A stretch of DNA of 62,600 nt, filler included, from 9 parts of 9 records of this genome joined end to end with filler, not necessarily neighbours in it; one strand, 5' to 3'; numbered from the whole stretch's first letter, positions 1 through 62,600 are shown. The notes: generated by a model from the letters alone, not told the origin. Numbers and translations are program-made.

Positions 1-1120
1 GGTGGCCCCGGCTGCACACCTTCTCGATCGGACTCAAGGGCAGCCCTGACCTGGCCAACGCTCGGCTGGTGGGCAGCAGCGCGGGCGGGCGTGAGCCGGG
101 ACAGGTGGCCGATTTCCTGGGCACGGCGCACCACGAGTATAATTTCACGATCGAGGAAGGGCTGGACGCGATCCCGGATGTGATCCAGATGGTGGAGACC
201 TATGATATCACCACCGTGCGTGCGTCCACTCCGATGTTTCTCATGTCTCGCAAGATCAAAGCCATGGGAGTCAAGATGGTCAGCCCGCACCGCCGTTGCT
301 GCATGACCGTTCCCGGCAGGTGCTGTCGGGCGAGGGCGCCGACGAGATCTTTGGCGGATACCTGTACTTCCACAAGGCGCCGAGTAAAGAAGAATTCCAC
401 GTGGAGACGTGCCACAAGGCGGGCAGCTCAGCTAGCGCTGCGTGACTGTGCGCAGGTGAAGGCTCTCCACATGTTTGACTGCAACCGCGCCAACAAGTCC
501 ACTTCGGCCTGGGGGGTGGAGGCGCGCGTGCCATTCCTGGATAAGGAGTTTGTGGCCTACTCCATGCAGATCGACCCAGAAGAGAAGGTCCTGATTGTCC
601 GCTCAACTGGCACTGACCGGCTGTGCATAGATGTGCAAGAACGGCCGGATCGAGAAGTGGATGCTCCGGAAGGCGTTTGACACCCCGGAGAATCCGTACC
701 TGCCTGAACAAGTCCTGTGGCGCCAGAAGGAGCAGTTCTCCGACGGGGTTGGCTACAGCTGGATCGACACCCTCAAGGAAGTCGCCGAATCGGAGGCGCT
801 GCCTGCTAACCCTGCAGTGGCTGACTTGTTGGCAGGTGACCGACGCTCAGATGGCCGCAGCCGCCAAGCGGTTCCCGGTCAACACCCCGGGCACAAAGGA
901 GGGGTACCGCTATCGCGACATTTTCGAGCAGAAGTTTGGTGCGCACAAGTCGGCGATTGATACAGTGCCGGGCGGCCCCACTGTGGCCTGCAGCACGGCC
1001 AAGGCGGTCGAGTGGGACGCTTCCTTCAAGAACATGGCTGATGCCTCCGGGCGGGCGGTGGGTGGAGTGCACAATGATGCCTACGCCCAGCCTGCAGCCA
1101 AGCGTGCCAAGACCGAGTGA
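1..1120 (+). CDS. ASNS: Glutamine-dependent asparagine synthetase, 3' part (5' end outside window); 5 introns at 69-104, 279-319, 419-455 (GC-AG), 588-630, 796-835 (GC-AG)
   Basis: Spliced translation gives [69 protein letters not shown] and [14 protein letters not shown]; stop TGA at 1118-1120. Confidence 0.96.
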
Positions 1121-1462
1121 TCTGCCCCGACATTGCGGTATACCGAAACGTAACCGAAACGAGGAACCTTGGATCGAACATGGTGGTGAAATGCTGTATG
1201 TACTATCACTAGACAGGCACTGCTGTACTTAGTCTTGCCAGCATTGCAACTTACTAGTACTCTACATCAGGGTCCACGCATGTCCACGGAGATCCAATTA
1301 AATTAAGTTAGAGATAAATGACTTGTATTTGATAGCAAAAATTTACGATTGCAATAAGAGAATGCCATCTAAATCTTCATCATTGAGTTGGGATGTACAT
1401 AGCAAGTAAAACTAGACAATGACATTGCACACAAGCTCACAGGCAAAGTACTCACAGGTTAC

Positions 1463-2875
1463 TCACAGGCTTGCAAAGAGCATGGCGTTTAGCAACGGGG
1501 CCTCCAAGCGTGGTACAACCAGGTTTCCACCATTGTAGTACACTTGATCCTCATCCAGCACATCGCCTCCACTGAGAATGACTATCGGCCAAACGGGATC
1601 TCCAGGATGGAAAGTACCTTTCAACTCTAAGCGGCTGAATTTGGTCAGGGAAACCAAGTCAGACGGCGATTGAAACAATGGGTCCACAGAGCACTGTCCT
1701 GTGCTGCATCTAAAGAGCAAGCAGGACCTCGAGCGCACCACCCCATGAAGCCAGTGCCCGTCCAAGGCCATGAGTGCAAACTGCTCACCTGCGGCCAAAT
1801 TGGCAGAATAACTCAGGCTGCAGCTGAAACCCTCCAGAGTCGTCGCATTCAGCACACCGTTGGTCAGATTCTGAGGAAGTCTCACGAGAGCTGTTGAATT
1901 CTGAAAACCGTCACTGGTCCCGGCGAGCTGTGTGTGCGGGGGCTGGTATGTCTTGTACTCCCAATCGGGCCGGCGGGGCTGCACATTTGGGGCCGCTCGT
2001 CTAAGGATCGGCACATCAGCTATGATCATTGTTCCTGTTTCTGTAGTGTTATATGGGCCCAAAATTTTCGCCAGGACCCGGCCTTTCGAGTAGATTCCGC
2101 TGCCTGCAGACCCCCACGAGTGTGCTGATTCTGCAGCCAATAGATTGGCCCCAGTCCCCCGGCTCCAGCCTTGCTGGATGCCCAGGCCGGGCAGCATTGG
2201 CGGCGCTGCAGTCACCCAGCCAACGGGGTAGACAAAATCGCTAATCCCCAGCAACGGATCAGCGGCCATCGCAGCTGCCGGCGTGCTGAACACTATGTCA
2301 AAGCAGGTGTGCATACCAAACCGGACCCCAAACTCTGTATCGAAATACACTGGATCTGCGGCCGGAGGGTAGGTGGCGTGTGTGCTCTCGCCTGCGCCCG
2401 GCGCGGGGTCGTATAGATGCATCTTGTGGTACTTGGCTAGCAGGCGACCCCCCGGACCCGCAGCCAGCTGAGTGTTGTAGTGCGCCTGGCCCTGGACGTC
2501 ACACAGGCAGAAGACCACCACCACACTGTACTTGCGAGCCAGGCAGCCCATCATCGAGGACACCGGAGCTGCCCCCGGCTGTACTTGCGAGCCAGGCAGC
2601 CCATCAGCGCTCGAGCAGAGATGCGCCCCTGGCTCCGGCGCCTGCTCGCACGTCGAGCGGTGGGCCAGCGCCGTGTCGGAACCGAGCGCACTCTCGCCAA
2701 ACACAATGATCTGCGCGCCCTGCCCAGCCGCCCTGCGCACGAAAGACTCGACCAGGCCCGCCTGAGTGGTGCTCGCGTTCTCAAACATGCCTTGCACCAC
2801 CGCGGCTCGATAAGTCTGGCCATCTGCGAGAGCCACCGCAGTGCACACAGCCAGCAGTCCCCAGCCGCGCCCCAT
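1463..2875 (-). CDS. Secreted vanin/biotinidase (pantetheinase)-like carbon-nitrogen hydrolase
   Basis: Signal peptide MGRGWGLLAVCTAVALA; nitrilase triad motifs IIVFGE, YHKMHLY, TCFDIVF; FDTEFGVRFG; GSGIY; vanin C-terminal region (FSCSLSY, LKGTF). Confidence 0.88.
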   Translation of the reverse strand: MGRGWGLLAVCTAVALADGQTYRAAVVQGMFENASTTQAGLVESFVRRAAGQGAQIIVFGESALGSDTALAHRSTCEQAPEPGAHLCSSADGLPGSQVQPGAAPVSSMMGCLARKYSVVVVFCLCDVQGQAHYNTQLAAGPGGRLLAKYHKMHLYDPAPGAGESTHATYPPAADPVYFDTEFGVRFGMHTCFDIVFSTPAAAMAADPLLGISDFVYPVGWVTAAPPMLPGLGIQQGWSRGTGANLLAAESAHSWGSAGSGIYSKGRVLAKILGPYNTTETGTMIIADVPILRRAAPNVQPRRPDWEYKTYQPPHTQLAGTSDGFQNSTALVRLPQNLTNGVLNATTLEGFSCSLSYSANLAAGEQFALMALDGHWLHGVVRSRSCLLFRCSTGQCSVDPLFQSPSDLVSLTKFSRLELKGTFHPGDPVWPIVILSGGDVLDEDQVYYNGGNLVVPRLEAPLLNAMLFASL

Positions 2876-2959
2876 CGTCTCGTCGGGCTCGAGATCAACT
2901 GAAAACGGCAACTGATCTGGGCCGGCAGCCCGGCACCAAGTAAGGACTGCGCATCGCAG

Positions 2960-3678
2960 ATGCCGGCCGGGCCGGTGGCGCGGGAGGCCGAGAGCTACGT
3001 GCACGACCGGCGGGCCTGGCGGGTGGGCTGCGGGGCCGCGCTCGGGGCCACGCTGCTCCCCGCGCTCACCCGCCGGCTCTGGGCCCCTGCGACGCTGGCC
3101 CTGAGGGTGCGGCGCGAGCTGATGCTCCCATTCTGGCTGCCGCGTGGGCGGGCCGGTAACGGGGCGCTCGGGGCGGCGGCCGGCTGGCTGGAGGACGACG
3201 CGGCCCGACGAGCGTGGGCCGACACAGCCAGGCTCGGGTACCCGCGCGAGCTGCAGCTGTGGGAGGCCCGGGTGGTCGCCCCGGCCGCGTTGACGCTGGT
3301 CCACCCGCTGCTCGGGCTCCGGTGCCTGCCCCGTGGTCGGTGAGCCTGAGGGCGGCGCAGGGTGCTAAGCGGAGAGCAGAAGGGGAGCGACTGTTGGATG
3401 GCCGGCGCAGAGAACAGACCGTTCAGATTGTGGCCGTTCTTTGCCATCGAGGCCGACGATGGCGATACCGAGGTTCGTCGTGAGCTGAGTGGGGGCTGCT
3501 CTTAGCTGGGGCAGGTGGCCAAGCTGCTGAGGAGAGTCGGAGATGGGTACTACGAGCCTGCAAGCGCTCGGTATCCGCTGGTGGTCAAGGAGGATAAGCT
3601 CGGTATCGACTCGGTATCCGCTGGTAGCATCGGGCCCCACGATCGATCGAGTGGGGCCGGTCTCGATAATACTAGTTG
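2960..3678 (+). CDS. Small hypothetical protein, probably 2 introns
   Basis: ATG 84 bp from the divergent vanin start; frame can be continued across ~40-nt GT-AG introns near 3336-3380 and 3473-3513 to TGA at about 3678; no family recognised. Confidence 0.45.
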
Positions 3679-3842
3679 ACTTAAAAGAATCCATGATAGA
3701 TCTGCCCATAACTACAGAGTCTCCATCTGGGCTCATTGTTCCTAAAAGAGGAAACTGGAAGGCAGTCCGCCCCTTCACAGTGACAGAGCACACGGCACGC
3801 CGGGAGCCTCTGGTTTGTACAAAGCGGCACACGCTCTCAAGC

Positions 3843-6800
3843 ATGGCATCGCGGGAACCATTGGTGTTGGTACTTCTGCGGGCGGTGCTCCAGGCGCTCC
3901 AGCTGGGCCACCGGCTCTTCTGCCGGCTCTGCTGGCTGCCGCTCCAGATCTATTGCAGGCTCGGGCTCCCACTGCTCCTCGACCTCGAACCACGGACCGT
4001 GCTCGAGCTCTGCTGCCGGGCCGTCCCGCGGTGCCTCCTGGCCTGTGCCGGAGTGGCCCTCGCACCTGGCCTCTGCTATCTGGTGCTGCGTCAGGTGTGG
4101 CTGGCCTCTGTGGCCGACTCGCGCTCGGCTGGGGCGCTGGGGGTGGCGGCGGTTGGCATCATGATCGTCGATGCGATCTGGCGCGGCTGTCGGGACGACA
4201 CGCGGGCGGATCGGCCAGCGCTCGCCCGGTTCCCGGCCGCCGTCTTGCAGAGCTGGTGCGACGTGTTTGTGATGCCGGCCGCCGTGGTGGTGGGGCTGGC
4301 GGTGGTGAGGAGCGGGGCACTCAGACACAGGATTTCGCAGGACCCGGCCGGATTTCGCCGGCTGACCTGCGAAGAGTGCGCCAGGAGCCTTGTCTACCTG
4401 GCCCTCTCCCCCTGCTACCTTCTGGTGCTGCTCAGCTCGCTGTGCCCTTGGCCTTCAAACGCCCCACTGTCCAGCCGATCCGAGACTCTGCACCAGGCGC
4501 TGTATCCGGATCGCCGGCTGCCCAACGAGTTCGTGCCGGAGCTGATTGTCGGGCAGAGCCTGGGGGTGCTCCTCGACCTGATTGGGCTGCTGTTTGCCAT
4601 CCCTGTGCTCCTCACGCTCTACCGGTCTCGCTTGCTCTGGAGGGAGCTGCACGCCGCCCAGTCCGTCGAGCAGCTGCGCTGGGTGTGCCTCCTGCAGTTT
4701 TGCGGGCTCTGCTGTGACCTGCCGTTTCTGGCCATGGCTATCCCTGTAGCGCTCTCCGTTTATCGGCTGCCGGCTCTCCTGACCGACTTCAGGCAGGCGG
4801 CTGATGTGCCTGCTGGGCGGGCTGTCGCAGCTGCCCAATTCCGGGCCCTCTGCGTGGATCTGCTCCTGGCGGCCCTGTGCGCCCTAACAGTGCTGCCGAC
4901 GCTCTACCGGATCCCCAGCCTACTGGCAATTCTGAAAGGGGACGGGATCCGCCGTGAGAAGGAGCGCCTCGTTCTCCTGCAGTGCTGGTGTGTATTGGTG
5001 GATGCACCGTTCTTTCTACTGGGCGCCGCCGCTTGCTTGTTTGTGTGGCGCCTTCCGGATGCCATATCCCAATTCAGAAGTAGCACCGATGTGGAACGGC
5101 GGAAACTGGCATGGAACACGTTCTTGGCAGGTTCCGCTGATATTCCCTTTATTGTCGCTGGGTTGGCAGCCTGTCTATTCTTATGGCGCCTGCCAGACGC
5201 TGTCTCAAAGCTCAGAAAAACCACTGACGCACCTACACGAAGGCAGCTGGCAATAGAGACGCTGTTTGCTGGGCTTTTGGACTTGCCATACATTTTCATC
5301 GCACTATTGGCTTGCTTGTTTGCGTGGCGCATGCCTCAGGCCCTAGTGCGCCTCAACCACGCCACAGACCAACAGACACGCCGATTGCTCGCACTCAGGT
5401 GGTTCGCGTTGGGTCTAGTGGATCTGCCTTGTGGCCTGTGTGCTTTAATCCTGCTGGGAACATACTACCGGTCGAAGTGTCTCTCATCTTTGGATGGTAT
5501 GGCTGAGGGCTGGGAGCTTACGTCCAGCTGTGTGACCAGATTCCATCGGTGCTGTTTTGACCAAATCACCGAACTGTGCAAGGACGCCCCGTGCCTACTG
5601 GTTGCAGTGATCCCATGCTGCGCACTGTGGCGTACGTCATGGTTTTTCCGGACCATGGCTGCGCTCTCACAGGCAGCAGAGCGGCGGCGTTTCACATTCC
5701 AGGCTGCCGGGCTGGTCACAGCTGATATTCCATGCTGCGCAGCATTTATGGTCGTGGTTTGCACCGTTTGGCGAGCGCGCATGCTCTTTACCAGCATCAA
5801 GAATAGACCTCGTGCAAATGGTGATACCGACTGGGAAGCAATGCTAGCATGGCACCGGGCAACTGCCACAGCACTGGCAGGATTGCTTGTTGAAAGTCCC
5901 TTTGTGATACTAATGTGGCTACCTCTGTGGCGCCTCCCAAAGATGTGGGGACAGTTATGCCAAATCGAAGACGAGACGCCTCCTACTGCGAGCATTGGTG
6001 CCAGACGGTGTATCGTTGCTCTCAAATACGTAGTGCTACCATGGGCAGACGTCATCTCACTAGTTGCTGGAGTTGTGGTCATCTGCACTGGATGGCAAGC
6101 TCGCACAATGGTCCGCTGCCTGTATGAGCACGAGGGTACGGGCGTGTTCAGTGTCCATCAAGAGGTCTTCCGTCACTTCTTCTTGTTTGTACGCGACATA
6201 CCGCTACTCTGTCTCCTTGGCCTATCGTGTCTAACCTTCTGGCGCATACCATCGGTCATTTCCTTGGTGCAAGATCTGCACCACGCATCCAGCATGCGAC
6301 AGAATATGCGCTCGGCGTCCAAGCTGGCTATATGTGCTGCTCTGGATCCTGTGTGCGCTTTCCTGGCGATACTGTTGCTGCTTTCATGGAGGTACCCTAA
6401 TGCCCGGCTCATCCTTACCGAAGCTCGAAGGCCGGATGCAGTACTTGGACAGTTCCACAGAGCTGCATTCATCGAGTTTGGTCAGCTACTTATCGATATT
6501 CCTTTTATCCTCCTGGCTCCCTTTGCACTGTGGAGATTTCCCTCCTTGGTGGCCGATTGCATCCACAAAGAATCTGCCAGAGCAATGCGCGCAAGTGTCC
6601 CAGCTGCAGTGCTCTGTGCATTGTTAGACATCCTGTCGATTCTTGTACTCGCTGTCATAGCATGCATCCCTTGGAGAAGCTTTTCGGTTATCGGAAAGAC
6701 TGTCATTGCATTCAAAGAAACCATGTGGCCAGACTCGGACTTCAACAAGCCGCCAGCAGTTGCTGTAAGCTTGGTCAGGGTATTCCTTCCAAAGGACTCT

Positions 6801-9800
6801 GAAGACCACGGGTTAGCTATTGAAGTCATAGGCTCCAAGCCAGCAGAGCTAGCTTTCAACTCGGCCAGCCTTCATTTGGAGGGTGCCATTTGGAACAGGC
6901 TCACAGATATGGTTGGGAGCTCTGCAGTCTCAGCTGCGAAACTAGCACTGCATCCTGTATCGCTCTGCCCGAGGTTCCTGGACTCTCAACAGTGTGTCGC
7001 CGGATCTACCGACTTCAAGGTCCAAATCCGGCTGGCTACTGGCCCGGAGCAACCTCGTTTGTCTCACCGCACCCTACTAAAACATGTGAACACATTGCTC
7101 GACTCGGGAGATTGCAAGTTCTGCATGCGGGTGAGCTACCAAGGAGGCCCTGCGACCTCAAATGAGTGTGCACCACGTGGAGCTCTCTTCCGATTTGGCC
7201 TTAAAGTAAGCCACATCGCTGCTGGCCACACAGAATTCAACCGCACTGAGAGTGAAGGGGCTGAACACCTGGACCTCTGTGAAGAGGTATGCAACATAGC
7301 AGACGGCGATCAAACCAACGACGAGCCATGTCCCTTGCACGTGGCTGCACTCACTAATACGATCTCTGCAGTAAGATGCTTGCCAGTAGAGCTAGGAGCA
7401 CTTATCCTGTGCCTACTGCCGCCTTTTCTATGCATACCGCAGGCTCTCTCACTGGTCTTTGGCATTGGCCGATTCAAAGTCCCTGATGAGCAGCGCACGA
7501 GCGCCTTGGCTGCCTGTTGCAAGGCAAGTGTACTGAATCTGCTCTCCTCGCTGATGCTATGTGGAGTGTTATTGACTCCGTGGAACACGCCTTGCGTTGC
7601 CAACACTATCTATGCGGCTGTGCGGCGCGGCGAAAGCTCGTACTTTCACGACAGGGCAGCCCGGTGTAGCAAATATGCTGTGATTAACCTACCATATGAC
7701 GTTGCCGGAGCACTGTGTGCCCTTCTCCCACCATTCGTCTGTCTACCTGAAGCCGTCAGCGTACTCTGCTCGCTAGGACCATGGGCAGTCAACCAAGAGC
7801 AACGAGCAAGCACTCTACTTTTGATGTGTAGGAGGTGCTGGCAAGATTTCAGGATTTCCTTAATTTGCTTGCTGACATTACTTTCTCTTTGGAGGCTTCC
7901 GAGTTTAGCTTACCGTCTATGGCTATGCAACACAGATGGGCGCTTTCGACGTCATGGTCGCCGCCAAGCTATTTTGGATGCAGCAGAGACTACACTACGG
8001 GACATTGTGCTTGATGTCTTGCAACTATTTCAACTGGTCTTCATCTTTAGCACGCTAGTGTCAATTCCAGCGTTCTTGCATAGAGTGTATCAGTTTGTGT
8101 CTTATTCTGGAGGCAAGTATCGTGACAAAACACTGCGGCGCTTGAGGCACCTAGCGCTACTCTCACAGAGGCAACCAGATCCAAGGTGGTTGCAAGGGGA
8201 CGAAGCTCACCTTGGATATCTGAGCACAATCCCCGAGGGCGTAGTCACTGATCATATGCTACCACAGCTCGACGCCCGTGGTCTCTGCTCTCTGGGCGGC
8301 TGCTGTCTTTCTTTAAATGCCCTCTGCGCCTCGAACGTGTACTGGGTTCCTTTGCATGCCCAAGACTTTGGAGAGCTGCCGCGCTTCGATCCATCTCTTG
8401 GATTCATCAAAACACTTTATCTGAAGAAGTTGATCGAGAAGCTGAATAAACGCAAGCTTCCCCAGGAGGAGATAGACTATCGCCAGGGCATCCGGTTTGT
8501 GGTTCACACGGAATTCTGTGGAGCGGTCGAGAGGTTGCCTCACTTTTTTCTCATACCACTCAAACTGGCTGGTTTTGTCTGCATTCCAGTCTTTGCCTTG
8601 TTGTGTATCAGGCACGAAATTGTACCACGCCTGCTTGGCTTGGATGGCATCCACCTGGATAATCACAGCATTTTTGGGCTGCAAGTTTTTCCATTACCTC
8701 TTAGATTCAGCGGACTGTTCCGCTTAGACTTTTGGCGTCTTCATTGGTTCTTCTTTTTGACCGTTGCAATAACCTGCCAAGCAGTTTTACATGATATCTC
8801 CAACCTTGTTACACTGTTCAACCTTGCACTTGTATTCATCGGAACAGCTGGGCTTCCTTTGGTGGCTCATCTGACTGGTTGGACTCCGGCTGTATCGACT
8901 ATAGGCGTTGTGCTCACAGGATCTCTCCTGCCTGCATTTGTGTTGCTTCAAATCTGTGTACTTTTATTTCCACTTGGCAGTGGGCACTGGTAAGGCCCTT
9001 GAAGCTGTGATACTGACAGTGTGTTATCCAGGGTCACGAATGACGGGATACAGCAGGCCACAGTCCAAATCATAGAGAGGGTGTTGGATATAGGTCATAG
9101 TGCAAGTCAGCAAAGCTGCGCAATAGGCGGTTGGATAACATATCAGCTGGAATGGATAGCTTCGTTCGCTTCTAGTCAGTTGCTCCCATACTTCTTATAT
9201 CTAAAACCCGTTGCTGAAGCCACGGGACTCATGCAGCTGGCGCGTGGCTCATGGCTCGCGGCTCGAGCAGGTTCAACTATTTACCCGATCTTTCTAACAG
9301 TGGACAGGTGAGCTCTCATGCCTAGGCTTGACCTTGATGCAACAAGCTACAGCAATTGTTGTATCATTTGACCCACAGCAATTGACGGTACAGTGGCTCT
9401 TCCCAGTGTTCAGACTTCTCAATCTCGAGGTTGCCACCTCGCATCTACTATATTAAGAGTTACGTGGCAGTATTTATTAGCAACCCTGGCATATCCGTTC
9501 GACATCTTGCTCCAGCTTGAAGTTCAGGTAAGCGGCCAGCATTCATTTGCCTCGACACTTGACAGGTGCTCAACTTATTTTGGACCGATGGAATCTTGTT
9601 ACAACACCGAGTTGTGCTGTATGCTTCTCGGGCAATCCTGTGGCTACTCACCTCAAAGGTGGTTATTCAGGTCAGCTGGCAATATAACGAACCCCAACAC
9701 TCACCGCGCACCTGGCAGATTATATGGAGTGTAGTTCTGATCACCGCGTGGAGACGTACGTTTCTGGCTCTGGAGAAGGCACTTCCAGGACTGAACCCGC

Positions 9801-10159
9801 TGCAGTTGTACCGCTGGCCGGTTGACCTGCTTGCGCGTCTCTTAGCAATTTTTCAGCAGTTGGCATTGGATCTGAATAAGTTGCTCATCCGATTTGCTAC
9901 TGGGACCATTGCTTTCTATGGTCGGATCTTGGAGCTGTCCACCAAGCTTTGTGCACATCTAGGCATTGTCGGCGATGTGTTGCTTGTGCCCGTCGCACTA
10001 ATATGGATGTTCTGGCCCCTGCATGTGCCCTTTCACATGGAGCAGATGTCGCTGTTATTTTCTGCCGTTCCATTTTCACTATGGCTATGCAATCAAGGCT
10101 TTCACATCATCAAGGCGAATTTTCAACCTGGAGGACGAGCAAAGATGAAGCGAGCATAA
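3843..10159 (+). CDS. Very large (about 2000 aa) polytopic membrane protein with many D-x-P...W/Y-R repeats and an F-box-like motif; 3 introns near the 3' end (about 8990-9031, 9308-9346, 9528-9565)
   Basis: Long ORF with recurring DLPF...WRLP/YR hydrophobic units; F-box-like LSTIPEGVVTDHMLPQLDARGLCSLGGCCLSLNALCASNVYW; GTAAGG/GTGAGC/GTAAGC donors link it to downstream ORFs ending TAA 10159. Confidence 0.75.
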
Positions 10160-10470
10160 CCAGTTACCTAGCTCAGTGCACAGGTAGTTACAGTTACGAA
10201 TTAGAGTAGTCACGGTGCACCGTAGCTATAGTGCACTGGTAGTGCACAACACTTATCATAGTGCTCACTAATCTTGTCATTGACTAGTCATGATTGTACC
10301 AATCATGGAAATGAGTCCGGCTGATCTATGAAAATCTCTATTGTGATGTAATTGTGATGCGTTCTTGTCTCGAGGCATGGCCACTTGGCGCCGAGCAGGT
10401 CCTGGTAAACGTAGACTACTTACTGCACACCGTATCTACACCGTATCAAAATCAGGCGAGTTCAAAAGTT

Positions 10471-10497
10471 ATAGAAATAGAAATAGAAATAGAAATA
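10471..10497. repeat. (ATAGAA)n microsatellite at a contig end
   Basis: atagaaatagaaatagaaatagaaata directly before the linker. Confidence 0.9.
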
Positions 10498-10597
10498 NNN
10501 NNNNNNNNNNNNNNNNNNNNNNNNNNNNNNNNNNNNNNNNNTTAATTAATTAANNNNNNNNNNNNNNNNNNNNNNNNNNNNNNNNNNNNNNNNNNNN
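10498..10597. other. Artificial contig linker (same linker at 15467-15566, 23035-23134, 30650-30749, 34434-34533, 43324-43423, 47743-47842, 57153-57252)
   Basis: Identical 100-nt N44-TTAATTAATTAA-N44 spacer that stops all six frames. Confidence 0.99.
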
Positions 10598-13500
10598 CGT
10601 GGAACACTGCCTGCTATGAACATCCCGAGGCGGTATAACACTTCCACGAGCACGACAGTGAGAATATCAGGGTTCAGTTGCTTCAACTGCTCGCTCACAG
10701 CGAGCGGTTGCTGCCACAGGTTTATGTCTCTGAGTTTATCAAGGATTGCTTGATCCCCTAGCGACATCTGAAGTTGGCCTCCAGCTAAAGCTGCATGTCG
10801 ATACTGCCTATCTCTACTTCGCATGCTTGCTCGCGACAATTGCCTTTGGCTCGGCGGCCGGGCAGAATTAGCCTTCGGTTGACCAATAGTGCCAACATTA
10901 TTTCTAGGGTTAGGCCTCTTTTTCGATGATGGCTGGCTTGGAGGCACAGGTATCGGGTTGGAAGAATTTGTAGGATCGCATACATTGGTGCTCAAGATAT
11001 GTTCTCTCTCAGCTTTATCAGGTGGTGTGGCAGCTTTCAGTTTAGAATCTGGTTCCGCTGAAGGCACTGGGGGTTCTGAATTTGGACCAAATGAATCCAT
11101 CTCAATCGGGGAGGCTCGACCAAGAGGTGGCAGTGGAGATTCTCGGGACCTCCTCGACCCCCTAGAAGATGGGGGCGTGGGGTGCAGCTTTGGACCATTC
11201 AGATCCGGAGTCCTTTTGGATCTCTGCTCGCTACTGGCAGAGTAAAGGGAATGTGACCACATCTGAGCCTGCAGAGAGCGCGTCAAGGCAACAGCCTCAA
11301 TTATGCGATTTGGCTGAATGCCAGGCTGAATGTCCGTATGCCAGCTTGGCTCACAGTCCCAAACTGCCCAATCTGCCACCCCCCGATGTTCTGAATCATG
11401 GCCAACAACGCTGCATGGCAAACATAGTGAAATGATCTCCTGTGCCACCAAGTCATGGTGAACCTGTAACTTTAAAGCTCGGAGCAAGATATGATGTGCA
11501 TTGCTCATGGAATGGAGTGGTAGAGCAGCCACATGATGCACGACCTTTTGAAGCAGGCGGCGGCGCTGATCCATGCGCCAAGTTCCAGTCTGGACAAAGT
11601 AGCAGAGACGAATGCAGAGGTCTATGAGCAGGGCATTTTGGGAGTAGCTCGGATTGAAGGCGCTTCCATGGTGCTCAGGAACAGGCTGTTGGGCACGGGC
11701 AAGTTCAGTCACCAGAGATGCGACCTCCTTGCTGAACAAATGTCGAAGGCCTTCAAAACCTTCACATTTGTGCTCACTTGACACTAGTTGGTTAGTCTGA
11801 TGGATCATAGCGGCTGCTATAACTGCCTCACTGCCAGTCAGTCGCCACAGGACAGCAGCCATCTGCCAGATCTGGTTCACAATCCCTGATGGCTCTGACT
11901 TGGATGATTTGGAGTTCTGCGTCTTCGATGTCTCTGTCACGTATTTGACAGCTTGCTCGACAAGGGAGGTTGATACTGGTTGATTACATGGCTGAGTTGA
12001 CCGACTGTTGATCCAAAGCTCAAGAGCAGCCACCGCCAGTTCAATTTCTGTTGATATTGCAGCAGCCATGATTGCATGCTGTTCATTCCACTTTGCTGGT
12101 GACACACGGCCGAAGAGGTCGATTACATCAGTAACGCACTCGCGCAATACCGTAGGGGCCTGGAGTGCAGCATGAACCAGCTGCGCATGCACATCAGCAA
12201 GCGTTGCCAATAAAGCATCCTCCTGCATATCGTGATTCATGGCATCTGCCAGGCTCTTCATCTTGACACCACTGGCTAGCTCTGCGGGAGACATTGCTAC
12301 CTGCACTGCTGCGCCAGCCACTTCCGCGTTGGTTGCCTGCTCGATTGCTTGCAGAGATGCCCTTTCAGGGTCAGTTCTGAGTAAATAGACCAGCGTTTGT
12401 GCAGCAGCACTGCCGTTCAATGCGGACACCGATGCTGCTGCGAAGCTTGCAGTTTTGATGTGACAGTGGGACATTAATCCATTCTCGGCGTTCACGCGGA
12501 ACTGTTGCAGCTCCAGGACCTTAGAATTTGGAGGTGCAGTATCGTGGTATTGCTCACTGGATACGACCAGACCGTGCACCGCAGAATAGACTGAGACTAG
12601 AGCTTTGAGCCCATGCTGCACGAGCCCATCGCAACAAGCAAGACGTCGAATCTCCAGCCTTTTAATGACATCTTCCATGTCTGCAAGGTGCCAGCCTCGG
12701 AATGCTACATTCTCCTGAACCAAGTCCGAGCCTAGCAGGAGCAGACCGACCACTGAAGTTTCTGGAGAGGTGGTATCGTTCAGCGCAAATCGTGAGAGCA
12801 ACCCCTGGTGATGGCCCAGTGCGAGGGCCGCCTGCTCGACCCACTCAAGCTGGATGCACTCCTGCTGAAACATCTCGACCAGCACAAACGCAAGCACTAC
12901 CAGCACCCAGGGCTCCACCGGCTGCAGGTGCAGCGGGTGGCTGAGAAGCTCGAGCTGGCTCACCAGTAGCTTTGGCTGGCTCTCCATCACCAGAATCTGC
13001 TGCACCATCCCACCGGCTCTGTGCCCAAACTCGTTGTACACATTGTCGAGTGAGAGCTTTTCGAAACGGACCAGATCGATTAGGTATGCACAGGTAAGCG
13101 TGTCCTCGTCTTTGGTAAAGCAGGTCAGAATCGACACAACCTCCTCCACTGCAGTCAGCCTGTTGGCGCCGGAGGGCGACACGATAGTATTCAGCTCCTG
13201 TGCTCGGATCGAGGCTTTCTCTACACCGATCATCCCGTCGTTGATCCTGCCGTCAAGGAACGTGGTGATGAACCGCTGTCGCTCCCCAGGCCCCGCGATA
13301 ATCGGAAATTTGGTCCGAGTGGCAGTGCGCTCGTTCTTTGCCCCCAGCCAGCCCTGCGACTCGCCGGCCGGCCCTTGCGCTGTCGGGTTTCCCAGAAACT
13401 CCGGCAGCGCCGTCCAGGCGGCCGCCTCGGGCGCCACCGGCTTGGCTGGCCGGCCGGAGCCGTGCGCTGCTGTTCTAGGCCGGTTGAGCCGCTCGAGGTC

Positions 13501-13695
13501 ACGGGTCTGCTGCTCCTTCTTCTGTCGCTGGGAGATCCGGTTGCTGGTGTAGTCGCGCGCGGTGAGCTGCCCCCTGTTGCTTGGGCCCGACCGGGCCGAG
13601 TCCAGCATCCCCGACTCGGGCTTGTTTTGCCGTTGCTTGCGCCGGTTCCGGGGAGGGTTGGGCTTGGGTCGTGAGCTCTCCCCGCGGGCCCCCAT
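10598..13695 (-). CDS. Large protein with tandem degenerate RelA/SpoT (Mesh1-like) HD domains; 3' end cut by contig edge
   Basis: Probable ATG at 13695 (MGARGES); segments VEEVVSIL..DEDTLTCAYLIDLVRFEKLSLDNVYNEFG..AGGMV and QMAAVLWRLTGSEAVIAAAMIHQ..LRHLFSKEVASLVTEL, plus DALLATLAD, match the HD_4 pattern. Confidence 0.6.
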
Positions 13696-13890
13696 GCTGG
13701 GGGCAGCCGGTCGGTGTGGCCGCGGGATCAGGCCGGGGGGCTCATCGGGCGCTGCTGTCGCTGCCGGGTGCTGGCCCACTGCGCCACCGCCACGCGGCCA
13801 TCGCACCGAAGCTGGCCGCCGTGGAGACCCTGGCACACTGGCACCTCTGGCTAAAGTCGTCTTCCGTTGTCGGTTGAGTTCGGTTGAACG

Positions 13891-15375
13891 ATGGCTCTCC
13901 ACCGAGCGTGGTGGCTAGTGGCAGTTTGCCTGTTGGCGGTGTGCGCCACGCTGGCCGCCGAGGAGTGCGAGGATGGGGCGGATTGCGAGGATGGCAAGTC
14001 CGACAAGCACTCGGCCTTCCGGTCGCTCATGCCGCTCAGCGTCTACGACTGGGCCGGTTTCGGATCGATCGGGCTCTTCACCGCCATCGCCGCCGGGGGC
14101 GGGATCGGGGGCGGCGGAGTGCTGGTGCCGTTGCTCATCCTGGTGATGGGGTTTGCGATCAAGAGCGCCATCCCCCTCTCCAATATAACCATCCTGGGCG
14201 GATCCATCTTCCATATCATCAGGAACCTGAACAGGAGGCACCCGGCCGCCGACCGTCCGCTGATCGACTGGAACTTCATCTGCTTGATGCAGCCGATGCT
14301 GATCGCCGGCGCGGTGATCGGCAGCTTCGTCAACAAGGTGGTGGCCGACTGGTTCTTGGCGGTCTTCCTGTTCGTGATTTTGATCCTTACAGCCCGGCGC
14401 ACCTGGAGCAACGGAATGAAGCAGTGGGCAAAAGAGGAACAGGCGGCCAAGCAGGAGAAGGAGCAGGGCCTGCTCTCCCGGCTCGACTCCCCTCCCAGTG
14501 CGGTCCCGCTCGTCGAGCGCGGGGGCGAAGAACTGTCACCAGAGTTGGCCTCCATCCTTGAAGCAGATCGCAGGATGCCAGTAGGCAAGATATTAGTCAT
14601 CAGCATGGTATTCGTTGGCGTGCTCGCGCTCAACGTGCTCAAGGGCGCCCCCGGGGCCTCGGGCGGACATCAGTTCAATTTGCTGCACATTGAGTGTGGT
14701 TCGATGGAGTTTTGGGTCATCTCTCTAGCAGTCATCCCGTGGTGTCTGTTTGGATTCTTCATCACGCGCTTCCTGCTGGTGGCCCAGTACCACGGCAAGG
14801 TGGCCGCCGGGTACGAGTTCCTCGAGGGCGACATCGAGTGGGACGAAGCTCGCACCGCCAAGCTGCCCCTGGTCTGCCTTGGGGCCGGGGTGATGGCGGG
14901 CATGTTTGGGATCGGTGCGGCTGGCCAGCGTGCGTGCGGGCTGACCGGGCTGGCAGGTGGCGGACTGATCAACGGCCCGTTGATGGTTGAACTTGGGGTG
15001 CTCCCTGACGTGGCCTCGGCTACCTCGGCCACAATGATCCTCTTCACCTCGTCCACTGCTACTGTGTGCTATGTATTGTTCAATATTCTCAACTTTGAGT
15101 ACGCCACCGTGCTGTTCCCGCTCGGGTTCGGGGCCACGCTGATTGGGCAGTTTGTGTTCAACAAAGTGATGGACATTTGGCAGCGCAAGTCGCTGGTCGT
15201 ATTTGTGATTGCGTTCATCGTCGGATGCAGTGCTGTGCTGATGGGCATCGAGGGCGGCTTTACGTTCATCGAGTACCTGGAGGGCGAGGGCACCCTTTTC
15301 CACCCAATCTGCCAGCCAGTGGGCCACCCTATCAAGGAGATCACGATCAACCGCATTGATGGCACGCACAACTAA
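13891..15375 (+). CDS. TauE/SafE (TSUP) sulfite exporter family membrane protein; in-frame intron 14915-14956
   Basis: AAGGGIGGGGVLVP, RPLIDWN, AGMFGIGGGLINGP (after splicing) and VASATSATMILFTSS motifs. Confidence 0.92.
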   Translation: MALHRAWWLVAVCLLAVCATLAAEECEDGADCEDGKSDKHSAFRSLMPLSVYDWAGFGSIGLFTAIAAGGGIGGGGVLVPLLILVMGFAIKSAIPLSNITILGGSIFHIIRNLNRRHPAADRPLIDWNFICLMQPMLIAGAVIGSFVNKVVADWFLAVFLFVILILTARRTWSNGMKQWAKEEQAAKQEKEQGLLSRLDSPPSAVPLVERGGEELSPELASILEADRRMPVGKILVISMVFVGVLALNVLKGAPGASGGHQFNLLHIECGSMEFWVISLAVIPWCLFGFFITRFLLVAQYHGKVAAGYEFLEGDIEWDEARTAKLPLVCLGAGVMAGMFGIGAAGQRACGLTGLAGGGLINGPLMVELGVLPDVASATSATMILFTSSTATVCYVLFNILNFEYATVLFPLGFGATLIGQFVFNKVMDIWQRKSLVVFVIAFIVGCSAVLMGIEGGFTFIEYLEGEGTLFHPICQPVGHPIKEITINRIDGTHN

Positions 15376-15566
15376 AATCAAGGTCACTCTTGAGTTCACT
15401 CTTTCTCCTCTGGTACTTGTATGTGTAAAGTATAAAAATTCAATGAATTTGAACAACCAAGTCGCCNNNNNNNNNNNNNNNNNNNNNNNNNNNNNNNNNN
15501 NNNNNNNNNNTTAATTAATTAANNNNNNNNNNNNNNNNNNNNNNNNNNNNNNNNNNNNNNNNNNNN

Positions 15567-17063
15567 AGCCCGAGCCGGAGCCCGAGCCGGAGCCGGCCGC
15601 CGAGCCGGCCGCCGAGTGGGAGTTGCTCAAGGACCAGAGCTCCGGCCACTCGTACTATCACCAGCCAGCCACCGGGCAAGTCAGTTGGACCCTCCCGCCC
15701 GGCGCCACCCTCCGTCCAGCCGCCCCGCCCAGCAAGCCGGCCCCAGCGGTAAGCCGGCCGGTGGCGGTGGCCCTGCCGCGCGTGTTCCTTGTCGTCGAGG
15801 TGAATCGGCGGCGGGTGCGACTTGAGTTCGAACTGTTCAGCCAGCACTGCCCGAGCACCGCTGAGAACTTCCGGTGCCCGCCTGCCCAGCCTGGGCTCAG
15901 CCAAGCGCGCAGCTGCCTTTGCACCGGAGAGCGAGGGCGCGCTAAAAGGTCGAGCAAGCCGTTAATGTACAAGGGGTCGCCTATACACCGGATAGTGCCG
16001 GGTGTGGCGATCGAGGGCGGCGACTTCGAGTGCGGGAATGGCACGGGCGGAGAGAGTATATGGGGCGGGCTGTTCAATGACGAAAGCTTTGCGATACCGC
16101 ACAGCGCGGCGGGGATCCTATCCATGGTCAACACCGGCGAGCTCGCCGGCTGGGCACCGGCTAAACTGACGGCAGGTCCGAACTCTAATGGCAGTCAGTT
16201 TTTAATCACGACAGCGCCAGCTCCACAGCTCGACCAGAAGAGTAAGCTTGATGACCGCCTGACTGAGAGTCCTGCTGCAGACGTGGCGTTCGGGCGGCTT
16301 GTCTCGCCGGTGAACTTACTCCGGGAGATCGAGGCCTTCGGGGGCCCCGGTGCTGTGTGCGGCGATGAGTGATTGACTGTGGCCAGATGGTGCGCCGCGG
16401 GGTCGGATCGTACTGCTCGACACCGGCGAGGTGACAGCCGGCGCACAGCCGGTGGGTCACTACCAGTCGAGCTGCTACGCGCCCAAGTCGGCCGTGGACC
16501 GGCACCAGGCGGAGGCCGAGGCCGTGGGTGAGATTTCTCTGCATGGCGTCTCAGCGCAGGCAGCCCGGCGAGCCAGGATCGCCAGGATGGGCAAGGGCGG
16601 CAAGGGCGCGCGCAGGCGGCGGGCCAAGGGCGGTGCGGACGAGCCGCTCGACCCTATGGACCCGGCATCGTATAGCGACGCACCGCGAGGCGGCTGGAAC
16701 GCCGGGATGCCGCTCCCGGGCCAGGACGAGCCTCTCGAGATGGACAGCCGGCCCCAGAGGGAAAGCAAGCCGGGCCAGCCGTTGCCCAGCCCAGGGGATG
16801 TGCTCCGAATGAACCGGGAGAAGGGGCTCCAACCAGCCCCGGCCGCGGCCCCGGGCCCGATGTCCGGTCCAGCGCCCGGCCCATCGGCGGCCCGCGAGTC
16901 GACGCTCGGGGCGTACGACGAGAAGCTAGCGGGGATGGCGCGGGAGGCGGGGCCGAGCACTCAGAGCTTCCGGGCGGGTGACTGGACGTGCCCCAAGTGC
17001 GGCAATCACAACTTTGCGAGCCGGAGTGACTGCAAGCGGTGCGGCCACCCAAAGGGAGGATGA
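15567..17063 (+). CDS. WW domain + cyclophilin + PQBP1-type C-terminal region + RanBP2 zinc finger fusion (5' partial); 4 introns, one GC-AG (16137-16175)
   Basis: WELLKDQSSGHSYYHQPATGQVSWTLP (WW); TAENFRCLCTGE, HRIVPG, GNGTGGESIWG, NSNGSQFLIT (cyclophilin); LDPMDPASYSDAPRGGW and LPSPGDVLRMN (PQBP1); GDWTCPKCGNHNFASRSDCKRC (zf-RanBP). Confidence 0.88.
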
Positions 17064-17162
17064 GCTGCTATCGAGTTTAGCTTGAATTCGACCCTATGTA
17101 GAGCGGTTTAAAATGAAGCTATAGCCCAATGTCGATAGGACACATGCCGCACTGTCACGGCT

Positions 17163-17807
17163 TTACGGTACTCTTACTTGATAGCCGCACTGGCTCCATG
17201 CCGTGTGGTTAGTGTACACGAGCCCATTCATCTCGAGCGCACCGCCCGCCAGCCGGGAATCGGCCTGCACCATGTCCCGGATCTCGGCCTCCGGCACATC
17301 CACCCGCCGCGTGTACAGCAAGTAGGAAAAGAGCGGCTTAGTGAAGGGCAGAACTCGGCCCAGGCAAGCGTAGAATCGCATGGCGGTCAGCTCGCCGGAG
17401 GAGTCACGGACGACGTCGAACAGCATGTTAGGCTTGGGAGCGAGTGTGCGGTTGAGTACCACGAAGCCCTCCCGGAGCGTTCCCGGCGACTGCGGGTTGG
17501 TGGACAAGTAGCCGCCCAGGGTGAAGCTCATGTTGCTCCAAGTGTGCTGCGCGCCCAGATCCTCGTAGCAGGTGTCTGTGTACCGATATGTCTGTGTACC
17601 GATACTGTAGTTCATCAGGTTGCACAGGCAGGCCTTGGTGGTCGGCTCCGTGGTCGCCTGCAGGTACCACGCACCCTGGATCTCCGCGATCCGGAACCTG
17701 TCCGCCGCCACGCTTGGCTGCCGGATCGTCGCGTAATCCGGGCAGGAGAACTCGGGCCCAGCCGCCCCGGCCCACGGCAGCAGCGCGCAGAGCACGGCGA
17801 GGCGCAT
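17163..17807 (-). CDS. Secreted lipocalin-like protein
   Basis: Signal peptide MRLAVLCALLPWAGAA; FRIAEIQGAWYLQAT (lipocalin GxW motif); YLLYTR; conserved Cys. Confidence 0.65.
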   Translation of the reverse strand: MRLAVLCALLPWAGAAGPEFSCPDYATIRQPSVAADRFRIAEIQGAWYLQATTEPTTKACLCNLMNYSIGTQTYRYTDTCYEDLGAQHTWSNMSFTLGGYLSTNPQSPGTLREGFVVLNRTLAPKPNMLFDVVRDSSGELTAMRFYACLGRVLPFTKPLFSYLLYTRRVDVPEAEIRDMVQADSRLAGGALEMNGLVYTNHTAWSQCGYQVRVP

Positions 17808-17832
17808 GCTGTGGCCGATTCCGTTACTGCCA

Positions 17833-19172
17833 ATGTCGCGCCGGGCGGAGGGCGGCTTCGACGGCAGTGGTAGCCGGGAGTACCTGGGGCACAAGAAGAA
17901 GGTTCACTCGGTGGCCTGGAACTCGACTGGGCAGCGGCTGGCCTCCGGCAGCGTCGACAAGACCGCCCGGATCTGGGCGCTGGACGACCATCGGAAGGCG
18001 GCCAGTCCGGGCCCGGGCTGGCTGACCGGTCGGGCGGCAGGGCAAGGAGGTGGAGCTCAAGGGGCACAGCGACAGCGTGGATCAGCTCTGCTGGGACCCG
18101 ACGCACCCGGACCAGCTGGCCACTGCCTCGGCCGACAAGACGGTCAGAGTGTGGGACACCAGAGCCGGTGCCTCGCCAGTCCGGGCCGGCGCGCGAGCCC
18201 GAGCCAGGCAAGTGCTCGCACAACATCAGTACCGCCGGGGAGAACATCAACATCGCCTGGTCGCCCGACGGGAAGCAGATCGCGGTGGGGAACAAGGCGC
18301 GGCGGCTGGTCTGGGCTCGGAGCCAGCGGGGGCGGGGCAGAACGACGTGCTCACCGTAATCGAAACTAGGAAGATGAAGAAGGCACGAGAGGAGAAGACC
18401 TTCGCGTACGAGGTGCGACTGGGGTCTGGCGGCGTTTGAGCTTTGTTCAGGTCAACGAGTTCTGCTGGGACCCGACAGGCCAGTTCTTCTGCCTGGCACA
18501 GGGAGAGAAGAGCGCCGGATGGATAGAGGCGGCCGCGCACGACGAGCGGGGCTGATCGGGTGGGTGCAGGTGCTCAATGCGTCGGACTTTAGTCCATACA
18601 GGAAGCAGCTAGCCCACACAGCCAGCTGCTACTGTATTGAGTTTGCACCAGATGGCCGGTACAGCCTGCATACATGTAATCCAGCCAGCCGATGGCCGGG
18701 CCAGGTATCTTAGCCTCGGGGGCGCCGACGCGATCGTCAGCCTTTGGGATGTCTCGGAGTTGATCGCAGTCCGAGCGTTCGACACGATGCAGCATGCGGT
18801 GCTCTAGTCGAGCAGTCTGGGTGCGACGGTCGCTGTGCCAGGTGCGGGCTCTGAGCTTTAACAAAGACGGCACAATGCTGGCGGCGGCCTCCGAGGACCC
18901 TTATGTGGACATTGTGGATATAGAGAACCGGGGCTACTTTAGAGATGGGCCAGTGCATCGGATAGAGACTGGTTACGCCATGAACACGATCGGTGCGGGG
19001 CCCCCTAAGGGCAATGTCAAACCTCGGCAGCGTTCCACCCCAAGGAGAACCTACTAGCATACGCGGGCGACGACAAGGACAAGGACGACTACGACATGGG
19101 TAGCCTAGCCTAGCGCATGACAGGTTGATGGGGCGGGCAGGCTCTGTCAAGATCTACGGTTTCCCGAGATGA
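17833..19172 (+). CDS. THOC3: THO complex subunit 3 (TEX1) WD40 protein; 9 introns of 38-46 nt, 3 of them GC-AG (17998-18040, 18297-18340, 18529-18569)
   Basis: Spliced translation REYLGHKKKVHSVAWN..LASGSVDKTARIW, ELKGHSDSVDQLCWDP, GENINIAWSPDG, YEVNEFCWD, AHTASCYCIEF, LAYAGDDKD. Confidence 0.92.
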
Positions 19173-19346
19173 TAAGCAAGAACTTTAGAGTACATAATTG
19201 TGCTTACCTGCGTCGGTGTAGTGCTAGGAAATTAGCTACGCGATCATAATTATGTTATAGGGCTTGAGCTAAAAGATATGTCTCCATGAAATCTTGTACA
19301 TGTACTGCATCCATGCTATGATTACTGTATGATTAATTATTGCCTC

Positions 19347-20291
19347 TTACACATCCGGTTCAATCGAAAACGCCTCTCTTTCTATATTGCCCTCGTTTGT
19401 ACCACGTGCCATGAGAAAGTAGCCGCCGAGGGGCCCCCAATGCTGCCCCCAACTATTAGCGATAATCCAATATTCCTGGCCACTGTTGCTGCTAGCACCA
19501 TTCTGCCTGCCCGCAATCGTCCCCCACCCTACAATTTTGACGCAATGGCCGCCCTCCTTGGTTGCATTCGCGCCATGCGAGTAAATCCGCCCGTCGTAAT
19601 TGTGTGATAGGTCATTGTAGATGAAAAAGCACGACACGATCGGCCCTCCTGACATGATGGCTCGCTGCATCTCCGGCACACTAAAGTGCCAACGCAGGCT
19701 GGTCAGCTTGGTCTTGTGAAGCACGCCCAGAGCTTTGCCGTTCGCGCATGTCTTTCGGCACTGACCTCCGGTGTGGTTGCTAACGCCGGTGTACGGATAG
19801 CACGAGTCAGAGGCGAGTCCGTGTCTCGACGTGTACACCATCGCCGTCACGGGATCCCCTCCGCGTTTGCAATTCTCGAGACCAACCACATTGCAATCGA
19901 CTAGCTCCTGGGGCGACAGCACAACATCTATGGAACCGTTGGTGGCGATGCAGAATCGATCGGAGATCGATTCGGAAGTCCCGAACGCCCAGCAGCAGTT
20001 GCATCCACCTTGGCTACGAATCGGGTGCACGCAATTGGGCCAGGCCTTGCGGGAGTCGAAGAAAGCCGGGATAGCTGCGACCTCTCCAGAGCTCGGCCCT
20101 GACCGATTTCGCAGTTGCTGGCCGATCTTTCCCCGGAGCTCTACGTCCGGCGCGAAGCCGGAACGGCCGGGACGGCCAGGGAAGGTATTGCTGCCGCCAT
20201 TATGTTCTGGAAGGGCAGCGGCCGCCTTGAGGACCGCGCCGCAGCACAGGAGCGAGAACAGGATCAGCTGTGACTTGTTTTGCTGGGGCAT
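19347..20291 (-). CDS. Cathepsin B-like papain-family (C1A) cysteine protease
   Basis: FDSRKAWPNC, QGGCNCCWAFG (catalytic Cys), SDRFCI, GGHCVKIVGWG (His), YWIIANSWG (Asn). Confidence 0.94.
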   Translation of the reverse strand: MPQQNKSQLILFSLLCCGAVLKAAAALPEHNGGSNTFPGRPGRSGFAPDVELRGKIGQQLRNRSGPSSGEVAAIPAFFDSRKAWPNCVHPIRSQGGCNCCWAFGTSESISDRFCIATNGSIDVVLSPQELVDCNVVGLENCKRGGDPVTAMVYTSRHGLASDSCYPYTGVSNHTGGQCRKTCANGKALGVLHKTKLTSLRWHFSVPEMQRAIMSGGPIVSCFFIYNDLSHNYDGRIYSHGANATKEGGHCVKIVGWGTIAGRQNGASSNSGQEYWIIANSWGQHWGPLGGYFLMARGTNEGNIEREAFSIEPDV

Positions 20292-20539
20292 GGGTCCTGG
20301 GGGTATCGGCCAACAGGGCGTGTGAGCCGCGCCTACAGGCTCTCAGCAGCACTGGATGATGCTCTTTCAGTCCACACCTGCTGGGCCGTGGTAATCTTGC
20401 TGCCCCAGCAACCAATCCTGCTCCTCCTCTTGGGCAGCACTGAGCTCGGAGAGTTCCGTTATATAGTAATTGCCGGCGCGCCGTTAGAAACCGGCCGGCT
20501 CCGGCGTTTGCAGCACCTGCCACCACTCGAGCTGGAAGA

Positions 20540-22116
20540 ATGTCGTCTCTGATCAAGCCGACGCCGCGGCAGGCTGGGATCGCCGCCGCGACAGTGTGTG
20601 GCGGGGCGTTGCTGTTCACCACGTTGTGGGGCCGGTCCAAGACCAACGGCTCCGGCCCGTTCATCAGCGCCGTGCGCTCACTGCTCGGTCTAAGCCCGCC
20701 GCACGTGATTGAGGGCCAAGTGGCGCCCGGATGGGAGGCTGTGAGGTCTGCGTTCGAGGCCAACTTTGAGATTGGGTGGGAGCGGGCTTCTCAGCTCTGC
20801 GTGCACCATCAGGGCAGGGTGGTGGTGGACCTGTGGGGCAGGAACGAAGAAGATAGTGACCTGCCCAGTGTGAGGTCACCGGCCACTCGCCAGCTGTATG
20901 ACGGAGACACGCTGCAGCTGATATTCTCCTCCGGCAAAGTGGTGGGTTCGCTCTGCCTAGTGATGGCGGTGGATCGGGAGTGGTGCAACTTCGATGACTT
21001 GATTATTAAACATTGGCCTGAATTCGCCACGGACCTTACGAGCGACAAGGCTGGGCTCACCATCGCTGACTTGCTCCGGCATGACACGGGGCTGCATGCG
21101 TTTGATCGAGCTGTTACCATGGATGAGCTCAAGGATCACGAGGCGATGGCCAAGCTGATTGAGGAGAGTTCGCCACAATGGCCAACTGGAGAGCACGCCC
21201 CAGCAACTCGCAGATGCTACCACGCAGTGACTCGAGGGTTCATCATCTCTGCCCTTATGCGAAAGCTCGACCCTGATGGCCGGTCAGCTGCCGACTTCCT
21301 CAAGGAGGAAGTATTCAATAAACTCGGAGTGGGAGAGACATTCAGGATCGGAGTGCCAAAGGCTGAGCAGCAATCACTGCAGCTTTGCCAAATGGAGATG
21401 CAGGGTAGCTCGTGGGGCTGGTGGAACACCAAGCTACCATTCATGTTCAGGATGCTCACCAACCGGCTCTCTCGAAAGGATCAGGCCGTCTTGCAAGCCA
21501 CAAAGGATCCTCAATTCCAACGGGTCTTAAGTGCCGTCGATTGGGGTGATCCCTGGGCTGGCTGGGCTGGCATTGACGGGTGGCAGGCAATCAGGGCACG
21601 CTACAGGCATTCAACTCTCCAAATATCATGGCAACTGAAATCGTTTCGAGCAACGCGGTTTCAAATGCCAGGGCAATGGGCAAGGTGTGAATGCCTCTGG
21701 TGTTGTGTTTGACGAACATGGTGTAGGTCGGCGCTTGTCTTGCCAACGGGGGCAGCCTGGATGGAGTTAGAATACTCAAGGAGTCTACTGTCAAAGCAGC
21801 ACTCCTGGAGCCTGTGGCTAGAGACACCTTGCTGCTGTTTATGGAGACAAGCTTTGTGCAAGGCGGATGGGCTGACACAGCATTGGTGGACGCGGCGAGG
21901 CAAGGTCACGAAGACAGTCCACCAAAAGAAGCACCACGAGATGGAAGTTCGACATACGGCTGGGCAGGATGGGGTGGGTCAGTTTTCCGGTTCAGCACCA
22001 AGAGACAGCTGTCGATTGCCTACGCAGTGACTGGGATGCTCGAAGGGTTGCTTCCAACTCGACGCTTTGGGCCTATTGGCAAAGCCATCAATGAGTGTGC
22101 CGCCAAAGCCACGTAA
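20540..22116 (+). CDS. Beta-lactamase-related serine hydrolase (class C/EstB-like); 2 GT-AG introns near 21546-21586 and 21685-21726
   Basis: GRVVVDLWG, IFSSGK (SxxK), HWPEF, LTIADLLRHDTGL, YHAVTRG, SNARAMGK, YGWAGWGGS. Confidence 0.88.
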
Positions 22117-22377
22117 GTGTAATGTAAGTGGCTATAATCACTAGCACCTGACTGCCACATAAGATGTGCTGTCGACATTAATTAGCATTAGCCGCAACTA
22201 GCGTGTTATTCAATGATAGGTACGGCAATATTCAGTTCAGTTAAAAATCTCCCGATACTTATTGTATTCAAATTAAAAGGTTTGCTAAAGGGCTGCATGC
22301 CCATCACAGCTCGGTCGTTCTCTCGAGCTCTATACGCCTCGACGTCTATAATCATAATTGAAAATACACCCACCGCA

Positions 22378-23034
22378 TCAGCGGTAGCCGCGAGGGAAGG
22401 AGTTGGGTCTGTTGAGCACAGGGGTCCTCTCCTTGTACATGTACTCCCTCCAGTCTTGATTCAGTCCTGGCACTCCTTCGAGCCTTGCCACATCCATCTC
22501 CTCAAGCAATCGGTTCAGCCTAGCACTCGACCGCGTGCTTGCCGCGTACTTCTCTACCAGTACTGACTCCGGGTTGCCCACACCGTACCTAGCGGCCGGG
22601 TCGTTGTATGGATATTCAAGCCGCGGCTGGCTCAGTTGCTGCTGGTGAAGCCGTCCCGCGGGGTGCTCGTGAGTTAGCAGCACAGGACATGCTCGGACTG
22701 CCTCCTGGTGCGTCCGCCATTCGCAGCAAAACGGTCCGTGTCGCCAGCTGGAGCATCCCCCTACAGCCTGGCTGGGCACTGGTACCAGCGCTTCAGTGGT
22801 CCAGCTGGCTTCTGCAGGCTTCAGTGCTGCCACCGGTGCTGCCCCCACCGCCGGTGCCGGTGCTGCTGCCAACGGTGCTGCCACAGGTGCTGCTGTTGTC
22901 GCTGGGGCTACCGCTGGTGCCGCCTTTGTTGCTGCCTGGTACCGGTGCCCAGCCACCACCGGGGCTGCTGCCACCACCGGTGCCTTTGCCGCTGCCACTG
23001 GGGTGGCTGGTGCTGCCACCGGGGCTGCTGCCAC
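22378..23034 (-). CDS. Hypothetical protein with Ala/Pro-rich low-complexity region (5' partial)
   Basis: Open frame running from the contig edge to TGA 22378; AAPVAA repeats; probable short introns. Confidence 0.55.
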   Translation of the reverse strand: MAAAPVAAPATPVAAAKAPVVAAAPVVAGHRYQAATKAAPAVAPATTAAPVAAPLAAAPAPAVGAAPVAALKPAEASWTTEALVPVPSQAVGGCSSWRHGPFCCEWRTHQEAVRACPVLLTHEHPAGRLHQQQLSQPRLEYPYNDPAARYGVGNPESVLVEKYAASTRSSARLNRLLEEMDVARLEGVPGLNQDWREYMYKERTPVLNRPNSFPRGYR

Positions 23035-23134
23035 NNNNNNNNNNNNNNNNNNNNNNNNNNNNNNNNNNNNNNNNNNNNTTAATTAATTAANNNNNNNNNN
23101 NNNNNNNNNNNNNNNNNNNNNNNNNNNNNNNNNN

Positions 23135-24536
23135 CTGCCGCAGCGGAGGCCGAAGCTGCCGCAGAAGAGGCCGAGGGAGGCGCGCCCGAGGATGAGCCCG
23201 AGGCGGCGCGTGCACAGGTCCAGATGATAGAGCTGCTGCTTAGCCACAGGGCCGACCCAGACCAGGCCAGCCTGCTGGGGCACACCCCGCTCTGGCAGGC
23301 CGCGGCAGTCGGATGCGAGCAGGCTGTGCGCTCGCTGCTCAAGGGGGGCGCACACCCTTTGAAGACCGAGGTGGACCTGTGTCAGCGCAAGCTGGGCAGC
23401 TCGCCAGCTGAAGCTGCTGCGCGGGCAGGCCAGCGCGGGCTGGCGCTGGTGCGCACCCTGGCTGGCGTGAGACTGACGGGTGGCAGATGCTGCTACGAGC
23501 GGAGAAACAGCCGCCTGTAGCTGTGCTGCCCGAGCTGGAGAAGCAGCTGGCTGAGCTCGAGGCTGAGCTAGAGGCTGCGGATGCGGATCTCGAGGTCTTG
23601 CCGCAGAGGGCGATAGAGGAGCGGGAGCGGCTGAGCGAGCAGATCGAGCAGATTAAGCAGCGGCAAAGCCAGCTCAGGCTGCCGAGGGGCGATTGGCGGC
23701 TGGGCGCCCCAACTGAGCTAGGGCAGAACCAAAAGGACCGGATTCGGGCAAAATTTGGAGAGCGGATGCAGGCGATCGCAGCGGCCGACAAGAGGGCCAA
23801 GTGGTACACCCCAGACGGCTACGACCTCGAATTCCAGAATAAGGGCGAGCTCAGAGTGAGTAAGCGGCTTTCAGAAGAGGCGGACATGCCTGCCAAGCGC
23901 CAATCAGATGCTGGGTACGAAGACGTGCTGGGCCAGCTGGATTGTATTGGCCAGCGGCTTGTGTGCACTATGGCCCAGATGGCAGCGGGTCTTCCAGGGT
24001 ACCCTGGGCAGCAGCGAGCGTTTGCTGCGTGTAGCCGGCATTTGTGCCGCAGGCGGGTTGAACGGTCTCAGATCCTAGAAGACCTGAAGCAGCTTGAAGC
24101 CAACGAATTCGTGGTCAGCCTAGCCGCCGAGGACACACTGCCTGACTGCGACAACTTCAACTTTAGCCTGAGCCGACAAGCCACGCCCGAGGTCGAACTG
24201 TCCCTGTCCGTACGGATAGGCGAGCACAGTGCATCCAATCCGAGCTATCCGCACCTGCCGCCGACGGTCACCCGGGTGTGCGGGCAGCGGACGTCGCTGT
24301 ACCTCGAGTGGCTCAAGGGCGCCGAGGCCTTCCCCGGCGAGAATGAATACCTCGTTGGTAGGCTCAAAAGAAGTAAATGGGCAGATCGTGATCGAGAGCG
24401 GGACCTCGGCGATTATCTAAAGATATGGTTCGGCACATGGGTATCTAAAGGCTTGAGAGACACGGTTGTGCTGAAAAATGTAGAACTGATGGCACGCTAT
24501 CAGGCCGAACTAGCGAGTGAGCTGACAAGCGAGTGA
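23135..24536 (+). CDS. Ankyrin-repeat plus coiled-coil protein (5' partial); intron near 23449-23487
   Basis: LLLSHRADPD..GHTPLWQAAAVGCEQAVRSLLKGGA ankyrin consensus, then heptad-rich helix. Confidence 0.75.
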
Positions 24537-24874
24537 GGTTTAGCGAGTGAGCTGAATAATAAGTACTAAATGATTATTGCAGTTTTTAGACTGATCATTC
24601 TCGCGCCACTGATCGACATGCGGACCGATAGCCGATCGATCGCGATTCACTACAGACTTGTATTCATGAACACTACATTCGCGCCCGTTTTGCTACGTAC
24701 CCAAAACCCTTTTTTGGAACCCGCGGATTCAGACGACCACGACACCACGTGCACGACGACCAAATCCCCAAAAGTCTTTGTGATTGTATGCCGTTGGTGC
24801 AGCTGAGCAGGCAACAGAAGGCTGTTTACTATTGCTGGTCAGAAGAAATCATCAGCCGCGTCCTCTTAGCAGAC

Positions 24875-27800
24875 ATGGCGCGCCCCCCACAAAGCCGTGA
24901 TCTAAGCTCACTCGCGCCCCGCGATGAGGCGGGCGAGTCCGTTGGGCCGGGGGGAGCGCGTCGAGCTTCCAGAGTTCCGAGCCCACCGCCCAAGCACGGG
25001 GCTCTGCTTGCTACGGCCGAGCAGATATCATCATCATCCATCATGGTCCGATGGCCCGGGTACAGACCCTCGGTCGCGACCGCCGCGCGAGCAGATGCCC
25101 CCCCGAGGGGTGGCGAGTATCGCCTAAGCATGAGTACCACCCCGGTGGGCAAATTCTTCATTGTGATCAGCAAGACCACCTGCACGGCCGTCTTGCTCAG
25201 CGGGCTCGACCTCACAAGAGGCTACAAGTTTATGGTGAGCCCCCGGGCCGCGCGGGAGCCGACGGCCCGGCCCCAAGGTGAGCTACGAGCCCACATCTGG
25301 CCGGGTGATCATGGGATCGCCGACCTGCGAGGTCAAGATGCGCCACTTTAAGAAGAAAGTCGAGGTGCCCGGCTAGCGGCGGGGGCGGCTGAGTTGGGCA
25401 TGACAGTTTGCTTCTCCAACCCGGGCCGGTCTAGAGCGGGTGCATAAGGTCAACCTCAAGACAATGCGCCAGACCGGGCTGAGGTCGTCCAAGGCTCGAG
25501 TGACCAGCTCGACGGTTCATCCTCATGGGCCTGTTACTCCAAGGTTTGTTCACAAGAAACAAGCGGTGCCGGACTGTGCCCAGCGGTCTCTACCTGAACG
25601 CTCGCGACAAGTACCATCTCACCGCCAGAAGGTCTCTATCCCTGGAGTTGGGCCCAGTGGGCGGAGCCAGCCGATTGAATTTGGACCGTCATGGGATGAG
25701 CAACGCCTGAACCGGATCAGATCTGGGAGCCAGCCGGCCACCGAGAAGCCGTCTGTATCAGCTGAAATGATCAACATGCTGATCCAGGCTGGGAGCGCCG
25801 GTATGGAAAGCACCAAGATCTCGTATCCAGAGCCCAGAGCCACTCACGCGACGAATCTCAGCTCGCAGCCTATGGAGATGCGGAACTCCTCACGGGATCC
25901 TCGTCTGAAGGGCAAGCAGCGTGCTCCGAGCAGACCGGCAGAGCGGGGCCAGCAGGTGCCAGTGATCCTGAAGCAAGTGCAAAAGGAGATGACTCAGAGC
26001 CAGCAAGAACTTGGTGGTGCAGTACGATCTCCCGCCACCGCCGGGCAGCATCAAGCCAATTCTCAGCACCAATCGGACCACGTCTGGAACACCATCACCA
26101 ATGAGATCAAAACAGCCGACAAGAACCCGGGCGAGTTGGCAGTCCAATTGTCTAAGGCTGGCACATCAAATCTCTCAGTTGAAGCTCCCTGGGGCAGTCC
26201 AGTTACCGATCCCGAGGCGACGCCCAAACAGCCTCTACTTGGTTCGAGAAAGGAGGACAGCCCCGACCCGAGGAAGCATGTAGAAATGAGCTGCACCAAG
26301 AGACTCTTCTCAGTAGCTCCCCTGGCTCACGAGCAGCTGCCAGCACTCATCACCCCGCGAAACTCATCAGATGACAGCAGTTACGATCTCCCTACAACCG
26401 ATGAGCCGCAGCAGCAGCCGCAGCTAAAACAGCTATCTCGTGGAAAACAAGTGGCTGGTGTGACTGAATCTCTTCCCGCAGCGCCTGAGGCTACAATCAA
26501 AGTCAATGAACCTAGCTGGGAACAGCAAGCCATGAAGAAAATCAACATGGTCAACTCATCTGGCGTGCCGACTGACGACGCCAACAAGGACCGCAGCAAA
26601 AAGCTGATCAGGCCATTCAGCCGTCAAAGGGCCAGCGACAGACGGTCAAGGAGCCCCAGGAGGCATTGCAGCCGGAGGAGGTCGAGGAGTCCAGGCAGAT
26701 ACCGCAGCCGGCGGAGGTCAAGGAGCCCCAGCACTGAACGCCGCAGCCGGTCGTGGCAGCCCAATCGATTTGCTGCAGCGCGTTATGGCGGAAGGCGCAC
26801 ACATAGATCCAGGTCGCGAAGCCCTTCCAGAGGTCGCCAGAGAGAGCGGGCGAGCAGAGCAAGATCGCACACGCGCTCACCGACCAGGGAAGTCGGAAAG
26901 GCCAGATGCTGCCACTTCCTGGAAGGCTCATGCGGCTATGGCTCGCGCTGTCGTCACTCTCATGACCTAGAAGCAGATGGCCCTTGCCACAGAGGATTAA
27001 AGTGTTGGCACAAGCACGGACAACCGCAGGTAGAGCCTGTTGTGGTCGCTCCAGCCCGCATCGAGATCTCAGGAGCCCCGTTTACCCCAGGGATCACTGT
27101 TCGGCTGGTTGGTCTCAAGACCGCAAACAAGAATGGCCTCGAGTGCCGGTAAAGACACCCATATCAGACAGCAGTAAGCTGACTTCCACTGCAGGTGCTT
27201 GGAGTTCGATCCCAAAGCCGAGCGTTGGATCGTCAAGGTCTGACCGCGCTGGCTTTAGCTAGTGCTGACATTTATCGGTACAGGAAATCTCATCTGGCGA
27301 CATCTTCCGTGTTCGGCCGGACAACTTGATGGCTGTGAGCTCGGCAAATGGAGCACTGATGGCTGTGACCTCGGCAAAAGGCAACTCGTCTAAGAAATTG
27401 AGTACAGACCTGCCTACAACACTTGATCTAGAGCCGCCTGCGATCCTGAACCACTCGCGGATCTGCCCGGTGGAAGTGAGAACACGTCATGCGGACCAAC
27501 AGCTTGCCAAGATGATTCCCCATCAAGCTGCCATCGGGCTGGACGGCCAAGATCACCTTGAACAATTGGCCGCTGGGCTAAGGGGCGAGCCAGCACCTGG
27601 GGCCGAGCCAACTGCTGAGGCGCAGGAGGACAAGTGCAGCTGGGAGCATGACGAGCTCACAGATGAGTACAGCTGGAAGCATAACGAGCTCACAGATGAA
27701 GTGCGCCGCCGAACCAAGAATGCCATCGAGGCCCGAGATCCAGAAGGATCAGGACAGGGCATGGCCGTATCCTCGCTTGAACAGTTGCTGGAACCAATCT

Positions 27801-27928
27801 CATTACTGCAGCCTGTTCTCAAAGGTGGCTACATTAAATGGCTCGAGTCTCGTCAAGGAGGCAAGAGATGGTTCACGCTCAAGAACTCCCTAGTGACGGT
27901 ACGTCCATTCAGCGTGGCCAGCGGTTAG
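24875..27928 (+). CDS. Multidomain protein: FN3-like N-terminus, RS-rich region, CCCH zinc finger, SH3-like barrel, start of a PH-like segment; several introns, 3' end uncertain
   Basis: SSSIMVRW..EYRL..LSGLDLTRGYKFMV (FN3); RSRSP repeats; CCHFLEGSCGYGSRCRHSH; VRLVGLKTANKNG..RWIVK..VRPDNL; LKGGYI..KRWFTL. Confidence 0.6.
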
Positions 27929-28146
27929 AACCGTGCAAAGTACGTGCAAAGAGCGTGTGCATGGCCATTAAGGTCGATCAATTGCGTAAAGTCTAATCCT
28001 AGTCCAATCCGAGTGACTAAACGTAGACTCAAATAATAAACGGGAGGAATAATCAAATACGCTATAAAAACGTAATAGAAACAGTTGAGCAGAAACACCA
28101 CTGATCGATTAAGCACTATTATTTATGAGGACAGCAATGAGACCGA

Positions 28147-30649
28147 CTACACATATAGGTACAACATGTTGTCTCGACAAGGAATAAGTAAACCATCTTG
28201 CGTCACCACAGGAGAGCCAAACAATTGGCCTCCAAGGCGCCAGTGAGAGATGATCTCCCCAGACAAAGCTTTGAGCACAAAAACACCACCAGTAACAGTA
28301 ACACACACCACACAGAGGAGAGATTGTCCGCAAACGAAGGTGAATGGCGCGGCAAAGATTGAACCACTGTTCAGTTCAGCTGCCCATACAATGCAACCCG
28401 AGCAGCAATCGATGCAGCGCAAAGTTCCATCATGGCTTCCTATCCAGCACTGGGTAGAGCCAGCATGGTTGCCTGGAAGTGCACAGGCAGATGAAAATAC
28501 TGGCTCTGCGGTAGCCACTCGCCAGAGCTCCGACCCCGAGTCTAGACCCAATCCATAAACCTCCCCAGACACACAACCCACAACGATGGCTGGTCCTACC
28601 AAGCACGGCGTCGAGAAGACTGGAGCGGCCAACTGACATGACCATTGAACCGCCGGCTGGCTGGCAGCCGCCAACTTAAGGGCAACCACAAGCCCCTTGG
28701 TGCTCGCAGCACACCATCCCCATCCCAACTGCAGCGGCGAGCCAAAGATTGCGCTGCCCAAATCAACGGACCACAGTGCATGACCTTCTAGCTGAGAGAC
28801 CGCTCGCAGATGGCCATCATGCGAGCCGAACACCACCAGCTGGCCCATCAGGTCAGAGGCAGGAGTGCACTTGACCTCGGCACCAGTGCCCACCCGCCAG
28901 CGGACCTCGCCAGTGCTTAGCTCAAGGCAGTACAGGTTGTGGTCATAGCAGCCCACAAAAACTGCCATACCATCGGTACTCACTGCTGCGGAGCTCTCTA
29001 CACGACCCGCCAGTTGCGTCAGCCACACCTGTTTCCCAGTGTCGATGTTGATCTTACAGACTAGCCCGGCGTGAGAGCCAATGACCACATGGCTCGATCC
29101 AGAGCCTCCAATTACGAGGGGAGATGCATCGATGCATTTGACTAAGTCCGAGCCCCACCGCATCTCGTTGGGGCACTTCTTCATAGTGAGTACACTTTGG
29201 TCGATCTCGGGGCTGACCAAACCAGCCTTGGTCACACTCCAACGACTGGGATCCCACGCAACCTCGACGCGCTGCCGCTTGTGCATGGGTGCTACCGACG
29301 AGTCTGACGAATCAGCTTTCACCAGTAGGGCTGTATTCGCATTGGCAGCGGAGCGCGTCTGCAGCAAGCGCACAACATCCTCTGGCGAATTTGCCAAGTC
29401 CTCGATACTAAGCCAAACACCTGTGAGGCAAGCTAATCTATGGAGCAGCTGAACTCCCCTGATGGAGTCACCGCCGGCCTCAAAGAAGCTGCCCCCTGCC
29501 CAACTGGGCCCGAGCATGCCTTTGTACTCATCCAACACCACCGCCCCAATATCATGCAGCTCGCGCTGCTCTCCCAAACCCTCACGCTGACCATCGAACT
29601 GAGGCAACCGACTCCGATCCAACTTCCCTGTCGTCCCGAGAGGCCATGCACTGAGCGCAAGCACTCGTGACGGCACCATGTACAGGGGCAACCGCTCTCG
29701 GCATGCAGCTCTGACCACTGCAGGGTGCACCTCCTCGGGCAGCACATAAGCTATCAGTGTATTCATCTCACTCAGCCTAACCAGGCTATCTCGCACCCCA
29801 GCCACAGACCCTACCGCTGCCTCTACCTCTCCAGGCTCAATGCGCTGTCCGTTTAACTTAATTTGGAAATCCAAGCGTCCCTGAAACTCGAGATGTCCAC
29901 TCTCGAGCCAGCTCGCCCGATCCCCAGTGCAATACACTCGACCCTGACAGGACCAACAAAACCCGCCCTCCCTTCGCCCGGGCAGAGCGTCATCGATCAG
30001 CCTTGCGGCAAGCTGCGGACCTCCGACAAGCAGCAAGCCAGGCGCGCCGGGCGGGGCTGGTTGGCGCTGGGCGTTCAACACGAGGCAGGTCACATTGGGC
30101 AGTGGTCTGCCTATTGGCACCGTGCCCGCACTGCGCTCCCGAGCGGAGACTCGCATGGCGGTGACCTCGCCAGCGGTCTCGGTCTGGCCATATATATTCC
30201 ACAATTTGAGGCCCGACCCTGTCCTGGAGACTAGGCTGGCGCTAAGTGGCTCTCCGCTCGCCCCCACGCTGGTGAGACTTTCTGGCCAGTCGCGCCAAAC
30301 CTCCAGCAGCATCCCGAGCACCGATGGCGCAAACCAGGCCAGAGTGGCCCCACTATCCGAGCAGTAGCAGCGCAGCCGGTTGGGTGCCAGCAGACTGCCC
30401 TGAGGCGGCAGACAGAGCGCCAAGCCACAGAGCAACCCACACCAGACGGCCACCACTCCGTCCACAAAGCCGGACGCCGAGGCGCACAGCACCCGGTCAG
30501 CGGTCGACAACGACAGTGCAGCCCCCGTGCCGAGCGCGCACACGGCCAGCCCGTGGTGGCTGTGCAGCACCGCCCTGGGCGCACCGGACGAGCCCGAGGT
30601 GAACAGCACACAGCCGGCCGAGACACTGACCACCGGCTGCCTGTCCCCA
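28147..30649 (-). CDS. AASDH: AASDH/ACSF4-like mono-modular NRPS-like enzyme (adenylation + carrier protein + PQQ-like beta-propeller), 5' partial
   Basis: FTSGSSGAP, NIYGQTE, YCTGD, GRLDFQIKLNGQRIE, GKLDR (A domain); FFEAGGDSI (phosphopantetheine Ser); DLVKCIDASPL, GSH, GRVESS, GCYD (AASDH propeller). Confidence 0.88.
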
Positions 30650-30749
30650 NNNNNNNNNNNNNNNNNNNNNNNNNNNNNNNNNNNNNNNNNNNNTTAATTA
30701 ATTAANNNNNNNNNNNNNNNNNNNNNNNNNNNNNNNNNNNNNNNNNNNN

Positions 30750-31034
30750 CTGCTGGTGTGCTGCAGCCAGCTGCTGCTTATATTGTTCGACCCGCTTCTC
30801 GGCCTGCTGGTGCGCTTCGGGCGGGGCTACCACCTCATCGGCCGCCCCCTCAGAGTTTGGTGGACGGGTCCAGAGCAACGGGCTGGCGGCTGGGAGACCG
30901 ATCGGGTCCAGGGCGAGGGCGGACAGCGCAAGGCCTATCGATAGACCCACTGCCAGCCCGATGAGGCAGGCCACCACGTACCCATATCTCCGGAGCACCG
31001 GCCAACGTCGGTCCCGTGGGTTCAGCCCCGCCAT
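30750..31034 (-). CDS. Type II membrane protein N-terminus (3' cut by contig edge)
   Basis: MAGLNPRDRRW then TM segment VVACLIGLAVGLSIGLAL; divergent from the next gene. Confidence 0.55.
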
Positions 31035-31132
31035 GACCGTCCTAGCGCCCACACCGGGGTGTCCATAGATCGCAATCGTCGGTGCCACCGGCGACTTTCG
31101 CGCACGTCTCTGGAACCACAATCGCCGCACAC

Positions 31133-32413
31133 ATGGCCCAGCAGTGGCACTCGCCGCACCACAATCTCCGCGCAGCAGTGGCGCAGCTTGCGCTGCTCGC
31201 GACCGTCGTGTCCGGCAAGTGCAACCCCGAGCTGTATGCCCCGGCCAGCTCGCCCCACGCCCAGCTGGCGGCCGGGGCGGCCCAGCTCACGCTGCTCGCC
31301 CAAGATCGGGGCGAGCTCTCACCGGCATGCCTGGACGGTTCGCCGTATGGCTTCTACTTCCAGCCGTCGCTTACCAACTCGAGCAAGTGGACGATCAGCA
31401 TTAACGGCGGCGGCTGGTGCTACGACGAGGTGGACTGCTACTGCCGGAGTAAGACGTCGCTGGGGACCAGCACGGTGCTGCCCAAGACCGGCGGCTGCAG
31501 CTGCATGAATCCGTTACCTGACGGCTCGATGGACAACGACTGCAACTGCCTGCACCTGCCGTACTCGGACGGGGCCAGTTTTTCGGGCTATCGGGCCGCC
31601 GCCTGGCCTGTCCCGGCGGTGAAGGACGCTAAGCTCTACTTTAGAGGGATAAAGAATCTCGACGGGGTGCTCGATTTCGCAATGGCGCACGGCATGGGCC
31701 GAGCCTCCGAGCTGGTGGTGACCGGCGGCAGCGCCGGGGGCCTATCCACCTTCCTTCACACCGACCGGGCGGCTGCGCGGGTGCCTCACGCCAAGGTGCG
31801 GGGAGCACCGGTAGTCGGATATTTCTTGGATCATGACAACTTCCGGCACACCACCGGCGGCCAGCCGAACACGCCCGAGTGGTCTACACCTGGGACCGGC
31901 GCCAACTACACCACCTGGATGAAATACGTGTACAAAATGCAGAACATGAGTTTCGGGCCGGACGGTGGACTGAGCAAGGCGTGTCAGGCCAGGCATCCGA
32001 CCGAGCCCGGACTGTGCTTCATGTCGCCGCACATGCAGGACGTTATCCAGACCCCGTTTTTCATGTTCAACTCCAAGTACGACTCGTGGCAGCTCGGAAA
32101 CGAATTCCAATCGAGCTGGCAAACCCAACCCGAGCAGCAAGGCGTGCTTCAATACGGACGAGACTTCCTCGCCCAGCTGAGACCGGTCTACAACGGCGAG
32201 AGCAAGAACGGCGGGATGATCACCAGCTGCATCTGCCACGGCTGCCCGTGGCCGTCGCTGGTGCTCGAGGGCAAGAACTCTTACGAGCACTTTGCGGATT
32301 GGTTCTATGGCAAGACGTCGGGCGCAGCCGCCATGCATATCGACCCACGGCTACCCAACGGCAACGGCACGCTGCAGGGCGGTGCCTTCCGGCAGTGCGC
32401 GGCCTTCCCGTGA
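31133..32413 (+). CDS. Pectin acetylesterase / Notum-family carboxylesterase, secreted
   Basis: ACLDGSPYGFY, NGGGWC, YSDGASFSG, LYFRG, GGSAGG nucleophile motif, NSKYDSWQL, SCICH. Confidence 0.92.
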   Translation: MAQQWHSPHHNLRAAVAQLALLATVVSGKCNPELYAPASSPHAQLAAGAAQLTLLAQDRGELSPACLDGSPYGFYFQPSLTNSSKWTISINGGGWCYDEVDCYCRSKTSLGTSTVLPKTGGCSCMNPLPDGSMDNDCNCLHLPYSDGASFSGYRAAAWPVPAVKDAKLYFRGIKNLDGVLDFAMAHGMGRASELVVTGGSAGGLSTFLHTDRAAARVPHAKVRGAPVVGYFLDHDNFRHTTGGQPNTPEWSTPGTGANYTTWMKYVYKMQNMSFGPDGGLSKACQARHPTEPGLCFMSPHMQDVIQTPFFMFNSKYDSWQLGNEFQSSWQTQPEQQGVLQYGRDFLAQLRPVYNGESKNGGMITSCICHGCPWPSLVLEGKNSYEHFADWFYGKTSGAAAMHIDPRLPNGNGTLQGGAFRQCAAFP

Positions 32414-32751
32414 TTCGGGTTGGCGGTGCGAGAGAGCTGATGGGAGTCGGATTGATTTCTGATTGATTATAGTGAGAGCTTTAGCTGGCGCTTCGACTCG
32501 CCAAGTCCTAGTCGCAAAGCTTGAGTATCGAGAGTGAGTGACTAGCTGGGACTCGAAAATCTGCCGGCTACAATGACATTGTAGCTAGCTCGCAACATGA
32601 GTGAATCTATTAGCCTGACTAGTGATTAGGTCAGCGCGCTTTTGTCACGAGTGCGGCGCGACGCGTATTGAGCTTGACGGGATTTAGAATCTACTTGTAT
32701 CAAAATTTATAGGCTGCTCGGCCCGCGTGTTGTAAGTAAGCTTTAAGCTTA

Positions 32752-34065
32752 CTAGGCGTTTGGGTCTGCGTGGGTTCTGATCTCGTTTACAAGCTCTTGC
32801 ACGGCCTGGTAGGCCCCCATCCCGCCGCCCAGCGTGCCTACCGCCGCTACCACCAACGGCAGCCCCGCCTGCAGCCAGCTCTTGGCATGCAGCTTGATGA
32901 AGAAAGCGGCCGGTAACACAAACACACACGCCACAATGCACAGCGCACCGACCAGCGACATCAGTGTAGAGAAGTACGGCACCGCCGCGCCCGCCCCCAC
33001 CGTCCCCGCCCCGACCAGCACCCGGAGCACCGTCCGCTTCCATAAATATCCGTTGGCGCCGGGCTTGAGCCCCGAGGACCTCTCGAGAGAGCTGTGGAGG
33101 AGTGTCATCAGCACTGGATAAGTCAGAAGAATGTGTAGTGTCACCAGCGACTTGGCACCGATCTGCAACGGCCCGACCCGCGGGAGCGAGCACAGGATGG
33201 GTGAGTACACCTCATCGCCATACACGGCATACCCGACTGTTGCAATCGGAAGGTAAAGAGCGAGGACTACCAGATAGGCCAAGTTGGCCGCGGCGTCGAA
33301 CCGCGGCCGGAGCTGCTTCGGCATTGACTCCTCCACGTGCGGGATCCCGGCATGCGCCGCGAAGGCCAGGCTCATCGCCGCGAATGCCTGTGGGAACCCT
33401 TTGACTAAGAAGAGGCTATGACCGCCTCTGTCTGAGTCAGAGTGGGAAGAGCCGTTGCCGTGCGTGGTGAGACTGACCACGATGCTGGTGACCACCACCA
33501 GCACCACAGCGGTCACCCCGAGCAACGCCACCACCCGCAGCTCTCTGACCGTCCCCAGAGCCAGCACCGGGATGTTGGCCAGCCCGCCCGCCGCCCCAAT
33601 CCAAACACGGGTGCTCCAGCCCAGCGGTCCGTCGAAGATCTCTTCCAGGAACTTGCCAGCGAGCACCAGGAAGAGCGTCGACACCCCGAACAGGCTGGCC
33701 CACTCGAATCCGTTACTGGTCACCCGGCCGGCTGGCCCGAAGGCCGCTTGTGCGATCTCGGCATAAGAGCTGCGCACCCGGAGCCGGTCTTCATCGTAGC
33801 AGCAACGGACGACCAGCTTGAGCGTGTAGTTGGAGGCGAGCGCGCACAGCGCGATCATCCCGAGGCAGGCCCAGCCGGCCTGCCGGAGCATGAACGGAAG
33901 CTGAAGTATCCCCAGCCCGGCCATTTGGCAAACCAAATTGGCCGCCACGCCGACCAGCCCAGCCCAGCCGGCAGGCGGCTGTTCCGGGGCCTCGGAGTAC
34001 TGGACGCCCTGCTCGCAGTCGCTGGCCTTCAGCAGCGAGGCCTCCATCGGCTCGGTGGTTGCCAT
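32752..34065 (-). CDS. Amino acid transporter, Aa_trans (AAAP; AVT1/VIAAT-like)
   Basis: GLGILQLPF..AGW, SYAEIA..AFG, AFAAHA, GYAVYG, PYFSTLMSLVGA; about 11 TM helices. Confidence 0.92.
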   Translation of the reverse strand: MATTEPMEASLLKASDCEQGVQYSEAPEQPPAGWAGLVGVAANLVCQMAGLGILQLPFMLRQAGWACLGMIALCALASNYTLKLVVRCCYDEDRLRVRSSYAEIAQAAFGPAGRVTSNGFEWASLFGVSTLFLVLAGKFLEEIFDGPLGWSTRVWIGAAGGLANIPVLALGTVRELRVVALLGVTAVVLVVVTSIVVSLTTHGNGSSHSDSDRGGHSLFLVKGFPQAFAAMSLAFAAHAGIPHVEESMPKQLRPRFDAAANLAYLVVLALYLPIATVGYAVYGDEVYSPILCSLPRVGPLQIGAKSLVTLHILLTYPVLMTLLHSSLERSSGLKPGANGYLWKRTVLRVLVGAGTVGAGAAVPYFSTLMSLVGALCIVACVFVLPAAFFIKLHAKSWLQAGLPLVVAAVGTLGGGMGAYQAVQELVNEIRTHADPNA

Positions 34066-34533
34066 GCGTGACCGGGCGCGGGCTTCTTTGTTAAGTGCGG
34101 GGCGGGCGTTTTATTACCGGGAAGGCCCTATTCAAGTACAAGTACTGTACAGTCGTCGTACTGTAGTCGTCGTCGTACTGTCAGAGCCGGAGCAGTCTTT
34201 TTTATCATGTGAGTACATGTGAGTTCTTAAATGCTCTAGCCAACTCTAGCCAGTGCAATTCGAACCGAGTCTGAGATCCACCGTCGAGATCAAAAATCGT
34301 CATCAATAATATAGATATAATTAATCACAACTGGTACCTACCAACTACCTATCAACATAATTACCTAGGTGGTACTGCGTCAATATAGGAGTTCTGTTGG
34401 CGCGCATGCTCGAGGATACTCGAGGATGACCTTNNNNNNNNNNNNNNNNNNNNNNNNNNNNNNNNNNNNNNNNNNNNTTAATTAATTAANNNNNNNNNNN
34501 NNNNNNNNNNNNNNNNNNNNNNNNNNNNNNNNN

Positions 34534-34867
34534 CGCCCTGAACAGAGCTCACGGCCGCCCCGATCTCGCCCAGCCCCCGCGTCAGATTCATCTGCTCGTA
34601 GAGCACAAACCAGCGACCGGTCTGGCCGCCCCGGCCAGCCACTAAGAATGGGTCGGCCCCAGGGAACGCCGGCGTCGGATCAGGCTGCAGCTCGAGCGGC
34701 GAAGCACCGCGGGCCACTCCAATCGTCCAGGATGGTCCTTTGCCACCAACCGCGCCTTCGCAGGCACGGAGGAGTAGGTACAGCCCCGCCAGCCCCGCCA
34801 GCACGGCGAGCAGCAGCTGTGGCCGGTGCTGTGGCCGTGGGGACCACCAGCACCCCTGCCGCACCAT
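34534..34867 (-). CDS. GINT1-like (GT64-associated) N-terminal beta-propeller, type II membrane protein (3' partial)
   Basis: TM anchor then SWTIGVARGASPLEL, ADPFLV, VLYE, GEIGAAVS, resembling the plant GINT1 N-domain. Confidence 0.6.
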
Positions 34868-34990
34868 CCGGTGGCCACTGCTGACCACTGCAGGGGATCC
34901 AGCACTGCGTTCAGTGCATCCCCTGCAAGTCCAACCAGTGAACCTCCCAGAAATCAAAATTGATATGAAATGGTGAGTAGATAGGAGGCA

Positions 34991-37900
34991 ATGTCCGTCA
35001 GCCGGGCGCCGTTCCAAGCCTACTGCGACATGCCGCAGCAGCTGGACCCGATCGTGGAGCTGCTGCAGGGTGATTGCTCCGACAGCAGCTTCAAAGGTGC
35101 GGCGGCGACGGCGGCGGGCGGTGCTGACTGATGCACTCGCAGAGATCGTGAAGCAGTCGCTGCTGTCGATACACGAGGCGCTCAAGGGCCGCACAGAGCC
35201 GGTTAAAGGGGGGCTGCGCGACGCCGGCGATGTCAATCGGGTCCGGGTGCGGCGTGCGCTCAAGACGGGCTTCGATGCAGTCGGCTCGCCTGCGCCCGTC
35301 GGCCAGGCGTCGCCCGCCCGCAGCTCGGCGCTCAGTCGCAGGGTCGACAAGCTGACTGAGAGCACCGAGGCGCGGCTGGCGGCGTTGGAGGCCAGGGTGG
35401 GCGGGATCGAGCTCCAGTCTGGCGAAAACTTGGCCCGGCTGATGACCGCCGAGAGCAGGACCGCCGAGGCCGGGGCTGCGGCGGCGAGCTCTGCCCAGCG
35501 GATCGAGCTGTTCGAGGGCAGGCTGGCGGAGGTGGAGCGATCCAAGAACAGGCTACTCGAGCTGTCGGTGCCGCTGGCGACTGTGGCCTAGACTGATCAG
35601 CAGCGGGGCAGGCGGCGATGGAGAAACAAAACACGCAGCTGGCTGAACGTCTGGCTGAAGCGTCCAGCCATAAGCCAGGGATTGGGCGTAAGACTGATCT
35701 GAATCGGCTGGAGCTGCAAGTGCAAGCACTGCAACAGCAGGTCGGCCAGCAGGCATCGGAGGTGTGCGCAGCAGCCAGGGGTTGGGCTGATGGTGGACTG
35801 CAGAGAGATGCCGGGACACTGCAGCTGCTACAGGAGCTGCGCACCATCCACAACGAAGTGGATGCAGCGGCGTACAACTCGGCACGAAGAGGCTGCGTGG
35901 ATGTGGCACTGCTGCGCGGCTCATTCCGATGCTGGCGACGGCTTGGGTCGAGTCACCGGGCTAGGGGTAAGGGAGAGGGCGTAGAGAAGCTGCGCGAGGA
36001 GGTGGCAATGTCGCTGGGACAACTTTGGTCTGCTTTAGGTGATGTGGTGTCCATAGATCCGGAGCAGGCAGCCCAGGAGGCAGCAACCGCAGCCACTGAG
36101 GTGTTTGCTACCGGCAACGCCACGATGCAACAGCAGCTGGAAACTTTGGCTGGTGCAGTGCGCGCCAGCAGGGAGAGCGAGCTGCATGTGCAGCATCAGA
36201 TCGAAGAGCTCAAGGCCAGGCAGCCTGAGCCCCAGATCCGGCTTCCTGCATCGCCTGGGACTGTGGCAGAGAAGAGCTACCAAGATGCTCTGCGGGTGCG
36301 GTGGGAGCGGCAAGTGGATAAGATACGGGAAGCTGTCGAGGGGGTACAAGAGCAGGCGGGGCAGTTGCAGAGCAGACAAGAAGCGATGGAGCAGATGCGT
36401 GGGGAAGTAGCAGCCAGCCTAGCTGATGTGCACATGTCAACTAAGCGGCACCAGGAGACGATTTCTGAGCTGAAACAGCTGCAGCACGACCAGAGCGAGA
36501 GCGCAGAGTTGCTCAGGTCGCAGGTGCAGCAGTTGGGTCAGCAGCAGGAGTCATTGCATCAAGCATTGCGGAAGGAGGGCTCTGTCCACGAAAAGCAGGC
36601 GATTGAGCTCAAGTGCCACCAAGACCACATCAGTGAGCTGAGGCAGAACTGGCGAGAGCAGACACGTTCGATAGAGTCGTTGAGCTCGCAGGCAAGGGAA
36701 GCCAGGCAGCAGCACCAGTCAGTGGAGGAGACAATGAAGCAACAGCAGGTGCTGCTGGAGAAGCTGCCACAGCAGTTCAAGCATCAGAGCGTAATGGTTG
36801 ATGACCTGAGACAAGCACAGCAGGATGCTATCAGGAGAGTCGAGCACGCCAATGCCAATAAGCTCCACAAGGTCGAGAGCAGGGTCAGTGCGCTATTATC
36901 CGGTGACTTTGTTGGTCAGACTGCCACCTGGCATGAACTACAAGGACGTGTGCAGCGGCTACAGATCACTGCTGATCGGACCTCAATGCAAGCATCAAAT
37001 CTTGAAAGCCAGGTGCAAGGCAGCGAAGCTAGGCTCGTGCGGTTGGAGTCACAGGCGAGTGAGAACCTGACAGTTTCAGGGGAACGTAGTGTTCACCAGA
37101 GCCCCAATAAGGCTGGCTGGCGTAGGGATCTTGCAGACAGAGTGGCTGTGCTGGAAGCCCAGCAGCCTGGTAAGGTAGAGAACAGCAGACTAGCTGCACA
37201 GCTGGGAAAAGTAGAGAAGCTGCAGCAGGATGCTGGGACAGTGCACGCTCAGCTAGTGAGTTCGTGTGAAGATCGCATTTCACAACTCGAGGAGGTTCAG
37301 CGGTCCGAAGCCGAGGCAATCCAGATGGTTGCACAAAGAATGGCTGTGGTGGATGAGCTGGAGCAGAAGGTGGAATCGCTTGCAGATGTCCAACAGGGGG
37401 CAGACCGACTAAGGACGGCCGAGAGTGGTTCCCATCAGGCCAGAATGCAGGCATTAGAGCATTTGACTCAGCGTGTCGAACAGCTGGAGGGCTGTGCAGA
37501 GATGACTAGTGGGATCCAACTGACCAGAGAGATTCGGAGACAGCTAGTGGAGCAGCTGCCTGTGCAGCAAGACCATGAGGGTCTACGTGAGCAATTGGAC
37601 CGCCAGGCACACAGAGTTGATGAAATGGTGTGCAGCATGGCAGCACGGGTCGATGGAGAGCGCAGAGCTACTGATGAAAGGGTGGAGTTTATCCAGGCCG
37701 AGCTTCGTGGAGAAGTTGAACGGCTGGAGAACATGCTCACAGCGGACGCAGGGGAGAAGGCTCAGCAGACTGCAGATGTAGTGCAGGCCGGGACCAAGCT
37801 GGACGAACTTCAACGCAAAGTGGGCATGTTGGAATCAGTGCTTGAGGCGGAGCGGGCTGCCACTCTGACTGAGAGCCGGGGAAGGGAAGGAGTCCGAGCT

Positions 37901-38854
37901 GAGCTGGACTCAATGTCACTTGTGCAGAGAGAGCTCAAGCAGCAGGTAGACCAAGTTTATAGCAAGTTGGAAGTGCAGACTCTGGCTTCCGGAAGCTTGT
38001 GTGAGCGGGGCTTGGAAAATCGCTGTGATGTGCTCGAGGAGAAATTGTCGCAGTTCACACAGATGGAGACAATGCATCGTAATGCTATAGACCTCACTGT
38101 CTCAGATATGCGACAGGCGCTCGATGTGGCCTCACTGCAATTGGAACAGGAGGCTGCCGCTAGGAAGAATTTGGCGGAGAGAGTTGGCCAGACAGAAGCT
38201 CACGCCCAATCAGTCCAAGAAGTGCAGCTATCGCAGGCAGAGATTGTTTCGATGGCTGGGCAGCGGTCAGAGCAGCTTGCGTCAATGCTTCAACGGGTGG
38301 AGAGCACACTCCATCAATGCTACACCAGACCTCAGGTGGATGGACTCATCGAAGATATTTCAGCCGCACTTCGAGGACTCGAGGGCAGGCTGATCGAGGA
38401 ATCCAGAGCCCGGTCCTCGTGTGAGATGGAGATTGAAGGCCTTCGATCGCAACTGAATCCAGTACAGCAACTTGGTCCAGAGCAGAGTGTAGAGCTGAGG
38501 GCTCTCGAAAGGCGGCTTGACGAAGAGCTAGGTGAGTTGCGAGAGGACTTTGGAGGGTATAAACACCTCTTGCGATCTGCCATGGATAGTATTGACAGCA
38601 TCAAGCGCTTGCGAGAAGCTTCATTCCCTGATCAGGCAAGTAGTGTGACCAGAGCCGCAGCGAGTGAGCAGTGGCGGCAACTACACAGGGCGCAGGAGGT
38701 TGGGCAGGATGCAGGGGGGAGAGAATCACCAGCTAAAGCTGCATTAAAAGGAGCAGGTTACACGGCGTTAGCAAGTCTCCCGACATTGAGCCCAGAAGCG
38801 TTGACCGCACAAAATAGAATGCGAACTGCCCGGGAAATGATCCTCAACCAATGA
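34991..38854 (+). CDS. Large coiled-coil protein; introns near the 5' end
   Basis: More than 1000 aa of Q/E/L heptad-rich sequence; ATG 34991 joined via short GT-AG introns. Confidence 0.75.
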
Positions 38855-39062
38855 TTTGAATATTAGAATAAAGCTAAAGTTCAATAGTTGTACTCGTACA
38901 ATCATGTACCACACTACCAACACACTGACTTAGTCCTGAAGATTGTCCATTGTATTCATTAATTTCCGAGCATCAAAATAAATTTAGTTTTTGGTCTAGA
39001 TTACATGTAGGTCTAGATGAATAAATATTACGTACATGTAAATAAAATTGATATTGCTTGAA

Positions 39063-40739
39063 CTATTGCTCACTCTGAGCACCTTCAGGCGCCGCCTCAG
39101 CACTTTCTTCACAATCTTGAGCTTTTCGCTCTTTGGCCTTCTTCTTAGCCAGCTCGGTCAAAGCTGTGTCTAATCTGGAGAGAAATTCGACAACATCTTC
39201 TTGTGTCATCCCAATTGCTGCTGCCGCATTCATGTACGGTGTTGGGTATAGATCACAGTGAGCTCCAAACCCTTCAAATGCCAGTGGCCCCACCTTCTTG
39301 CTCTCAACTCCAGACACCACCCGCGCACCGGAACAGTTACGTGCAAAGAGCATTGCGCCCAAGAATGTAATACCTTGACGCTCCTCTGCATTCGCACAGA
39401 ACCCTCCTAGCGTCATGGCAAACGAGATCGGGTTGTGCCGTGTGTCCAGCACCCGCTCGCCATGGCGCTCCGCAAGCTGCTCTAACCCGGCCTGCAGCTG
39501 CTTGAACACTGTCTTACGCTGCTGCAGTAGCTGCGTGAACCCATCAGCACCCATGGACAACAGTGTCACAAATAGATCGAGCACCGGCGCCATCGACGCC
39601 CGCCCGGGGTATGCTGCTGAGATTTGATCAAGCAGCTCCTTTGAGCCTGAAGGCGCCGCAAGAATTGCACCGCCCACAGGCACCATGAAGTTTTTATCCG
39701 TACTTTGCACGATCTGCCACACCGGGTGAGCAAGGGCCCGAAAAATGGGCAGCACCACATCCACTCGGCCCTTTCGAATGGCGTTGCCGATTAGCTGGGT
39801 GGTGCTGGCTGCCTGCACGCCGTAAGCATTGTTGATCAGGTGCCCGATTTGATGCTTGGCGCACAGCTCGGCGATCTCGACCAGCCGATCAGGCGCCCGC
39901 GGGGCAAAGCAGCTCGCGGTCGAGACCACAGCCAGCACCTTCTCTGCGCCTAGCTCTTGGATCTGCCCAGACTGTAAGACATGCGCCCCATCGGCGCACC
40001 TGGGCCTCTAGCGCCTCCAGGTCTGTCCGGAGCTCGTCGCCCTCCAGCTTGTTCGCCATGGGCACTGGCGTTAGCCCAGTGCTCAGTATAGCCTTCAGGC
40101 AGGTCTTCTGATCGATCCGCGGCCAGAGAACGTACCTGCCCAACGGCTCGCCGGGCAGAGGCCGCCAGTGCTACTGGGCCGGCTGATTGCGCTGGTGCAT
40201 CGCCAGCAGCGACATTGTGATCGTCATCCCGGTGGCGAGCGGCAGCACGTGGCAGCGCAGCTTGCCCATCCCTGCCAGCTTGAGCGCATGCGCCACCATG
40301 TAGTTGGTCAGCTGAACGATCAGCGACGAGCCGGCCGCCTTGGGTTGGACTGCCATCACGTCTCCCGACCGCCCGATCCCGTGCGCGAGGTAGAAATTGC
40401 GCTGGGCAACCAGCCGAGAGTACACCCGGCCCTCCCGCTCCCCGGCGCCCACGTTGCCTGCGCCCGGATCAAGCTGGGGACGCGCCGCGGCTAGGACCTT
40501 TGAAGTTGTTGCTGTCCATCATGGACAGCTGGTGCAGCGCCAGCTCGATTGACCGGTCGTCCCAGCCGTGCGGAGGCAGGCAGCGCTGGGTGAGCAGGCT
40601 CTGCAGCAGCTTCTCTTGCATCCGGAGCGACCCAGCCCCCTGCTGGGCGTACGTATCCCCGATCAGTGCGGCGGCCAGCTGTGCCCACCGGTCAGCCTGC
40701 ACTCGCCGGGCAGGCTGCCTTGACGTTGTCTGGGTTCAT
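39063..40739 (-). CDS. SEPSECS: O-phosphoseryl-tRNA(Sec) selenium transferase; 5 introns, the first GC-AG (40679-40718)
   Basis: MDSNNF, GAGEREGRV, HGIGRSGD, QPKAAGSS, PLATGM, WPRIDQK, STASCFAPR, NNAYG, QSTDKNFMVPVGG, YPGRAS. Confidence 0.97.
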
Positions 40740-41045
40740 GGCGCTCGCTGTTGCCGGCGCGGGTCGGCGTGTTGAGTTTCACGGAGCAACGTGTACCGGG
40801 GCGACTGTTCTCTGATACATGTAGGTACCGGTATAGGTACCGGTACTCGTCCGGGGCATACAATAAATTATTGACTTCATAATTGTGGGCCCAATTGATA
40901 TAAGATCAATGCAGGGTACCTATTGTACATAGCCTACTGAGATGTAACTGAGATGTCGCGTCGATTCAAAAGTAACATTATAACACTTGACATCGCACAA
41001 ACCACATTGTCATTGTAGCAGAGGAGCTTGCATCCTCCTCAACGC

Positions 41046-42092
41046 TCACGCCTTCTTCTGCCGAGCCTCATCTGCAGCGATGGACTTGGTCTCGTCGGGG
41101 TTCTCACCGCCCCATCGGCTGGCAACGTCGCCCTTTCCGGCTGCAAATGTGCCCAGCCACTTATCCACAGGAACGTGCATCGCGCCGTAGTTGCAGTCGA
41201 AGTGCTTGTGGTGCAGCTGGTGGAAGTAATCGCCCGAGCCCGGCCACTGGAACCCGTCGTGCCCGAGCCAGGCGCCAACGGCGCAGTCGATGATGCATCC
41301 CAGAAACACACACGGGTGGCAGCCAAATGGGACGCAGATGAATGCGGCCGAGAAATAGAGCGTGCTCTCGACGGGGTGCATCGAGGTGCCCGAGAAGGAG
41401 GTGGGGTTGTGCGACTTGTGATGCAGGCTGTGCACATGGCGATAGAGGAAAGCGCCGATGTCTCCCTGCATCAGCCCATGCCTCCGGTCGAACCACGGGT
41501 GCATTCCCCTGTGGATCGCCCAGAAGTGCGGCACCCGCCAGTGGGTGATGGTCACCGCCCAGAACAGATTGTGAATCGGGCTGGCCCAGAAATCCTTGTG
41601 CAGGCTGACGGCCCCAGTCGCCCACAAATGGCACATGCCGATCTCGCACGCCGCGGCTGTAAACATGGCTGTTGTGGTCATCATCGAGTCGTGGATGAAC
41701 TGCGAGCGCGCTGGGTACACCGGGTTGAGCTTGTACTTGTGCAGCTTCTTGGACACCGGAGAGAAGTAGAGGAACCAATCCCAGAAGCCGCAGATGAGCC
41801 AGGCGGCCAGCACGTTGCGCAGCAGGATCGGGAGCATCCAGCTAAGCTCGAACGTCTTGGCCGGCCCGAACGCCGGGTACTGGCCCTCGGGGTAGAGCAC
41901 GTAGATGCAGAGGTAGGCCAGGATGAACGAGCGGGTGGCCGCGATCACCGAGGTGGCGTGCCCGATCAGGTCGAGCTCCGGGGTGGCGTTGGGAGTGGCC
42001 GCCTGCTCGTCCTTGGGCTTGCTCAACGCGCTGGCCACGTGCCCCACGGGCCAGGTGAGGGGCATGTAGAACGGCTGTCCTGCACCGGCCAT
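41046..42092 (-). CDS. Sterol desaturase / fatty acid hydroxylase superfamily protein
   Basis: His boxes HRGMH, HSLHH, HQLHH; SMHPVE; CNYG. Confidence 0.92.
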   Translation of the reverse strand: MAGAGQPFYMPLTWPVGHVASALSKPKDEQAATPNATPELDLIGHATSVIAATRSFILAYLCIYVLYPEGQYPAFGPAKTFELSWMLPILLRNVLAAWLICGFWDWFLYFSPVSKKLHKYKLNPVYPARSQFIHDSMMTTTAMFTAAACEIGMCHLWATGAVSLHKDFWASPIHNLFWAVTITHWRVPHFWAIHRGMHPWFDRRHGLMQGDIGAFLYRHVHSLHHKSHNPTSFSGTSMHPVESTLYFSAAFICVPFGCHPCVFLGCIIDCAVGAWLGHDGFQWPGSGDYFHQLHHKHFDCNYGAMHVPVDKWLGTFAAGKGDVASRWGGENPDETKSIAADEARQKKA

Positions 42093-42262
42093 ATCGAATC
42101 GTCGCGCCTGGTGCCTCTCCAAGGCTGAGATGAAGGAGACGACGGGTCCTGTCTCCGGACTGTCTGCCGTTTTTCGGCAACGGCTCGATCTCTGACAAGT
42201 AACGAGTGATTGAGAATGCTTGTTGCCCTGATCGCTGGGTAACCCACCGTCCACGGGCCCAA

Positions 42263-43323
42263 ATGTCGGTGCTGGGGGCGATGGCCGGGCTGTCGGCCTG
42301 TTGCAGCCAGTCCGAGGCCTCTAGCCTGCAGATCTGGCTCAAACTGGCAGCCGAGGCCGACTGGAAAGAAAAACAGGTCAAGTGCGCCGCCTACGGGCTC
42401 TCGCTGCTCGGCTGGCTCGCGTCGCGCCCGGGCTCCTCGGCGCTGTCCAGCCGGCTGCGCGCGGGATCGAGGGCGTTCAGCATGGCCCGCCGGATCCTGT
42501 GGATCGGGCGGCTGGTGCAGAACTGGCCGCGGCTGCGCACGGCGCTGAACGAGCCGGACTGGTCCACCCGGATAGTGTCAGTGGCCGGGCTGCTGCTCGG
42601 CTCTCTGCTGTTCATCGTGGACGACCTGATCACTGGCTCCACGCTAGGGCTGCTACCCAGCTGGCTAGTCACCAAACACACCTGGCAGCTCGCGGGCCTG
42701 GCTTGGTGGGGCACCACGGTCTGCGCGTTGCTGCTGCAGCGCTGGAAATTCCGGCGGCTCCAAAGCGAGTTTGAGCGCAACCTGGCCCGGCTGGGCGAGT
42801 TCAAGCTCTGGCTCGACCTCGGTCTCAACACGCCCTATGCGTGTGGTGAACCGATAGTATCGCGACTGCCATCTGGTTGGTTTGCTGTGATGGGGCTCTC
42901 ATCTGGGCTCGTAGGCTCATTTAAAGTTTGGGTCTGCGCACACCACGCTGAGAATCTGGAGAGACGACAGACGTACTTGCTGAACAGCCAGTTGCCGAGC
43001 CAGCCCCAGTCAGTCCCCATCCAGCCCAGGACTGTCAGTTGCGACACTCTCGATCAAATAGGCAGCATCGATTTGCCGGAGCCATCCACTGATAATGCAC
43101 CCCGACAGAAGACCCGGCGGCTCCGGCGGCGTAGGCCATCCTCTGCGTCGACGCCAGCCTTGTCACTTGACAGCTCACGTGCCGTGCAGCTGGCACCCTA
43201 CGAGTGGAGACGATGCTTAAGCAGCACCAAGATAGCCACTTCACCACAGACCGTCAACTGGTTCCGCCGCAAGTCAACTGAACCTCGGGAAAATGTAGCG
43301 TATTTGCAAGATTGCTTTATAAG
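42263..43323 (+). CDS. PEX11-family peroxisomal membrane protein (3' partial)
   Basis: KEKQVKCAAY, FSMARRILWIG, DDL..GLL, GLSSGLVG pattern typical of Pex11. Confidence 0.7.
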
Positions 43324-43423
43324 NNNNNNNNNNNNNNNNNNNNNNNNNNNNNNNNNNNNNNNNNNNNTTAATTAATTAANNNNNNNNNNNNNNNNNNNNN
43401 NNNNNNNNNNNNNNNNNNNNNNN

Positions 43424-45318
43424 GGGGGGGCGGCCGGGCCGGCGCGACGAGCGGCGCGGCCGGCCCGGCTCGGCGGTGGCTCAAGTACGTCGTGTTTGCG
43501 GTGGGCTGCCCGTGCACCCCGGCCCACCCCGCGCAGGTGCTCTCGGCCCCGCAGGCGGCGCTCCTGGCCCAGTTCGACGAGGCCAGCGAGCCGGGGCGCG
43601 GGGCGATGCTGGGCGACCCTGAGCAGGCGGCCCAGCTGCTGCACGGGCTCTTCCAGCTCTTCCCGACAGGGTCAGCGCGCCTGGTGGCCGTGCCGGAGCC
43701 TTGGGCAGCTGCGTGGAGGCGGCGGACCTTCTCCGGGGGCTGGAGCTGCTCAGAGGTGGACCGCCCGGGTGGGAGCGGCTCACTGGTGGGGCAGGTGCGC
43801 TGGCGGAGCACCCATGGAGCTGCCGGCTGTTCCGGTCGATGCGGCTGCTCAATCCGCTTAAGCGGTCCGTACCACCAGGCCCGGCTGAGTTCAGGGCAGG
43901 CTGCACGCACTGCTGTGCACGTGCGACGACAACCGGATGCTCGCGCTGGCGGCCGAGCTGCACGCCATGATAGTCTGGCCCGGGGTGGCGGGGGGGGGTC
44001 GACTGCCTGCTGGCGGCTCAGGCCGAAGACCTCTGCTGCTTCCTGTGAGACACCCCCCGCCTTGCGGCTGATTCGGCCGCAGCTGCACCAACCTGTTCTC
44101 GGCCAACTGTCCGCTCCAGCTGGCCCACAGCCTGCTCCCGAGCCTCAAGGCCGCCCTCCCGGCCTGCCCGTGTGAGCCAGGCTCCTCAGACTCTCCTCCG
44201 GCACCCGCCGCTCCGGTGCGAGCTCTCCAGCACGCTCCAGCTGCCCGACCGGCTGGTGCCGTTGCTCTCACGCAGCCTGGACGAGTTCGGGCCCACCTCT
44301 GCCGCTGTGACGCGATTCCTGTCGGACTTGGTATACAGGGAGCTCTTGTGCCTCTGGCTGCTCGCGTACGACGCTCAGTCAGCCCGTGAGCTGGCTTCCA
44401 CAGAGCTAGTTCCATGCCTGCTGCGCCTGCTCAAAATGACCAGCACCGTCAAGGTACACGGTCGCCTGCGCCTCCGCTGACCGGTCGCAGGTTGTCCGAG
44501 TGCTGGCAATGCTGTGTGTCAATTTAGTTGGCTGGGCAGCCCACACAGAGAAGCTGCTTGCTGGCGGCGGTCTGCAGACATTCGCCAGCCTCGCGGCCAA
44601 TAACTGGAGCGACCCGGATGTGCCACGCGCTGGCCAGCGCGGGCTCAGGCGTTGGGATAGATTAACGAGAACTTAGTTACGGTGCTCACGGCGATGGCCG
44701 GGCGAGTTAAGACATTGTCGTCGCTCGAGTTGTATTTAGAGCAGCTGCGAAACGGTGCGCCCACGGCCAGGCGTAGCACCATCTGCGGCCGGCAGCTGAA
44801 GAGCTGGACTGGACTGCGGCGAGGCGCAGCAGCTGCTTCTTCCGGGCAAGTGTCCAGATCAGGCTTGTGCATAGCGGCTGGTGACAGGATCACGCGAGGG
44901 ACATTGCCACCGGCGAGGCGGGGATGCTGCTCCGGCGCCTGCTGCGCCAATCGCTGGAGAGCGAGTGCTTCAGGGCCGTGGCGGTCTTGTGCCACGACAT
45001 AGGGCAGGTCTGGCCACTGGCAGATAGGCTTTGTAAATAGAGGGCGTGTGCAAGGTATCGCGGCACCATCCGAAGAGCAAGCAGATTTGGGAGGAGGATG
45101 CCGATGAGTTTGGCGGGGTGTCGACTAAGGAGGCGCGCGGACGAGCGGGGACGGGGGCTGAGTTGGCGCAGGTAGTGCTCCAGCTGATTAGACACGAGTG
45201 CAGCGAGGTGGCCGAGCAAGCGCTGCAGTGTGCGCAAAAGATGATTTGCTCCAATTGGGAGTTTCTAGCCAACAATCTTTTGATGCCTAAAGCACTGGGC
45301 ATAGGCGACAAAACCTAG
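43424..45318 (+). CDS. Divergent V-type ATPase subunit H (5' partial), many short introns including GC-AG
   Basis: Spliced YRELLCLWLLAY, VKVVRVLAM, WSDPDI, TLSSLELY, LDWT, AVLCHDIGQ, HECSEVAEQALQCAQKMICSNW. Confidence 0.8.
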
Positions 45319-45536
45319 TTGTCGGTTTATGCTTACTGTGCTATAATTATGACGATTAAATTCTTAGCTCGTAGTCACGTCGAAAGCGAGCTTCGCCTGC
45401 GTTGTTTATCCGCTAGATCCTGGACCCGAGCCATCACGGGATATCATGCAGCCGCGCACCTGGGCCGAGCAAACGCACCCCCTCTTGCCTTGGCAGCGCC
45501 TGCCGCGTGCTGAATCTAACGGCACCACACGCACTG

Positions 45537-46777
45537 TCACCTGAGCGCGCACCTATCGTCGCCGTCTGATGCCTCGAGCCGGTGCTGCTGCGCGTTCCTT
45601 ACGGTCGAGTTGGTCCGCGCTCGCGAGGCCGGTTTGAGAACCGGGCGGCTCGTGGTCGCAGCGCTGGGCTCAGGCGGCTCGTTCTCCTTCTGGGGCTGGG
45701 CGATCCACTCAAGTTGATCTTTAACGAACGCTTCGTCCGCGTTGAGCCCTTGTTCTTCGTACCTGGCCACGCTGGTTGCGCCCCGAGGCCCGGATCTACC
45801 ACTCCTGTAGCTGGAGGTAGCGGCCGACAATATCAAAGCGGCAGCCTGCAGACCATCAGGCTCACGGGCCTGCGCGGGGGCACCTTGCTGCAGCTTGCGC
45901 ATGCAGAGCGGGCAGATGTGGAGCGGGGCGCCGTCCGACTCCCCGAGGTGGTTGCTGCCGTTCATCAGGCAGCGGAAGTGAATGCAGTGCTTGAGCCCTA
46001 GGATGTGCCCGGCCTCGTGCGTGAGCACTCTACAGCACCGGCGGAGCATCTGCCGCGACTCCGCTTCGCTCATGGGAGCCAGTTGGCCCTCGGGCTGTAG
46101 AGAGGCGAAGCTTCCGGAAGGATCGTACCGTGCGAACGAAAAGACGCCAACTCCATCCATCAACGAGGCTTGTCCGAATACAAAGTTCCACGCATCACCT
46201 GGCACCGTCTGAGCGCCGTCTGGGCGGCGGCGCGCCGTGTTTGATTATATAGAGGTCGTGCATTGTAACTGCCATCACACAGAAGCAGTCGCGCGGCTTG
46301 CGCAGCCGGAGCAGCCCCGCCCGGATCGACCCGGCGTCGAGCTGCAGCTGGCCCTCGTCCCCCACTCGGGCATTGGCCTCAAACTCCTCCATCGGCACTT
46401 GCCCGGGGAAAACCGCCACCCGGAACCCGAAGAAGGCCTCGGCGTAGGCTAACTGTCGCATCGGTCAGCCGGCCCCGCCGAGGCCGCACCAGCGCCGGGA
46501 CCGGGGGCCCCCGGCTGCCGAACTCGCCGAGCGGCACCAGATAGAGCGTGTTGCAGTGCCCGTGCGGCTCGCACCGGAAGCTCCGTCGGTTGAACGAGCT
46601 CAGGCTCTGGCCAGGCTCGTGATGCTCGGCCAGCCACGATCCCGCCGCCGGCCGGCCTGGGAGCCGCTCGAAGCCGGGCGACGGGGTGAAGGCGGCCCGG
46701 TCGGTGCGGGACAGCCCGGTCAGCGGCCCGATCGCCGCCACGGTCTGCTGGGCCGACGGCCGGTGGAACTTGGGCAT
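45537..46777 (-). CDS. Archaemetzincin-like zinc metallopeptidase (M54, AMZ2-like)
   Basis: WLAEHHEPGQ, VTMHDLY, WNFVFGQAS, GVFSFARY, HEAGHILGLKHCIHFRCLMNGSNHLGESD, CPLC. Confidence 0.93.
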
Positions 46778-46851
46778 GTGTATGGGCACCCTGGTGTGGT
46801 TGAGCAGCGAACCAGAACACAACGGAGTTTAACGGTTTTTTCGAGGCTGCA

Positions 46852-47742
46852 ATGGCCCAGCGGCCGTTGCTGGGCCAGCTGCTGATCCTGGTCGGGATCC
46901 TGGTGTTCGCCTCGCTGGCGCTAGCGGTTCGGCTGCTGGCCGGCCGCGGGGTGCCCTTTCTGCAGGTGAGCATGGTCCGGTACCTCCTAGTCGGGCTGCT
47001 GGCCGGGGCCGGGCTCTGCTGGCTCGGGCTCCCCTGGCTCGGGCTGCCGGAGGAACGGCTGGCGCTTCTGGCCCGGGCGGTGCCTACCCATTCTGTATTT
47101 CATGAGTAGGTACCCCCCAGGTGCTCTATTTCGGAGCTCTCAACCTGTACTACTGGGCGCTTTTGTATATTCCGCTGGGGGTGTGCACCGTCATAGGCTA
47201 CTCCTTTCCGCTGTTTACAGCCGTAGTCTCGCACTTTGGATGGGTAGCCGAGCCCGAGCGACTGACCGTGCTGGGCTGGGCGTGCTGTCTGGCCGGAATG
47301 GCGGGGATCGTGATGGTGGTGGCCCCATGGAGCCCGGAGCAATGGAGCTCGGACAGGCTGGGTGGGTACCTACTTACGCTCGGCTCAGCAGGCTGCTGGG
47401 CGGTGCAAGTGGTCGTTATACGGCGGACGCGGCAGCGGTCGCACTGGCTGCAGGTGGAGATGGTCACTGCACTGGTCCACGCCGGGCTGATGACCCCGCT
47501 TGCCTGGGCCGGCCAGTGGCTCGTGCTAGATTTGACTCACCGGAGCACCGCGGGAGTTATACTCAACCTGAAGATCGGCTGGCGCGACTGGCTCTGGTGT
47601 GTGGCCATCGGAGCGGCCGCGTTTGTGGGGCTCGGCTGCTCGACCAGAGGGTTCCAGCTGGAAGAGGCGCCTCGAGGAGCGATCATAATGTACCTAGAGA
47701 TCCCGTTCATGTATCTGTGTCAATGGCTCGTGTTTGGGGCGA
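46852..47742 (+). CDS. EamA/DMT (SLC35G-like) transporter (3' partial)
   Basis: PFLQVSMVRY, ALLYIPLG..TVI..SFPLFT, E-R motif, FQLEEAPRGAII.YLEI. Confidence 0.88.
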
Positions 47743-47842
47743 NNNNNNNNNNNNNNNNNNNNNNNNNNNNNNNNNNNNNNNNNNNNTTAATTAATTAANN
47801 NNNNNNNNNNNNNNNNNNNNNNNNNNNNNNNNNNNNNNNNNN

Positions 47843-47957
47843 TGGTTTGATCGAGCTGGGTCTCCAGGTCGATGACCATCTCAGCGAGCACCTCCTTCCC
47901 CTGCTGCGCCCCAGACAGCGCGTCCACCATCTCTTTATCCATCCCTTCCGTCGGCAT
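47843..47957 (-). CDS. N-terminal fragment of an unknown protein
   Basis: MPTEGMDKEMVDALSGAQQGKEVLAEMVIDLETQLDQ runs into the contig edge; divergent partner of the next gene. Confidence 0.45.
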
Positions 47958-48054
47958 GGGTGCGCTGGTGCCGTGTGTTGGTCAGATAACGGTGGCGGGC
48001 TGAGAATTCTGAGGATAACGGCTAGCTAGGGGCCAGGTCCAAGGGGGCGGACTG

Positions 48055-49264
48055 ATGCCCAGCAGCAGCAGGGCTCGGGGTGCGGCGGATGGAGAGGCTG
48101 AAGGGAGGGGTCGCAGTGGAGGGGCGCGTCTGTGGTTTGGGTGCCGGCACTGCGGCGAGGTGTTCAGCAGCCCGGTGCGCGCCGGCTGCCGCCCCGGCCT
48201 CACCGGCTGGCCAGCTCGAGCGACGGGCCCACCTGCGGGGCTGCCCGGAGCCCCCGGACCCTCTCCCACCCAGTCATAACCGGCACCTGGCGCCCATCCG
48301 GGCCCAGACCCTGGAATGGGCGGACAATGCCGGCCTGGACTGGCGGGCGCGGGTGCGGGCGGCTGAGCTGGACGCGGTGGGCCTGGCGGCCGAGGCGAGC
48401 GCCCGGTGGGAGACGGACCGGCCTGCAGTGGCGTCGGCCTGGCCGGGCATCCTGGAGCACTGCGGGCCGGAGATGGAGGGGCTGGGCCGGCAGGGGCGGG
48501 CGGGCAAGATGGGGTTTTACATATTCGGGCGAGCGATGGCCGACGCGGTCAGGGAGGCGATTGATCACCCAGAGCGGGAGATGCCCAGCACGGCCCACCT
48601 GTTCGCCGACACCCCGCGCCGGCCGCTCAAGGACCATTCAGAGGCTGGCCGGGTGTGCACGGCAGACCGGCTCGCGCGGCTGGCTGCGGAGGGCTGGATG
48701 GTGGCGGAGCGGACCAGGCTGCTAGATTTAGTCAAGCTGCGGGCCGAGCTCGAGGCTGTGCTGCCTTACCTCCAGAGCAACGACCCTTCCGGGTGCACCA
48801 ACGCGCTCGGGGGCAGCTTCAGGCACGAGAGTGTCCGGGGCGCGCTCAGGCAGGCTGTCGATCTGCTCGTCGGAGTGGGATTCAGAGCGGCCCAGGCGCT
48901 CGGGATGAGGCTGGTGGTGCCTTCGGAGATCATGGTCAGCTGCTACAGGGCCGGGCACCACTACCGGCGGCACTTGGATAGCTACGGACCTCGGGACAAT
49001 CCGCGGGCTCTCACTGCTATTCTTTACGTGAATCCGGGCTGGCAGCAGACCGAGCCGGGCGAGGGTGGGCTGCTGCGGGGGTGGTCGGGGCGGGGTCCTG
49101 GCGGGGAGGTGGTGTTCGAGGTGCTGCCGGAGTCTGGGAACCTTGTTCTGTTCAATTCGAGGGAGGTGTGGCATGAGGTGGTGGCCAACAAAAGGCGGCC
49201 GGAGGAGCCGGCCAGGATGGCGGTCCAACAGTGGTTTTGGTTTGAAGATTTACAAGCCGAGTGA
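48055..49264 (+). CDS. EGLN/PHD-like 2OG-Fe(II) dioxygenase with N-terminal zinc finger; one intron near 48175-48214
   Basis: Spliced CRHCGEVFSSPLERRAHLRGC; MVSCY..YRRHLD, RALTAILYVN.GW, GGLLR, LVLFNS..VWHEV, R.A...W. Confidence 0.85.
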
Positions 49265-49369
49265 ATTCATAGTATAGGTGTATAGTAGAGCGCTTCTGGT
49301 GCGACCGATCAACAAAACAGGTGTTTAATAACTATAATTAAAATACTTTTGGTTCAGCTCTAGCTTTGC

Positions 49370-51322
49370 TCAACGAAAGTCCGAGAGTCTATCCCTACTA
49401 GGCAGGACCCGCTGAGATATCCACAGCCCATTTCACATGTATTCAGTCGTTTGTTTCTCTGCCGCCACCGTCTGTTCAAGAGCTGCATTATCGGGCTGCT
49501 TGGGCAGCACGTATTGCGCCGTCGTCTCTTCAGGGCCTTTGAGTCGACCCAACTGTCCGTCTCCCATCAGCTGATACCTTGGCGATCCCTGGCTCCAGCG
49601 CGGCCGGACCACGCTAGTGCCGCCGGGGTCGCTCTTGCTCAGCTGGCCCTCGAGCTGCCGGTAGTTGAGCTTCCCGCTCTTTTCCGGATCGTAGTAACTT
49701 ATCAGGCTAGTCAGCTGACTAGGCGGCAGCTTGCAGCCCACGATCCTGAGCACTGATTCGCGGCTCAGCTCAGCTCTGGGTCGGGCAGGCACCTTGCTTG
49801 AGCTCGTCGTGTGACAGTATATCGGATCCGTCTAGATCCATCCGACGGAACAGGTACACGAGCTCGGCTTGGTGCGGTTTGAGTCGATGCATCGCCGCCC
49901 TCGCTTCGACAGGCATCTCACAGCAGGCCGATTTGGTCCCAGTCGACAGCGTAATCTGTCGAGTCTGCCCCGGGACGGCTCAGCCGGCCAGTCTGTCCGC
50001 TGCAGACCTGCTCGGGCAGTCGGCCGATTGTCTTCGGAACAGGCTGGTGAGTCAAGGTCTCAGTGCTTCGACCGGAGAGCTTTGAAACGGCCGGGCCCCG
50101 ACTTGAGCCGCCGTCCCCAGGGAGCGCGGTGCTGTGCAACGGAAGATGCCCGTCCGGGTTTCCGGCTAGCCGCTCGCGCTGGTCAGCGGCCCGCAGCCCG
50201 GCACTCCAGCGAGCATGAGGCGAGGAGCTCTCGGGCTTACGACACTTGACTGGGAAGGAATCCAGGTTGAATTTACCCAGATCGGCCACCGCGTACCATC
50301 CCTGTGTCGCTGGCCGCAGGCTCACCTGTGTGCTCCGGTCAGTCGCAGCGGCGCCCGCTCTTTCACCTCGGTGCCAGGCTTGTCTGACACCATCTTCGTT
50401 GGAGGCTGCCGCAGCCGAGGCGACATGGTGACCGCCGCCTCCTCCTCCTTGCGGTACCTGCCCTGCGCTCAGCCCGCGCCCGCCCCGGCCGGCCACCGCG
50501 GCACGCTCTGGGTGTTCCAGCGAGGCTTGTCCGGGCCTGCTGCCCGCCCAAGAGCCCTCTGGAACTCGTTGTACTGAATTCGGCCGGATTGATCGGCGTC
50601 CAGATAACTGCCCCGCCCGCATCAGTCCGGCCCGCCGGGCACGCTCCACCGGAAGAGCGCAGAAAGTTCGGAAGGTAGGAGCTGCAGCCTGAGCTTGTGT
50701 AGGCCCTGCTCTAGCTCGCCTATGGTCACACTGTTCGAAAGGTCGGCGTCCATCTGGCGCCAGAAGTAGGTGCCGCCCATCCCGGCCGCCTTGCACCGCT
50801 GCAGCACCCGCGTGGTCACCGCGTCCATCGTCTGAGGGGCGCTGCGCGGCTTCGCACGAGTGGTGCTCTGACTCCGAGGGGCGGCGCGCTTCGAGGGGGA
50901 CATGGCCCTTTCGAACCGGGTGTCGGTGGGCTTAGCCGCGGTGCGGAGCAGGTGGATCAGGAAGCTCCGGGCGTTGTGCATCGACAGCCGTTGGGTGTCG
51001 CAGTTGGCTAGCTCGGCCAACTGTTGTCGGACTTCTTGGTCCGACAGACTGTCCACGCGCATGGAGATCGAGACGCTGCCCTTGCGGGGCGAGCTGGTCT
51101 CGGGGTAGCTGTCTGTCTCGCAATGCATGTACTTGCGCGGCGGGTTCATCAGCCGCTCGTGCGAAATATCCGCCTGGCCATCAGAGCAGCTGTCCCGCAC
51201 CCGTCAGCCGGGGCGCGCGCACTAGCCGGGCCGCACCGGAGGCCCGCTGACCAGCGCGCCTGGGGCGAAGCGTCACGGGGCCGCCGGCCTGGGCTCGAGC
51301 GGCGGAGGCAGGAGTGCGCCAT
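49370..51322 (-). CDS. EF-hand protein, multi-intron; boundaries approximate
   Basis: MDADLSNSVTIGEL, DADQSGRIQY, MDLDGSD and YDPEKSGKLNY loops. Confidence 0.7.
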
Positions 51323-51435
51323 GACGAGCTGGAAGGCCTCGCGTCGCGCAGGTCGAGCGGAGTCGCGTGCTTCTGCAACGGCCGCACCGGCACTTGCCAG
51401 AGGGGAGAAGGCCCTCTGCGAGGCAACGCGGGACC

Positions 51436-54400
51436 ATGACGCAGGCGGCTGTGGGGGGCACCGCCGAGCACCGGACAGTTCGGATCGTGCTAGTGACTGG
51501 TGGCTGCGTCGCGCTGTGCCTGCAAACCGCCGCCTGCCCTGCTGATCGGCCGGCAGGATGGCGCTGCTGTCGTGGCTCACCTGGCGGCACAGCAGCCAAG
51601 GGGACGACCAGAGCCCAGACTGGCTGGTGTGGAGCTGGTGGGGGTCGGCCTCGCTGGCCTGCAGCCTGGTGTTCCTCCCGCTCTACTTCGCAGTCCCCAA
51701 CGCCCGGCAGACTCCTGGGTGCCGCTGCTGCCCCGGGGCGCGCTGACCGCCTCGGCAGCAAACTCTATCTGTACAGCATTCTGTGCGACGCGATCAGCTC
51801 GTGCGGGTGGGTGGCCGGCTGTGCAGCGCGAGCAGGGCCAGGTTCATCGTCTATGGTGCCACCAACTGGCAGGCAGAGGACTCGCTGGGCGGGGCCACAG
51901 CCCTGATCGTAGGGTTCGACGTATGCTCGAGCATGTGGCGGCTGATGATCTTCGCGGACATGCTGGTGGTGTACAAGAACCCGTTCGACCCGCACCGGCA
52001 CCGCAAAGTGTATCACCTGCTCGCCTGGGCCTCAGGGCTCACTGTAGCTGCGATCACCGCCTCCGATTCAGACCTGATCCAACGGACTTCCGTTGACCAT
52101 GCGGACTGGGACAAGGCCGGCCAGAGCTCCTGGCGGTTCGTGGTGTGTGTGGTGCCGTTCACGCTCGGGGTGCTTCTGAGTGGATCGCTGTTTCTTCTGG
52201 TCAAGACTCTGATTCAGCAGCACAGGACGGATGTCGGGCGACAGGAGTTCGTCGTAGGCATTGGAGAGATCGGCCGGCAGCGCGCTATCAAGCATGGCTG
52301 GTCCGAGCCTGATCCCTCCGGGGCTGATCGGGTGCGGCAGGTATTACTTTGTGTCGCAGTCGATTTTCCTCACGTCGACCATGATTACTTATTTCGTGGC
52401 CAGCGCGGACCCCGACCCTTCGCACGCCAGCTACCGATGGTGCCGCCCAGAGCGCGACGGCTGCTCACCGCTGGCAGGCACTTCCTGACCGCCCAGCTTG
52501 CCGGCCGGCCGACTTGCTCGTTTGTTGCGTGGTGTATCGTGAACGAAGTGCCTCGATGGGCGGCCGGTCGGATGTTCGGGTCGGACAGCTCGGAGCCAGC
52601 AAAGGCCCAGTTCGCGGCTGATCTGTCCGAGCCGTTGGTGGTTGTCGACCAGGGCGACCAGGAGTACCTGGAAGCCCCGAGTGAGGAGACACCTAGCGGG
52701 AGGCACGCAGGGGCTGTTGGTTTGGACCAGGAGTTTATCTACTCGATGCGCAAGGAGCTGCTGGTGCACCTGATTGTTGGGATCGGGCAGGACGCCCGGC
52801 AGGCGGACGAGCCGGGGCTGCTCTCGCCTCAGTCCGTGCACTCGAGCATGGAGGAGGACAGGAGAGGAGCGCAGACACTAGCGATGCAGGACAGGCCATC
52901 GAGCTTCTTCAGGCCATCGGAGCTGCCCTCTGTACAGCAAGCCCCGGCCCCTTTCGACACTGGGTCCGGGGGGGCAAGCCGGCACTGGTTCCGGGGCGGG
53001 CACAACTTCCGGTCGTCGGAGAGGTCCAGCCACAACTACAAGGGTGTGGTGCCTTACGAGAAGGAGACGTTTAGGGAGATCCGATTGTTCTTTGGGATCG
53101 ACAATCGGCACTATGCAGACGCATTCCCGGTGGACCAGAGCGCCAAGGACATCCTCAAGGAGAGTGTGTCGGAGGGGGCCTCGGGCTCTTTCTTCTATCG
53201 GATCGCCGACTCTCCGTTCATAGTCAAACAGGTGGACAAGGGCGAAGTGGACGCTTTGGTCAAGATGTTGCCAGACTACCACGAGCACGTCGAGCACTCG
53301 CACCAGATGGGCAGGAACGGCACTCTGATTCACTACTACGGCGCATTCGCTGTTCAACTGGCCTGGATGGGCTCTGGCAAGGTGTATTTTGTGGTGGGTT
53401 GCTCTCTGGGCGCACGCCGTGACTTGCGGCAGGTGATGCGAAACGTGTTCCCGAACGTGCGCCCTAGCATGATCTTCGATCTGAAGGGAGCCACCGCCAA
53501 CCGGCGCGGGCTGTCAGAGGATGATCTGCATGGTGAGCTCTCTTTCGATAACGACGATACCAGGTCGGCCTGCACGCAGTCTGGCGACTCAGTCATTGGG
53601 CAGTGACAAGTTTGGGGACGCTGGTGCGCGCCGGCGAGACATTCCGGCGCTTCGGGACTGGGAGTGGATGGACATTGCGATGAACCTCAAGATGGACCCG
53701 ATGGACATGGACCGCGTGATGGGTGGCTGCCTGGCCTGGCCTGTACTGGCTGGATTTGGGGCGGCAGCTATGGTGGCCAATGACGTGAACTTCCTTCGTC
53801 GGATGAAGTTTGTGGATTACAGCCTGCTGATTGGAATCAGGCGGCTGACCGGTGCGGCCGGCTACATGTAGCCCCGCCCTGACACACTGGCGTGCAGGCC
53901 GGACAGCCAAGGAACGCGACCTTGAGGGTGGCAGGATCCTGGAAGAGTGACTGCCCTAGCTTTGCGCTACAGCCACCTCCTGAGCCGGGGGCAGCTGCGG
54001 CTGCGGTCGGTATGGCAAGCAGGGGTTCGCCTGGCGCTCGGACGATCGCCAGAAGGTGTACATGATTGGCATGATCGACGTGCTCAACCCTTACGACATC
54101 CGCTGGCAGGCCGCGCCCAGCAAGTGTGCGAGTCTGATCATGTGCGGCAGGCGCAGCACTGTGTCCTCAAGGCGCTCTACTGTGTCGGCTGTAACTTCAC
54201 TAGAGGGTTTGGGATCTCGGCGCTCCCTCCAGAGCAGTATGCCGCCCGGCTGCGAGCATTTGTCCGGCGCGAGGTGGACTTAGCTCGGGGGTGGCTGCTA
54301 AATAATAGGCCCTCAGGTGTTCCGGCGAGAGTTCCCAGAGCCCGAATCGGGAGACGATGAGCCACGGTGCTGCCATCTGCCAGCCAGCCGGGATCTCAGG

Positions 54401-55031
54401 GGACAGCTGGATATCGCTCTGGCTGCGCAAGCGGCGTGGGCTGGTGAGGACACGGATCCAGGCATTAGGCCGGGTGGGTGAATCTGAGTCTAGGCGCAGA
54501 TGGAGCTTCAGGACAGCGAGCAGCGGATCCAGGAACTTGCGGCTGAGATCGACTCTCTCAACGCGCAGCTCAAACCTCACCGACCGTCCGGAGGGGCGCG
54601 GCTGGAGAAGATGCAGCTGCGGTCAGTCAGGTCGCACTCAAGCGGCAGCCTGACAAGAAACCAGTGGTTTTCGCCCGGGTAAGCACCGCCGGAAGCACTG
54701 CTGAGGGCCTGGGTGCAGCGCGAGTAGCCCTGGGCTCGCTGCGGGCAACCGGAGCAACCAGGGGAGCAGCTCCTCGGCTGACTGGTCTCCGCACTCGCAG
54801 TCCACGGCTGCTGCCCCGGCTGAGGGGCTGCCAACCCTGATTGAAGAGAGCCAGCTGCCACCAGCCCCACCTAGGCAAGCCGAGGGATACAGCACGGCTC
54901 ACCTTGGATGCAGATTGGCCGACGAAGGTATGATGGCTGATGCTCCTTTGATCGAACGAGCCGCCAACTTTGATTCAGATGAGGCGATGGTCACACCACG
55001 CGGCTTTCCAGAGGGGAGCTCTTTAGTATAA
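51436..55031 (+). CDS. GPCR-PIPK fusion (cAMP-receptor-like TM domain + phosphatidylinositol phosphate kinase), more than 10 introns, several GC-AG
   Basis: TM region SASLACSLVF, SSMW..IFAD..KNPF..YHLLAW; kinase motifs FREIR..FGI, SEGASGSFF, FIVKQV, TLIHYYG, MRNVF, FDLKG, DVNFL..VDYSLLIG, GMIDVL, SALPPEQYAARL. Confidence 0.9.
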
Positions 55032-55148
55032 ATTTCAGTATAGCTGCGACTTAGCCTAGAGTTTAGTATGAGTATAAAATTGCTAGATCATTCAATCTTA
55101 TCATTCTAATCATTACACGTAATTACACGGCTCTTAACTTAACTTAAT

Positions 55149-57005
55149 TTAACTCCCGTCCCTTCTGACAGGGACGGGAGATAGAGAGGGGGAACTTAAG
55201 AAGCTGTGTTCCCCCTCGCCCGGTCGGTTGGAGTCGGTTGAGCCCTGTTGGACCATCTTGCCGAGCAGCCTTTCTATCCGCTCCAGCCGCAGCTCCACCT
55301 TGTGCTCCAAGGCGGCAAATCTTTCATTTAGCAACCCAACCGCTGCCCCTGGGTGCCGCTCTTGTGCCACTGGGCTGCATGGCCGGGCCAGAGAGCCGCT
55401 CGAATCCCTCGGGGGGCTTCGAAATCCCTGATCCGGCAGCATATAACTATGAGATCCCGCCCTTGGTCTGGACGGCGGCATCGGTGGCACTCGGTCCATT
55501 CCGCGGCCATCGATCTGATCTTCACTAACCACAGTCGACCTGCCCGCCGCTGGCCCGGCCATCCCGCGTTCGGCGGTACCTAGAGCCCTTGAGCTGGTCG
55601 CATCCGTGGAACGGCACCGCCGTCAAGCTGGAACGGTGCGACTCAGCGAATGTGTGTCGCCGGCTCGAGAAGCTGAGTTCATTGAGTACAGCCCCTAGCG
55701 TGATTGATCCGCGGTGGAAACTCGCGCTGGGGCTCTGGGGCGGGGTGACAGCCGAATGTTGCGGTGAGAGACACAGATGATGCTCTTCGGCACTTTCGAT
55801 GACCATCAGCTCAATAAACCCAGATCCGATGATACCTGCCGGCAGCGCGAATATCGCCACCTGTAGCCCTGTTGTGACACCAATTTGGGATTGGGCACAC
55901 CCCCACGAACGCCACCGTGCTGGCAAATATCTTGCCCCCAACTGATTGTGGCACCACGTCGCCGTATCCGACGGTGGTGAGCGCTGTGACGCTCCACCTA
56001 GACCCTAAAGCTTCAGGCGGTGCGCAGCCGTCACAGACCAGAGCGCGTCTCCGTAAGTCTTCACATCAGGGTTATCATTCTCGATGAACCTTCCAGAACC
56101 CATTACACCGACAGGCGGGCTCGCACCAGAAGATCACAGACGAGAGCATGGTAACCACGCACCCGACGTAAAGCGAGCTGAACAGCTCGTGTCGCTTGTT
56201 ATGGAGAACCTGAGACCCAGTCAAACCAGCCCACCGGGGGCCGCACCGAGAAGACCCGTTTGAACGCCTTGGATTGCCGTTCCAGCCGCAGGAATTGGAC
56301 CAGCCGCAAGGTGCGCAGCGCCACAAACCCGCGAAAGCTGTTAGTGTCTTCTGCAAAGTTGTCTATCAGGTCCGGGAGGAAGGCCAGGATGCAGAACAAA
56401 TCGAGCAACGAGAGCGGCTTGCGAATCCAGCGGAGCCGGCCCCAGCGCATGCTGTACCGTGGGTCCTCTTTGCACGACCACAGCCGGGCTGAATATTCCA
56501 GCGAGTACACCACTGGCCCGAACCTCACCGGAGGCCGGCGGCCAGCGCACCGATTGAGAAGATCTCAAACGCCGGGACCACTACCCGAGTGAACACGCCT
56601 GCCAACGGGCTGACCGCTGAGTTGGTGTCGGCTGCTCACCCTCCTGGTGCCCAATAGCGATCGAGACGAGTGTGAGCGCCACGTTGGCCACGATTATGAC
56701 CACTATTGCCTGGCCTGAGCTGCCCCCGGCCCCCGCCCGGCAGGCGCACCGCCTCAATACCGAGCGCGAGCGCCGAGCTGGATCGGTGGCCGAACTTGGA
56801 AGAGCCGAGCGAGAGGACGTACCAAAACCGGAGGCGGACATGCATCTCATCCCTGGCGCACAGATACCACTCGGGGCCCAGGGGGGGCGCACCAGGGGGG
56901 AAGCTGCCTGCGCCAGGCGCACCAGTCATCCTGGTCCCTCTCAGAGCCCAGAAGCGACGAGCTGCCCCGGAGGTCGCCCGTCGAGCCGGCGGATGCAGCG
57001 TGCAT
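55149..57005 (-). CDS. Voltage-gated 6TM potassium channel, multi-intron; start approximate
   Basis: YSLEYSARLW, PLSLLDL, S4 LRTLRLVQFLRLER, pore ALTTVGYGDVVP (about 55955-55985), IFALPAGIIGSGF. Confidence 0.9.
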
Positions 57006-57455
57006 CGTGGGGCGGCCGGTGATTACTATTTCCGTTAGTAGGCCGGCTTAACTCAAGGCAATGAACTGGCGACTCACTTATCTGATACTTACCTAGACCC
57101 CGTTGCGAGCACCAAGTTTCAAGAGGCACGATGCAAGGTCTAGGTAAGTACTNNNNNNNNNNNNNNNNNNNNNNNNNNNNNNNNNNNNNNNNNNNNTTAA
57201 TTAATTAANNNNNNNNNNNNNNNNNNNNNNNNNNNNNNNNNNNNNNNNNNNNAGAGCGAACCGGGCTTCTGCGTCCCCGCACATCGCCTCGGCCGCCAAT
57301 CGGGCAAATGCTGCGTCCGTTCTCATGCTCTCCATGTTCATTCAACCTCGCGGTCCCGAACCCCGGCCTTGCGTCCGTTGATTTCGGTGCGACTGACCGT
57401 TGCTGTCCGCGCCAGCACAGGTAGGCGACACGGCGCAAGCCCCCTCCGCGGGAGA

Positions 57456-60400
57456 ATGAGTTGGAGAGCTGCGTCGCCACCCCCGGCCGGGCCACCAGCG
57501 GTGCCCCCGCACAACAGCCTGCTCGCCCGCTCTTCCGAATGGATGGACGGTGCCCGCCACTGCACCGCCGCCTGCCGCTCACCGCTGGCCGCCGCAGGCT
57601 ACAACCACGGGTATGAAGACGGCCGACGGGTGGCCCCTACGCCGGCTGTCGTGCACGGGCCGGACCCCAACCTCGAAGTGGCAGCGCTCAAGAGCACAAT
57701 CAGGGACATGGAGAACGAGTTGGCCCGGCAGCGCAACTGGGAGCGGCACGTGATGGGCGACCGGGACCGGGGCAGCGGGGCCGAGCTGTCGACGCTCCGG
57801 GGCGAGCTGAGGCAGAAGGACGACACGATCCACGAGCTCCGGGCTCAGCTGCGCGGCGATCACCGGGCAAACACCGAAACTGCCTCACTGCGGTTCAAAC
57901 TGGAATCGAATGAGAAGGAGGTGACGGAGCTGCGGCAAGCACTGGCCGAGTGCCTGGAGTCGCTCCGGTTGAAGGAGAGCGTGGCCCCGGCCGCGTTGGA
58001 GACCCGGGTTGTTTCGCTTGAGAGTCAAATTCACGAGGCCAAGCAGGTGGATGGTGAGATGGCTTACTGGCAGAACGAAGCTCGCCGGCTCAAGATGGAG
58101 TTGGACGGCGTGGTCACCGAGCTGCGGAAGCACCAGATGGACAAGAACATGGCCGTCGAGCACGGCTTCGGTGACGCCAAGCGCGCGTGGGACGCTCTGC
58201 AGGCAGAGAAGATGCGCTCAGAGGCTGAGCAGCGCCGGTTCTCAGAGGAGCTGCGACACGAGCGGCAGCGGTTCGACGAGCTGGTCGTTCAACTGGACAG
58301 CCGGCAGGGCGACGACGGGCTGCTCGACGAGGCCCGCCGGCTGACCGCGATCGAGCGTGAGAGAGGCGACGCTTTGGAGGCCGAATGTGAGAAGATGAAG
58401 CTATCGCAGAGGGAGACACTTGATGAGAGCCAGGCTTTGGTCAAGTCACTGCAGGTGGGTCGGGCGGGGCCGGGCGGGCTGACTGCTCGGCCAGGCGGCG
58501 CTGGATGAGCAGCGGCGCGGCGCGACGCAACTGGAGAATCGGGCTGTGATGGCGGAGCGTCGTGTGTTCGAGATGCAGAGTACGGCTGCCGAGAGAGGGC
58601 GGGCCGAGCGGCTGGGGCAGATCAGATCGAGGAGTTCAATGCGATCATCGAAGGCCTGCGCCGGGGCGAGGCTCTCTGGCAGGAGAGGGTGGACGAGGCG
58701 ATGCACCGAGTCGCACACCTCGAGCAAGTGAGCGGCTGGTTAATGCCCTCAGCTGATTCCGTGTCAGCTGCGGACCGACGAAGCGGCGCGGACCGACGCT
58801 ATCCTCAAGCAGATGAAGATCGAGCTCTCCGAGGCGGTGCGTGCGAGAGCTAAGTAAAGCCCGAGCGGCGTGCAGGTGAGACTAGAGGAGCTCTCTGGTC
58901 AGCGCGAGTCGAACGCACGCGAGGACGCCTCGGAGGAGCGCACCTGTAAGGAGAAGGAGATCGTCCGGTGCGATTCGCTCCAGCGGGAGCTGAACAAGGT
59001 GGTTGGTAGTCCGCTGCGGTGGGCTGACAGTGTGCCAGTTGAGACAAGAGTTGGCGGATACTAAAAGAGACAGGTCCAATGCCGACCAGCTGCAAGCGCT
59101 GATCGATCAGCTCGAGATCTCGCTGAGCGACGAACGGAACAAGGTGAGCGCGCCCTCTCTTGGCTGGAGGTGCTGAGTCTGTTGGCGGTAGAGCGAGGCG
59201 GCAGCCGCGCGGATCTCGCAGTTTGATCTGCAACTCGAGGACTTGCGATCGCAGGTGAAGCGGGAGACCGAGCGGGCGGATACTAACATGCGGGAGCTGG
59301 AGCACACCAAGGAGCTGCATATGAGCACCGTAAGCAAGCTGCGGAAAGAGCTTTCCGACATGCAGGCCGTGATTTCTCGGAAGGACACGCAGGGCAGCCA
59401 CGAGGCTGGGTTGCTCAAGGACGAGATCGTGCAGCTCACCCGGGCCCTGCATGCGCTCGAGAGCACCAATCAGGACCTGCAGGCCAAGCTGGCTCAAGTT
59501 CACTCGGACGCGATGGGGTTCAAGGACCAAGCTGCTGGGCTGAGTAAGCAGCTCAAGGATGCGTTCGACGAGCTCAAGGCCGCACAGGCGGAGCTCGATG
59601 AGGCCAGGCTGCAGGCCGGCAAGTACGCTACCGGGCATAGGGCGGTGCCACCAATGGTGGGCGATATGCGCGCGGCGCTCCAGTCAGCAGAAGAGGAAGC
59701 AGCCAAGCTCAGGAGGGAATTGGATCAGCTTTATGGCAAAGGGGACGACTTGGAGGGGGCCAACAAATCGCTGAGTCAGCAATTGGAAGAGCTCAGGCGT
59801 GAGCTCCGCTCCAAAGATGAGCAGTTGACAGATGTGCGAAATCAACTCAAGAAGGCCCTGGATGAGCTGGAGGCTCTGCGCAAACAACTGGAGGCAGCCA
59901 CAAATGAATCGGCCGGCTTATTGGGCAAGCACAAGTCAATGAAGGACCTGGTTGATGAGCTCCGCTCGATGCTGAAACAAGCTGAGGACGAGCTCGATTC
60001 ACTCCGTCGTGAGAATTCGACTCTGCACTCAGAGCTGGAGAGTTCGAAGAATGAGCTCGTCAGAGTGCTGCAGCAGCTGCAAGAGGCTCAAGAGGAGGCC
60101 TCTGCACAGCAGCGGCTCAAGGACGCTGCGCTGGTCGAGCTGCAGCGGGCTGAGGATGAGATTGGTCGACTGAGGAGGGCGCTAGAGGAGGCCATCGAGG
60201 ACGCAGCTGCGCAGAGGAGGCAGAAAGAGGCGGCGCTCGTTGAGCTGCAGCGAGTCGAAGATGAGCTGAGCCATTGCCATAGAAGGTGCGCTGAGCTGGA
60301 GGAGGAGCTCGCTCGGCTGCGGGCCGAACTTGCCAGAGCGCTGGCCAGCTCGGCGTCTGAAGATGAGCTCGCTCGGCTCCGCAAGGAGCTGGCCGCCTGC

Positions 60401-61282
60401 CAGGAGGAACTGGCCCGGCTGCGCAAGGCGCTGCAAAAGGCCGAAGATGAGGCAATCTCCCTCCGTCGCCAGCAGAAGGCAGCAGAGGCAGAAGCGGCCA
60501 AGGCAAAGGAGGCCTTGGCAGAGCTTAAGGTGGCGTATAAGAAGCTGCAGGACGAGCTGGCAGCGTTGCGAGCTCGGGGCGGCCCTGGCGGCGAGAGCGA
60601 GGCTGAGCTGGCAAGGCTGTTCACACTTCGACTGGTGATTCAGAACTGGGAAAGCTACCTGAGCAGAGTGCTGAGTGAGAGCTTTGCACTGTGGAAGGAG
60701 ATCTACAACCTCGCGAGGGAGGACGCGACAAGGAAGGCTTGTGCCACCCAGCTGCTGCGCAAGTACATTGCCGCGTTGCTGGGTGATCCAAGAGCACGTG
60801 CGCTGTCTCGCATGCGGAGCAATCATCTCCACGGCAAGGAAGGAGATTTCCATCACGATGAGGATAAGGATAGGATCTTTGCTGAAGCGCTGGCTCGGGC
60901 TCGTGCTGAGCTGCCATTCCTGTGGGAAGCAGAAGCAGGTAACGGGGAGTGGAAAGCGCACGAGCCTTCGGTGTGCGCTCAGCTGGAGGATGCCATTGTC
61001 CGGCAGAAGGACCAACTAGCAGTCACCTCGCAGCGCAAGTCGTACCTGATGTGGATACATGGCCGGACGCAGATTGATGTTGCGACAGGCCGTAACCATG
61101 GCCTGAGGCGACGAAAGCCCGAGATTGCGTATAAAACGGTGCAGCCATCAGAGGACCTGACAATAGGAGCCACACCGATGCCTGGCGCCAGCCCCAGCAA
61201 AGGAGGGGCACCCGGAGCACGTGGAGGCAAACCTCCAAGGTCGCCCTCAAGTGCTCAGGCAAAGGCAGCACGTGGTCGATAG
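57456..61282 (+). CDS. Long coiled-coil protein with a C-terminal WWE-like domain; several introns; start uncertain
   Basis: Heptad repeats including a duplicated AALVELQR unit; LWEAEAGNGEWKAHEPSVCAQLEDA..YLM..TQIDVATG..LRRR resembles WWE. Confidence 0.7.
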
Positions 61283-61592
61283 GATCGCTCGGTGATGGCG
61301 CAGTCTCCTATTTTAAGCCGATCCTAGTTGCCTGGCCGCTCATCTATTCGGTCTCCAAGCATGGTTTACTCGGAGTCTTCTACATGTTCAAGATTGCACC
61401 AACTCCACATCATTGAGTACGAGTATGTGCTACGAGTACGTATACATGTGAATGTGCGAATGTTCTTTTAGAGTGATAAATGAGTGTAATAGAATAGCCT
61501 CCAGCGGAGGCGCGTCAATCATTAATGATTTGTTGATATTTTAATTTTTGCATCAATGGGTATCATCTTGTAAATAACTCATGATCATGATC

Positions 61593-62585
61593 TCACATGT
61601 CTTTGATTGGCTTGACCGACCGTTGCAGCTCACCGCTGCTCCGCGAGTAGCATTGTTCCGGCTTCCCCTGAAGCTCCATCACCAGTCGGGCCGCGCAGAA
61701 CAGATAATCGCTCAGCCTATTCAAGTATCGGCTCACCGCCTCGTCCCACTCCCAATCTGGATTCGACCCCCGCAGCGCGACCACCCGCCGCTCGGCCCGC
61801 CGGCACACCGTCCGGGCCACGTGCAGCCGGGCCGCACTGGCATCTCCACCGGGGAGCAGGAAGTTGGCCAGCTCAGGCAGCCGGTCTGTGATGTTGTCGA
61901 TCCAAAGCTCGAGCAGCTCCACGTTGTGCTCACCAAACTGCGTGAGTGCTAGCTGGGCCCCGGACCCACCCCCACCGCGCGGGGTGGCCACGTGCGAGCC
62001 GACGTCCAGCAGCCGGCTCATCACGTTCTCCAGCTGGCTGGCCAGCTCGGCCCCCGCAGGCTCGCTGAGCACGGATTCTGGCAGCGCGCCGTGCGCCAGG
62101 CCCACGAACGCATTGAGCTCGTCCACCGCACCGAGGGCCTCAAACACTAGGTCATCTTTGGGCCGGCGCTCCCCGGTGAACAGCGCTGAAGTGCCCCGGT
62201 CTCCGGTCTTGGTGTACGGGACGCTCTTTTTGCGGGGGGCGGCCATCGCTGGGCGCAGTGGTTCGCTCCTGACAGGCCGCTGCTCGCGGGGCACCCCGAC
62301 GTTGGCCCATCCGTACGGGCAGTGGCGGCACCGGCTGCCGCAACATGCCCCGCGTCGCCGGTGGCTTAGCTCTGTGAACACTGTGAAGCCCGTGGCCGGG
62401 TCAACGTAGCTGCCCTCTCCGCCGGCGCAAGCGGCGGCGTGCAACTCTTCGATCTCGAGCGGGAGGGAGGCGGGCCGGGCGGGCCGGGCCGCCGCCGCGT
62501 GGGCCAGTCGAGAAACTGCTGGCCGCCGGAGCATCCGCCGTATCGCGGCCACCGCCATGACCAGCAGCGGCGCGGTCCAGCGCAT
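61593..62585 (-). CDS. MMAB: Cob(I)alamin adenosyltransferase (PduO/MMAB type) with an N-terminal DUF5522/C1orf53-like domain and a probable mitochondrial presequence
   Basis: YTKTGDRGTS, FEALGAVDELN, FLLPGG, LHVARTVCRRAER, YLNRLSDYLF; upstream LHAAAC..YVDPATG..RGACCGSRCRHCPYG. Confidence 0.95.
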   Translation of the reverse strand: MRWTAPLLVMAVAAIRRMLRRPAVSRLAHAAAARPARPASLPLEIEELHAAACAGGEGSYVDPATGFTVFTELSHRRRGACCGSRCRHCPYGWANVGVPREQRPVRSEPLRPAMAAPRKKSVPYTKTGDRGTSALFTGERRPKDDLVFEALGAVDELNAFVGLAHGALPESVLSEPAGAELASQLENVMSRLLDVGSHVATPRGGGGSGAQLALTQFGEHNVELLELWIDNITDRLPELANFLLPGGDASAARLHVARTVCRRAERRVVALRGSNPDWEWDEAVSRYLNRLSDYLFCAARLVMELQGKPEQCYSRSSGELQRSVKPIKDM

Positions 62586-62600
62586 GCACTGGTCGCCGCG

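Follow-up and report, generated by a model that had tools for sequence, protein, structure and literature searches.

Very short introns interrupt conserved genes in a 62.6-kb stretch of DNA made up of at least nine joined contigs (hereafter the window; all counts are window-wide rather than genome-wide), and far more of them begin with GC than the usual share of about 1 % of introns. Judged from protein homology, removal of these GC-AG introns is needed for the conserved proteins that the genes encode. We consider it probable, at roughly 0.8, that they belong to the ordinary U2-type class of spliceosomal introns, in the GC-rich nuclear genome of a protist that is probably marine. G+C content was 0.601 for the window and 67–75 % for its introns.

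Short introns in conserved genes

The preliminary description had placed 23 introns of 36–46 nt, with 16 GT and seven GC donors, in genes for ASNS (5), a cyclophilin-PQBP1 fusion (4), THOC3 (9) and SEPSECS (5). An independent reconstruction returned all 23 at matching positions (Table 1), and the coordinates, lengths and terminal dinucleotides of the seven GC-AG introns and of two extra ones (44150–44189 and 54110–54150) all agreed with the DNA. Eight further homology-anchored introns gave a total of 31, with a mean length of 39.7 nt (sd 2.4); the micro-introns are real and tightly kept in length. The acceptor was AG in all 31, and the borders were always G[TC]..AG. Support for junctions came from protein homology, comprising profile tiling, cyclophilin structures, homologue scoring of alternatives and mapping on human THOC3, and their exact placing also from reading-frame logic.

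Table 1. Genes and introns of the window, with the support for each
Feature	Position	Strand	Support
ASNS 3' part, 6 exons, 5' cut by window start	3..1120	+	NCBIfam NF006949
ASNS intron 1, GT-AG, 36 nt	69..104	+	NF006949 tiling
ASNS intron 2, GT-AG, 41 nt	279..319	+	NF006949 tiling
ASNS intron 3, GC-AG, 37 nt, after AAG	419..455	+	profile contiguous 377, 378
ASNS intron 4, GT-AG, 43 nt	588..630	+	NF006949 tiling
ASNS intron 5, GC-AG, 40 nt, after GAG	796..835	+	profile contiguous 472, 473
Gene for a WW - cyclophilin - PQBP1-like C-terminus - zinc finger protein, truncated 5' by contig linker	15569..17063	+	
Cyclophilin intron, GT-AG, 39 nt, in frame	15874..15912	+	exact 13-residue gap vs PDB 2gw2_A, 2wfi_A
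Cyclophilin intron, GC-AG, 39 nt, in frame, after CCG	16137..16175	+	exact 13-residue gap vs 2gw2_A, 2wfi_A
Cyclophilin intron, GT-AG (GTAAGC), 39 nt, in frame	16242..16280	+	DNA reading; overall 1qnh_A span
Cyclophilin intron, GT-AG, 37 nt, frame-shifting	16350..16386	+	independent reconstruction
THOC3 (THO complex subunit 3), 10 exons	17833..19172	+	mapping on human THOC3 (7znk_C)
THOC3 intron 1, GC-AG, 43 nt, after AAG	17998..18040	+	frame change; no usable GT alternative
THOC3 intron 2, GT-AG, 40 nt	18168..18207	+	exon 2 / exon 3 mapping on 7znk_C
THOC3 intron 3, GC-AG, 44 nt, after AAG	18297..18340	+	frame change
THOC3 intron 4, GT-AG, 38 nt	18413..18450	+	independent reconstruction
THOC3 intron 5, GC-AG, 41 nt, after GAG	18529..18569	+	frame change; zero in-frame GT-AG alternatives
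THOC3 intron 6, GT-AG, 46 nt	18659..18704	+	independent reconstruction
THOC3 intron 7, GT-AG, 43 nt	18799..18841	+	independent reconstruction
THOC3 intron 8, GT-AG, 38 nt	18993..19030	+	independent reconstruction
THOC3 intron 9, GT-AG, 41 nt	19100..19140	+	independent reconstruction
Ankyrin-repeat gene, candidate GC-AG intron, 38 nt	23180..23217	+	model prediction, score 20.2; GT alternative 0.4
SEPSECS (O-phosphoseryl-tRNA(Sec) selenium transferase), 6 exons	39066..40739	-	homologue comparison
SEPSECS intron 1, GC-AG, 40 nt, after AAG	40679..40718	-	best of 17, 8 homologues
SEPSECS intron 2, GT-AG, 40 nt	40458..40497	-	best of 14
SEPSECS intron 3, GT-AG, 39 nt, in-frame stop inside	40136..40174	-	best of 16
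SEPSECS intron 4, GT-AG, 37 nt	39963..39999	-	best of 35
SEPSECS intron 5, GT-AG, 42 nt, in frame	39714..39755	-	best of 9 incl. retention
V-ATPase subunit H, candidate GC-AG intron, 40 nt	44150..44189	+	model prediction; no usable GT alternative
V-ATPase subunit H intron, GT-AG, 37 nt	44454..44490	+	PF03224 contiguous 257, 258
V-ATPase subunit H, candidate GC-AG intron, 39 nt, in frame	45133..45171	+	signal score 21.1
Archaemetzincin-like (Peptidase_M54) gene	45434..46777	-	
M54 intron, GT-AG, 37 nt	46453..46489	-	best of 11, 12 homologues
M54 intron, GC-AG, 37 nt, after ACG	46199..46235	-	gap-free join vs 72 % identical relative P0244
M54 intron, GT-AG, 38 nt	45846..45883	-	best of 17
M54 intron, GT-AG, 37 nt	45763..45799	-	best of 21
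EF-hand gene intron, GT-AG, 42 nt, in frame	50608..50649	-	downstream exon begins at EF-hand_1 position 9
GPCR-PIPK intron, GT-AG, 39 nt, in frame	53394..53432	+	PF01504 contiguous 80, 81
GPCR-PIPK intron, GC-AG, 41 nt, after CAG	54110..54150	+	frame change between PF01504 229-253, 266-287

The ASNS exons aligned to positions 265–286, 287–344, 345–377, 378–421, 422–472 and 473–554 of the asparagine synthase profile NF006949, and all five junctions were without gap or overlap. THOC3 exons 2 and 3 were likewise contiguous on 7znk_C (90–131 and 132/133–161); a motif in exon 1 lies at 59–74, which if ungapped places the last residue of that exon at 89, and exon 2 begins at 90. For the cyclophilin domain, residues 71–255 of the query spanned 5–149 of 1qnh_A with 40 extra residues, or 3 x 13 + 1, a correspondence of overall span and not residue by residue. 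Alternative GT/GC-AG junctions in SEPSECS and M54 were scored against relatives with 66–72 % identity: all five SEPSECS introns scored top among 9–35 alternatives each, as did three of five predicted M54 introns among all alternatives. The nearest M54 relative, of 410 residues, is encoded on a contig of 1283 nt and therefore has no room for introns.

These comparisons bear on whether the GC donors are artefactual, arising from boundaries mis-set near a true GT, from errors at +2 in base calling or amplification, or from in-frame segments that are in fact retained. The assembly is fragmented, and for five of the 15 GC introns predicted by the model outside the four genes of the preliminary description, a near-equal GT donor lay 3 nt away. 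Amongst the seven GC introns of those genes, however, six are obligatory, having a length not divisible by three or an in-frame stop, and a good in-frame GT-AG substitute was absent for all seven. The intron at 16137–16175 keeps the reading frame and contains no stop, which formally allows it to be retained, but retention would insert 13 residues inside the conserved cyclophilin core. In-frame GT alternatives to the nine anchored GC introns were either lacking or, at best, far weaker by signal: 3.9 and 0.0 against 22.7 for ASNS intron 3, 0.1 (at 781) against 21.2 for ASNS intron 5, 3.0 (32 nt, four added residues) against 17.0 for THOC3 intron 3, and 2.5 against 13.8 for the GPCR-PIPK intron. 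GT also lost against homologues, with 11557 versus 11602 for SEPSECS intron 1 and 6223 versus 6578 for the M54 GC intron, for which a 25-nt GC-donor variant scored 6588. Shifted junctions would not fit the gap-free ASNS tiling, and errors would not single out position +2 of nine introns, seven of them after AG. An artefactual origin is accordingly very improbable.

Share of GC donors

The proportion of GC donors varied with the set considered. It was 7/23 in the four genes, 8/27 in the five genes examined along their full length (M54 added, counting four of its five predicted introns, the fifth sitting in the unconserved tail), and 9/31 once single anchored introns from other genes were included. 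A prediction blind to +2 gave 22/83, which fell to about 10/52 (~19 %) in a model-based set after stricter filtering with ambiguous cases assigned to GT. The figure of about 30 % in the preliminary description thus holds for the anchored introns, whereas the looser window-wide set lies nearer 19 %; 20–30 % is a fair estimate for the window. The broader point of that description, that GC donors far exceed the norm, is supported. The window combines a high G+C content with GC donors in at least 10 % of its introns, as GC-rich protists with abundant GC-AG introns do.

Signal alone identified 14 GC-donor candidates with a score of at least 14 outside the training introns, compared with about 14 in a Markov-shuffle null and 4 in a reversed-sequence null at the same threshold. 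The candidate at 45133–45171 had the top signal score outside the training set and lies beyond the reach of the PDB alignment.

Splice signals and their interpretation

The 5' splice site was weak, with low information at +3 to +8, and leaned towards GTGC(G), GTGC being present in about half of the GT donors. The earlier claim of almost no consensus at +3 to +6 was overstated, as +3 was G in 20/31 introns and +4 was C in 17/31. On the exonic side, -1 was G in 21/23. The reported preference of GC donors for a preceding exonic AG was borne out (6/7 versus 4/16 GT donors among the 23 introns, Fisher p=0.019; 7/9 versus 6/22 among the 31 anchored, p=0.017). The branch and 3' signals were also as first described: TGA[CT], with its A 8–22 nt from the 3' end, occurred in 11/23 introns and in 9.1 % of 2987 control windows (p=1.7e-6), and positions -15 to -4 were G-rich rather than pyrimidine-rich (G 43 %, C 26 %, T 19 %, A 12 %). 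The remaining introns carried branch variants such as GAGCC or TTAC.

A signal score blind to +2 was higher for GC than for GT donors (19.4 versus 15.2, p=0.008), so that in GC-AG introns the weaker +2 is offset by better matches elsewhere, with the qualification that these compensation tests drew on a score whose training set was the same 23 introns. Stronger remaining signals at GC donors are the usual U2-type GC-AG compensation, and altered machinery is therefore not required. The splice sites may be paired across the intron, as in intron definition. The cues would be a minimal 5' site (G/G-Y-G-C, slash at the junction), a TGAC-type branch point lying 8–22 nt before the 3' end, a spacer rich in G in place of a pyrimidine tract and a CAG/G acceptor. 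GT to GC changes at +2 could then build up under the GC bias of the genome, with exonic AG and a stronger branch and acceptor keeping recognition sufficient at GC donors.

A remodelled spliceosome would offer a different account, in which the U1 5' end (standardly of the ACUUACCUG type) is changed or relaxed, or U1 is dispensable, so that either C or T would work at +2 and the base there would matter little; the 5' cut would be measured some 40 nt back from the branch or 3' site, aided by exonic U5/U1 and -1G/+1G contacts. The very narrow length distribution, the low information at +3 to +8, the -1 G and the preference of GC donors for exonic AG are all in keeping with this, and possible snRNA changes have been raised for the splice signals of Ostreococcus in the accessible text of Irimia and Roy (PMC2483917). 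A search of the window for snRNAs gave 0 Rfam matches. Against such remodelling, T outnumbered C at +2 by more than two to one in the anchored introns (22 versus 9) even though the window DNA contains more GC than GT dinucleotides, indicating that the +2 base is read. Moreover, GC donors need stronger other signals, as with ordinary spliceosomes, and equal or higher GC-AG shares are given for other GC-rich protists in the accessible literature. We regard remodelling as unlikely; if true, the lineage would offer a naturally occurring model for donor selection that hardly depends on U1.

It is scarcely credible that these introns belong to a special class, be it copies of a mobile introner, the U12 type, or the non-conventional type of euglenids, which is defined by structure. 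In favour of a special class, the introns share short motifs such as GCTGACCGG near their 3' ends. Pairwise identity among the 31 window introns, however, reached a maximum of 0.784 (0.721 in shuffles) with a mean of 0.615 (0.574 in shuffles), and an introner family was rejected as there were no near-identical copies. U12-type introns were likewise rejected, the [AG]TATCC donor and a TCCTTAAC-like branch each being found in 0/31. Non-conventional introns of euglenids have variable borders and a stable structure joining the intron ends. Here the borders were fixed, all nine anchored GC introns having G at +1, C at +2 and a 3' AG; folding was unexceptional (mean z 0.14, p=0.54), leading us to reject this type, and end complementarity was unremarkable (1–6 of 8 end positions paired).

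Comparison with known systems

High GC-AG use (15–60 %) in GC-rich protists is already published. In the accessible parts of the relevant papers, GC donors are put at about 60 % in Emiliania huxleyi (PMC4028052), 39.6 % in Aureococcus anophagefferens and 22.2 % in Micromonas pusilla CCMP1545 (PMC3033335), and 14–17 % in pelagophytes, including a later Aureococcus figure (bioRxiv 2024.10.30.620910); all three tie GC-AG abundance to GC content. The window shares with Emiliania, Aureococcus and Micromonas a high G+C content, tens of percent of GC donors and an AG acceptor. Its proteins are without a close named relative, which places it in another lineage, and its introns of 36–46 nt differ from those of pelagophytes, given as averaging 103–177 bp (bioRxiv 2024.10.30.620910).

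Canonical introns of Ostreococcus lucimarinus, as presented in the accessible text of Irimia and Roy 2008 (PMC2483917), have the 5' site GTGCGTG and the branch GACTGACG, resembling the window in a non-GTAAGT donor (GTGC) and a CTGAC-type branch motif. Ostreococcus introns with these signals are, however, few, with a median of 111 nt and strict signals, whereas those of the window are ~40 nt, weakly conserved in signal, often begin with GC and are dense in some genes, with nine in the 1.3-kb THOC3 gene. Introns of BOC1, the outlier chromosome of Mamiellophyceae, are also many, very short, weak in signal and crowded in some genes, but are AT-rich and mostly GT-AG, with no discernible branch motif and some odd acceptors (PMC3879977); the window introns are GC-rich and do have a branch motif, and it is their donor that varies. 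Other eukaryotes with short introns, namely most fungi and some protists, as surveyed in the accessible text of PMC2483917, similarly lack a pyrimidine tract and have the branch near the AG, but in the window the branch-to-AG distance is loose and the spacer G-rich.

Protein homology at the intron junctions

The preliminary description had proposed 23 introns in four genes (ASNS, a cyclophilin–PQBP1 gene, THOC3 and SEPSECS). An independent rebuild of these genes agreed with all 23, which are 36–46 nt long with 16 GT and seven GC donors, and the nine GC..AG segments it listed are present in the sequence exactly as written. Junctions were then assessed gene by gene using protein homology. In ASNS, six exons searched one by one against the NCBIfam asparagine synthase B profile matched positions 265–285, 287–344, 345–376, 379–421, 422–471 and 473–554; once unaligned end residues were included, the exons tiled the profile without gaps or overlaps at all five junctions, both GC junctions among them. 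The read-through frame of the cyclophilin gene displayed two gaps of exactly 13 residues each relative to solved cyclophilins, corresponding to one GT and one GC intron, the latter within the conserved core. The longer cyclophilin alignment (1qnh_A) contained 40 extra residues, consistent with three 13-residue introns; a PDB search at E≤1e-6 gave no match for the third. For SEPSECS, eight homologues were used to score all frame-keeping GT-AG and GC-AG introns of 20–130 nt within 45 nt, plus retention. The proposed intron scored highest at 5/5 junctions among 9–35 alternatives each, with the GC intron scoring 11602 vs 11557 for the best GT option. THOC3 exon 2 corresponded to residues 90–131 of human THOC3 (7znk_C) and exon 3 to residues 132/133–161, and the two are contiguous because one match ends at 131 and the next starts at 132/133. 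All three GC introns in this gene shift the frame, and an in-frame GT alternative was either absent or poor. A homologous-protein search with exon 2 was swamped by generic WD40 proteins.

The cyclophilin-containing locus is a single gene, a putative splicing-related fusion whose PPIG-like cyclophilin domain is backed by structure alignment. Judging by its translation, we take it also to carry a WW-like N-terminus, a C-terminal motif resembling that of PQBP1 and a zinc finger of the RanBP2 type.

Further introns came from outside these four genes. One exon of the archaemetzincin-like (Peptidase_M54) gene, searched against 1.84 billion representatives, identified a 72 % identical relative with 410 residues on a 1283-nt contig, which therefore has no space for introns. 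Comparison with 12 homologues found three GT introns each to be the best alternative, and the GC intron gave a gap-free join scoring 6578 vs 6223 for the best GT rival; a 25-nt variant, also with a GC donor, scored 6588. Single introns were anchored in the V-ATPase H, EF-hand and GPCR-PIPK (PF01504) genes. The GC case previously listed in V-ATPase H is a candidate intron predicted by the gene model: a homologous-protein search with a V-ATPase H exon gave no match at E≤1e-5, and alignment of the C-terminus to PDB ended before the candidate. Pfam was mostly silent on short exons, namely those of V-ATPase H, the M54 N-terminus, the channel gene and the beta-lactamase. That channel gene, voltage-gated-channel-like with an Ion_trans match on one exon, has six predicted GT-AG introns of 37–41 nt, none with a GC donor, and probably extends past its predicted stop.

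Table. Positions of spacers, introns, signals and genes in the window
Feature	Position	Donor	Basis or remark
Spacers 1–4	10498-10597, 15467-15566, 23035-23134, 30650-30749		44 N, TTAATTAATTAA, 44 N
Spacers 5–8	34434-34533, 43324-43423, 47743-47842, 57153-57252		44 N, TTAATTAATTAA, 44 N
Cyclophilin gene intron	15874-15912	GT	13-residue gap
Cyclophilin gene intron	16137-16175	GC	13-residue gap
Archaemetzincin-like gene intron	46199-46235	GC	Homologue scoring
GPCR-PIPK gene intron	53394-53432	GT	Pfam tiling
GPCR-PIPK gene intron	54110-54150	GC	Profile block order and frame change
V-ATPase H intron	44454-44490	GT	Pfam tiling
EF-hand gene intron	50608-50649	GT	EF-hand split at profile position 8/9
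V-ATPase H candidate intron	44150-44189	GC	Gene-model prediction
GPCR-PIPK gene predicted introns	52301-52340, 52440-52477 (+)	GT	40 and 38 nt
GC/GT donor pairs	38671-38707, 43862-43899, 43985-44021, 47992-48036, 58834-58875 (+)	GC or GT	Donors 3 nt apart, both in frame
Extended branch motif	14915-14956, 17998-18040, 40679-40718, 44454-44490, 46453-46489		GCTGACCG(G/A)
Cyclophilin fusion gene	15569-17063 (+)		
THOC3	17833-19172		
Voltage-gated-channel-like gene	56005-57005 (-)		
Single open frames	28150-30648, 31046-32410, 32755-34110		Continuous Pfam matches
Repeat-containing open frame	3531-8990 (+)		1820 residues

Abundance of GC donors

Judged from the sequence, the observation of frequent GC donors is correct and well above chance. 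In the five genes checked over their full length, 8/27 introns had GC donors (exact 95 % interval 14–50 %); this set includes four of the five predicted introns of the archaemetzincin-like gene, the fifth falling in its unconserved tail. Adding the single anchored introns gave 9/31 (exact 95 % interval 14–48 %), although 8/27 is the cleaner figure since the single introns were not chosen blind.

A gene model combining a three-periodic Markov coding score with an intron score blind to position +2 recovered 21/23 known introns when one gene was left out at a time, with nine extra calls. With a stricter penalty it returned 83 introns (61 GT and 22 GC), including 22 of the 23 known ones. Retaining only those whose removal was obligatory and whose score was ≥10 left 52 (38 GT and 14 GC). 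For four of these 14 GC calls, a GT donor of roughly the same quality lay at a distance of 3 nt, and assigning them to GT reduced GC donors to 10/52 (19 %). A low intron penalty produced gross over-prediction on both strands, mainly of GC donors, and was excluded from counting; naive counts would therefore overstate the GC share. A signal-only scan at score ≥14 returned 26 GT and 14 GC new candidates, against about 6 and 14, respectively, in Markov shuffles and 7 and 4 in reversed sequence, so that by signal alone the new GC candidates were not clearly above chance. A loose regular expression for introns showed no enrichment over shuffles in the window, and gene finding by codon usage alone failed on it. 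Five GC/GT pairs 3 nt apart, between which homology gave no preference, might represent alternative donors.

Splice signals

The 31 anchored introns averaged 39.7 nt (sd 2.4). Their donors had been described as showing almost no consensus at +3 to +6; the donor is indeed weak, but it is not featureless, leaning to GTGC(G) with G at +3 in 20/31 and C at +4 in 17/31. Among the 23 introns of the four genes, the last exonic base was G in 21 and intron position -3 was C in 22. Composition at -15 to -4 was G 43 %, C 26 %, T 19 % and A 12 %, hence a pyrimidine tract is absent and the 3′ end is G-rich, as originally noted. The proposed branch site was likewise borne out: TGA[CT] with its A 8–22 nt from the 3′ end occurred in 11/23 introns vs 9.1 % of 2987 control windows (p=1.7e-6), and several introns without it carried GAGCC-type or TTAC-type variants instead. 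The motif was frequently lengthened beyond the usual yUnAy core.

GC and GT donors differed in their surroundings. Exonic AG, previously noted ahead of most GC donors, preceded 7/9 of them vs 6/22 GT donors (p=0.017), and the score on all other signals averaged 19.4 vs 15.2 (p=0.008), a score that was trained on the very introns compared. Intron G+C was 75 % with a GC donor vs 67 % with a GT donor. None of the 31 anchored introns was U12-like, nor were they mutual copies (maximum identity 0.78 vs 0.72 in shuffles), and excess folding was not found (mean z 0.14).

Splicing mechanism and comparison with published systems

The preliminary description had suggested that donors may be chosen by a length ruler plus exonic (U5/U1) contacts, which would imply that the spliceosome is modified. 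This is compatible with our results, agreeing with both the narrow intron lengths and the weak donor, but the data do not demand a modified spliceosome and the interpretation is only partly supported. T is still preferred at +2 (22 vs nine with C among the anchored introns), even though the dinucleotide GC is commoner than GT in window DNA. The data are most simply explained by ordinary U2-type splicing, with the genome under GC pressure: introns would be recognized by intron definition and C at +2 would be accepted where exonic AG together with a stronger branch and acceptor compensate. An Rfam search of the window returned no matches.

About 60 % of junctions in Emiliania huxleyi have GC donors, and mispredicted genes of the GT-AG-only kind are recorded there (PMC4028052). 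The GC-donor share is 39.6 % for Aureococcus, 22.2 % for Micromonas pusilla and 7.7 % for a Chlorella, which the authors tie to high G+C (PMC3033335). A later preprint gives 14–17 % for pelagophytes, with introns of 103–177 bp (bioRxiv 2024.10.30.620910). Ostreococcus lucimarinus donors (GTGCGTG) and branch sites (GACTGACG) have the same flavour as the window signals, but they are strict and occur in fewer, longer introns (PMC2483917). On the Mamiellophyceae outlier chromosome, small introns resemble those here in being short with weak signals, yet they lack a branch motif and are AT-rich (PMC3879977). Within the literature searched, no paper was found on GC-rich introns of 40 nt in which GC donors are frequent. 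The window represents another GC-rich protist in which GC-AG introns abound, in this case within a micro-intron genome, so that frequent GC donors are paired with the 40-nt length class. The short list of GC-AG-rich protists gains a lineage that has no close named relatives, and the organism could show how far donor recognition drifts under GC pressure. The main weight lies in annotation: gene finders restricted to GT-AG would disrupt a large fraction of its intron-containing genes, and since annotation of uncultured-protist assemblies is automatic, GC donors matter for protein catalogues. Interest would be greater only if the snRNAs prove altered.

Gene content and source organism

The 62.6-kb window (60 % G+C) is made up of at least nine contigs linked by eight identical spacers, so genes flanking a spacer are possibly not genomic neighbours. 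Pfam and NCBIfam named asparagine synthetase, a vanin-like hydrolase, an HD-domain protein, TauE, cyclophilin, THOC3, a papain-type protease, a beta-lactamase-fold protein, an ACSF4-type enzyme, pectinacetylesterase, an amino-acid transporter, SEPSECS, a fatty-acid hydroxylase, PEX11, V-ATPase subunit H, the archaemetzincin-like peptidase, EamA, a 2OG oxygenase, GPCR-PIPK and cobalamin adenosyltransferase; these genes are eukaryotic. The best named SEPSECS relatives, mostly animals, were only 49–51 % identical. Four unnamed or transcript-derived records reached 66–70 %, with marine transcript records among the nearest; one is labelled Telonema subtile in EukProt (66 %). A metagenome scan with a SEPSECS exon returned 80 loci with a top identity of 49 % and no close relative. 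SEPSECS is a single gene and thus insufficient for placing the organism, and contamination is possible; on these matches we take the source to be an unplaced protist, probably marine.

Introns were spread very unevenly, with THOC3 carrying nine in 1.3 kb and three single open frames extending over 1.3–2.5 kb. An 1820-residue open frame without a Pfam match is apparently built of hydrophobic pairs that recur, each time with a W-R-x-P motif after them, and may encode a large membrane protein made of repeats. In the GPCR-PIPK gene, a 619-residue open frame reads through two putative frame-shifting introns (78 nt together); if these are real, the frame conceals a 99-nt stretch read in another frame.
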